A DNA stretch of 64,000 nt from Geosiphon pyriformis uo1 (GCA_016748015.1 JAAOMT010000503.1:459669-523668); one strand, 5' to 3'. Numbered from the stretch's first letter, positions 1 to 64,000 are shown. Program-made: numbers and translations. Notes: a model not told the origin generated them from the sequence alone.

Positions 1-1530
1 CTCCCTGGGCTTTACTGGTGCTGTCTATTCTGGTGGTTTGAGTATTATGGACTCTGATGTGTTTTCTTCTGTATGGAATAGTTTACATGAGATTTGGTCT
101 GGCTGTTTTAAGGTGTATACAAATAGGTTTTTTAGGGGTGCTGGATCTGCTGATGTGTCGAGTGGTGCTGTTGCATACTTCCTGGCTTTGGATTTGAGTG
201 TTGGTGTCAGGGTTTTTGGTCTTTTATCTTCTACTATGGCTGAGTTGCAGGCTGTTGCTCTGGCTTTAGAGTGTGTTCTGTCATCTTGTTCTGTGGTTTT
301 GCATCTCGACAGCCAAGCTGCCATTAATGTTTGTGTCTCTGAGTTATTGTTTCTTGTTTCAGACTTTTGTAATTACTGCTGGATTGAAAGGAGGCATATT
401 TTTAACTTGATTAGGAATAAGGATCTCAGTGTAAGTTGGGTTAAAGTCAAAGATTATGCTGGTGTTTTTGGCAACATGAGAGCCAATAAGTCTGCAGGTG
501 AAGCTGCTGGCTCTTCTTATGTTTTGCCAATAGGGATACGGAAGCATTGTTTAATGGCTGAAAACACTGTGATTTTGGGCAATGCCCACTACTTTGTTAG
601 AGATGTGTTTAGATCTGTTTGTCATGCTTGCTGGGAGGCTGGTTTAGGCCAGAATGTGGTCTCAGTTGACATGCTGAGGGATTTTAATTAGACTGCTTCA
701 ATGAAGGTCTGGCATCCTGACTCACACATACTTGCTGAGTTTACTAGCCAGAAATTGGCTGATCTTCGAACATATTTAATGAAGACTGTACACAAAAGAT
801 TGCCAGTGGCTGTCAGAAAAAGATTATATAATAAATGTTATCCAGGTGTTCAGTGTTTGTTGTGTGGAGAGGTAGAACTACTAAACCATGTTTTTACTTG
901 TTCGTAGGATGTTCACACCCAAACGGAAATTTTGCTGGAGGCTTTTGCACACTGAGCATCTCTGGTTGGCAATTGTGATCCATTTTCCTCTTCTGTTCTT
1001 AAAGTTCTTGATTCTTGTCACTTGGATGTTGGCAGATATTTGGTTTTGTGTAAAGATTTTGTGATGAAGAGTTGGTGTGTTGAGGCAGTGGGTGTTTTTG
1101 AGGATGCTAGAAAAGTCTCCAGAATGGTAGTTGAGTTTGTGAGGTTCTTGGTTGAGCTGCATTGATCTAGGATCTAGTTGATTAGATCTAAATTCAAAGC
1201 AGACATGAAGAAGGCTGGCTTGGTCAATAATAATTGTTTGGTTTCGGGTTTGTCATGTGGGATGTATTCTGTGCTTTCAGATAATGTGGTGAGGATGCTT
1301 GGCGTTGCTAAGTTTTTTGCTGTCAGTTTTGGCCATTGTGGACTTTGCCTTTTTTTTTTGGGTCTAGATAGTAGTTCTCGTGTTTATATAGGTGTGTAGT
1401 GTTGTCTAGTCTGGTCTGAGTGGCTAGTCGCATGTAGTCATTGTGTGAATTGCATTTAGTTTGAGCCACTTAGTTTGGTTCTATATACTAAATAGTAGTT
1501 GGGCTTTACTCATTAAATGCAAAAAAAATA
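1..1530 (+). mobile_element. 3' part of a decayed non-LTR retrotransposon (LINE): ORF2 RNase H domain, C-terminal CCHC zinc-binding region, 3' UTR and A-rich tail
   Basis: ORF 38..691 carries RNase H motifs (VYTN[D]R, SSTMAELQAV, LDSQAAI, WVKVKDYAG..GNMRAN). ORF 701..907 carries HKRLPVAVRKRLY..CLLCGEVE..HVFTC. Frame is broken by stops. The 3' motif TTGGGCTTTACTCATTAAA is followed by an A-rich tail at ~1499-1540. Confidence 0.9.
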
Positions 1531-2685
1531 AAAATAAAACATATTGAATTATAATTATTTAATAATTTTAGCTTTAATAAATTATTTATTAATAACTTAA
1601 ATTCTATATAAAAAAAAATTTATTGCTGCTTAAATTAATAAAATATATACTTTAATAATATTAATTTATTATAAATAAAAAATTAATATGTTTAATTAAA
1701 AAGCTATCTCAAAATTTTAACAAAAAATTTACAAAAAATTCAATCATAAATATTATATATTTTTAAAAATATAATTAAAAAAATTAAAACACAACAAAAT
1801 ATTAAGTATATTTAAATTTATTTAATTACAACATTTTTTTTTTTTAAAATATTGTATAATAAGTCTTAATTTTTGTCTTAAAAACAGTTTATAAACAGTA
1901 TTTTTTTATATAAAAACTATTAAATAATAATATAATATTTTGTTTTGGTGTTTTTTTAATAATAATAAGTTTTTTATATAAATATTAAATTTAAAATATG
2001 ATTGTTACTAAAAAAATTTTTTTTATAGATTATTTTTATTTTATTTGATATCTAGTAAATACAAGTTGTATTGTTATAATAATTAATTCTAAAGCTAATA
2101 TTTCAACAGTTATTTTAAGTTTAAATTTATTATTTAAAAAAACAAATTAAACATATTAACTTTTGGTTTTACATTAACAAAAAACAATGTGTATTTAATT
2201 AATTCAAATTTTAATCATGTTTTTTATAATTAAGAATTTTTCTAATCAATAAACTCGAAAATGTTCCTTAGGTGCTTTAAATTGCTTTTAACAAAATATT
2301 GCTTATAAAGAATTAACTATTCACAATATTTTAATATAAAATGAAATGTAAGCCAAGGCTGAATGGCTGCTCAGAAATTTGATTGTTGTAGAACATGGGC
2401 TGAACATAAGAAAGCTGGTATTATTTGGTCTGTGAATGAATGTACATAAATAAAGAAAGAGCTACACTGTTGAAAGCATTAAAAAAAATGTAAAATGTAA
2501 AAAATATACTTTTTTAAGTTTCTTTATTTTGAGGGCGCCTAAACTCAAGAATGACGTATCGTTGAATAAAAATTGTAGTAATTTTTTAACAAGGGGTTAT
2601 ATTTAATAAGAATAAGAATATAAAACCCCTGAAATCTTCATGTTCACCGTCGCAGTATGCCCCATTTATATACCTGCCCAAAAAT

Positions 2686-4338
2686 ATGACAACCATACCC
2701 AACCGCGAAGAAGGTGATGAAGTGATCGTCGCGTTTGACGTGCCTGCCGAGTTACCACAGACACATGCCCCTACCTCAAGCGATTATCCTACGGATAACC
2801 TAGACCAGGAGGAAACCTCAGGACTTCTTGACGAAGCGACCCCGCTCTTGAAAAGAGAGAATTCTTGGTGGCTAAAGAAACTATGGTTGAGCTCCACAGA
2901 GCTTCCCTGGGGAACTTTCTTCAAAATAGTATTGCTGATATCTTTTATTTCTTTGATATTAGTTCTCGCAAGTGTAAGTTTGAATCCACGCATCTGAATC
3001 GTTTTCTCGGATTCGAGTTTAATATATAAAGACTTTTTGGATCAAGGTGTTTCACATACAAAATCATATCAAGGAAGTTTTGATATATATTCAACAACAT
3101 CGCGAATATGGAATACTTATTTATATCGGTGTATACACAGTTTGCGTTTGGACCTTTTTACCAGGGTAAAGGAAGATTTTTATAAAAGTCACTTAATAAA
3201 TGTTGCGCTATAACGTAAGACTTGTTTCTTTTCGCAAGGTCTATAGTTAGCATTGCGGCCGGATTTCTTTTCAAGCCACTCATTCTAGCTGGCGCTGTCA
3301 TTATTTTTGGTGATTTACTGGGTGCTTTTGGAACATTTATTTTTGGCCGATACATATTTTCAGATTGGGTACGTGCACAAATCTCGAAACGACCAATGTT
3401 TTTGGCTCTTAATCATGTCATTGCTGAAGAAGGTGATTAAAGTGATAGGCTTTTTATAAATATACATTGATGAAGCAGTTATAACCTTTCTTTTATTCTC
3501 ATCTTGTTTATAATCCCTTGATTCGATATGTTTCCTTAGGCTGGAGGATCGTCGTTATGCTAAGATTGACTCCACTACCCTTCAATTTGGTCAGTTTCTT
3601 CTTTTCCGTAAGCTCAATTAAGGTTGGTTACTTGATCCTTATATTCTTTTGATAAAGTGCAAAGCGCGTCTCTAAAGAAGTGGGATTTTTATCAATCATC
3701 AAAGTTATTTCCTTTCCTCTGGGCAACCGCGATTGGTGTCTTGCCAAACACCTTCAATGCTGTTTGGATTGGATCATTAGTAAAGAGTTTAAGTGGGATT
3801 GATCGGCCGAAACTAGGAAATAAAGGTGAAGACTATCTAGGCTTTTAGAAAGCCACAAAAACATGATTTGAATTTAAAGAGAATTTATGACTGAATTTCT
3901 TTTGGCAATTGTATCGTTTGTAGACATAGTTGTAATTGCAATGAACTTTATTTTTGTTGGATGCTGCGTGGTCAGTTTGTCTGTGTTTGGTAAGCGATCT
4001 CTAAGGAAAGCGACACTGAAATTGGAAGCCTCTAAAGAATCAGACCTTTCCATCAATCAAGAAGATCAAAATCCCCAAAATCTCGTCGTACCTTCATCGG
4101 GTAGGTTTTCCTAAGCCATATTGAAAAATCTCGACTTCGAAACTTGATATTCAACCAATTTTTCAAACTTTATTTAGACAACTTGGTCTTAGAGGAAGAG
4201 CCTTTGAGGTGTTCTGTAGGAGATTTCACACGAACGGAGAAAGTTGTACTTTATCTCATACTTATATTGGCTCTTCTTAATGTCTTTGTTTGTGTTCCCT
4301 TGTATTTTTGGTTCCAATATATCGAGGAAAAACCATAA
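2686..4338 (+). CDS. TVP38/TMEM64 (SNARE-associated, VTT/DedA family) membrane protein, about 7 exons
   Basis: Exons encode LPGS-IVSIAAGFLFKP..GDLLGAFGTFIFGRY, GWRIVVMLRLTPLPFNL and PFLWATAIGVLP, which are VTT-domain hallmarks. GT-AG introns; internal exon limits are approximate. Confidence 0.85.
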
Positions 4339-4598
4339 TATATTCATGTATCATAATGTTTAGTGTATAGTTAATTGCTTTTCCTTAGTGATATTGGATT
4401 TTGATTTTCAGCTGTATATACAAATGGGTTGAAAATTTTCTATTTTATCTCTTTTAAAAATAAAATTTGCTATGGTTTTTGTGATTTGATTACAAGTTTA
4501 ATACGATTATAACTTTGGTTTGAAATTAAATGAGTAAATTTAAATTTAAATAATAAATTTATCTTTTTTAATTAATATATTTTTTAATTTTTATTCAA

Positions 4599-4621
4599 TT
4601 TACGAGTGAGGCCCTACCACA
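4599..4621 (-). mobile_element. Tiny isolated LINE 3'-terminal fragment
   Basis: Minus strand reads GTGGTAGGGCCTCACTCGTAAA, matching the LINE terminal motif at 1499, 4676-4691, 18207 and 47956. Confidence 0.5.
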
Positions 4622-4659
4622 TAAATATATTTATTGATTTTAAAAATATATATATATAT

Positions 4660-5262
4660 TTTTATTTATTTATTTAACGAGTGAAGCCCAATCGCAATCT
4701 AATACAATGCAACAAACTAAGTGCTCTAAATTAGACGCGACTCACGCGCTCACTGTAACATCACCGCCAAGACCAGGAAAAAAACAAAAAGCTCATTCGC
4801 GAACCGATACCTACAGCATGAGCTTCCGCAATACCAAGCATCCGCACCACACCATGAGATACGGTGGTCGAAAGGCCACGCACAACAGAAGACACAGAGC
4901 CATCCACACATAACCTGCCGCCCTTCTCTAATTCAGCCCTAAACTTAGACCTAGCCAACCAAATCCTTTCCCTATGACCAAACCATGAACAAAGTCGACC
5001 AGCTTCGAAACAGCGATCTTGACGTCACTAAATAACAAAGAAGCTTCCTGGAACCATTCCCTGAAAACAAAACCCTTGCACAGAGTCGTGTGCGAACGCC
5101 CATCATTAGCACCCAAAGACAACATTTGCAACACCGAAGACGACGAAACACATGGTCCAGTCAAGGCTTTCAAAGCGCGATGTCAGCTCCCAGCACACAA
5201 ATGAATGATCAGAAAATTCCACCTCGCCACATTGTACGCACAGGACACTGGGATACGACTTT
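4660..5262 (-). mobile_element. 5'-truncated LINE fragment (ORF2 C-terminus, 3' UTR and (TAAA)n tail)
   Basis: Minus strand encodes YPSVLCVQCGEVEFSDHSFVC, LCKGFVFREWFQEA and ARSKFRAELEKGG..GVVRMLGIAEAHAVGIG, homologous to 840-1399. Confidence 0.88.
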
Positions 5263-5660
5263 TTTATCAAATTTTTATATGAATTAAAAAAAACATTAAT
5301 AATTATATTTTTAAAGTAATATTTATAATTTTTAAATTCAAAAAAAATTGTTTTTGTTTTAAAGTTTTAAATTGGTTTGTTTTTAAAAAATTTACTTATA
5401 ATAATTTAATTTTGTAAATATTAGTCAAAAAATAAATGATATTAAAGAGTTAACATATAATAATAAATGAACTATATTGGCTAAAACCGAAAAATTAAAA
5501 ATTTTTACAAAAAAAATCAATTATATACATATTAATAATTAATTATTGATTAATATAATAGTAAATTATAATTGGCTGTAGTATTATTTTTGATATTGAT
5601 CATGATCCTATTTATACGCGTCCATCCTTGTAAATACAACCCAAAGTCGCGTCTCTTGCA

Positions 5661-8600
5661 ATGGATAAACCCCGCCTAGTCATAGTGAAAATGGTACTAT
5701 TCAATTTTAAGTCTTATGCTGGACGACAAGAAATAGGACCCTTCCATAAGGTATTTAGATATAAGCGTTGGCTCAAAACTAGTGCCTGAATTATATCATT
5801 AATCAAAATCCGTCATTCCTAGTCTTTCACCTCGATTGTAGGACCCAATGGTTCAGGAAAATCTAACGTTATCGACGCACTTCTATTTGTTTTTGGATAT
5901 CGAGCCCACAAAATGCGCCAGGGTAAACTATCAGAACTCATTCACTCATCACAAGGGCTCGAAAATCTAGATAATTGCATGGTGGAAGTTCATTTTCATG
6001 AAATTCAAGACGTGGTAAGAATAGACAAACAAGTTACCCATGAAATGTTTTTCTTATAAACATACCTTTTTTGGGAACAGCCGGGAACCGACGATCCTGA
6101 AATTATCCTCAACTCTCACTTAGTTATTTCTCGCCAAGCTTTTCGAAGCAATGCAAGCAAGTACTTTATCAATGGGCTATCAAGCAACTATCGAGAAGTC
6201 ACTTCGTTATTGAAGGAACGAGGCATTGACTTGGATCATAAGAGGTTCCTAATTCTTCAGGTAATTTCATTTCATTTCCTTTCATTAATTAATCCACAAA
6301 ATTATCGTATAATTATGTTTTAAAAATTGTAGGGAGAAGTTGAATCAATATCCCAAATGAAACCAAAAGCACAAAGCGAGCACGATGAAGGACTCTTGGA
6401 GTACCTTGAAGATATTATAGGGACTTCAAAATACAAATTGCCCATAGAAGAGGCAAGCGATCAACTGGAGAAACTCAACGATGAAAGATCAGAGAAACTG
6501 AATCGTGTCAAAATTGTAGAAAAAGAAAAACAGAGTTTGGAGGTAAAGATTTCTGTGATTTGTTTGAAAGCTTTTTTTTAATCTAACGCTCAAATTTTCT
6601 TCTTGGACAAAAGGGTAAAAAAGCAGAAGCAGAGGCCTTTCTACGTGATGAAAACATACTCACTTCCAAGAAATCTACCCTATATCAAATGCAACTCATG
6701 GAGTGCAACTCTAGGATTGATATAGCTTCCCTTGCTGTGGTATAAATTTCTTTTTAATTGTAATTTATTTAAGAGAATCATATTAAGCCGGAAACTTTTG
6801 ACCTAATTCATCACAAGAATGAGTGTCAACAAAAACTCGTAGAAGAAGAGGAAAGGCATGCTCATATAAAAAAGGATGCCATGGAGCTACAACAAAATTT
6901 TGATAATACCCGCCAAGAGTACGAGGTAGTTTAGTGAAATGCAACAAACAAGATTCGAATTCTATTTAATCAATTTTTTTAATCAGGCAATTGAGAAGGA
7001 AACCAAAAACGTCCTCAAAGAATTGGCAAAATGTGAAAAAGATGACATTCATCTTCAGGAAAAGAAAAAGCATGCCAATACAAAACAAAAAAAACTTGCC
7101 AAGACATTGCAAAAAGTATACGATTAAATCTTGATTCATTCTGTTTCTCAATGGCTGAATCAAACTCCTTGGTGATCATTTAATCATTCCATCATGAATA
7201 TTAAACAGGATCGCGCTTCCCTTTTAGAAACAAAAACATCCATTCGTTATTATCATGAAGATCTTGCCACAAGAGATCGAGAACTTGGTATATTAGAAAA
7301 ATCCTTGGAATCTGAGGAGCGCCAATTAGAAGACATTCGTGAAAGTCTCAAAGGTAAATTTAATTAAAAGCCCACTTGAATTCACATTCAAAGTCTGAAC
7401 CTAACATTATTTCTCATGGAAACCGGTATTCAGGAAAAACTGAAGTTTTTTCTTCTCAGATTGAAGAAAAACAGAAAGAACTAGTCCCATGGAATGAAAA
7501 GATTAATTCCAAGCAATCAAATATTGATGTTTTACAATCTGAATATGATATTCTCAAGGATAAGACTCAATCAATTAAAGCTGCATTAGAAAAATCAGAA
7601 CAAGAAATTTTAACCCTCGAGGAAACCCGTAAAGAAAAAGTAATTGACCAGCATTGAACTTGTTTGTCTTGCCCATTTTAGAAAAAAACATATTAACAGA
7701 AATTAAATCGTTCGAATACAGGAACATCAAATCGATACGACTCGCAGACAGATAGAAAATTTAGAAAATGACATTGAAAAAGCTGACGCCAGCCTAAAGG
7801 TTCAATTTTCAATTTTATGACTAGTCACCACAAAATTGATTTCTTTTCTTTAATCTATTCATCATTTCACGGATAGAACAATAATGGGTTATATGAAGAG
7901 TATCGTTCTAATCTTGCAGACGCGCGTCAAAAAGCTGATGAAGCCAAAGCTTTATTGCAATCTTCACAGTCAAGAGGACTGATCCTAATTAACTTACTAA
8001 AATTAAGAGAGAGTGGTCGCATAAAAGGCATTCACGTTAGTTTGATTCTCAAAACGTGGGTAGACTGATCCTCAACCGTTTTTACATATATATATATATA
8101 TTTTTTATTATTATTATTTAGAATCGCCTGGGAAACCTTGGCGTGATAGATGATAAATACGATGTTGCAATTTCCACGGCATGTAGCGCATTGAACAATA
8201 TCGTGGTTGATTCAGTCGAGGATGCCCAGGCTTGTATTGAATATTTGAGAAAAAACAATTTAGGGCGTGCCACATTTACCGCACTGAATCAGCTTCCTTC
8301 TATGGATATGGGAAGGATTGAAACTCCAGAGAATGTTCCACGGCTTTTCGATCTTGTTCAACCAAAAGACAAAAAATTTGCACAAGCTTTTTTCAATGCG
8401 CTCAGAAACACCCTTGTGGCGCATAACCTTGGACAAGCTAATCGACTTGCTTTTGGACGACAAAGATGGAGAGTAGTCACATTAGATGGAAAGCTAATCG
8501 ATACATCTGGTACTATGACCGGAGGCGGGACTAAAATTATGAGAGGTGCTATGAGCTCAAAGTTTGTCCCAGATGTCACTTCAACATCGGTCGAGGCCTT

Positions 8601-10743
8601 GCTCAGAGAACAAAATCGATGTGAAGAAAAATGGAAAAAGCTTCAGGAAGAGAGACAACATTTAGAAAATGATCTGCGGGAAAAGAAGGAAGAGATTCCA
8701 AAGTTAAAGTTGAACTTGTCAAAATTGGCCATGGATGTAAATTCGTGCAAAAAGCGGATTGCCGATGCTAAGAAAAGGGTTATCGAATTGCGGTAAAAGA
8801 ATTTTAATTCTTTTCTTCGTTTTTAATTGGTTTTCTGAGCGATATATTGATTCTTTTACAGTCAACAAAATAAACCAAATTTGCAAGATGCAAGGCGCAT
8901 GGAACAACTACAGTCAGAAATCAATAATTTGAAAACTCAATATGAGGAATTAAAAAGATGTTCTGGAAGAATAGAAGAAGAAATCAAAAAATTACAAAAG
9001 AAAATTTTAGAAGTTGGTGGGGTCCAACTTCGCAGTCAAAAATCAAAAGTTGATGATATTAAAGAACAGATTGACGCCTTAAATGATGGGATTACCACTT
9101 TGCAAGTGGCTAAAACGAAAGCCGAAAAAGATATCATTAAATTAGAAAATTCAATTGCAAAAGCGGTGACCGAAGAAGAGGAATTGGGTGAAGAATTAAG
9201 ACAACTAGATGAAGATATTCGAGAGAACACTTTGGCGTCATATGATATCCGACAGAAAGCTGAAAAAGCTCAAGATGTAAAAATCTCAAATTATTTTAAT
9301 ATCGGATTCATGTTAATTTCTTATTGAACATGGTTCTTTTTGCACACATTTAGTTAATGGATAATAAAAAAGAAGAATTGGATGTGATGAGGAAAAACTC
9401 TGATGAAAAAACTGAAATCATCAATAAAATTAGAGCAGCTGAAGTATATAAACTCTATCAACGGCAGGTACCACCTGATGCTATACTCATTAACACGATT
9501 TTCTATCATAGGTCGAAATCAAAAATAAGTTGGATGTCGGCCAACGGGATCTAGCCGAAAACCAACAAAAGTGGAATCAATGGCGTACTTTGATCGGAAA
9601 ATTATCTCTTCATAAAATTGGGTATTTGTGAAATATTTGAAAGCAGATAATATCTCATTAATGCACTCATAATATTAATTCGAATCATCACAGTGATGAA
9701 GATGAAGTACAAGAAAACGAACTGCAGTTGTATACTGACGATGAACTAAAAGGAACGGACAAAGAAAGCTTGAAGAAAGAAATTCACGAACTTGAAGGTT
9801 TATAATCTTTTATGCACGTCGTTTTTTACAAAGATAAACATTTACACCTCAGCCTAATTTACAGAAAAATCAAAAAATGCCAAGCCTAACTTAACTGTGC
9901 TCGCAGAGTATCGACAACGTGAAGAAGAATATATATCTCGTGCGCGTGATCTAGAAGAAATCACGATGAGTCGTGATTCTACTAAAATGCAATATGATGA
10001 GTTGAGAAAACAAAGGCTAGACGAATTCATGCAGGGTTTCACATTGATTTCCCAAAAGCTCAAAGAGATGTATCAGGTTCTTATACTAAATTCTTTTGCA
10101 GGTTTCACGTATGCAACTAGATACTCGGCATTCTAAGTCTTTTTAACTTCTAAAACAGATTATAACCTTGGGTGGGAATGCCGAACTTGAATTAGTAGAT
10201 AGCTTGGACCCTTTTTCCGAAGGAATCATATTCAGTGTTATGCCACCCAAAAAGAGCTGGAAGAATATTTCGAATTTATCGGGTGGTGAAAAAGTAAGCT
10301 TAAATAAATTATCAAGTTTTTCATCAATTTGAAGGAAAGAATTTAGCATTGAAAAAATCCCACCTTTATTTTCACAATTTAGACTCTAAGTTCTTTGGCT
10401 TTGGTGTTTGCTCTGCATCATTTCAAACCAACCCCTTTGTATGTAATGGATGAAATCGACGCTGCTTTAGATTTTCGAAACGTGTCAATTGTCGCCAATT
10501 ATATCAAAGAACGAACTAAAAATGCACAATTCATTATCATCAGTCTCCGAAATAATATGTTCGAATTGGCAGATCGCTTGGTCGGCATTTATAAGACAAA
10601 CAATATGGTATGCTTTTTACTTTTTCAAATTCTAATGTTTCTCTTTTAGGAAGGTTATAATCCTCCCTTCCTTTTCCTTAACTATTTAGACCAAATCTAT
10701 TAGCATCTCACCGCAGCAGTTTACAACAGTCCTTGGACATTAA
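5661..10743 (+). CDS. SMC4: Condensin subunit SMC4 (about 20 exons)
   Basis: Starts MDKPRLVIVKMVLFNFKSYAG. Contains Walker A GPNGSGKSN, FLILQGEVESISQMKPK, hinge RWRVVTLDGKLIDTSGTMTGGG, signature LSGGEKTLSSLAL and Walker B YVMDEIDAALD. Stop TAA at 10741-10743. Confidence 0.96.
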
Positions 10744-11592
10744 TAAAAAACCATTATCATTTTTAAACAATAATAGAATAAAAAGCTTTCATTCAAAGAC
10801 TCATTCGTTAACATTAAATGAACCTTTTTCATAACACTTAATAATAATTGTTCACCATTACGGCGTCACTGTATTCACTCGCTCCTCTAAATCATATTTA
10901 CATTTGACATGTGGCTTTTTAGGGTGCTTGTATCATATGAACAAATAAATTATACCTTTCAAGAAACATGGGAGCATGTTTATGCATGATTTCAAACTTT
11001 AAAGCTCTTGTAATCCAGCTTCATTGCCTTTTTTATCTACATTATGAAGATGATGTGCGATTTCTATTTTGATTCTGATAGATTAAAGAATTTCTGATCA
11101 AGCCCTTTTTACTACTCTATTTCCCATTAAACTATAGACTCAGATTTCCAAATGATTTTTAACAAATCGCGGGATCGCCCTTTTAATAGTAAATATATAT
11201 ATTTAAAATTTTATTGGTTTAGCAACTCAATATGCCAGCATTACGCCCTGTTTTCTCTCGTTGAATTCTTGTTAATTTACAGATTTGAAGATAGGATAAA
11301 TAAACACAAATGGTTACTCAGTTTTCTGTTTGCCAAAAACACAAGATGAGTAGTTCAAATGACTTATTTCTAATCCATCATCAGCCAAAACTGATTTATC
11401 AACTCATGGTGCTGGGATGGGAAGTCTGAAAAATTAGGGGAATTTTGATTTAAAATGAGCTTCACCTTTTAAAAAATACCTTTCAATTTATTCTACGACT
11501 ATTAATATTCACATTTGATACAAGTAGATTTTTTGTCCATATCATAGATATAATATACTAGAGAAATTTGATAGTTTTAAAATCATACAAAG

Positions 11593-13299
11593 ATGGTCAC
11601 CTTCCCTACAGATTATTGGGCACCTGCTATTGACGTTACTGTTCGCCGTCGGACTGATGAGAAACCTCAACGACGCAATTTAACAGAGCGCCTCGCAAAA
11701 GCTTCATTGCCCAGAGATATCAATATTTCAACAAAACCAAACTTTGAATTACCATTTGTTGACAGCCCTTTGACCACTGAGACTGAAACCCCCTTTTCAG
11801 ATGCTTTTAATAAGTCTTCCCCTCCCAGTGCCGCTTCCAGCGTCTCTACGACTAGTACATTCACTTCACATACTCCAACAGAGCCAAAAAAGATGACCTT
11901 GGTACAAAGTATGCAACGTCTTTTTGTTCACGAGTCAAAATCTCCACACGGTTCTCCAAACAGTTCACCTAAAGAAGATAGAGAGTTTTTTAGTACTACT
12001 CCAGATAATAAAACTATGCTCAAAGACATTCTTTCCCCACGACTTGATTTTGATAATGGAAATCCTCCCAAAAATCTTATTGGTTTTGATAACGGAAAGC
12101 TATCCGAGTCAGAATGTTTGTTAGTAAAAAAATATGGTGTATGTGAAAAAGGGTGCATTGGTAAAGGGGCCACCGCGGTTGTCCGTCTCGCTCATAAATT
12201 GGATAAATCAGATTGTGAAAGAACTTATGCTGTTAAGGTAACTTTTTAGTTTTTGTCCAAAATTTCATAGACCTAGATTATCATTAACAACTTTAATTTT
12301 ATAGGAATTCCGAAAGAGGAGAAAAAACGAAACTGAAAAAGATTACTTCAAAAAACTCACGAGTGAATTTTGTATAAGCTCTTCGCTCCAGCACATAAAC
12401 ATAGTTAGGACAGTAGATTTGGTGTTTCAAGATGAAAACCAAACTTGGTGTGAAATTATGGTATGTATTTTTTTCTTGATGCAAACCTCGATTTTCAAAG
12501 GCGCTTTCTGCTATATTAAAAATTTTTGTATTTTGATATTCAGGAATATTGTGCTGGTGGTGATTTGTACTCTGCAATTAAAGCCGGTTATATGACCGTA
12601 ACGGTAATCAATTGTTGCTTCAAACAGCTTCTTCAAGGGGTGGGCTATCTACATTCTATGGGAGTTGCACATAGGGACATAAAGCCTGAAAACTTGTTGA
12701 TAGATGATAAAGGTCATCTAAAGATTACAGATTTTGGTGTTTCTGATGTCTTCAGAACATGCTGGCAAGAAGCAACCCGTATGTCTAAAGGACTTTGTGG
12801 TTCAGAACCTTACATTGCTCCGGTAAATTTAATATAAATGATTTTGAAATTTTGATAAAATTTGTCTTCAATGTTAACATGAGTCAAAATCTTCATTTCT
12901 CAGGAACAATTCGAAACAAATAAAGAGTACGACGCTCGACTTGTCGATATATGGGCGTGTGGCATTGTATATTACTGCATGATTTATCAAGGTATTCCTT
13001 TCAGGACCGCTACGCCTTCAGATCCAAATTATGGAAATTATTTGGAAACGAGAAATACTGGTCATTACGAACCCATCGAAAAACTCCCTCGGGGATGCCG
13101 TGACTTACTGTACCGTATTTTAGAACCTGATGTTTCAAAACGTATAACTATTGAAAAAATCAAGGAGGACACTTGGTTCCAAACTATCGAAGTTTGTACC
13201 GACTCTTTAAATGTGCTAATTCAGGAGCATAACCACATATCGCCCGAGTGTTTAAAAGAAATTCAACAAAATACTGCCATTGCTGGCGGGAAAAAGTAA
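11593..13299 (+). CDS. Ser/Thr protein kinase of the fungal HAL4/SAT4/HRK1/NPR1 family, 4 exons
   Basis: [78 protein letters not shown]. Ser/Thr-rich N-terminus. Confidence 0.92.
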
Positions 13300-14034
13300 T
13301 GTCACATAAATTAATATTGTAAAATAAATAGAGCTCACTATTCAATTTCAACATCTTCTACATACCGATCATTATTATCTTCAACTTCTATTGATTTAAA
13401 AATCAAACCAGTCGAGGATTTTGCTATTACCATTTGCAAACTTGGAATCATGTATTTTTCCTATTTTAACTTGAAATAAATTTCAAAGATTTTCTTTGAA
13501 CTTTTTGTGTAAATCCTCATTGATTTCGCTGGTCGTGTTTTATTATTGGATTCTGAAACACTTATAAATTATACTCCAGAGGTTAATTAGAGTGATGTTT
13601 CACGATCTAAAGTATGTAAACTAACATATTAACCATTGTGCGCCTTTTGGGTATATTCTTTAATCTCTTTTGGACTGAAAATTTAAGGGTTTCAATCGTG
13701 TGTAATAATGAGGGTGATAACTATATTGATTTGAAATTGACATATGACTTAACGATACAATGCATTGTTGATATTTTAATTAATACTATCATTTTCTTAA
13801 CTGTTGTTTTATTCTTTTTCTCATTTATATGTAAATATATTAACTATAAATGTAGTAATTCATAATTTAAAATTTTACATACGTATATAAGTAATATTTT
13901 TATTAAATCATAATTTTTATATTTTAATCTATTTTTAATATTTTTAATTAACAAAATTTTATTGTTGTTTTGTAAAAATAGCATCAAATAAAATTTAAAA
14001 CAAGACATAATGAAAAAATCCTTAATGTATTAAT

Positions 14035-14107
14035 TAAAAAAGTTTTTATTTTACATAGATTTTTTAAAAAAGTTTTTATTTTACATAGATTTTTTAAAAA
14101 AGTTTTT
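14035..14107. repeat. 30-bp tandem duplication at the start of a LINE remnant
   Basis: AAAAAAGTTTTTATTTTACATAGATTTTTT occurs twice, followed by a partial third copy. Confidence 0.7.
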
Positions 14108-16180
14108 GTTTTGTTTTATTTTACTTTTCACAATTTACAAGACACCAACTTTTTTGTTGTGAATTTAATAACTGCTTTTAACAGTATTATGACAAAGAAA
14201 AAAGTGGTAAAAGAGACTATTTATGGTCTTACAAATGGTATCTTTATACAAAAACCAAAGTTTTTGAAAATATCAAATACTTAGAAAATAAAACGAATTT
14301 ATCAATAAAAATACCTTTAAGTAATGCTGACTTTAAATAATTTAAGATCATAAAAACAGACTTAACAAAAGAAATAATAAGCTTTTTAGCAACTAATAAT
14401 AGATATAATAAAGATGGTAAAGATAAAAGTCTTTTAAACTTTCAAACAAATACTTTTAAAGTTAAAAGATTTAATCTTAACAAAATAAATAGTTTTTTTG
14501 GGAGGTTTCTGAATTATAATATAAATAATAATAAAATTATTTTTCTTTTATACAATTTTATTAATTTAAAAAAAAAATAAATTGATTTAAAAATAATTGA
14601 AAAAAAATGTAATTATTTATAACAGTAAAAAAAAACATTATAACAAAAATACTGATTATTAAAAAGTTGTTTTTAAAAATTAATAGATTTAGAAAAGCCA
14701 ATATTTTTTTAAAATTTAAGAAAATTATCTAATTAATTTTTACTTTTAAAAAAACATGAACAAAATTATAACTGGTTACTAAAAAAAATTACAATTTAAA
14801 AAATTTGTTTAAATTAAACTGTTGTTATAAGAATGTTTTCTTGGTATATTTTAATTGTTAATATTTTGTTTTAATTGCAATCAGTCTTTTGTGAGTTTTT
14901 TGATTTTATGTATTGAATATTAATGATAATGTACTAAAAGTTTTCTCTTGATGTTGTAATGTAAGTCTTTTCTTTAATTCTAGTTGTTTTTATATGTTGT
15001 GTATTCTTTTCCAGAGGCTAATCTGAAATCTACCCACTGTCTGGAGTCTTCTCTAAGGCTATCCTTGCAATTGCCTAATGTGTTTTTCTAATCTAAAAAC
15101 ACAGAATGTTAATGGCTTTTTTACAATTTCCTTAAGTATATAATAAAGCTTTTTTAATTTAATTAGTAATCATGTAAATAATCTTGATCAGAGATTATTC
15201 TTCCAAAGAGTTCAAAGATGGAATGATAATTTTATTTGCTAGAGAGGATATGTGAATTTTATTGTTAATTTCATAATTGTAATATTCATTTAATTTATTA
15301 TTTTTATTAATTTTTTTTGAATAAGATTTTATTTAAATATTTGTTGTTTTAAATTGAAGCTATTCTATTTTTCATTATTAAAAACTATTGTATATATATA
15401 TAATTATTAGTTTACAAAATAACGTCTTGTAATACTCTATTTCTATTATTTCTAAATAGTACTTATTACTATTGTGAAATAGTGCTTACTGTTTTTGCAC
15501 AATAGTGCTTGCTGCTATTGTACAGTAGTGTTTGCTGTTATTTGTAAATTATTTCTTTTTATAAATTGTTGCTGTGCTATTTTATAATTGGCTAATTTAT
15601 ATTATTTATAATTCCTATTAAATTCTTAAACTGTAACACTGTAATTGTTAAAGAAATTTTTATGAATTTATTTAAAAAAATAATTGTTTAGTCTTGTTTG
15701 TATTTGAAATAATAATATTAATATAATTACAACTTATTAAGTTATAGTAAAAAACTGTAATTAAATTTGCTAAATTAAATTAAACTAATTAATTGGTATT
15801 CAAATAATTAATTTTAATTAAAAAATTTAATTATCAAAAAATTGTTTTAAAGCTTTGTTATTTATTTATTTTATAAATATAATTATACATAATTTTTTAA
15901 AAAAACCTAATAAAAAACTTGTAATTATTAATTGCTTATTTGTTATTAATATTAGAATTAAATATGAAAATATGCATAATATTAAAATAAAAAAAAACTT
16001 TTTGTCTTCTTAATTTTATAATTATAACCAAAGCAAAGAATAAAAAAACTGTAACTAATACTTTTTCTTTAATATCTTATAAAATTTTATTCAAAAAAGT
16101 TTTCTTTGTTGTAAAAGCTATTAAGCAAAAAATTTTAAAAGCTTTTTTTTATTTAGTAATTATAAAAAGCTGTCTTTGGT
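14090..16180 (+). mobile_element. Extremely decayed LINE ORF1 remnant, interrupted by a solo LTR
   Basis: Collinear similarity to the ORF1 at 21169-22066 (VKH, ..VIVKEI, QLI.L.QK.V.KFA, FKALLF segments) survives under heavy G>A and C>T decay. Confidence 0.6.
14823..15638. mobile_element. Solo LTR (family C) with 4-bp TSD CTGT
   Basis: TGTTA...TAACA termini. CTGT at 14819-14822 and 15639-15642. Homologous to 34984-35603 (ATTGCAATCAGTCTTT, CTGAAATCTACCCACTG). Confidence 0.88.
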
Positions 16181-16289
16181 AGCTATTGAAGCATTTTTTT
16201 CATTTTTGGTTAATTTTTCATCAATTAAAATTTTCTTAAAAAAATACATTTGAGTTAGTTTTAATATTGTCTTTACTTTTTTAAAGAGG

Positions 16290-18245
16290 CCAAAAATTTT
16301 TAATAACAGACTAGTCAACAATCTGATTTTTTTTTCATAGTTTTTATACCAAATGTTACTAATATTTTTTTTTCAAAAAAAATAATCAAAAATACTAAAA
16401 GTTCAAAAAAATAGAAACAATAACTTGCTTCTGTTATTATTATACTGAACTTTTTTGTGGTTTTTAATAAGATCTTAAATAAGATCTCTGTTGTATTATA
16501 TAACATATCATCTAAAATAAGCCAAGATCAACTACTGGCTATATTGCCAAATATGATGTTTTTTGGCAGATTTTTATTAGTTTTAGAAACAAAACAATTA
16601 TTTCTTATAGAGTTATCTATTTTTAAGAACTGGGCTAACCAAATGGAAACTGAATTATTCTTTTTATTGGTTTTTAGTGTTTTTACTAGTGATATTTGGG
16701 AAATTATTACTAGTTATTAAAGATTTGCTGAATAAGTAGTCTTTACTCTAATGCTTGATATTACTTTTAAGATTAAATTGGCTTATGTTAAAACTGTTTT
16801 TCAGTCTGTACATGGTTTTTTAGATGCAAAGTCAGTATTAAAAGACAATATAAAGCTTTTTTATATGAAATTTGCTTCTTAAGAGTCTTTAAAAGCTGTT
16901 TTTTTATTAAGTTTACAAGTTCTGTTCATTTAATTACTCTTAAAATTGTCAAATCTTTGGTAATTTCTAAGTTTAGTTCTTTTTTTGCTGTTGTTATACT
17001 GTATAATATGTCTTTGGATATGTCTATTTTTAATATTAAAACAGCTCTTAATGTGTTTGATAAGGTTGTCTATATAGTATTAAATTCTGTTGGTGTTTAG
17101 TAATATGTGGTTGTTTATTTTAAGAAACTAGATTCTGTTGTATTTATTTTAAATTATTGATTAATTTTGGTAGATAAAAATAGTATTAAGATCTTTTTTT
17201 TGGTAAATTAAAATAAGACTATTATATTTTATAATAAGTTTAAGACTAAATTGGTCAATCTTTTCTTTAGTTATACTGTTTTTAAAATTAGTGATATAAT
17301 TTCTTAAATTGGTAATTAAACATGTTTTATTTTTTGTTTTTTTAATTTTGGTCATTGTTCTCAATTTGTTTGGATCTCAAGTAAATTTAAATACTATTGT
17401 AAACAAAATTGGTATGCTAAAAAAGTACTATATCTGATAAAAAACTTCTGGCTATTAGCACTGTTTTAGATGTTAAAAAGTGGTCATCTGGCTGTGGATT
17501 ATAAAGTATCTTCAAGATATTTATACCATGTTTTATAAGTTCTAAGTTTTATGTTAAAGCTTCTGCTTTTTTAAGCTTCTTTGAATTTTCACTTCTAATA
17601 ATTTCTGCTTCTTTTTTTTGCTATTGTTGGTAACTTTTTAATGCTGTTTCAATTGTCTTTTTTGGAATCTAATCTGACCAAACTTTTTGCATTGGTTAAG
17701 TCAATTATTAAGCTTGTTGGCTTTCTGATTACTACATTTAAATAGTTTATTAATAGTAATTTGGTTTTAAATAGTATTTTTAGTCTTAAGATTAATAAAC
17801 TTATAGTTTATTTGGGTTTTTTTAGCAAAGTTGTTAATAAATTGGAGAAAAAAGTGGTTTTATTAAAAAAAAGTGCTATATAGATAATATTAACATGTTT
17901 GGTAATTCAGATTCTTCAGTTGACATTAATAATAATATATTTTCTAATTTGATGTTTTTTTAATACATAAGTTTAATAGTATTAAAACTGATTTTTTAAA
18001 GACAGCTAAATAACTGGTTGAGTTAATTTTTTGTAATATTAGATTATTTAATATAGTTTAAAAGATATTAGCTTTGAATAAGTTTACTTTTGTTATAACA
18101 ATATAGCATAGTTTGAACTGGTTTAAATAGCTGATTATATATAGAAAATACATAAACTATACTTAGTTTAAAATACTTAGTTTGTTTTAAAGTATTAGGT
18201 AATGGTTGGGCCATACTCATTAAACTTAATAAAAAAAATAAATAA
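16290..18245 (+). mobile_element. ORF1-only non-LTR retroelement (RRM-like, RRM-like, CCHC ORF1 followed directly by LINE-type 3' end), decayed
   Basis: Decayed frame reads FKIKLAYVKTVFQSVHGFL, IKTALNVFDKV, YVVVYF and CFRC..GHLAVD. The 3' hairpin is at 18170-18188 and TTGGGCCATACTCATTAAA plus A tail at 18206-18245. There is no room for ORF2. Confidence 0.7.
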
Positions 18246-18879
18246 ATATGTAATTATATGTTTTAAATTTAAGAAAATTTTGAATTAAGCTTATTGTATT
18301 ATTTTTGTTTTGGTAATATAAATTTATTTTAATTATATTAAATTTAATTTGTTATAAAAATTGTAAAAAGTTTAATTATTTTGTATTAAAGTGTGTTTTT
18401 TTTGTTTTTTTTCTTAAAGTTATATTGTATTTAAAAACTGTATTTTTAATTAATTAATACAACTTTAAAATACTAGTTTAATTGTTTTTTAGTATTTTAA
18501 TTTATTTTTGTGTTTTTAATTATTTTTTACAATAAATTTTAAATTAATTTTTGTTTAAAAATAAATAATGATTTTTTTGTTTTATAAAACATTTTTATAA
18601 TTTTTATTTTTTTTATTTATATTATAAAATAAATATATATAATTAATAATATAATGAATAAATCTAGTTATAACAATCTGTTACATGAAACAATCTCGAA
18701 AATAACTTTAATTAAAATTGAAAATTTTATTAAATTTTAAAAAAATAACATGTAATAATAATATATATTATTTATTTTTATTAAACAAATTAAAGTTGGA
18801 TCATTAATTTCACTAAAAATAAATACAATATTTAGTTATTGTAAAGTAAAAAATAAACAAATAATTAACTAAATTTTAT

Positions 18880-20156
18880 CTAATTTTAACATTTTGCACT
18901 TTTGTGTTCTAAAAGATCATATTTACTACAAGTGTATTTTGTGTATAATTTTCCATTTTTTTAGTAGCAGACTTATATTATTTAATTTCTGAATGTTTTT
19001 TACATTATGATACTAATAGATTTTTAATTTGTTCAAGCTTATTTTTTTTATTGGCATCATTAACTTGATTGTTTTTTAAGACTTGGTCTTAATTTTAAAG
19101 TGTAGACACTACTTTTTTATGTTGGCTAATAAATTGCCTTAACTATATTATTATCTTACTATGATTATTATATTCAATAGTAAGTTGAGCAGTTTGTTAT
19201 ATAAGTTTTTATAATTCACCATATTTTTGTTTTTTTTATGCTACAAAATATAAAACATTGGTAATAGTTTTAGGTACAATTAAAAAATTTGAAATTATTA
19301 TTTTGTTAGAAGAATTTTTTAAAACTTCTTAATTTACAAAGCAAAAAGCTTTAATGACTAAATTATTGTTTTTTTTTTAATTATATCTTTGCAAGAGTAT
19401 TATTTGAATGTAAAACTCCATAATTTTTGAATGTAGTATTATTTGAAAATAATAATAACAAATAATACTATAAAATATACTAGGCAAGTATAAATAAAGA
19501 TAAGAAACAGAATTAACAATTATAATAAAATATAAATGCTTGCTATTTTTTGGTTATAAGTCTGTAATTTTTTACACTTTTTTAATGTTTTTTTATCGAC
19601 TTTAACAATCATTGATTTCAATAAAATTTGTTTCATATTATACAAATTCTCAATAAAATTACTTATTATATTAAAACTGGAATCTTAAATATCAAAATAT
19701 TATTAGATAAATGACTTGAAAAAGTACATTAGAAAATAAATTTTTTTATCTTATTATAAGTATGATATTCAATAATAATTAACTTACAATAAACTATAGA
19801 TATTGTGCTATTTTTAAATGTTCTATAAATAAGATATAAAATATAAAATATTAAGTTATTTGTTTATTGACTTCAGAAAAGAGATTATGGCCAATTAATA
19901 TAATTTTCATACAAAATAAAAGTGTACAATATTTAAAAAATAATTTTATTTTGCTTTATTTTCAAGTCTTGTGTCTAATATATCAGCAAAATCACACAAA
20001 TTGTCATTTGCTAAAAGCATATATTTAATAATATTGTTAAGGCTTTTAATACAAGAGGTAATTTGAGTTCTTACAATAAATATTTTTAATATAAATACAC
20101 AGATTTATGCTTGTTGGTTGGGATAAAAAGCTTTTATTAAATAATCTTTAATATTA
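18880..20156 (-). mobile_element. MULE/MuDR (FAR1-like, SWIM zinc finger) transposase remnant, C-terminal half
   Basis: Minus-strand decayed motifs: IFIVRTQITSCIKSLNNIIK (FTAG..T.RVE..N), a SWIM-like segment, QKYGEL..L..QTAQL and a terminal knuckle KYTCSK..LLEHKSAKC. Confidence 0.7.
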
Positions 20157-20160
20157 ACAT

Positions 20161-20541
20161 TGTTATAGATAATTATTTAGAGTGTTAAAACAAATAACAA
20201 ACTTATAACTTGGTGCTTAATAGTTGTTAATGGTGGTAATTTCTGAAGATTTTGAAGTTTGAAGATTTTTGTTGAGTTCTTTGTATAATAAACAGAGATT
20301 TAATTAATGATTTTTTTCTGTAAATTTTTTTTTTCAGTATAATAACCAGTTTATTTTGACAGTCATGTTTTTTTAATAAGCTATTTTTAAGTTTTCTATT
20401 CTTGTTTTTGGTTTTTTACCAAACTATTTTTGATGTCAATAACTTAGCACTTAATATTTTTAATTAATTAATAAACAACAAAAAAAACAAAATAAAAATA
20501 AATAAATAAAATAAAATAAAAATAAAAAATTAATATTTCAT
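20161..20541 (-). mobile_element. Partial family-A-like LTR inserted in the MULE remnant
   Basis: Starts TGTTA and is homologous to 34707-34980 and 44425 onward. Left flank ACAT. Confidence 0.75.
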
Positions 20542-21010
20542 TGTTATAAATGATTATTTAAAGTATTAAAACAAATAACAAATCTGTAATTTAGTGTTTA
20601 ATAGCTGAAAATATTGGTAATTTCTAAAAGTTTTGAAGTTTAAAGATTTTAGTTGAGTTTTTTATATAATAAACAGAGATTTAGTTAATGATTTTTTCTG
20701 TAAATTTTTTTTCCAGCATAATAGCTGGTTTATTTTGGCAGTTATACTTTTTTAATAAGCTATCTTTAAGTTTTTTACTCTTGTTCCCAAGTTTTTTACC
20801 AAATTATCTTTGATGTTAATTATTTAGTGCTTAATTCCTTAATTAAGTAATAAACAACAAAGAAAACAAAATAAAAAAAATAAAAAGAAAATAAGAAAAA
20901 AAATAAAAAATTAGTATCTTATCAATAGCTGTGATCAAAAGCTATTAATCTAATATAATTAAGTATTAAATTCTATTAATATAGAATGTTAATAGTATAG
21001 AATAAATTAA
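20542..21010 (-). mobile_element. Second partial family-A-like LTR inserted into the first
   Basis: Starts TGTTA, repeats 20161-20541 and extends further along the family-A LTR. Left flank TCAT; the distal end is lost. Confidence 0.75.
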
Positions 21011-22704
21011 TATTTAAAAAAAAATTAAAAAAAAACTTCTTTCTCTCTTTTATTTCAAATTTCCAAAAAAAAGTTCAGAATTTTGAAAAAAGTTTTTTCT
21101 GTTTTAATATTGCATATTTTACTATTTTTCAAATACTAAACTCTTTTGTTGTTAAATTGGCTGTTACTATGAGTGTTTTGGTGTTAAAAAAAAGTTGGCC
21201 AGAGTTGTGGTTACAGGTTTTATTAGTAAAAGCTTGACTTAAAAGCAAAAGTTATTATATGGCAATATTAAGCATTTTGGTAATAAAACAGATCTAAGTT
21301 TTAGAAATTCAGAAAGAATCACTGGCCAATTTGCTGGTATGGAAATAGATAATAATGCTAATAGTAAAAGTAAAGCTCAGTTGAATTTTAAGATAAACAC
21401 ACCTAAAGTAAAAAAAAAGTTAACACTAGTGCTGTAGTTGGTTTTCCAATTGGCTTTTTGGTCTTTAATATAGATAATAAAGATAAAGTTTTTCTTTTTT
21501 TTTATTTTTTTATTTCTCTTAACAAAAAATGAATTGATTTTAAGATAATTAAAAACCAGATTAAAGTAACTATTAAAAAATTTTTTGTATTAGATATCAA
21601 TTTTTTAATAATGGAAGGCAAATTGGCAACTGTAAAAACTCAATTAATTAGAAAATTATTTTCAATAATTAATAGTTTTGGAAGAACACTATTCTTTCAA
21701 AATTTAAAAAAATTATTAGATTAATATTTACTTTAGAGAAAAGCATAAAAAAAGTCATATTATTGGTCAGAAAAAATAATATTATAATAAACAGTAATTT
21801 TAAAAGACAAAAAATTTGTTCAGATTGGGCTATAGTAATCAAAAAATTTTTTATAGATATGTCAAAAAAAATGATTATTATTGTAGTATTTAAGTTTAAA
21901 CAAATTAAGTTGATTAAATTGCAACTAATTAGAATATAACAAAAAACCATAGTAAAGTTTGCCAAATTAAAGCAAACAGATCAATTGGCAGTAAGATAGT
22001 TGTTTTTAATCAGAAAAGACTTAGTATGTATAGCTAAAGCCATAAAAAATTATGATATCTAGACATTGTTACTCATAAAGAAAACAGATATAGAAAAATA
22101 GTAGATCAATAAGAGAGTAGAAGTTAATACATGAGCACATTGTTCAGCAATATGGAGCAATATTAGAAAATTAGAGCACATTGCTTAGCAATATGAGTAT
22201 TGCTCAAGAAATCATAGCATATCACTCAAGAATGTGAATAATTTCATAGAACATAAATTAGGTATATATAGTAGTAGTATCAGAAGTTAGAAAATTAGAC
22301 TTCCATAGTCAGTAAGACTCTTAGAATCAATTAGACTCACAAGTTATAACTATTAAAATTTCCAAGACCTCTCAGTTTAGATTTGATCTAAGTAATTTTC
22401 TACATTACAAATATCAATAAATAATTATTTATTATCTTAATTCATTCCTTACTATCAACACTTCATATTGATAGTAATTAATACTTAACCACACTAAAAC
22501 AATAGCTTTTGATCATGGCTATTGATGAGATACTAACATTTATTGCCTTGGCTTATTTCTTTATTTTCTTTATTTTCTTTATTTTCTTTTATTTTCTTTT
22601 GTTATTTCTTTTTTGTTGTTTACTAATTGATTAAGGATTAAACACTGAATTATTAACGTTAAAAATTGCTTGGTAAAAGACCCCTGTGAGTGGGTAGAGC
22701 ACAT

Positions 22705-23677
22705 TGTTACCAGAAGTTTTTGGTCTCTTCTTAGCTCTTGTATGTTTGTTGTAATGCTGTTAATTCATGACTATGGGAAGTGTTTGAACCTCCAATAACT
22801 GAATTTATCTTTAAATTATCTTCTATAATTTGAACTGCTGGGCTTATGAATGGAATGGCCAATTCCATGCCAGTTACTTTGTATAGTTACATTGTAGTAA
22901 ACATTAACTTTTTTCCAGGAAATGCTTGTCTGGAAGCTCACTAAAATGTGTAGTTACTTTACTGTAAAAATCAACTCTTCTACAGGAATTCTTGTCTGTA
23001 GGTTACCCAAATAATTTATAATAAGAAAAAAAAAACAAATAAAAAAAATGTAAAAGAAAAGTAAGAACTAATTTATGAGAGTTGTTTCAGATCCAGACCT
23101 GGAAGTGCTTTAACAGTTTACTGAAATTGATAGCTAGTCAATTTCAAATTGTTAGTAGGAATTGGTTAATTTTCAAGGGAAATAATTAAGAATTTGGCTT
23201 TTTGAATTATTTGATATTTATTTTGTTTTTGGGTGTAAAGAATAATTCTAATTGTTAAATCTGAAGTAAGATACATTTTTTCGAAGAAAGAAGCTCTTCT
23301 TTTATACAACTTGTCATAACACTATTCTATGAACTTAAACTTTGTTCTTTTCTACAATTTTGCTGAATTAAAGCTACATTTCAGCGAACTACAAGTTATT
23401 TTTGCAAACTATTAGATATTTCGGTAAACTATCAATTATTTCTACAAATTTCTACAAATTTCAGCAAACTTGTTGAATGTTACATAGTTTGGGGTATTGC
23501 ATGATTGATCATTGCAATTAGATTACATTTGTGTTATGTACAAATTGGATTATTAATTAAATGATAATTTCGAATATTTTGTTAATGTAATAAGTAATAA
23601 TTTGAAATGCTAATTAATGATAAAAATTATAAGGGTAATTTTATGCTAAGCAATATTTCTAATTTTGTCTGATAACA
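22705..23677 (-). repeat. 3' LTR of element 1
   Basis: TGTTACCAGA...TCTGATAACA, about 94% identical to 31602-32574 by hand alignment. PPT GAGGAGGAGG on the minus strand at 23681-23690. Confidence 0.95.
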
Positions 23678-23689
23678 TAACCTCCTCCT

Positions 23690-24365
23690 CAAGACTGAGC
23701 TTCATCGAAGTCTAAGTACTGTCTGTAATTTCTAAATAATAATCCAAAATTATTGAAGAAATTTGGTCTGAAAATTGTTAAAATTTCAGTTTTGTGAGCT
23801 TTCCAATGTATTGAATCTTCAAAGGTTGTAAAATTGGGTTTTGTAGGACGTTTTCACAGGTGTAAAATAGGTCATAAAGTCTAAGAGCAGCTCTTAGTTT
23901 ATAGTGGCTGTTTGTAGGTCCAGATGTTGTCTTGAATTTGTTGTGGAGTTGTTTCTGAATAACTTCTTTTGTGAGATTTGCTGCTGTAAGCTTCAGTTTT
24001 TGTTTGTGAAGTGTTTTTTCAATGTAGAAATATATATATATTGGGGGGTATTTGCTGTTTTCTTCATTAAAACACAGTTGAAGTTTTTGTTGAATAGTAG
24101 CATTTGGTGGAATACTAATAGGGTTGAGCAATAAGTTTTTCCTTAAAGCAAGCTTCAAAAGTTCTGGTAAATGAATTCCAGAATAACTTCTTGTGTTCTT
24201 TTTATAAGGGTAATACTTTCGTGAATTTGGAGTTAGATTTGTAACTATTTCTGTTTGAATATAATTAATATGTTTTTCAGTGATAGTAATAGATAATTCG
24301 AGTATTGTTTTTAAAGCTAACATTAATTTTTGAAATAACTGTTGAATATTTTGAGGAATAGTCAT
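23690..24365 (-). pseudogene. Third ORF (ORF3) of element 1, between integrase and PPT; function unknown
   Basis: 195-aa ORF 23778..24365 continues past a probable CAA>TAA stop to the PPT. It shares motifs with the equivalent ORF of element 2. Confidence 0.7.
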
Positions 24366-24509
24366 TATAATGAAATTGGAAAAATAAAATTGAAATTATT
24401 TTTGGTATGTGGGTTTTTATGTTATTTTTGTTTTTCAGTGTGCTTTGTTTTGTTTTTGTTGTGACATTTTTTCTAAATTATAAGGGAATAATTATAGTAA
24501 AATTGAAAT

Positions 24510-27500
24510 TAAGTGTTCAAGTTGGGGAGTTGTTTAATGACAACTATTGGTTCTAAGTTTCAGGAAATATCTTCAGGATTGATTAAAAGAGAATGTGTAC
24601 CAATTTGTGGAATTAATGGTTCAGGATTGTTTCTGGAATTATAGTGTTTCAAACGATCTCTATGTACAACTTTTGCTAGGATTTTGTTATCAAGTCTTAG
24701 CTTGTATGATCTGTTGTTTAGAACTTTATGGATAAAGAAATGCCCATTCTATTTATTCTCAAATTTTCCACTCCATTGTTTTTCAGCTTTAGTTCTGTGT
24801 AAGAGAACTTTGTTTCCAACTTTAAATTCATTGGTGACTGAAGGCAATTTGTTGTCATGCCATTCTTTTTGTTGAGCTTGGGAGTGTTCAATATGAGTGG
24901 CTGCTATTTGTCGTTTTTTTTCCAACATACTAAGCAGAGTGTAGGCTCTTTGTTGAAGTGTTTCCTGGAAATTGTTTTTATCAATTGGTTGTGCTGGGTA
25001 TGTTTCCACTGTAAAACTAATTGGTAACATTGCTGTCCTTCCGTAAGTTAAATCAAATGGTGTGTGTTTTGTGGTATCTTGTTTTAGTGTTCTGTATGTT
25101 AGTAATACTAATAGAATAAAGATATCCTATTTTTGCTCAAAATCAGTTGAGACTTTGGCTAATGACTCACACAATGTTTTGTTAAAACGTTCCACAAGTC
25201 TGTTTGTCTGTGGATGGTAGGGTGAAGACAGAGGTCTTTTGACATTGAATTGTTCACAGATTTCTTGAATTAGATTGTTCACAAAATGTGTTCCTTGATT
25301 GGATAAAAGTTTAATTAGACATCCATGTCTACAGATAATGTCTTCATAGATGAAATTTGCTACTGATTTTGCATTTGCATGTTGAATGGCTCTGGCTTTG
25401 GGCCATTTAGTAAGATAGTCTATGGCTACTGCAATATAATGGTTTCCTTGGTTTGTGATAGGTAGTGATCTGACTAAATCAATACCAACTCAGTCAAAAG
25501 ACTGTCCAACTTTGATTGGGTTTAAAGGTTCTGTAGGGTGAGTTCCTCCTCTTTTTTGGCAACTATCACAAGATTTAACATATTCATGAATGTCTTTTCT
25601 CATTCAAGACCAAAAGTAATATTCTAGTGTTCTCTGGGTGGTGCTGTCTTTTCTTTGATGTGCTGATGAAGGGTCTGAGTGCATGTTGTATAAAATAGTT
25701 TCTTTTTTATGTTCTTGTATTAATCTGAGTGGACTGTCTGGATTTCTGAAGTTTTAATAATAAATAATGTTGTTGTGTAAGAAGTATTGTTTGGCTTGTT
25801 GTTGTAATCAATTTTTTTTATTTGGAGACCAATCTGTTGGGATTGTTAATGTCTCCAGATATTGTTTAAGATTGTTGTAGTTTCTGGGTTTCATTGTTTG
25901 TTGTTTTGTTGCTGTTAATTCAAATGGGTGTTGGTTTTGTTTTCTAATTTTGCCTCATTCTTAAGAGACAATCAACATTGGTGTGGAGTTTTCCTGGTTT
26001 GTGGTGTACAATGTATTGATAATTGGCTAAAAATCCTGTCTATCAGGTTTGTTTTGCATTCAGTTGGGTGTTTTTGTTCTGAAGCTATTTGAGTCCAATA
26101 TTATTAGTGATAATATCAAATTCTTTAGGCTTGAGATAAAGGTTGAAGTGGTGTAGGGCCCAAATTACAGCTGCTGTTTCTAGTTCTGTGGCAAGATAGT
26201 TTTTCTTGGCTGGTTTTAATGTTCTGCTAGTATAAGCAATTACTTACTCATTTCCGTTGTCATCTAATTGTAATAAAATGACACCAAAGGCAGTGTAAGA
26301 AGTGTTTGTAGCTAGTCAAAATCAGTTACTGAAGTCTAAGTAGGCGAGAATTGAAGCTGTTGTCAGCTTTTTTTTGAGAATTTTAAAAGCTTTTTGGTGT
26401 TTTTCCGTCCATTTGTATTCGATGTTTTTAGTAGTGAGCTGGTTAAAGGGTTTTGTGATTTCAGAGAATCCTTTGATGAATTTTCGGTAATAGGAAACTA
26501 ATCCAATAAATCCTCTCAATTCTGTGGTATTTCATGGAGTCTTGAAGTTCTTGACAGTGCTGATTTTTCCAGGGTCTGGTTTAATTCCATCTTTGCTCAC
26601 AATGTGGCCAAGAAAGACCAAACTTGTTTTTCTAAAGTAGCATTTTTCAATGTTCAGTTTCAGTTCTGCTTTCCATAATTGTTGAAAAACTTCTTGCAGA
26701 TGTGTTAAATGTAATTCAAAAAATGATGAATAAACATTAGTATCATCAAGATAGACAATTACTGATTTCCAAAGGAAGCTTTTGTAAACAACATCCATGA
26801 ATCTTTGGAATGTTGCTGGTGCATTGCATAATCCAAAAGGCATTATATTAAACTCGTAATTTCCTTCTTGAGTGGTGAATGCTGTTTTGGAGTGATCTTT
26901 GGGATCCATGGCAACTTGCCAGTATTCGCTCTCTAAATCTAATGTTGAAAAGTATTTGGACTTTCCAAGGGCATCCAACATGTCATCAATTCGGAGAAGA
27001 GGGTAGGCATCTTCAATGATAACACTGTTGAGTTGTCGATAATCAACACAAAATTGTATCTTTCCATTTTTCTTTTTAACTAGAACCACAAGTGAGGCTC
27101 ATGGACTCATTGATGATTGAATAAGCTCATTGTTAAGCATCTATTGTACTTCTTCTCTAATAAATTGGTGGCTTTTTAGAGCAACTCGGTAGGCTTGTTG
27201 TCACCTTGGTTTGGCATCTCTTGTATAGATTTGGTGTTGAACCAAATCAGTTCTTTCTAAGTCATTGTTGTTTTTGGCAAAGATATCAGCAAATTCTGCA
27301 ATTAGCTTTTTGAGCTGGTTCTGTTGTTGTGGTTCAAGTTGTCTCATGTTGATTCAAGATAGTTTTTTCATGACAACATGGTAGTTTTCAGAGCTGGGGT
27401 TTGGGTTGATTTTTGGTAGTAAATGTCCAATGATTTCCAAGAAATTGGGAACTGTTTGGGGTAGTTCTTGTTGAAAGATGTTACTGTGAATGACTCCAAT

Positions 27501-30500
27501 TTCTACATTATTTAATAAAACTATGGGATAATTATTGGAATTGTAAAAAGTAACTTAGACTTTCTTTGTTCCTTCTGGAATATAAATGTTTGGGATCAAG
27601 ATATTATGTTCCAAGCAGACTTGTTCATTGGATTCAAAAATTTGTTGTGTGGTTGTTGGCTTTGGGCAGGTGTAAATTTCCAGATGTTTCCCAAAGGGTA
27701 AAATAGTAATTGGTTATGGAAGTCATAGAATCTGGTGAGATTCACTTTGTTCATTAAGAGCTATGTTTACTGGAACTGTGAATTGTCCAATTGAACCAAA
27801 ACTATTGGTTCCTCTTTCATTTTTTCCTAATTGTTCTCTTTAATTGACTAGTTGTAAACCCGAAATGTTGATTAAGAGTAAATAAATGGCTTGGGCAATT
27901 TTTTCAGCATGTTCAATCTTAAATGGCTTGTCAGTTTCATTTTGGAATATTACTGTTATGTTACCAGTATATCTAGCATCAATTATTTCTCCTCTGATAT
28001 TGATTCCTTTGCTTGCCAGAGAGGACTGGGAGGTGATTTGAACCATTGCTCCTGGTGGAATTTCAAGAGCAATTTTGAGGTTGATTTTTGTAAGAGATTT
28101 GGGTTTAAGAACAAAAGTATCTCTGTCTGGGTATCTTAGGTCATATTCAGCATTAATTTCATGTGCTTTTTCGGGTTTTATTCCTTGTCCATTGTTGTTG
28201 AAGTATTTGAGTTATAAGGCAGGCTGATTTTCGATGAAATAGATGGGTGTTGTTTCAATTTCTTCTGTTGCTTCAAGTTCTCCAAATTCAATTTCGTTTT
28301 CATCATTTTCACTGAGCAGAGGAATGCTAAGAGCATAGCATTCAGGACACCACTTTTCATCACAAGGCATAATGCATTCTTCACATAGCCTAATGTTTAT
28401 TTGCTCTAATTGTTGAATTTGAGCTTCTTGAATTGAGTAAGTGTGACTTGCAATTTGGTGGTAGACTTCTATTTCATCTTCATAATTGAATCCAGCTAAT
28501 TTCATGGTGTATTTAATGTATTCTGCTTCCTTTATTTGACGAACATTTTCTTTGGTAGCTCTATTAACTAATGCTATTGCTAGGTCAAAAAGCATCTTAG
28601 CATTATGGAGGTAGTGATAAAGTTTGTTGAGAGCACTATTGTATGCTGCATTAAAAGGTGTTCCTCTTTTGACTTTTTCTGAAATTAATAAAGCATATTG
28701 GCAGGTTTGATCGCAGACTCCTCCTCTCATTGCTACATTAATCCAATTGCATTCTTTTGGTAGCATATCTCCACAAATCAAACAAGGGGTGTTGTCCCAT
28801 TTTCCACTTCTTTTTATTAGATGGCTCCATCGTTCTCTGTGACAAGCCTTGCAGTAATAACAAGTATGATTTTCATATTTTTCTTCAGATGAAATGCAAG
28901 CTCCCATTAATGAAAGTTTCTTGTAGTAATCCTTGCATTTGAGTGGAATGTAAGGGTGTTGTTTTCATGGTTCTGGTTTTGAATAGGGGACATTCCATCC
29001 AGGTGTCACTGGTTCTTCTATTTCAAGAGAATTATTTGTTGAAAAATACTGTTGTTCAGTTTCATCAGCCCAATTGAAGGTTAATCCAAGTGCCATAAAT
29101 GTTTCAATGATGGGTTTTTTATTTTCTGGTTCAAATTCAAAAACTGGGGCTTTTTTAGAGCATTTGTTGAATGTACTACAAGTGGCAGGTACTCAGGCAT
29201 GTTGTTCTTGGTAAAAGATTTATAGCTCTTGGGTTTCTCAGTTTAATTTTGCATTGGCTTTTTGAAGCCAGTTGTTTCTAACAAGGGCTTGATACTGGAG
29301 AGCATCTATTACAAGAACTTTGACTGGAATGGTGATTCCATCAAGAGTGAACAGAAAATTGTCAATTTCTCTTACTGGAGTCTTTTTCATGCCATTGGCA
29401 GTGATGATTACTGTTTGAGCTGGTTGGTCAACATTTCTCTTTAACTGTTGCATCAACTGGTAGGTGATGATGCTTCCGGTGGATCCATTGTCTAGGATTA
29501 AGCGAATTGCCTTTCCTTCAACTTCTGCTTCAGTGTACATAACAGTGATTGCTTTTTGTTTATTGGCAGCTGCATTGCTAAGTAGAAATGGTGATTCATT
29601 GGCTTCGAACTCAAAAAAAAAGATATCAGAGAGATTGGCATTTTCAGCAATTCTGGCTGGTAGAATAATGGTGTGGTTATGAGAAGGATTTTGTTGTTGT
29701 GCTACAGTTCTATCTTCCGAGAGTGCAGTATGGTGAAAATTCTATTCTTTTGGCATTGTTAAATAACTGGGTTGAGTGTGATAGTGGTTGGGTCTTGATT
29801 GAGTGGAATTTTGGAGAACCAATTGGTTGTTCGAACTGATTCTATTGTTGTTTACTTGGTATTAATTTTGTGGTGTGAATTGATTTTATGTAATCAATCT
29901 TTGAGCAGGTACTTAATAATGTTGTGTGGGTGGTTGTTGATAATGCTGTTAGATTGGCTGTGAGGCAGGCTGATAATAGTTATTTTGGTATTGGGGTCTT
30001 GGTGGATAGTAATAAGATTGTTGTGGTGAAGGGTAACATTGATTACTCTTGTTTTGTTGGTCTTGTTGTAGCTTTCTGCAATCTCTTTTCCAGTGGCCAG
30101 AAATTCCACAGTAATGGCAATTCTGAGGCTGGTTATTAGAAGATGATGCGAAGTTGTTTTGATTTCGTCTTTGGGGTGGTTGATATCTTTGGGGTTGCTG
30201 TTGTTGTTGGTTGGTAAAATAGTTTTTGACTTTCTTTGTAAGTTGGTCAATTTTCTCCTCAGCTGCTGAGCTGGTTTCTCTAATGGCTAAGTTCACAAGT
30301 TTTGTACAATTGGCTTCTTTCATGGCCATTTCATATTTTTTTGCATGCTGAATGACAGAGTTTAAATCTTCTGAGGCATGTGGATAAACCTTTTTAATTA
30401 GTTTATCTTTTAAACCAGCGATAAATTGATCCAAGATTTGAGCATCAGAATAATAATCATTAGTTTCAAGTTGGCAAATTTGTCTAAGAAGTTTGTTGAA

Positions 30501-31556
30501 TTTTCTAATATAAGTCATGACAGATTCGGGGGGTTCTTGTTTGATATTGCAAAAACAATTTTGAAGTGTGATTGAGGTGTTGTTATTGGTGAATTGTTCT
30601 AAGAAGACAGTTTTGAAAGCTGTCCAGTCATTAAAAGGGGTGGTCAAATTTTTGAACCATTTGCCTGCTGTTTCTTTGAGAAAGTAAGGAATTGTTCTTA
30701 ACATTCTGGCAGCATTCCATCCATTTGCATCTCCAGTTTTAGTAACTTGGTCAAGCCATTCTTGGGGACTAGTCTTAATGTCTTCTCCATTAAATTCAGA
30801 GATTTTTGTGATGTATGCTGTCATTTTGTCTTCTTCATTTTTACTGTCTATTGTTTCTTCTTCAGTTATTTCAGAGTCGTTTTCTTCGTTTACTGCTGTC
30901 TTAGAGTGTTCACTTTGATTTTCAGCTAGAAAGTCAAGAAAATTGGAACTAGTTTGAAGGAGTTCTTGTTGTCTGGTGGGACTTCTGAGTGATGTAAAAT
31001 CTTCTGGTCTTGCAAATTGATTTAAGAGTGAATTAAGTGTTTGTGCTTGTGTAAATAAAGCTAAAAAAGGTGTGATAGTAAGTGGAAGTTTTGAACTGGT
31101 TCTTTGTTCAGGTGTTTGTAAGTGTTTGGCAGTTGTCTTTTGTAGTGTTGGAGTGTTTGGAGTGGTTCTTGGGTATTGCTTCAATCTTTGTTTGTCTTTG
31201 TTGCTTGTTTCTGTCTCTGATTCAAAGTCAAAAGAGTATTTAGACTGTACTAGATATTTTTCTTCACAATACTCAATAATGTTAAAATTAAGTTCTTGGA
31301 AGTAGGTAGCAAGTGTTTCACTATTCAGGTCTTCTGTTTCCAATTGTGAATAGTGCACTAAATTATTGTAGAGGTTGCTTCTAACTTCTGAAATATTGTA
31401 GTTTCCAAAAAGATAATTGTTGATGCGGTTTTCAATGTATTGGTATACTGATTTCTTGACAACTTCAATTCCGTCTGGAATGTTGAATCTTTGCTTGCAG
31501 TGGGTGTAAATTGACTGGTAATACTCTAAAGTTGCTGTGTCTGGTGTGGTCACCAC
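24510..31556 (-). pseudogene. gag-pol polyprotein of element 1: Gag with CCHC, aspartic protease, Cys-rich domain, dUTPase, RT, RNase H, integrase
   Basis: Gag knuckle CHYCGISGHWKRDC; protease ILDNGSTGS; RT MPFGLCNAPATFQ and VYLDD; integrase H-x6-H...CDSC, YHPQTNRLVERFN and a GPF/SH3-like tail. ORF fragments from 31556 to 26322 share one frame and are separated by transition-derived stops. Confidence 0.93.
27785..28190 (-). pseudogene. dUTPase domain of element 1 (between protease and RT)
   Basis: All five motifs in decayed form: AEYDL, SQSSLA, IIDARYTG, KIAQAI, RGTNSFGSIG. Confidence 0.9.
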
Positions 31557-31582
31557 TTTGAATTTGTTGTTGCTGTGTTATT

Positions 31583-31599
31583 TCCATGAGAGAGCACTA
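31583..31599 (-). promoter_or_regulatory. Primer-binding site of element 1
   Basis: T(A/G)GTGCTCTCTCATGGA lies 2 nt after the 5' LTR and would pair with a tRNA ending ..AGAGAGCACCA. The tRNA was not identified. Confidence 0.75.
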
Positions 31600-31601
31600 A
31601 A

Positions 31602-32574
31602 TGTTACCAGAGGTTTTTGGTCTCTTCTTAGCTCTTGTATGTTTGTTGTAATGCTGTTAATTCACAACTATGGGAAGTGTTTGAATCTCTGATAACTGAA
31701 TTTATCTTCAAATTATCTCCTATAATTTGAACTGCTGGGCTTATGAGTGGAATGGCCAATTCCATGCCAGTTACTTTGTATAGTTACATTGTAGTAAACA
31801 TCAATTCTTTTCCAGAAAATGCTCGTCTAGAAGCTCACTAAAATGTGTAGTTACTTTACTGTGAAAGTCAACTCTTCTACAGGAATTCTTGTTTGTAGGC
31901 TACCCAAATAATTTATAATAAGAAAGAAAAAAAAAATAAAAGAAATGTAAAAGAAAAGTAAGAACTAATTTATGGAAGTTGTTTCAGATCCAGACCTGGA
32001 AGTGCTTTAACAGTTTACTGAAATTGGTAGCTAGTCAATTTCAAATTGTTAGTAGAAATTGGTTAATTTTCAAGGGAAATAATTAAGAATTTGGTTTTTT
32101 GAATTATTTGATATTTATTTTGTTTTTGTGTGTAAAGGATGATTCTAATTGTTAAATCTGAAGTAAGATACATTTTCTTGAAGAGAGAAGCTCTTCTTTT
32201 ATACAACTTGTCATAACACTATTCTATGAACTTAAACTTTGTTCTTTTCTACAATTTTGCTAAACTAAAGCTACATTTTGGCGAACTACAAGTTATTTCT
32301 GCAAACTATTAGATATTTTGGTGAACTATCAATTATTTTGGCAAATTTCTACAAATTTTGGCAAACTTTTTGAATGTTACATAGTTCGGGGTATTGCATG
32401 ATTGATCATCACAATTAGGTTACATTTGTGTTATGTACAAATTGGATTATTAATTAAATGATAATTTCAGATATTTTGCTAATGTAATAAGTGATAATTT
32501 GAAATGCTAATTAATGATAAGAATTATAAGGGTAATTTCATGCTAAGCAATATTTCTAATTTTGTCTGGTAACA
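31602..32574 (-). repeat. 5' LTR of element 1
   Basis: Perfect 10-bp terminal inverted repeat TGTTACCAGA...TCTGGTAACA. Confidence 0.95.
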
Positions 32575-32954
32575 ATGTAAAAAAATTACAGATTACTTAC
32601 CAGAGGAGTACTGGTCATTAAGTTAAAGAAAAAAATTGACAGAATTGCAATTCTGGGAAGCTACAGATAAACAACTATTGAATCTCTGTTTATTATACAA
32701 AGGATTCAACCAAAACCTTCAGATAACAATATTTTCAAATTACTATCATTGTGAATAGCTTCTGAGCACCAAATTATGGATTTTGTTATTTGATTTGAGA
32801 TCCTAAATAATCACCTGTAACATTTGGTGCTCCCTGTAAGATATAATCCAATAGAGAACCAGTACCAGCAACAACCATACAAGAAAGTGGTAAACTAAGA
32901 GAAAACAAGAGAAAATCACTTAAGATTTGTGAAATCCTTATTTTATCATTACTT

Positions 32955-33490
32955 TTGATAAAAAATTGTTAAATTCAAACTCTGATTATTCAAGACCCAA
33001 TCATTAAAACCCTAAACATTCGAAAATTACCATTGATAAATTTGTTAAAACTTATTAAATTCAAACTCTGATTATTCAAAACTTGATTGTTAAAACCTCA
33101 AACATTCAAAACTTACCATTAATAAATTTGTTAAAAATTTATTAAATTAAAACTCTGATTATTCAAGACCTAATCATTAAAACCCCAAATATTCAAAAAT
33201 TACTATTAATAAATTTGTTAAACTTGTTAAATTAAAACTTCATTTATTCAAAACCCAATTATTAAAACCCCAAACATTCGAAACTTATCTTTGATAAACT
33301 TGTTAAAACTTGTTAAAACTCTGACTATTCAAGACCTAATTGTTCAAAAACCCAAACATTTAAAACCTGATAATTCCAATCTTATTATTATACAAAGAAA
33401 CTTACTGTTGATAAAACTTGTTAAACTTTTAGCAATTCAAACTCCGAGAATTATTCAAAAACCCAAACATTCAAAGTCTGATAAATTCCA
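32955..33490 (+). repeat. Array of ~85-bp tandem repeats (5-6 units) in the non-autonomous internal region, copy 1
   Basis: AAACTCTGATTATTCAAGACCCAATCATTAAAACCCCAAACATTCGAAA recurs at ~32977, 33063, 33150, 33235 and 33315. Confidence 0.85.
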
Positions 33491-34983
33491 AAATCCACTA
33501 TTATACAAGAAAACTTACCTCCAATAGCCCAATAAAACTTAATTTCCACAGTACCAATAAATCAGCAAAACTCACCTGACAGTCCTGAGTCAAAATATTG
33601 GAACATAGTTACAATCCACTTTTATGTGTCATATATTCAAAGAAGAGTCAATCAGTGAAAACAAATAGAAATTGGAATTAGAACTTAATCCCAATTCAAA
33701 CTCTGCTAATGATGACAACAATTCAAACTCCATTAATAACAATGACAATTTAAACTCCACCAACAACAATTCAAACTCCGCTTCAAACACCAAACAATAT
33801 ATTATGTTTCTAGATCTTACAATAGAACAGAAATTAACTAAATTCAGTGATAATAATAAGGGCATTATGTCTAAACATGTACATAATACAGATGCAAAAT
33901 TTGAATGTGGATATTCTGGACAGATCACTATAGTTAAAAACTCCAGTCACATATAAAATTAGATTTACAAATAGCAATAGAAATTACAGCAACAATATTG
34001 ATACAAAAGAGAGATTTAGAAAATTTTGCAGGAGCTCAATATTAAAGAAAGAAATAATGTTACTCATAAAAAAAACAGATATAGAAAAATAGTAGACCAA
34101 TAAAGAAGTAATAATTAGCACATAAGCACATTGCTCAGCAATGTGGAGCAATATCAGAAATTACAGCACAATGCTCAGCAATGTGAGCATTGCTCAAGAA
34201 ATCATAGCACATTGCTCGAGAATGTGAGTGATTTCATAGAACATAAATTAGGTATATATAGCAGTAGTATCAGAAGCTAAAAAATTAGACTTCCAGAGTC
34301 AGTAAGACTCTTAGAGTCAATTAGACTTGCAAGTCATAATTATTAGAATTCCCAAAACCTCTCAGTTTAGATTTGATTTAAGTAATCTTCTACATTACAA
34401 ATATCAATAAATAATTATTCATTATTTTAATCCACTTTCCACTATTAACACTTTATGTTGATAGTAATTGATACTTAATTACACTAAAACAATAGTTTTT
34501 GATCATGGCTATTGACAAGATACTAACATTTATCATTTTGGCTTATTTTTTTTTTTATTTTCCTTTGTTATTTCTTTTTTGTTGTTTACTAATTGATTAA
34601 AGATTAAACACTAAATTATTGACATTAAAAATTGCCTGGTAAAAGACCTCTGCGAGTGGATAGAACATGTAAAAGAATTATGAATTACTTACTAAAAGAG
34701 TACTAATGTTACAAGTGATTATTTGGAGTCTCAAATCAAATAACAAAACCCATAACTTGGTGCTCAGAAGCTATTCATAATAATAGTAATCTGAAGATTT
34801 TGGTTGAGTTCTTTGTATAATGGGCAGAGTTTTAATAGGTGTTTATCTATAGCTTCCCAGAATCACAATTCTGTCAATTTTTTTTTTTAGCTTGATAGCT
34901 GGTACTTTTCTGGTAAGTAATCTGTAATTTTTTTATGTGCTCTATTCACTTGTAGGGGTTTTTTACCAGGCAATCTTTAACAT

Positions 34984-35603
34984 TGTTATGGAATGGTTTT
35001 CTTGTTATATTTAATTGCTGATATCCCGCTTTAATTGCAATCAGTCTTTCGTGAGTTCCTCAGTTCTATTTGTGTGATAATGTCACTGTTACACTGAAGG
35101 CTTTCTTTTTACTGTTGCGATGTAAGTTATTCTTTAATTCTTGATTGTTGTGTGTGTTTATGTACTCCTTCTCAGAGGCTGAACTGAAATCTACCCACTG
35201 NNNNNNNNNNNNNNNNNNNNNNNNNNTTTTTAAAGGTTTCTTGGGATATTTAATTTGAAAGTATGATTTAAAGTGGAGTTTGTTGGATAAAATTGGATCT
35301 ATTGCTTGATAAGTTATGATTTTTATTACTTGATTGATTCTTTCCCAATATTAAAACTACTGTATATATACATGTTTGTAGTTCTACGAGAAAATACTTT
35401 CTTTTTGATATTTCAACCTGGTGCTTGCTGCTATCACCAGTTGGTGTTGGCTGCTATTGTGAACTGGTGCTTGCCACTATCACGAGATGATGTTTGCTAC
35501 TATGTTAATCATTACCTTTCTAAGATTATTACTGTGCTATATTATAATTGAATAGTTTGTATTATTTTTATGATTCTTTTTGCTAAATTCTTAAACCGTA
35601 ACA
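34984..35603. mobile_element. Family C LTR with TSD ACAT inside the 3' LTR of element 2 (contains an assembly gap)
   Basis: TGTTATGG...CCGTAACA termini, with ACAT at 34980-34983 and 35604-35607. The gap means a full element could be collapsed here. Confidence 0.85.
35201..35226. other. Assembly gap (26 N)
   Basis: Run of n characters. Confidence 1.
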
Positions 35604-36169
35604 ACATCAATAACTTAGCACTTTAATTCTTTAATTAATTAGTACACAATAAAAGAAAAAAAAATAAAAAAAATAAAAAAAAATAAAAAAATAAGCCAAG
35701 ATGATAAAGTTAGTATCCTGTCAATAGCCATGATCAAGAGCTATTGTTCCAGTATGATTAAGTATCAATTATTATTAACATGAAGTGTTGATAGTGAAAA
35801 GTGGATTTGAGATAGTAATTAATTAATTATTTAATATTTGTAATATAGAAGGTTAATTAGATCAAATCTAAACTGAAAGATTTGTCTTTTTCTACTTCTA
35901 ATGCTACCAATATATATACATAATTGAGATTTCTCAATTTTTCAATTCTTCACACCAGAAATCTTGGAATTTCTGAAATCCTGCAATTTTTTTGAGAGAA
36001 ATCTTGGAATTCTGAAATTCTGCAATTCTTTGTATAAGAATTCTGAAATTCCTGAAATTCTGCAATTTCTTTGAGAGGAATTTTGGAATTCCACATTTAC
36101 TATGGCTACTTCTGATTGGCTAATTTATATGCTAATATACTTCCTATATTTTATGAGTAATATTATTTC

Positions 36170-36850
36170 TTTTTTTTTAATATTAAGCTCCATTGAGATC
36201 TCTTAATTCTAATTCTCCATCTTTGAGTATTTCTTGAACTTTTTTTTCAAGAATTACTTGTGCTATTTTGTTCTGTAATTTCAAATTGAGCATTGGTTAT
36301 TTTTTCTATTTGGTTAATGCTAATAGAATTTATTTTTGGATTAAGTAAAATTTCTGGTCGATCTTGAAATCTGGTGTATAGCCAATAAATGGCTCTTGCT
36401 TGTGTGATCAAATTGTTCTTCCCCACAAATTGTTCTAGTTGTTGCAGTATTGTTGTGTCAAATAATTGTTTTGTTTTATTCATATACAAGCCCTAAATGT
36501 TCAAGTGTTGTCCCAAATAAAAGTAACAAAAGTTTTTTAGAAATTGTTGTATTTACTAATTTCAAGTTTCTATAATCAACTCTTAATATTGGGTGACTTT
36601 TGGTTGTGTTTCTATTGCCAGTTTCACTTTTGTGATTATTTTGTTCACAGTGTTTTTTGTTTTTCTCTGTATTTTATTTCATAATTTTTTTTTGGTGTTT
36701 GTGTATCTGATAGTTTGTTGATTGATTGTAATTTCCATTTCTTGTTGTTGAATCAGTTGAAAAAGTTGTTGTACTAGTGAGTAAATGCCATCAGTAATCT
36801 CTATTTTCTGCTGTTTTTTGTTATATATACTATGTTTTTATATACTCTTT
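36170..36850 (-). pseudogene. Third ORF (ORF3) of element 2, decayed
   Basis: FCYFYLGQHL...QARAIYWLYTRF...ISINQIEKITNAQF, lying between integrase and PPT. The 5' boundary is approximate. Confidence 0.62.
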
Positions 36851-36869
36851 TGGTTGTTCGATTTTACAT

Positions 36870-39800
36870 GTTTGGTTCAATGATTATAATTGGTTTTAAA
36901 TCTTGTGGAATTTCATCTGGTTTAACTAGTATTTTCTGTACTTTTAATTGTAGAATATTACTGGTAGATGATAATGCTATATAATAACATTGTTTCAGTC
37001 AATCACCATGTGCTGCTTTGATTAAGATTTTGTTGTTCAATCTTAATTTATAAGCTCTATTTTCAAGAATTTTTTCTATGTAAAATGGTTCATCCTATTT
37101 GGAATCAAATTTTCTACTCCATTGTTTTTCTGCTTTAGTATGATGTAGAAGTACTTTGTCTCTAATCTTGAATTCAACTGGTTTCTTTGGTAGTTGGTTA
37201 TTGTGTCTTTTTTGTGACTTTTGGATGTTATCAGCTGCTCTTCATTGTGTATTTTCTAGTGTTTCCATTAAGTCATATGTCTTTTTCAACAATGTTCTTT
37301 GAAAATTCTCTTCTGTTATTGATTCTGTTGAATATGTTTTAACTTCTATCTCAACTGGTAATGTTGCTGTTCTACCATATACTAATTTAAATAGTGTTGC
37401 TTGTGTAGTGTCTTGCTTTATTGTCTGATAAGCAAATAATACTGATGATATAATCAAATCCTATTCATCCTGGTTTTTTTGGCTGATTTTAGCAATGGTT
37501 TCACACAATATTCTGTTAAAATTTTCAACTAATCCATTTGTTTGTGGATGGTATAGTGATGATAATAGTCTTTTTATCCCAAATTTTTGACTTAATTCTG
37601 CCAATGTTTTATTCACAAAGTGAGTTCTTTGATCTGATAGTAGTTTTTTTGAACATTCATGTCAACAGATTAAATCTTGATGAATAAATTTGGCAACAGA
37701 TTCTGCATCTGCTCTTTGAATGGCTTTTGCTTCTGGCCATTTTGTGAGATAATTCATGGCTACTGCAATATATCTGTTGCTTCTACTGGTTATTGTTAAT
37801 GGTCTAACTAAGTTAATTCCAATATAATTGAATGATTGTCCTACTCTAATTGGTCTCAATAGTTTATTGAATTTTGTTCCTTTTCTTTTCTGACAAGTGT
37901 CACAATTTTGCACATATTAGATGATATCCAGATATATTGATGGTCAATAATATCTTTTTCTGGTTTTTTCTATAATTGGTTCTTTATAAAAATGTCCTGC
38001 TGTTGGGTTTAAGTGCATATTAAATAATATTATTTCTTTCTCTAGTTGGTTGATCTGAATTTTTTTTGTTTTTCCAGTAAAGTATATTTTAATGGTTGAT
38101 AAAATATTTTGATTGTTGTTTGATATGGCTTTGTTCTTTTGGAGATAATTTCTCCTTAAACTGCCAAGTATTTATATAATGTTTGAGTTGTTGGTATTTT
38201 TGTATATTCATTTTTTGTTATATATATTTTTTTTTTGGTTAAAATGTTTTTAGATTTGTCTTATTTACAACAAACTATCAGCATTTCTATTGTTTTTTCT
38301 TTTTTTATAATGTACTGTGAATGTATATAGTAATAGTGCTATTTTCTATCTTGTATGATGATTATCTCCAAATTTTTCCTTTTGGATTGAAATCAATTCC
38401 TTGTAATTAGTGTACACATCAAACTTTTGATTCAAGTATTCTTTCTATTTAGTGACAGCCCAATAGATAGCTAAGTGTTTAAGTGCTAAAGTTCTATAGT
38501 TCTTTTCAGCTGGACTTAAGCTTTTGCTAGCATATGCTACTAAGTGTTTTCTTCTATTTAAACTTTTCTGTGACAGTACTGCTCTTAATGCTTGGCCTGA
38601 TGCATTGGTGGTGATAATAAATGGTTTGCTGTGATCTGAATACATTAACACTGAAGCTTGAATAAGCTTTTTTCTTAATGTATTAAAAGCTTTTTGCTGG
38701 TTTTCCATCCATTCATATTTAGTGTTTTTTGATTAAAGCTGGTGTAATAGCTGAGCCAGTTTAAAAAAATCTTTGATAAAGTGACAATAGTATCTGGCAA
38801 ATCCCAAGAATGCTCTTAGTTCTGTCAAGTTGGTTGGTACTAAAAAGTTTTTGACCACTTCAATCTTGTCTGAATCTGTTTTAATATTATCTTTGCTTAC
38901 AACATGTTCCAAAAACATAAGTTCAGTTTTTTCAAAAAAACATTTGGTTGCATTTAGCTTTAATCTAACTTTTTTTAGTCTTTTAAACACTTGTTGGAGA
39001 TGATACAGATGATTATTGAATGTTTTTAAGAACACATTGGTGTTATCTAAATATATAACTACAGATTTTCATAGCAGTCTCATATAGACAATTTTCATTA
39101 GTCATTGGAATATGACTGAAGCATTTATCAAGCCAAATGGCATAACTTCAAATTCAAAATTTTTTTCTTGTATTGTAAAAGCTGTTTTTTCTTTGTCTTC
39201 CAGTTTCATGGCTACTTGCCAGTAACCACTGTCTAAATCTAAAGTTGAAAACTATTTCTTTCCTCCAAAAGCATTGAAAAGTTTTTGTATCTTTGGAGTC
39301 AAATAGCTATTATCTTTGATTACTTAATTCAATTTCCAATAATCTACACAAAAGTGTATTTTTCTATTCTTTTTATAAACTAATACTACTAGTAATGACC
39401 ATAGACTCATTTATGGTTGAATTAACCCATTGTCAAATATTCAATTGATTTCTTGATAAATGATCTCATGGCTGGCTGGTGGTACTTTGTATATTCTCTG
39501 TTTAATTGGCATTGCATCTCCAGTCTTGATTTAATGTTGGATGATATTAGTTCTGCCAAATTCATTTTTGCTGGCAAAGATGTTATTAAAATTGTTAAGT
39601 AACATCTTGAGCTGCATATGTTGTAGTGGATCTAAGTTTTTCATGTTCATTTATTCCAATTGTTTTGGTTGGAGCAAATAGTATTTATTTCATCCATTTA
39701 TTGTTTGTAATATAATATTTACATATCTGCAAAGTTGTAAAAAGTCTGGAATGGTACTTGGTGGTTGGTCTTCAACTTCAGAGCCTAAGTATTTAATAAT

Positions 39801-42800
39801 AGTTTTTTTTGGTATCTCAATAATGTGTTCAATAATGTGTTCAGTATTGTTGTGAATGGGAATTTTAATGTGTTTGTGGTTCTTGGCTGGTATGTATAGA
39901 TTAACTAATCCAATTTCTCCTGATTCACAAAGGATTGCTTCTGCTTCAAAAATCTGTATCTGATTCTTTACTTTTCTCTTTATAGCTAACATGTACTGGT
40001 CATATAGTGGAATAGAAATTGACTGATGGGTGGAGATAATTTCTCTCTTGTCAATAACTTTTTCCTCCACCATATTAATTGGTATATCTATTCTATTCAT
40101 GGATCCAAATCTTTGTATCCCTTTAATTGTAATTTTTAATTCTTTTCTGTTTTCTACTGATACTAATTGAGCTACTTTAACCAGAAACAAGAATATTGTC
40201 TGTGCTATCTTTTTATTTGGCTCTATTGTATATGTCTTTTTTGAGCCATTTTGTAGTATTGCAATAATATTTTCTATATACCCTGCATCAATTATTCCTT
40301 CTTTGATATTGATTCCTTTTTTGGCTAAGCTACTCCTAGAAATTAACTGAACTATTGTTGTTGCTGGAATTTCCAGTGCTATTTTAAGATTAATACATGT
40401 GCGTAAATATGGTTTCAATTTGATGGCATCTTTTCCTGAATATCTTAGATCAAATCCAGCATCAGTATCATGTGTATGTTTTGGCATAATACTTTTATTA
40501 TTATTGTTAAACTATTTAAGTTTCTGCTTCTTGGTAAGGTTAGGAAGTGTGATAAATGTTTTGGGATTTGAATCAGAATCTGAATTGTTATTATTTTTCT
40601 TGCCATATTAAGTAAAACTAGAATCATTGTTTTCATTATCATTATTGTCAGAGTTTGAATTGGGATTGTAAATTGATTCCAATTCTAATGTGCAACTACT
40701 GATTGGTACTTTTTCCTTTGAGATTATGTAGATTATGTGGATTGGCAGATTGTAAATGAGATCACACTTATTACAATATTAAAAGTTACATAGGATTAAA
40801 TAGTGGTCACATAATTAGGTGTTTATCTCTTTCAAGCATTGTTCTTGCTCTTCTCTTATTGGTGCCAAATTTTGATAATGTTTGTAAAATTTCTCTGGGC
40901 CTGTCTCAATATTCAAAAAGATGTCTGGATTGAGAATAAGAATGATGTCAACTAGTTCCGGAGGATTGTTCTTTATCTTTAGAATCTCACTAAGTAAAGT
41001 GTCTTCTATTTTGGCATTGGCCATTCACCAGATCTTGTTTTCATTATGTGGGTAACCATTCAAGTAAAAAATTGCTCAGTGCCAGACAGCAGTAACAGAT
41101 GTTTTATAACTTACTCAGTTACTGATGAGAATCATATATTAACATGAAGCATCACACGTTCTTTCTTGACTAGGAATGTCATTTTACATTCTTTCATCAA
41201 GTAATCATTCATTACAAATGAGACATGGCTTGTTATTTCACTTTTTTTGTTTTTTTGGGTAGCCATAGCATTCTCTATGACACAGCTTATAGTAGTAGTG
41301 GATTTTTGTCCAATAGTCTTTGTCAGGTGCAATCCAAGCTTCCATGAAAGAAAGTTTTTTTCTATAGTCCTTGTATTTGAGAGGTATATATGGTGGCTTC
41401 TTTATTAGTTTATGTGAGTACTCTTTTTTCCAGTCATTAGTCATTCCTTCTGTGGTGGTGGTTTCTTTAGGTATGTCTTTTTCCTTTCCTTTTTCTTTGT
41501 TGTCCCAGAAAAATACTGATGGTAACTCATTGTGTTCCATGTTGGTCCAGAAAACTTGGTATGCTTCCCAGGTAAGTTTTTTTTCTTCTTTTTCGAACTC
41601 AATGAGTAGTGCTGATGGCATGATAATAGGCTTGAAGTGGTCACACATGGCTGGTACACATGTGTATTGACCATTCTGGCTAAGCTAGAGCTCTTGAGTG
41701 TTCCAATCAAGTGTCATATTGGTTTTGAACAATCAGTCATTGCCAATGAGTGCTTGGTATTGAGTGGCTTCCATAACTAATATCTTGATTGGTATAATAA
41801 TATCGTTGACTTTGATGAATAGGTCATTTATTTTACCAATTGGAGTCTTGGTGGCTTCATTAGCTGTAATTATCCTTGTACTGGTAGCTTGATTAACTTG
41901 GCAACCTAATTGGTTTATGAGCTGTCTTATGATGATACTGTCAGCTGATCCACTATCTAAGATCAGTTTGATGGAATGGCCATCAATTTTGGCATTAGTT
42001 TATATCATAGTAATGGGTTTTTCCTCAAAAGCAGCTCTACTGAACAAAGAGACTTTTGATGGTTCTTCAATTTCAAAGGAAAATATAGCTACAAGTGACT
42101 CATCTTCTATGATGGTGGCTAATGGAATGTTGCTGATAAGTGTTGGTTGTTGGTTAGTTTTCAGATTATTGGGTTAAGTGTCTTTTAAAATAACCAAGAG
42201 ACTTAAATAATATTGGAAATTCGAGTTTTGTGTGTACCCAGTTCCTGAATTCCGAGACCATAATCCTAATTGTTGTGTAGAGAAGCTGGGGATTAGTTGG
42301 TAAACAACTATTGCTGATCTCCAATTTTGAGTGACTCTTGATCTAGAGTTTTTTAATGTCATTTGAGCTGGATTTGATGACAGTATTTGAATTGCAGATG
42401 TCTGATAAATTATTTGTGACTGCAGTGGTTGATATATTACTTGTGGCTGTGGTTGATAAATTGGGGTTTAATATATGGTTGGTTGATAAATAGGCTGCTG
42501 CATTATTGGTAGGTAAGTGGATTGATATTGATCTTAATTTACATAATAATTCAGCATTTAAAGTCCATAATTGGGTTTTTATATTGATTTTCCAATTGTA
42601 TATTACTATAAGAATGGCAGTTAGCTTGAATATGGCCTTGTTTACTACAGTTGTGGTAGACACATGTCTCTGGCTGCCATGGCTGATTGGATGATAATGA
42701 CGGATATGGCTGATTTTGGAAATGATTTGCATTTTTGAAATTATTGTGTCATTGTGATGGTTAATAAATTCCGCAATTGTCAGTTAAGTATCTCTCAATT

Positions 42801-44362
42801 TTCTAATTGATTGAATCACTGAATTGCTTTAGTTTGGAATCCAAGTCAGATGATTCATTTATTACTAGATTTATGGCTTAAGTGTGATTAGCTTCTAATT
42901 CAGCTAATTCAAAATTTCTGGTGCATGTGACTGTGTCTTGTAAGTTGACTAGATATAGTGGCCATATGTGTTACAGAATACTACTGCATAATACACAAAT
43001 AAACTGATTCAGAATCTGGGCTGTAGTAAAATAATTGGCATCGATGGCTTGTATTTGGCATAGATTTTGATGGAAATATTCCAAGTAAGTGGTGACTGCT
43101 TCAGTATCTTCTTGTTTGATGGTGGTGAAGATATTGGCCAAGCAATTAATGCTGTTGCTGTTACTAAAATATCTTAAAAATTCTAATTTAAATGCATCAA
43201 ATGTTTGGGGTTTCTGAACTAGGCTATGATATCATAAATTGACAGCATTTTGAAGAAAATAGGAGATTGCTTGAAGAGCTCTGGCATCATTCCAGTTATT
43301 AGTAATGATGGCTTTGGTAACATCATTGATCCATGTTTGGGCATCATCCTCTTTGCCAGAAAATTTTTCTAGCTTTGTAATAGGTGTGTATGCCATTTGT
43401 GCAATTAGTTGTTAGTGTAGTGATTGAAGTTGTTGTTGTAACTGTTGAAGCAGCTGCTGAGGTTGTTGAGATGGTTAAAGTGGCTATTGAATAGGTTGTT
43501 GAAGTGGCTGCTGTTGAATCAGTTTAATAATCAGTTCAATTGGTGACTGATTGATAACAATTACTGAAGGTAAGTTTTGCTGATTAATTGTTTTGGGATT
43601 TGGATTGTTTTAAGTTTGCTGGGTTTGAATATTTGGAGTTTCAACTTTTGGATTTTTTAGGATTGGGTTTTGGTAAGTAAATTTCTGATCCTCACTTTTT
43701 TCTTCTTCTGATTCAGTTACTTCTCATGAACTTGCAGTTCTGAAATCTGGTTGAGGTAGTGGTAATCGAAATTCTGATGGTGTTGGTGATCATAATTTAA
43801 ATCCTTCAAAATATTCACTATATGGTCCTAATAACTCTGCTTTTTTTTGCTTATTTTAAAATAAAAATTGTTCAAAAGTTAATGTTGCATTTGATGTGAA
43901 CACATCTGTTGAGAAGATATTGATGACACTTTCTAGTGTATAATAATATGATAAATTGGTTGGTGATTTAACTCTGGTTTTCTTCCAAGTAAATGGTTGT
44001 ATCTTTTTGAGTATTACTACTGGTGTTTGCAATTTTCCTTTGTCTTTGTCTATGTAGATAATAGGGAATTGTTGTTGGGTATATCTTTTAATGGTTTGAT
44101 TGATTTCCTTAATGATTGGTACAAAACTGTAATTCTTTGGTAAACTGGTATGTTAAAACAATTTTGTATAAAAAATTTTTCTTACAGATTCAATGTTAAC
44201 TGTTCTTCCTAAGCAGTTTGTGATTTTATTATTAACGTAAAAGTTAAAGACTAATTCTGCTGGGAAATGGTTATTGTTTAATCCTAATTGTTGGCTGTAC
44301 TGTTGAAACAAAAATTTGGTGAATTCTAAATAGTTTGCTCCTATAATTTCTGATTCTGCCAC
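36870..44362 (-). pseudogene. gag-pol polyprotein of element 2: Gag, protease, Cys-rich domain, dUTPase, RT, RNase H, integrase
   Basis: Gag PITKLEKFSGKEDDAQTWIND; protease LILDSGS; dUTPase DAGFDLRY, SRSSLA, GIIDAGY, KIAQ (40100-40490); RT YLDN (D>N); RNase H TNASGQALRAVLSQ; integrase CDTCQK and TKWPEAKA. Confidence 0.92.
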
Positions 44363-44405
44363 TTTTGTATAATTGTTGTTGGTGCTGGTTCTCTGTAAGA
44401 TTATA

Positions 44406-44422
44406 CCTCATAGGGAGCACCA
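44406..44422 (-). promoter_or_regulatory. Primer-binding site of element 2 (shared with the non-autonomous element at 32825 and 45472)
   Basis: TGGTGCTCCCT(A/G)TGAGG, complementary to a tRNA 3' end ..CCUCACAGGGAGCACCA. The shape fits elongator Met, Ile(UAU) or Thr; not resolved. Confidence 0.85.
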
Positions 44423-45599
44423 AATATTACAGATGATTATTTGGGGTCTCAAATCAAATAACAAAACTTGTAACTTGGTGCTCAGAAGCTATTTGTGATG
44501 ATAGTGATCTGAAGGTATTATTATCTGAAAGTTTTGGTTGAGTTTTTTGTATAATAGGCAAAGTTTTAATAGGTGTTTATTCATAGCTTTCCAGAATCAC
44601 AATTCTGTCAATTTCTTTCTTCAGCTTAATGGCCAGTACTCTTCTGATAAGTAATCCATAATTCTTTTATGTGCTTTACCTATTTGCAGAGGTCTTTTAC
44701 CAGACAATTCTTGATGTCAATAACTCAGCGCTTTAATTTTTTAATCAATTAGTACATGATAAAAAATAAAAAAAAATAAAAAAAATAAAAAAAAATAAAG
44801 AAATAAGCCAAGATAATAAAGTTAATATTCCATCAATAGCCATAATCAAGAGCTATTATTCCAGTATGGTTAAGTATCAATTATTATTAACATAAAGTAT
44901 TGATAGTGAAAAGTAGATTTGAGATAGTAATTAATTATTTATTTGATATTTGTGATGTAGAAAGTTGATTAGATCAAATCTAAACTAAAAGGTCTGTCTT
45001 TTTTTACTTCTAATACTACTGATATATATATATAATTGAGATTTCTCAATTTCTTAATTTTTTACACCAGAAATCTTGCAATTTCTTTGAAAAAAATTTT
45101 GGAATTCTGGAATTCTGTGATTTCTTATATGAGAATCCTGAAATTCTTGGAATCCTGCAATTTCTTTGAGAGAAATCCTGGAATTCCATATTTACTATGG
45201 CTATTTCTGATTGGCTAATTTATATGTTAATATACTTTCTATATTCTATGAGTTACACTGGCCATTAAGTTGAAGAAAGAAATTAACAAAATTGTGATTC
45301 TGGGAATCTATAAATAAACAACTATTGAATCTCTGTTGATTATACAAAGAACTCAACCAAAATCTTTAGATAACAATATCTTTAGATCACTATTATCGTG
45401 AATAGCTTCTGAGCACCAAGTTACAGATTTTGTTATTTGATTTGAGACCCCAAATAATCACTTATAATATTTGGTGCTTTCTGTAAGATATAATCCAACA
45501 GAGAATTAACACTAGTAACAACCATACAAGAAAGTAGCAGACCAAGAGAAAACAAGGGAAAATCATTTAGTATTCATGAAATCTTTATTTTACTATTAT

Positions 45600-46140
45600 C
45601 TTTGATAAAAAATTATTAAATTCAAACTCCAATTATTCAAGACCCAATTATTAAAACCCCAAACATTCAAAAATTACTGTTGATAAATTTGTCAAAACTC
45701 ATTAAATTCAAACTTTGATTATTCAAAATCTGATTGTTAAAACCCTGAATATTCAAAACTTACTGTTGATAAATTTGTTAAAAATTCATTAAATTAAAAC
45801 TCTAATTATTCAAGACCCAATCATTAAAACCTTGAACATTCAAAAATTACCATTGATAAATTTATTAAAACTTGTTAAATTAAAACTCCATTTATTTAAA
45901 ACCCAATTATTAAAACCCCAAACATTCAAAACTTACCTTTAATAAACTTGTTAAAATTCATTAAAACTCTGACTATTCAAGACCTGATTGTTTAAAAACC
46001 CAAACATTTGAAACCTGATAATTCCAATCTTATTATCATACAAAAAAACTTACCATCGATAAAACTTGTTAAACCTTTAGTAATTCAAACTCTAGAAATT
46101 ATTCAAAAACCCAAATATTTGAAGTCTGATAAATTTCAAA
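45600..46140 (+). repeat. ~85-bp tandem repeat array in the non-autonomous internal region, copy 2
   Basis: Collinear with 32955-33490. Confidence 0.85.
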
Positions 46141-48254
46141 CTCTGCTATCATACAAGAAAACTTACTTCCAATAGCCCAATAAAACCTAATTTCCACAGT
46201 ACCAATAAATCAGCAAAACTCACCTGATGGTCCTGAGTCAAAATATTGGGACATAGTCACAATCCACTTTTATGTGTCATATATTCAAATAAAAGTCAAT
46301 CAGTGAAAACAAATGAGAATTAGAATCGGAACTTAATCCCAATTCAAACTCTGTTAATAACAATGACAATTTAAACTCTGTCAACAATAATTCAAACTCT
46401 GCTTCAAACATCAAACAATATATTACACTTTTAGATCTTACAATGGAGCAGAAATTAATTAAATTCAGTAATAATAATAAAAGCATTATGTCTGAATATG
46501 CACATAATACAGATACAAGATTTGAACATGAATATTCTGAACAGATCACTATAGTTAAAAACCCCAGTCACATATAAAATTAGATTTATAAATAGCAATA
46601 GAAATTATAGCAACAACATTGATACAAAAGAGAAATTTAGAAAATTTTGCAAAAGCTTAATATAAAAAGAAGAGATAATGTTATTTATAAAGAAAACAGA
46701 TATAGAAAAATAGTAGACCAATAAGAGAGTAATAATTAGCACATGAGCACATTGTTTAGCAATGTGAAGCAATATGAAACGATGTTAGAAAATTAGGGCA
46801 TATTATTTAGCAATATGAGCATTGTTTAAGAAATCATAGCACATCACTCAAGAATGTGAGCAATTTCATAGAACATAAATTAAGTATATATAGCAGTAGT
46901 ATTAAAAGGTAAAAAATTAGACTTTCAAAGTCAGTAAGATTCTTAAAGTCAATTAGACTTGTAAGTTATAATTATTATAATTTCCAAGACCTTTTAGTTT
47001 AGATTTGATCTAAGCAACCTTCTACATCACAAATATCAATAAATAATGATTCATTATCTTAATCCACTTCCTATTATCAACACTTTATGTTAATAGTAAT
47101 TGATACTTAACCACACTGGAACAATAGCTCTTGATCACAGCTATTAACAAGATACTAACATTTATCATCTTGGCTTATTTTTTTATTTTTTTTATTTTTT
47201 TTTATTTTTTTTTGTTATTTCTTTTTTGTTGTTTATTAATTGATTAAGAATTAAGTGCTGAATTATTGACATCAAGGATTGCCTGGTAAAAGACCTCTGT
47301 GAGTGAATAGAGCACATAAAGGAATTATGTATTACTTATTAGAAGAGTACTGGTTATTAAGCTAAAGAAAAAAATTGACAGAATTGTGATTCTGGAAAGC
47401 TATGGATAAACAACTATTGAATTTCTGTTTATTATACAAAGAACTTAACCAAAATCTTCTGATAACAATACTTTCAGATTACTATCATCACGAATAGCTT
47501 CTGAATACTAAGTTACAAGTTTTGTTATTTGATTTGAGACCCCAAATAATTACATCAAAAAATTGGTTCAGGATGCTTTTGTTTATCTTATTAGTAAAAA
47601 CAACTGCACATAATCTTGGAATTCTTTTAGAGAAAGCTGGTAAAAAAATCTGCATTATAAATTGATTATTGAATATTAATAATAAAACATGTTGTGCTGT
47701 AGTTGGCTTTAAATCTGATAAGAATTTGGAATCTGTTTTTTGCATAAAGCCAATCTTTGGTGGTATAAAACTTTTTTGGACAAGAATAAATTTGGTATAT
47801 TATAAGAAATATGAATATTTTAAACATTCTGTTCTAGAGTATAATATTTCTGGTTTTTATGTTTTATTTAGCCCAAGTGGCTAGCCATATATAAAAAATC
47901 TATAAGTTATGTTTAATTTAAGCCACTTAGTTTGGTTCTATGTACTAGATAATAGTTGGATTATACTCATTAAATAAATAAAAAAATAAAAAAAAATTAT
48001 ATAAAAATCTTAAAGTAAAAAAAGATTTAATTATAATAAATTGTGTTATTAAAAATTTTATTAATGTTTTAATTAATTTGTTTAAGAATTTTACTAGTCT
48101 TAAGACTAAAATAAATTTTGTTTAAATGAATAATAATATAAATAATGCTAAAATATTAAAAAAATAACTTTCATTATAATTATTAATATTTATTTTAAAT
48201 TTGATTATAAAATAATAACTTTTTTTTTTATTTAAATAATAATAACAATATGTT

Positions 48255-48440
48255 TTACTGTAATGTTTTTTATGTATTTTGCATTTATAATTTTTTTTAA
48301 TGTTAATTTTTTTGTTTGCTAATAATAATTTTGAAACAATTTGTATTTTTGCTTTTAATGAGATTTCAAAAGCAATTTTAAGATTAATTTTGGTCAATAA
48401 CTGTGGTTGTAAGATCAAAGCTTTTTTTTTATGTGCTTTT
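48255..48440 (-). mobile_element. Isolated, heavily decayed retrotransposon dUTPase fragment
   Basis: LLTKINLKIAFEISLKAKIQIVSKLLLANKKINIK aligns to SLTKINLKIALEIPPGAMVQITSQSSLASKGINIR of element 1. Confidence 0.75.
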
Positions 48441-48444
48441 TATC

Positions 48445-49770
48445 TTATTGCTCAAACACTCTCTATGTTTTCAACAACTCTGTTTATAAATAACTATATA
48501 TGTGACAGCAACCATGCCTCTATGTGATCTTTTTTTAGGCTATTTGCTTTGTATTCGCAAACCCTACATGAAAAAAAACAGCATGATTAATATTCAATGT
48601 TGTCCTTTTAAATAAAAAAGAATTTGCACCTACAGATTATCAATAGTGTTTCTTATCCAATCCTGATCAAAGTCCTTTTGTTGATTGTATAGTGATTTTC
48701 ATGGCTCCGATCTAAAAACTTGTGTTCTGAGGTCGGAAATTGTGGTCTATTCAAATGAAGAAATTGTCAAAAACTCATTTATAAACAATGAACGAAGCAC
48801 ATAATGACCTGGAAAATACGTGCCAATTGATAACTACTAAGATATTCTAGCAAATCTTGGGGTATATCCGGATGTAATTTTAGTTTGTATGTACGATTTC
48901 CTTAAGTTCAGTTTTGGTAGACCTTTTCTTTGATGAAATTTCTGTCATCTGGATCAATAATGAAGGAATAACAGAGACTTATGACATGTTAATGGTTTAA
49001 TTTAAAAAATCAATAGCCTGATTCAAAAACAACAAGGCATTACTGTTCATAACGGCATCTCATGCCAAACTTATAGAATTCATCCTCGACAACTTTTTGA
49101 GACGCCAAGGACCATTTTTTGTTATTTTCCATTTTTTGGAATTCCTCTGTAAACCTATTAAAATTCATATTCGACATTTGCACTTTCTCAACTCTATCAT
49201 CGTCTGTCACCAAATCCGACGTTTCTTGTGGATTACTTTGCTGGACACTATTGGAACTTCCGGCTAGAGAACTAGAGCACTTTATTCTGTTTTATCCTCT
49301 ACTGAATTTAGCATAAATGCCTTTTAACATACCTTCTTACTCTCTATATAATCTGAATCCGTTTCACTTTCTAATGTTGAAGTCGGACTTTCTGCATATG
49401 ATACTGGCATTCTCTAAGTCCCTTACTAGTTGTCAATGATGGATCTGCTTTATCTAACACAGTTCTGGCTACAAAGTTTCCTTCGTAGGTATTTCCGCTG
49501 TTTGGTGGAGATGCACTTGCTTAGATTGACAATTCTTTTCCCATGTTTTTGCTGATTTATGATCAGGTCGTGAACCTTCGAATGAAAGATTGGAACAATT
49601 AGCAATATTCACAAATTAACATATCTTTTTATTTCTCATCCCATCTGAACATCAGTCAAACGAAAAGTTTATCTACGTCAGATGGGTCCAATGTTGGGTC
49701 ATCGAAAAGATTTGAACAGCAGCCCGACGAAAAGTTTGACTGTGCCCCAACACCAGTTTGTGGCATGACG
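48445..49770 (-). pseudogene. Intron-containing pseudogene of an expanded early-diverging-fungal family (possibly Crinkler-like or REase-fold C-terminus)
   Basis: Exons KWSLASQKVVEDEFYKFGMRCRYE, LCYSFIIDPDD, DQDWIRNTIDNL and YKANSLKKDHIEAWLLSHI*. TGG>TGA/TAG stops, a frameshift and truncation by the dUTPase fragment. Family call is from motif memory only. Confidence 0.45.
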
Positions 49771-50034
49771 AAAAGTATTTGAATGCAACGAAACGAAAAG
49801 TTTCCTTGCACGCCACTTAATCGTGTTCTTAACAAAAAAAAAGTTTTCTTGCCTCTCTATAGTGATTCAGAAGAGTTTTTGCCTTTTCTTGTCGTCTTCC
49901 TTCTTCGTTATCCATTATGCGCGTGGTGTGTGAGGGAAAACGCAAAAGAAATGTGCGCTCAAGTCTATTTAAAATAAAATTCTCAGGACGTCACACCGCA
50001 AAAAAAAATGTGACGTCAGGTACAGTACTCCCCG

Positions 50035-50387
50035 GATGTTGATCGGTCCTAACTTTAGGACCGTCGGTACCGCAGTAATTTTAGTCATGTGACAAAGCAG
50101 ACGATTCTATAGGTTCGTCCCACAGATTAACGTGATATTTTTATCATGAACACAAAAAAATGAACTATACGTGACAAAAAGAATTTCGAACATACCATTT
50201 TTTCAAAATATAATGCCAATATTCTCTCTGACTCATTAGCGGCAATAATTAAATCGCAATTTTTTAATCACGTTATAAACACGTGATATGTTCGGATCAT
50301 CCATTTGGATCTCGGTCCGGTCCAGTCCTGCTTGGGACTGACGGTCCTTGGACTGGACCGGACCGGATGGACCGATTAACATCTCTA
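50035..50387. mobile_element. MITE-like element with terminal inverted repeats and GGACC(G) subterminal repeats (hAT-like end)
   Basis: Left GATGTTGATCGGTCC versus right GGACCGATTAACATC(TCTA). The right end reads TAGAGATG on the minus strand. The left tip appears lost and no TSD is visible. Confidence 0.6.
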
Positions 50388-50530
50388 GATTTACCCATTA
50401 AAATGAGGAGATTACACAACATAATTTTCAAGTGTCCCTGACATTAAGGAATCCCAAAAATAAGGAAGGCCGTTATTCTAGAGTCTGCTGAGCTAGGAAA
50501 AAGTTTATCTTTTTTCAAATCCCTAAACAA

Positions 50531-50859
50531 ATGTTGGGAAAGGTCCTCCACCTGGCTGCTGACGTTGTAATGGTTTCAGCTATATTAGCAGGGATAAAGA
50601 AATCATCTGGGTTGACGTGAGTTAGACCCAAGTTTTAATTTGGGCTCCTTATTAAAATTTTAAAATTTTTTCTCCTAGGGTCGCAACTGACAAAATTGAA
50701 GATCCAGACATCAAGAAAGCCGTAGTCACTTGGCTCAATGTCGGAGAAATGGTTGTGGACTATGGTATTGTGTTTATGAAAAACTCCACTGCTTTTAGAC
50801 AAGTACGAGAGAATGATAACGGGGAGAAGAGTACAGAGAAGACAAAATATGGCCACTGA
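50531..50859 (+). CDS. ATG44: Mitofissin Atg44/Mdi1/Mco8 (DUF1748) homologue, 88 aa, 2 exons (50531-50616, 50679-50859)
   Basis: MLGKVLHLAADVVMVSAILAGIKKSSGLT|VATDKIEDPDIKKAVVTWLNVGEMVVDYG..F matches the G+L.H...D......LAGI+R..GL and YL..GE...D pattern of DUF1748. Clean GT-AG intron. Confidence 0.85.
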
Positions 50860-51148
50860 ATCTTACCAGGAAATTATATTAAACTTCTGAAATTTAATGT
50901 TTAGTTCTCTTGATATTGTTTAGTGCACACTGTTGATCAAGAGTAAAACGGCAGAAGGTTTACCTCTTTATTATAAAAAACAATATAGATGTACTAGTAA
51001 TATACCTGGTGTAATTTGTATATTATTATTAGAGTATTTTAAAATTCCCAAGTTCACATCTATAAATTTAAATGATAATCTACGGATATACATATGGTTA
51101 CCTCTCATCATGGTGTGTTAAAACAATTTGTTCAAAGGGCCTTTTTCA

Positions 51149-51537
51149 TTAGGAAGGGGGTTGTTCGATCTTGTAAGTATTCTCTTCTAAGAGCTGTTCC
51201 AAGCGTTGCTTCACCATCGCGACATAGCTGACATCCACGAAAAGATGGGTTTCATCCAAGTCTTCAATGATAAATTTATCATATTCATTCTGAAGACTAA
51301 TAATGACCTGTTTAACAGTTGGATCGCTGTGCAAAGGAATTTTTATTACATAATTTTTCGCCAATGCAAACCTATTCTTAACGAAATCAAGTTTTAGAAC
51401 ACAGGGAACAGTTACCATTCCAATACAGCTCCTTTGTTATTAGACATAAATTTAGAAAGTTGAACTTAGAATTTTAGATAAAATACAACATTCAGACAAG
51501 AAAGTAGAGTCCATTCACCTTTAGCAGCTTTCACCAT
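51149..51537 (-). CDS. TFB5: TFIIH subunit Tfb5/TTDA, 3 exons (51537-51519, 51431-51416, 51326-51149)
   Basis: MVKAAKG|AVLE|CDPTVKQVII...FIIEDLDETHLFV...LEQLLEENTY. Confidence 0.94.
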
Positions 51538-51827
51538 CTCTGTCAATTATAAAGGCGATTCAAAATAATACGTTTGTAAAAAGAGCTATAGAATTCAAAT
51601 AAATGTAGTAATTTGGGTGCGTTTTTGCTTCTCAAGCAACTTTGCGAACAAATAAGTTCTTAAATGATATTATCTTAACAGCATCAGATTTGATATATGT
51701 TTTAGTCAACTTCAAAAAAGAGTTCGATTTGACATTTATCAATTATTACTCTTTGGCACACTTCTTAAACGAGGTATCATTTAATAAGATCCCGGCTTTC
51801 TGAGTTTATTAATTCTGAATATTAAAA
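51538..51827. promoter_or_regulatory. Putative bidirectional promoter between TFB5 and TOR
   Basis: Divergent start codons lie about 290 bp apart. Confidence 0.55.
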
Positions 51828-54800
51828 ATGGATGACATTATGAGTCGGCTGAAAAGCAAGTGAGTTTTAGAGGGGTCTGGTATACAGACTATTAAATGCT
51901 TACATCGAAACTCTCACTTTGCTGTAATTCATAGGAATAAAACAGCTCAACGTAAGGCCGCCTACGATTTACGTGTTTTGGTAAATTTTCTTTTCATTTT
52001 ACATCTTCACTCACCAAGCATTTCAACAGGGAAACACGTTGGAAAATTTGTGCAGAGTTGTACCTTAGTGGTTATTCCTTGCAAAGGCAAATAAGACATT
52101 AAACTAAGCTTACCATGATTTTTATTACATGGTTTCTGGTTTAAATGAAAAATTCAGGACTGCGTTTCTGACCTCTTTCCTTCATCTTTCTTTGATCTAA
52201 TGATCAAATAGGTGGATGGGCAACCGAATGTTTTGAACGAAGCCAACAAACGAATTTTCGAAATGATGCAAGGAGACGTGGCTGACAAGATTGGTGGTAT
52301 AAATGCTATAGGTGACTAATATATTTTTATTAAGTACTCAAAAAAGAAATAAGTAACGTCTATTTTTAAAACCAGATTAGTATCTGGTGTGGTCTTCTAT
52401 TTGTACCTTGCTTAATGAAACTGTACGATATTTTTCATACAGAGTAGAATCTCATTGTACCCACATTCTCCCTTTGTTATAGATGCTTTAATAAATAATA
52501 ATATAGAAACGACTACATTAGCACGCTTCACCAATTATTTAAAGATGGTTTTGCCAAGTGCAGACCCTCAGGTTATGATTCTAGCAGCCAAAGCATTAGG
52601 TAATGTATTTAAACATAAAATATTCTAAAAAAATATTTGATCTTGATTGTCATTAATTTCTGAAAATTTTCAGGGAAGTTGGCAGTGCCCGGTGGAGCCG
52701 TGACTGCTGTCTTTGTACAAAACGAAGTCAATTCAGGGTTGGAGTATTTGCAAGGTAAATCATGACTTCACTCAACATTCCAATGAAACAGAGTCATTTT
52801 GAATCTATCCTAGGTGAACGTCATGAATCCCGGCGATATGCTGCTGCGCTGATCCTTCGAGAACTAGCATACAACGCTCCTACATTGGTATACACATATG
52901 TGCCACAAATCTTGGATTTGATATGGGTTGGTCTAAGAGACCAACGAGTTGTTATACGTGAGGCCTCGGCCGAAGCGTTGAGTGCATGTTTAAAAATAAT
53001 ATATGAACGTGAAAGTAATATGAAGGTTGAATGGTATCGCAAAACATATGACGAGGCTTTAAAAGGGCTTAAGTCGAATAATGTGGATCACATTCATGGA
53101 TCATTATTGGTTTGCCGAGAATTGCTACAGCACACAAAAACGGTTTGGATGGTTTATTAAACCACTTTTGAAGATTGATTTTACGTTTCGTCCGAAAAGC
53201 TTTTAAATTGTAATATTCATTAATTTTATAGTTCATGGCCGAACGTTATAAAAATGTGTGCGAAGCGGTTCTGCGGTTCAAAGATAACCGAGATGGGTTG
53301 ATCCGTCGAACGGTTATATCTTTAATTCCAGATCTTGCAGCTTTTAATTCGCAAGAATTTGTGGCTGCAAATTTGCAAAAATGCATGACATATCTTCTTA
53401 CCCAACTCAAAAAGGATCGAGATCGATCGATAGGTATTTTATTCCTTTGAACATATTGGCTGTCCCGAGTTCTTTGGAAATCCAGCAGATAAGGTGACTT
53501 ATTCGAAGCATATACCTATGATTTCCCAAACAACAGCTTTCACCGCGATTGGTCAGGTCGCTTGCGCAGTTGGTAGTCACATGGGACCTTATTTGGACTC
53601 TATATTGAGCAGTATCAAGGAGGGATTGTCACTTAAAGGGTAAAGGAATTCCCTGCAAATAATTTTCACGATTCATCAACTGTTTTTGTTTATTTAAGTC
53701 CAAATTTTCAGACGAAATCGAAGCGGTAGTGAAACACCGATATTTCAATGTATCGGCATGTTGGCACGAGCAGTAGGGCAAGCGCTTACTAAACACATGC
53801 ACGATCTCTTGGATTTGATGTTTGCATGTGGATTAAGCGAGCCTCTTCGCCTTGCATTAATGGATTTAGCTCAGTATATTCCTCCTTTGTTGAAACCTAT
53901 TCAAGGTGGATATTTCATTATCACTAGTTTTTTTTAGCCTCTTAACGATGTTACATCTATAATATGTTCTGCGATCAAATTTCCCAGAGCGTCTGTTAGA
54001 CATGCTATCTGTGATTCTTAGTGGACAAAAATTTCGTCCTAGTGGGTCACCTCCTTCTGATGCTCAGGCCGACATGCGACGACACCTTGCACAAGTTTCA
54101 GAGATGAAAGACAGTGAGGCAATAACATTGGCTTTAAGCACTTTAGGAAGTTTCAATTTTGAAGGTGAGAACCTAGAATTTATTTGTCTCCTAATAATGT
54201 TCGTATAATTCAAATATTTATAATTAATTTCATCTAAATACTTGAATAATCAAAGATCACAAATTGAATGAATTTGTAAGAGATTGCGTCGTACGTTATC
54301 TCGAAACAGATAATGTGGATGTTCGCAAAGCCGCAGCGCTAACTTGCTGTCGACTATTGGCCCGAGATCCCATCATGGACCAGACAAGCAACCAAGCAAG
54401 CCAAGTGGTCAATGAGGTTCTGGAAAAACTTTTAGCAGTTGGTGTTGCTGATCCAGGTGACTGAATGTCTTATTTGTATTTTGGCTAGATGGAGTCGATT
54501 TCGGTTGATTCTTATAAACATGAGGATAGCAGACGTCAAGAAAAAGACTTGAAATTTTCTCTCCCTTTGATTCCTTTTAATTCCCTCTCTCAAAGAACCC
54601 ACTATTCGTGAAACGGTCTTGTCAAATCTCGATAAAAAATTTGACCGATATCTTTCCCAATCGGAGAATATTCGGTCTTTATTCATTGCCTTGAATGATG
54701 AAATTTTCGCAATTCGTGAGATTACTATTACAATAATTGGTCGATTGGCCGCCTACAATCCAGCATATATAATTCCATCACTTAGAAAAACTCTTATCGA

Positions 54801-57800
54801 GATTTTAACTGAACTGGAATATTCAAGCGTTAGGTGCGAGCATAAAGTGGTTCTAATTAACCTTGATCCTCATTAAATTTCATAATATTTCTCGCTGTCG
54901 TTAGTCGAAAAAAGGAAGAAAGCGCGCGGCTTCTGGGTTTATTGGTTTCTGCTTCTCGCAAACTAGTAGAGCCTTACGTGCAACCGATTCTTTCAGCCCT
55001 CATACCAAAATCACGGGATTCAAGCCCCGCGGTTGCCTCTAGTGTATTAGGTGCAATAGGCGAGTTAGCCCGGGTTGGAGGCGAGGTTTTGATTCCCTAT
55101 CTGGATGACCTGATGCCATTGATAATAGAGGCATTACAAGATCAAAGCTCAACAATAAAACGAGACGCCGCATTGAAGACTTTAGGACAACTCACCAGCA
55201 ACACTGGATTCGTTATCGAACCCTACCTCAAGTATCCTTCTCTGCTTAATATTTTGATCAATATTTTGAAAACCGAAACATCCCCATCCATAAGACGCGA
55301 GACTGTAAAGTTAATTGGCATATTAGGAGCTTTGGATCCTTATCGGCATAAGGTAAAGCATTAATTGCAAAAATTTATAAATGGACTGTTTTCGAAATAA
55401 AACTGAAATATCTTTATGTTAGATAACAATTGGCTCCGAGGATGAGGCTGATCCAAAGACGTCCAACGCTGATTCATCCTTACTAATGAGTGGAATGGGC
55501 CCTTCTTCGGAAGATTATTACCCCACTGTAGTCATAAATGCTTTAATGAGGATTTTAAGGGATCCTTCTTTGGCTACTCACCATACAGCCGTGATTCAGG
55601 CTGTTATGTATATGTTCAATACCCTTGGGCTAAAATGTGTTCCCTTCTTGCCTCAGGTACTTTAATATCATTGATGAGCTCGTTTATTTTGCTTAAGAAC
55701 TTTAATTAGACCATCCTTTTCTCTTTCTTTAGATTATACCTGGTTTTTTGGGTGTTATGCGAACATGTCCGACTGGCATGCTGGAGTTTTACTTTCAACA
55801 ACTTGGTATTTTAGTCGCGATTGTTCAACAGCATATTAGAAATTATCTGCAGGACATTTTTTCTTTGGTTCGAAGCTATTGGAATCCTAGCTCCTCAATA
55901 CAAATTACTATTATTGACCTTGTCGAGAAAATTGCCATTGCTCTTGACGGAGAGTTTAAAAATTATTTGCCCACATTACTTTCACACATGCTCCAAATCT
56001 TCGATGAGGATAAAAGTGAGAAACGCCAGCCCACGCAAAAAGTTTTGCATGCTCTCATTGTTTTTGGGACAAATATTGAAGAGTACATGCATCTTGTTAT
56101 TCCTGTTGTCGTCAATCTCTTGGAGAAACCGGATGTTCCTAGTTCATTAAGAAAATCTGCGGTAGTCACTATTGGACATTTGTCGAAAAAAGTTAATTTT
56201 TCAGATCATGCTTCTCGGATCATTCATCCTCTAGCCCGTGTTCTCGCAATGCCTATGTATGAACTGAGAATGGCCGCAATGAATACTCTTTGCGACCTCG
56301 TTTATCAACTTGAAGCAGATTACGCTATCTTTATCCCAATGATTAATAAGGTAAAATATTTATTTTTTCATTTATCATAATCAATTGGCAATGAATGAAG
56401 TAATACCTGTTGATTTTTAGGTTCTTCAAAAACATCGCATCCAACATCAAGATTATGAAATCCTAGTCTCCAAACTTTTAAAGGGAGAAGCTTTACCACC
56501 AGCTGACGATAGGCAAGTTCTAAAGTTCTCCCTTCATTTTTATCCTTGTGCTTAAGGTTTGGATAATCATTATGACACGTGGGTACAGGTACAAGGATTT
56601 GAAATCAGATTCAACTCCCGCTGCAGCAGCGAGTGAAAAAAAATTACCCGTGAATCAGCTGCATTTGAAAAATGCATGGGAATGCTCTCAGCGATCTACC
56701 CGCGATGACTGGTCTGAGTGGATTCGTCGCTTGAGTGTCGAATTGCTTAAAGAATCACCATCCCATGCATTGAGAGCCTGCGCCAGTTTGGCTGGAGTTT
56801 ATCAACCTTTGGCACGAGAACTATTTAATGCTGGGTTTATTTCGTGTTGGTCAGAGCTTTATTATCAATACAAGGCAAGCATGAGAAAGATGGAATCGAA
56901 GTTTTGCCAAGTTCCTTTGCTAATTAAGTACTTTCAATCCATTTAGGATGAATTAGTTCAATGCTTGGTGTCTGCTCTACGCTCCCAAAACACACCACCA
57001 GAGATAATTTCTATAATACTTAATTTGGCAGAATTCATGGAACATTATGACAAGCCGCTACCAATTGAGATCAAGACGCTAGGTTCTTATGCCGAAAATT
57101 GTCATGCCTACGCCAAAGCTTTACATTATAAAGAACTCGAATTTATTTCGGCACCATCCACAGAGATAATTGAACAATTGATTCAAATCAACAACCAATT
57201 GCAGCTTCCTGATGCCGCCATTGGTATTCTGACTCATGCTCAACAGACACCCAGTTTGAAAGATCTACAACTAAAGGAGAACTGGTATGAAAAATTAAGT
57301 CAGTGGGATCTTGCTCTGGATGCCTATACTAAGAAACGTGAAGAAGATCCCAATGATTTTGAATCTACTATGGGCGTAATGCGTTGCATGAATTCCCTAG
57401 GTGATTGGGAAGGCCTCTCATCTTTGGCTCAGGAAAAGTGGGCGGATGCTTCCCAGGAAATGCGTAAACAGATTGCCGGCCTGGCCGCCTCAGGGGCTTG
57501 GGCCTTAGGTCAATGGGGATTAATGGAAGATTATATTTCAACCATGAAACAGGATTCTGCTGATCGCACCTTTTTCCAAGCAATATTAGCATTGCACAAA
57601 AACCAATACAGTGATGCAGTGCGTCATATAGACAAAACGAGAGATTTGTTAGATACTGAGCTAACAGCCATGGTCGGTGAAAGCTACAACCGAGCATACA
57701 GGTGTGTGACTTTTGTTGCTCCAGAACAATAAAAAGATGTTACAATTAATCAACTTTATTTCAAAAGTGTCGTGGTTCGCGTGCAAATGTTAGCCGAACT

Positions 57801-60800
57801 TGAAGAAATAATCACATATAAACAATTTGCAGATCAACCTGATCGACAAGCAACTATAAGAAAAACATGGATGAAGAGGTAGATGACATGAAAATGAGTG
57901 TCTTTGTAGATTCTTAATATATATGATAAAATTTTTAACAAATAAATTTCCAACTGCAGATTAAAAGGATGCCAAAGGAACGTAGAAGTTTGGCAAAAGA
58001 TACTCAAGGTTCGCAGCTTGGTAATTACACCTAAAGAAAACATGGAGATGTGGATCAAATTTGCAAATCTTTCCCGAAAAAGTGGACGTCTTGAGTTGGC
58101 AGAAAAGACTCTTAGAGAGTTGCTGGTTGGCGATCAAAAAATGGTCGTAGTTCATCCATCGGTAAGTCCATTGTAAATACTTGAAATAGTTTTCCATGTG
58201 AGTTAGTTCACCTATCTATTTAACCTCTAGATTCTGGCAAGAGCTGCCCCGCAAGTTATGTACGCCCACTTAAAATGGATGTGGGCAAATAAAGATCGCA
58301 CAGAAGCCCTAGATTTTCTTCGGGATTTTACTACTCGAATGTCAACCGATACTCGGGGCGGTTCCGAATTACTTGCCCGATGTCACCTTAAGAAGGGTGA
58401 ATGGCAAATGGAATTGCAGGACGATTGGAGTGCAGTATGTATCCATGAAGACCTGGATTATTATAATGGCTTCAATTTTAACTTTTGATTTCAATTTGTT
58501 GAACCAATAGGAAACCATCCCTGACATTTTACAATCCTACAAGCTTGCCACAGTCCATGATCAAAATTGGTATAAAGCTTGGCATGCATGGGCTTTAGCT
58601 AATTTTGAGGTTATTTCTCACCATGAAAAATTGCATAATTCTGAGAACTCAATCGAGGGTCTGATAGCCTCTGAAGCTCCTGATGAATCTACATTGGCAC
58701 TACATCAAGAGTTACTTGCTTACATTGTACCATCCGTCCAAGGTGAGAAATATGGGATATCAATTTTTATTTTAGACCAGCTTACTTTAACTTCATGGAG
58801 ATTGCTCATTTATGCTTCCTTATTTAATCAATAGGATTTTTTAAATCAATTGCTCTTTCACGTGGAAATTGCCTCCAAGATACCCTGCGATTACTCACAT
58901 TATGGTTTAAATACGGCTATTTAGAAGAAGTCGTTACAGCTCTCAGTGAAGGCTTCAATACTGTCAATATCGACACTTGGCTTGAAGTAATCCCCCAGGT
59001 GTGTGTGATTTCTTTGTTTTACCAGGAGCCAAGGCCTTTATTGATATTGATTAGTTGATAAATCGAGCTCAACATTTTGTCTTTACCCTATGCAGCTCAT
59101 AGCTCGAATACACGCTGCGAATCCAAATGTACGACGACTCATTCATCAACTTTTGGCTGAAGTAGGAAAAGAGCATCCACAAGCCTTGATCTATCCATTG
59201 ACGGTTGCCTCCAAATCCCAAAGCCAGAATAGACAACGAGCTGCTTTGGCGGTTATGGACAAACTTCGTGCACATAGTCCTGTACTTGTCGATCAGGTAG
59301 AAAATTTTCTTTATCTCCCTCAGTTATGTATAGCATACCTATTGGTAACTATACAAGTTCTTCAATTTTGTATAGGCTCTCCTTGTTAGCAAAGAACTGA
59401 TTCGGGTTGCCATCCTATGGCATGAAATATGGATGGAACAATTAGAAGAGGCCTCAAGGCTATATTTCATCGACCATAATTACGATGCAATGTTTCAGAT
59501 CCTTGATGAATTACAAGAGCGTCTGGATAGAGTAAGATTCAAGCTTTTTACGCTAATAAATCGCTAATTAATTTCAAATTAATCATATCTTTTTTAAAGG
59601 GACCTGACACCTTGCGAGAGATTGCTTTTGTTCAAGCATACGGGAGAGAGTTGCAGGAAGCCGGTGGATGGTGCAGGAAATATAAACAAATAGGCGAACT
59701 TACCTACCTTGCTCAAGCCTGGCAAATTTACCACGATGTAAACTCTAATCTGATTTCACTTGAATTTATTGCGATTAAGATAAATGCCTACATCCAGTAA
59801 TACTCGTTTATCACCTGGTAGTTGTTCAAGAAAATTACCGCTCAGGTCACGACTATTACCACATTAGAATTGCAATATGTCTCGCCCAAGTTACTTGCCG
59901 CACGTGACCTTGAGTTGGCCGTTCCAGGTTTTAACCCAAAATCAGCGTTAATTTTTTGTCTTGATTAACCATTTCCTTTTTCATGAATTATTATCTTCAA
60001 TTGACAGGGACATATCGAAGTGGAGAACCTGTCATCAAGATCAACAGCTTTGTAGCGACGGTTAATATATTTTCATCCAAACAGCGCCCACGAAAGTTTA
60101 ACCTTTTAGGTAGCGATGGACGCGAATATCAATTCTTATTAAAAGGCCATGAAGATCTGCGCCAAGACGAAAGGGTTATGCAACTTTTTGGTCTGGTTAA
60201 CACCCTGCTTACAGTTAATCCTGAAACTTTCAAACGACACCTTCATATTCAGCGATATTCAGTGACACCACTTACTCCCAACATTGGACTCCTTGGCTGG
60301 GTTCCCAACTGTGATACGTTGCATAACCTCATTCGTGATTATCGAGAGAGCAAAAAGATTTTGCTAAATATTGAACACAGGCTGCTTTTACAGGTTAGCG
60401 TCAGCTAAAGTGCTTATTCTATTTATAATCAAAAAAATATATCTCTCCATCTCAACTGTATACTCCAATTATTATCTTTAGATGGCTCCTGATTACGATC
60501 AATGCTCTATTCTTCAAAAAGTTGAAGCATTTGAATTTGCTTTGGCTAATACAACTGGACAAGATTTGTATAAAGTATTATGGCTCAAGAGCAAAAACTC
60601 GGAGGCCTGGCTAGATCGAAGGACCAACTACACACGTTCCTTGGCCGTGATGTCGATGGTTGGCTACATTCTTGGATTAGGTGATCGTCACCCTTCAAAC
60701 ATAATGCTAGACCGTTTCACCGGGAAAATTGTCCACATTGACTTTGGTGATTGTTTTGAAGTCTGTAAAATTTTATTAAATTATTTATTTTGAGCCTTAA

Positions 60801-61488
60801 AAGAATTCAGTAATAAAATTTATGTATCTAATCTCCGCAGGTTGCCATGACACGAGAGAAATATCCTGAAAAAGTTCCATTCCGTTTGACCCGCATGCTA
60901 ACGAATGCAATGGAGGTAGGATTCACCAAGTTCATTATAGATTTACCAATATCATAATCTTGATAGATCTTTATACATTAGGTCAGTGGTATTGAAGGTA
61001 ATTTCCGTACCACATGTAAGGCTGTGATGAATGTTTTGAGAAACAACAAAGAGAGTTTGATGGCTGTACTCGAGGCTTTTGTTCATGACCCTTTGATCAA
61101 TTGGAGAATTATGACAGCACCAAGTCCTCGTCAAGGTTTGTTTTTACATCAAGACTTTTATTCTAAATTTGATCATAGGGTATTATGAAAAATCTATTTA
61201 TTTTGATAGATGGCGAGAACTTAATTGCGGCCCCGTCAAGTAATCGCCGAGCTCGTGATATTATCCATCGTATATCAAATAAATTAACAGGTGTTGTACC
61301 TATTACTATTTTGAAAGACTTGTGCATATTTTTCATTTTTGTTGAATTTATTGCTGGTTTATATAGGCAAAGATTTCAAAGAAACCGAGATCCTGGATGT
61401 TCCATCCCAAGTAGATAAATTAATTCTACAAGCTACATCCGTGGAAAACCTTTGTCAGTTGTATATTGGTTGGTGCGCATTTTGGTAA
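51828..61488 (+). CDS. TOR: Target of rapamycin (PIKK) kinase, more than 30 exons
   Basis: HEAT repeats; FAT ([16 protein letters not shown]); FRB ([17 protein letters not shown]); kinase ([46 protein letters not shown]); FATC ending [12 protein letters not shown]. First exons are less certain. Confidence 0.96.
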
Positions 61489-62202
61489 ATAGATAGCCAT
61501 CTTGAGATCTAAGGAGAGGAATTCCAGTCGTCCTTCACTTCGGTGGCCTCTTCGTTCACTTTTTCCCAAGGGAAAAGCAACCAATTAGAATCCTAGCTGA
61601 AATCTCCAGAAATTCAAGGAGAATCTTACCTTGCAATATATCATAAAGTTCTGCAAAGAGAACAACAATAACGGCAATGAATTCTCCCTCACCGAGCAGT
61701 GTTGGCAGGTAGTTCTGATTTCGCTCGTTATCAGATTAATCCGAACAAATGGATCCAAATTGGGCCTAATTTAGGAAATATATAAGTTATGCCTTTGTCT
61801 TTTAAAAATAATTTAATCAATTTCTTGATCATTTTACATGAAATAAACTTGTTTTCATCGCTATATTCAGTGTCTCAATTAGGCCTTGCTGAACAAGTAA
61901 AAAAAGCAAAATTATGCATGATGACGTTTTGTGACAATCTGCTCCTTTTGTGTTTTTGATTTAAAAAAAACTTATTGGAGACTAAAAATAAAATCTCTAC
62001 GGTCTTACGAAATTCTTTATCTCCCTTTCGCAAGTCCTTATTAACCCCTTGAATTTAACATAAGCGATTTCTCCCCACTTAGTCTCTCCCACATACTTCT
62101 CTTTTGAGTCATCGATCCTTCCGCTAGTAGTATTCTCACATATCCACTTGTAATTTTATTAGCAAGACTTTAAATAGCAGTAGGAAATAAAGCTCTCAAA
62201 AA

Positions 62203-64000
62203 ATGTCCGCGCTTGATCTCGACGATGATCAGTCGTCAGTAGCCTCTTTTCCTTTACCCCGCGAGGCTCATTTGTCTGGTCCACCTTCAGCCATTTCTGG
62301 CCTAAATCCTGGCTCCTCTACAATCACCGTTAACACTATACTTCCTCCAGATCAACCCAATGTCAACTTCAAGCCTACCACGACCGCCATTTCAAAAAAC
62401 TCAAAACTGAAATTGCATGTTTTGCTAGACTCAACAATATATACAGCTGGTGGAACTTTGAACGGGAGATTTGTATTAACAAGTTCAACTTCCCGCTCTT
62501 TAAAAGTGGCAGAGATATCTGTTGAATTAACAGCTTATGAAGGTTCCAATCCAATAAATTTTGCTGTATTTTATATTACTAAAATTCTTGCCAATGGAAT
62601 TCAGTGGTTCCTTAAGATATTTCAATGAATTCCAAAATAACCCGTATTACGCGTTTTTTCACAGAATTAACTACTCGTGAATATACTGCCACGCAATCAT
62701 TCCTCTCTTCGCGCTTGGTATTTCAAGGGTCAAATTTACCAGCATCCAACGCAGTTCATGGGCCAAGAGATCCTAATGGTTTTTGGACAGCAAAAAAAGG
62801 AAAAACAACTTTTCCCTTCGCCTTTAAAATTCCAATCGATGCTCCAAGTTCTTTTGTTTATGGAAACGTTGCAAGTCTTCGATATGTAATAACTGGGTAG
62901 GTTTTTTATATATATAGAAAATTTTTTTATGAATTATCCCATTGCTAAGGTAAATCAACTTTATTCACTTTTAGTGTTGTTCAAATATTCTATAATAATA
63001 AAGAGGATACGATTTTTAAGTCAAAGGAGGCTTTTGTCGTGGAAGCTTGGGATGGACATAATCCAATTTACAAGCAGCCAGTTGATGCAATGAATATGAA
63101 ACAATTATGGATGGGGGGAACCGGTGCCGTTACTTTGGAAGGGACATTAGTTGAGACCTTATTCACGAGTGGCGGTAATATAAGTGCACAAGTTAGAGTT
63201 TGCAATGAAACCAAAAGAAGGGTGAGCGACACTCCCTTTAGAAATTGTTATGATATTCAAAAAAGTATTAGGTTAATAAAGATTTCAATTTATCCTCACT
63301 TAGGTTCAAGGCTTAAAACTTGCCGTTACTCAAAGACTTCTAATTCTTGCCAACAAAAATAAAAAGGAAGCAGATGATACCAAGATTATTGCAGAAACCT
63401 TAGCGGAGGAATGGTTTAAAAATAAGGACTTTTTATTTGATTGTGGTGAAGATCGTACTACCACAGTAAATCTACATGTACCGGTGAGGATGATATGCGT
63501 CTTTCTTGCAAAGTTTATATGAAAACCCTAACCAATCAATTGATTCTAATTACTGCGCACAGAACACTGTTCGGACCATCCGAAATACAGCTCTTTTCGA
63601 AGTGTCCTGTCATGTAGTGATTTCTTTGTATTTAGGTCCTTTTATGTAAGTCATTCAACGAAATTACGTGAAAACCTAAATAAAACTCTACAAATTAATT
63701 TCCTGGTAATTGTTTAATAGGAAAGACCTTACCGTAGAGTTACCTGCGAGTATTTGTCATTCAGCATCTCTGCAACCTCCTCCCATAGCAGATTTAGAGC
63801 TTAATCATTTTCCGAATCATTACAATATGATCGATGAAACCAATGACTTTTTCGTTGAAGATATTCGGCAAGATGATTCCGTAACGTTAGGGAGTCTGTC
63901 TCAGCCAGTCAATATTCCTCAAAGGAACCGTGCTCTTCCTTGGGACCAGGAAGATGAGAACGCCTATCGTGGACGTTATTCCCCTACCGGAAATTCAACT
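62203..64000 (+). CDS. Arrestin-domain (arrestin_N/C) protein; runs off the window
   Basis: IYTAGGTLNGRFVL..ISVELTAYE, GKTTFPFAFKIPIDAPSSF, LRYVITG, VRVCNETKRRVQGLKL and TIRNTALFEVSCHV. GT-AG introns. Confidence 0.8.

Follow-up and report, generated by a model that had tools for sequence, protein, structure and literature searches.

Known integrases with a 4-bp stagger and the Geosiphon elements

The target consensus of the integrase of prototype foamy virus (PFV) is (−3)KWK\VYRBMWM(+6), with T and A disfavoured at the edges of the target-site duplication (TSD) (PMC4422553). Ginger1 DNA transposons encode a Gypsy-integrase-like transposase, have TGTNR termini and duplicate CCGG (75%) or CCGT/ACGG (24%) (PMC2836005), and Drosophila elements of the Gypsy superfamily produce 4-bp TSDs within palindromic motifs that have ATAT or TATA cores or, for ZAM, the sequence CGCGCg (PMC3276498, PMC2527525). 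In the window (the whole analysed stretch of 64,000 nucleotides) of Geosiphon pyriformis (Glomeromycota), nested dUTPase-bearing Ty3/Gypsy elements of families A/A', B and C were found between SMC and TOR genes. With the 4-bp-stagger integrases of PFV and MLV (PMC4422553), these elements share a 4-bp duplication, a near-obligatory central pyrimidine–purine (YR) step, avoidance of T at the first and of A at the last TSD position, and a weak palindrome that points to a symmetric intasome. In contrast to PFV and MLV, the YR preference in Geosiphon is far stronger (19/20), C·G is favoured at the inner positions, the K-W-K and M-W-M parts are not evident in 49 flanks, and the fungal element is known from sequence alone.

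The 4-bp TSD, the TGTNR-type termini (TGTTA) and a target preference that includes CCGG and CCGT are shared with Ginger1, which is, however, almost fully CG-specific and moves by cut-and-paste, whereas in Geosiphon CG makes up only about half of the sites and the commonest class is A-Y-R-T. A near-universal CG centre, as in Ginger1 and ZAM, was not found, since 10 of 19 sites were CpG-ancestral. The Drosophila elements resemble those of Geosiphon in their Ty3/Gypsy integrase, 4-bp TSDs and lineage-specific motifs of alternating pyrimidines and purines, but belong to another host kingdom and clade; the Geosiphon elements lack env, carry a dUTPase between PR and RT, and have a looser motif than the ZAM hexamer. 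It should be noted that ZAM has a CG-rich target motif without a need for DNA methylation. With respect to CpG targets, Ginger1 (CCGG/CCGT) and ZAM are the closest analogues. The position of the dUTPase between PR and RT is that of PosPlaTy3-5 among the fungal dUTPase-bearing Gypsy elements of Postia, Phanerochaete and Tuber (PMC2864245), and the order gag-PR-RT-RH-IN is common to these elements and to chromoviruses; the Geosiphon TSD, however, is 4 bp, as against the reported 5 bp of chromoviruses such as SM-Tcn1, and no chromodomain was detected.

Nested elements, junctions and empty sites

The outermost element of the nest is a composite non-autonomous A element on the plus strand (22063–47555, TSD ACAT/ACAT at 22063–22066 and 47552–47555) with the structure LTR–internal–LTR–internal–LTR. 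Its LTRs are A1 (22067–22704 and 32579–32822), A2 (34058–34706 and 45258–45469) and A3 (46677–47551, with the last ~10 bp lost), and its internal regions of 1.2 kb lie at 32823–34057 and 45470–46676; the PBS-like TTTGGTGC directly follows A1 and A2. LTR A1 contains element B on the minus strand (22705–32574; 22701–32578 with its TSD, ACAT at 22701–22704 and ATGT at 32575–32578), whose LTRs (22705–23677 and 31602–32574) are 94% identical. The gag ORF of B (29949–31556, minus strand, 535 aa, Retrotrans_gag and zf-CCHC) is 100% identical to G. pyriformis G9A89_021562 and has more than 560 paralogs. The pol of B, in stop-broken pieces on the minus strand (24563–29741), comprises the protease (29241–29741), a Cys-rich region of unknown nature (28215–28964), the dUTPase (27843–28211), RT (26535–27098), RNase H (26088–26531) and an integrase (24563–25753) with H2C2, rve and a weak C-terminal SH3-like part; the Pfam order is thus gag-PR-RT-RNase H-IN with the dUTPase between PR and RT.

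Within LTR A2 lies element A' on the minus strand (34707–45257; 34703–45261 with its TSD, CTAA at 34703–34706 and CTGG at 45258–45261), which has a dUTPase ORF at 39690–40487 and LTRs at 34707–34979 plus 35608–36162 and at 44425–45257 (87% identical). The first of these LTRs is interrupted by the plus-strand solo LTR C2 (34984–35603; 34980–35607 with its TSD, ACAT/ACAT at 34980 and 35604). The assembly gap at 35201–35226 is non-coding, and the sequences to its left and right align collinearly with a single C-type LTR; a collapsed full element might be hidden there, and the outer junctions would be unaffected either way. Outside the nest, the plus-strand solo LTR C1 (14823–15638) has TGTTA...TAACA ends and the TSD CTGT/CTGT (14819–14822 and 15639–15642). 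Two 3'-end fragments of A-type LTRs in reverse orientation (minus strand, 20161–20541 and 20542–~21027, together spanning 20157–21027) are preceded by ACAT (20157) and TCAT (20538), respectively. These two single-sided junctions are situated in a repeated unit of 381 bp (20148–20536 versus 20530–20917, 84% identical), which may reflect a nested insertion at an ancestral YCGT of the LTR or a tandem duplication, and hence perhaps not two independent insertions. The 20157 junction (LTR end at 20161) was therefore counted once as a single end, 20538 entered no count, and neither was included in the paired statistics.

The LTR pairs are 92–98.5% identical and have the TGTTA...TAACA ends of Ty3/Gypsy LTRs, with TTTGGTGC after the 5' LTR (PBS) and GAGGAGGTTA before the 3' LTR (purine tract). 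The initial annotation had described three unrelated LTR sequences; this description does not hold, as the pol regions of A' and B are 64–66% identical at the nucleotide level, both contain a dUTPase, and C, which may be non-autonomous, has the same termini as the others. The absence of a chromodomain after the integrase was borne out: no ORF past the rve core matched Chromo even at E ≤ 5, in a B copy that is broken by stops. The elements are nested, related dUTPase-bearing Ty3/Gypsy retrotransposons outside the definition of chromoviruses.

All of the junction tetramers listed above adjoin TGTTA...TAACA LTR ends at the positions originally reported, and the 4-bp length ascribed to the duplications of this lineage was found in all 21 two-ended insertions (see the next section). 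That the tetramers are misassigned LTR ends, with ACAT, for example, belonging to a longer terminal inverted repeat, or that they match by chance in a region rich in A and T, has a negligible probability. ACAT+TGTTA and TAACA+ATGT are indeed reverse complements, and ACAT/ATGT recurs often; however, more than 12 different TSD tetramers occur among the insertions, the TSDs are direct rather than inverted repeats, the inner LTR borders adjoin the PBS and PPT instead, and empty paralogs contain a single tetramer exactly between both flanks. The variable TSDs together with these single-copy empty sites rule out the inverted-repeat interpretation of ACAT. The junction at 47552 had been doubted, as the degenerate end of A3 is followed by the PBS-like ATTGGTTC; the doubt was overturned by an empty paralog of the host repeat (locus L010, 6611–5907), in which the left flank runs straight into the sequence past 47555 and ATGT is present once between them. 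The site of the A element is CpG-ancestral because this empty copy has ATGT, as opposed to the ACAT/ACAT of the TSD.

According to the initial annotation, all seven window sites were decayed CpG sites. CpG ancestry could be demonstrated for five of the seven; the sole real paralog of the 14819 site reads CTAT, giving no CpG evidence, and no paralog was found for the 20157 site. The empty paralogous sites found here, those of B and of the 34980, 34703 and 20538 sites, all agree with the initial annotation. The B site appears in empty copies as ACAT (three) and ATGT (two), so that B inserted into an ACGT with its CpG still intact, which supports the earlier reading of ACAT/ATGT as two decay products. 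For C2, the paralogs of the 34980 site have ACGT in four cases (including ~22656 and one in locus L003), ACAT and ATGT; since the sister A' LTR carries the opposite decay product, this site was ACGT when A' inserted, and its state at the insertion of C2 itself is ambiguous. The paralogs of the 34703 site (CTGG, CCAG, and CCGG in loci L001 and L007) indicate a family-ancestral CCGG, with an ambiguous state at the insertion of A'. The 20538 site is represented in LTR copies by TCAT, TTGT, CTGT and CCAT.

Target motif and use of CpG in the window and twelve further loci

With twelve further loci added, the collection comprised 11 single ends and 21 insertions for which both ends were available; the sample is small, with 13 of the 21 pairs belonging to family B and all derived from 340 kb selected via gag homologues. 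Two junctions were left out, namely, L003:49 (ambiguous register at the locus edge) and L007:2023 (a 15-nt probe match only). With these loci included, the pattern seen in the window is far beyond chance. The centre was YR at 19 of the 20 sites for which paralogs were available (background 0.236, P = 1.7 × 10−11) and at 14 of 15 outside the window (P = 2.5 × 10−8), the exception being an old solo LTR with TAAT/TAAT (L004, 21866–22758). In the profile of 49 junction flanks, the second TSD position was a pyrimidine and the third a purine in 48 of 49 cases each, whereas the first position had A22, C14, G8 and T5 and the fourth T26, G16, C4 and A3. The first position was thus T in 5/49 flanks and the last was A in 3/49, compared with backgrounds of 32% and 36%, respectively. 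At positions 5–7 of these decayed flanks no clear K-W-K/M-W-M signal was seen, except for few G at positions 6–7. Tetramers of the form A-Y-R-T, the commonest target class, accounted for 10 of 33 events (background 1.95%, P = 5 × 10−10), and ACGT, CCGG, CCGT and TCGT are among the targets that had a CG centre at the time of insertion. Overall, the target sites follow the weakly palindromic motif V-Y-R-B with a near-universal YR centre, which is the known signature of 4-bp-stagger integrases.

CpG-ancestral centres (a state assigned from paralogs, and ambiguous as to the moment of insertion at four such sites, A, A', C2 and C_L001) made up 10 of the 19 YR sites, with 3.6 expected (P = 7 × 10−4); outside the window, the same paralog test gave 6 of 14 versus 2.65 expected (P = 0.031). 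The null was drawn from the same 2 × 150-bp flanks and the same paralog sets, so that local CpG density was controlled. In a same-age control, direct CpG evidence was found in 7.1% of the YR pairs of LTR pairs, compared with 6 of 20 TSD centres (P = 0.002). Six TSD pairs prove that CpG was intact at insertion (ACAT/ATGT, CCAT/CCGT, ACGT/ATAT, TCGT/TCAT, CTGT/CCGT and CCAG/CTGG), and one CCGG of an A-type LTR received two independent insertions at the same site. CG centres are over-used approximately 3–4-fold, and CA/TG and TA centres are used as well.

Eight insertions are located at CA, TG or TA sites with CpG in none of their paralogs, for example, CCAG in 8/8 copies within coding sequence, TA in 6/6 and GCAT in five copies; the claim that every site was ancestrally CpG is contradicted by these sites. 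The youngest element, B_L007 (LTRs 98.5% identical, with three of four LTR CpG sites intact in both LTR copies), has GCAG/GCAG, and its paralogs also have GCAG. The initial annotation had made CG at positions 2–3 of the youngest insertions decisive for its proposal, and this element lacks it. Since C>T changes are frequent outside CpG as well, a CA, TG or TA centre is not diagnostic of decayed CpG, as had been assumed.

Source of the CpG excess

The ratio of observed to expected CpG was 0.06–0.13 in the repeats versus 0.82 in the flanking genes, and the estimated CpG loss per LTR copy was 0.3–0.8. TpA in the repeats was 0.74–0.85, i.e., not raised, and non-CpG C>T changes were independent of context; RIP as the source of the AT-rich block was rejected on these grounds, the depletion being CpG-specific. 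In Rhizophagus irregularis, a related fungus, CpG methylation is concentrated in transposons (bioRxiv 10.1101/2021.03.30.436303).

The set of observations is best explained, with a probability of about 0.7, by a Gypsy integrase with a 4-bp stagger that uses YR-centred sites and prefers C in each half-site, followed by CpG decay. Such an integrase would require a flexible central pyrimidine–purine step, and at the inner position each half of a symmetric intasome would independently favour C, approximately 2.5-fold over T. On this basis alone, CpG-centred sites would be the best targets, and the integrase would have to recognise neither the CpG dinucleotide nor its methylation. Once the element has inserted, CG would be converted to TG or CA by repeat-specific methylation and deamination of cytosine, and a slower, context-independent C>T process would lead to TA, so that most old duplications would now have CA, TG or TA. 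The half-site model with q(C) = 0.68 predicts 8.9 CG, 8.2 mixed and 1.9 TA sites versus 9, 8 and 2 observed, although it was fitted to the same counts that it explains and, at n = 19, leaves room for a modest CpG cooperativity or 5mC effect. As the counts (9–10 CG, 8 CA/TG and 2 TA) fit independent C-preferring half-sites, there is no need to invoke recognition of CpG or of methylation, and CpG is favoured rather than required, probably as an ordinary sequence preference of the integrase. The nesting of the elements in repeats would most simply be due to survival bias or chromatin effects and not to a choice of CpG; the unmethylated genes here are far richer in CpG (0.82) than the repeats (0.06–0.13).

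The proposal made initially was that the integrase reads CpG, perhaps 5mCpG, that all insertions enter N-CG-N, and that they are steered into methylated repeats in a self-limiting manner. The six TSD pairs that prove CG at insertion, the CpG ancestry of 10 of 19 sites, the CCGG that was hit twice, the location of every sampled insertion within CpG-depleted repeats and the CCGG/CCGT specificity of the Ginger1 transposases, which are relatives of Gypsy integrases (PMC2836005), all speak for it. It is nevertheless very unlikely, given the eight sites without CpG in any paralog and the GCAG of the youngest element. Moreover, where both copies of a non-TA pair have decayed, concordant pairs are far more frequent than discordant ones instead of occurring in the expected 1:1 ratio, four parallel changes would be necessary for TA/TA pairs, and no Pfam match to MBD, SRA or CXXC, a search concerning domain presence only, was found in the B ORFs, including the unknown ones. 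In its strict form, CpG targeting is already contradicted by this sample.

Tethering through chromatin factors is common among retroelements. An integrase that demands only YR could owe the CpG excess to the location of integration, for example, through host-factor tethering to young, CpG-rich, methylated transposon chromatin, and the common occurrence of tethering, the presence of other transposons as hosts in all cases and the moderate size of the excess (3–4-fold) are consistent with this. We consider this explanation unlikely, though less so than a CpG-reading integrase: the null was taken from the same flanks and paralog sets, the excess is situated exactly at TSD positions 2–3 whereas the outer positions prefer A and T, and the repeated use of one CCGG indicates a choice at the level of the site. 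Improbable, too, is an integrase that binds 5-methyl-CpG-centred sites better than unmethylated ones, in addition to the generic YR requirement; the 3–4-fold CpG excess in methylation-decayed repeats is compatible with a 5mC preference and does not require it. If it existed, host silencing marks would actively draw insertions into repeats that are already silenced, a 'safe-haven' strategy that would involve no chromodomain.

Returning to the half-site preference followed by decay, the appearance of a single window in which all sites seem to be decayed CpG can arise when a moderate preference acts together with strong decay of CpG specific to repeats. Pairs of TSDs that have decayed, such as ACAT/ATGT, are usable as internal clocks of CpG loss, and in the annotation of LTR elements of Glomeromycota, 4-bp rather than 5-bp duplications should be expected. 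Thus, a quantified target motif, V-Y-R-B, with A-Y-R-T commonest and CG over-used, is now available for a retrotransposon lineage that is abundant in an early-diverging fungal symbiont; it extends the structural rule of foamy virus and MLV integrases to fungi and links it to the CCGG/CCGT specificity of Ginger1.

Nested elements and their genomic setting

The repeat block was bordered by SMC and TOR genes, both interrupted by short introns (SMC hinge and coiled-coil exons at 8143–9327; TOR kinase exons with mTOR and FAT domains at 55748–57732), and an RNase H-like ORF was located at the window start (38–691). The observed/expected ratio of CpG was 0.81–0.83 in the gene flanks, 0.13 at 22–48 kb and 0.06 at 14–22 kb, and that of CA/TG in the repeat block reached 1.29. 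In the relative Rhizophagus irregularis, CG methylation is found mostly on transposons (bioRxiv 10.1101/2021.03.30.436303); taken together with the CpG depletion, this makes it reasonable to suppose that CpG loss in the window repeats was driven by methylation. The block at 14000–22000 (GC 14–22%) contained two copies of an old repeat, 14517–14789 resembling 21466–21780, with paralogs in three (L008, L010 and L012) of the twelve further Geosiphon loci analyzed (L001–L012). One copy hosted C1, a solo LTR of the C type (14823–15638), and the other hosted composite A (22067–47551).

Composite A was a non-autonomous element with the layout LTR–internal–LTR–internal–LTR, an internal region of 1.2 kb and a PBS-like sequence behind both its first and its second LTR; this layout probably resulted from unequal recombination between LTRs. 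Arrays of an ~86-bp tandem repeat were present in both internal regions (32954–33309 and 45601–45956). Element B (22705–32574, minus strand, LTRs 94% identical) lay inside the first LTR of A, and A′ (34707–45257, minus strand) inside the second. The domain order of B was gag–PR–Cys-rich region–dUTPase–RT–RNase H–IN, followed by a 3′ ORF. Its gag ORF (29949–31556, minus strand) matched a protein of Geosiphon pyriformis at 100% identity, and more than 560 paralogs were found, all in the same species; this places the contig in a fungus (Glomeromycota) and not in human. The 250-aa Cys-rich region between protease and dUTPase (28215–28964, minus strand), with several CxxC pairs, and the 205-aa ORF behind the integrase (23781–24395, minus strand) belonged to no Pfam family. 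A dUTPase, already known from fungal Gypsy elements (PMC2864245), was also present in A′. The LTR families had been described as three unrelated sequences; the pol regions of A′ and B shared 64–66% nucleotide identity, so these families are related and not independent. A domain search of the B ORFs detected neither a chromodomain, in agreement with the initial annotation of the region behind the integrase, nor a methyl-binding domain.

C2, a solo LTR within an A′ LTR (34984–35603), contained an assembly gap (35201–35226) that touched no reading frame and was collinear on both sides with other C-type LTRs. All C-type copies except C1 carried a gap in the same middle part (also L001 13062–13880 and 18065–18711), and the middle of this LTR appears to be hard to assemble. 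The gap in C2 may conceal a collapsed full element; the outer C2 junctions are the same in either case.

Insertion junctions of the window

According to the initial annotation, all insertions had entered N-CG-N sites, perhaps methylated, that later decayed to CA, TG or TA. Every 4-mer quoted was present where it had been placed, and the empty paralogous sites agreed for B, C2, A′ and the 20538 site. The B target site duplication (TSD), ACAT/ATGT, together with its empty paralogs (ACAT in three, ATGT in two), proves ACGT at insertion. At the C2 site, ACGT was still present at ~22656 and in L003; paralogs of the A′ site read CTGG, CCAG and CCGG, and those of the 20538 site TCAT, TTGT, CTGT and CCAT. 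The 47552 junction and its CpG ancestry were borne out by a paralog (L010 6611–5907) in which the two flanks are joined across one ATGT. The third LTR of A (47541–47555) had lost its last ~10 bp, including the TAACA terminus, with the 4-bp duplication and host flank intact; such an end would be accounted for by a small deletion between short repeats of AC. Thus, CpG ancestry could be shown for these five sites but not for 14819 and 20157. The 4-mers at 20157 and 20538 may not represent separate insertions: both lay within a 381-bp unit present twice in tandem (20148–20917, 84% identity) and composed of the 4-mer and the last ~377 bp of a reversed A-type LTR. This tandem may represent same-site nested insertion or microhomology-mediated duplication.

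Target motif and CpG frequency

The twelve loci were picked via gag homologues, and LTR ends were located by self-BLAST and terminal probes; the small sample, in which family B was dominant, comprised 21 two-ended insertions and 11 single ends. Since the majority of insertions were within other repeats, 20 of the 21 could be compared with empty paralogous sites. Outside the window, the TSDs of family B were CCAT/CCGT (L002), CTGG/CTAG (L003), CCAG/CCAG (L004), CTAC/CTAC (L005), ACAG/ACAG and ACGT/ATAT (L006, outer and inner), GCAG/GCAG (L007), TCAG/TCAG (L008), ATAG/ATAG (L010), TCGT/TCAT (L011) and CTGT/CCGT (L012). The C insertion in L001 had GCAT/GCAT, and L011 further contained an A insertion (CCAG/CTGG), a solo LTR (TTGG/TTGG) and a host LTR (ATAT/GCAT).

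The null was obtained by classifying, with identical rules, all remaining positions of the 2 × 150-bp flanks of these sites. Against it, a central pyrimidine–purine (YR) step was found in 19/20 sites (background 0.236, P = 1.7e-11; outside the window 14/15, P = 2.5e-8). The sole exception, TAAT/TAAT (L004 21866–22758; paralogs CAAC or CCAC), belonged to an old, strongly decayed B-type solo LTR in an integrase-coding region. Read outward, 49 junction flanks had the profile A22 C14 G8 T5, pyrimidine 48, purine 48, T26 G16 C4 A3, which gives the motif V-Y-R-B, and A-Y-R-T tetramers accounted for 10/33 events (background 1.95%, P = 5e-10). Sites were scored CpG-ancestral when CG occurred in any copy or TG and CA were both present; this applied to 10/19 YR sites versus 3.6 expected (P = 7e-4), the insertion-time state being ambiguous for four, and to 6/14 outside the window versus 2.65 expected (P = 0.031). 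At 6/20 TSD centres there was direct evidence of a CpG, compared with 7.1% of YR pairs in same-age LTR pairs (P = 0.002; outside the window 5/15, P = 0.003, same control). One CCGG of the A-type LTR was used twice by different subfamilies, by A′, in which ~30 bp close to the start of the LTR are missing (window 34703–34706/45258–45261), and by the A-type element of L011, in which they are present (4010–4013/22550–22553); it is an integration hot spot, and its double use supports a choice of individual sites.

Strict CpG targeting was contradicted by eight sites with only CA, TG or TA across all paralogs, for example, CCAG in 8/8 copies in coding sequence, TA in 6/6 and GCAT in five copies. The youngest element, B in L007 (LTRs 98.5% identical), had GCAG in both TSD copies and in the paralogs; the initial annotation had itself named the absence of CG from the youngest insertions as refuting its model. 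A TA/TA pair could derive from CG only through four changes in parallel. LTR pairs differed by 516 non-CpG transitions versus 44 transversions, with C>T at 13.5–15.5% of CpA, CpT and CpC sites versus 0.7% T>C, a rate that may partly reflect the ancestral-state rule; with so many non-CpG C>T changes, a CA, TG or TA does not by itself identify a former CpG. The B-family LTRs of the window and the twelve loci showed a strong context-independent C>T bias besides CpG decay. This bias differs from Neurospora RIP, which has a CpA pattern. The initial observation was largely correct and its interpretation partly supported: the CpG preference is real but moderate, and comes on top of a near-obligatory YR centre.

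Possible basis of the CpG excess

A central YR with V and B edges is the published signature of 4-bp-stagger integrases (PFV consensus KWK\VYRBMWM), in which the central step is unstacked and the target sharply bent (PMC4422553); the Geosiphon motif matches its VYRB core. Drosophila Gypsy elements share the 4-bp duplications and have palindromic motifs, that of ZAM being CGCGCg (PMC3276498, PMC2527525), and Ginger1, with TGTNR ends, targets CCGG/CCGT (PMC2836005). Ginger1 and ZAM indicate that CG-centred 4-bp targets do occur among Gypsy-type integrases. To our knowledge, the host of ZAM lacks cytosine methylation. Unmethylated genes are CpG-richer than the repeats, so a preference for CpG alone would be expected to place insertions in genes, contrary to the distribution seen. 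The centres (9–10 CG, 8 CA-TG, 2 TA) were matched by a model with two independent half-sites and q(C) = 0.68 (8.9, 8.2 and 1.9); with availabilities of 0.19, 0.51 and 0.30, the corrected C preference was ~2.5-fold per half-site. Two half-sites each independently favouring C to this degree would lead to over-use of CG centres, and the CpG excess could then arise without CpG-specific or methyl-specific reading.
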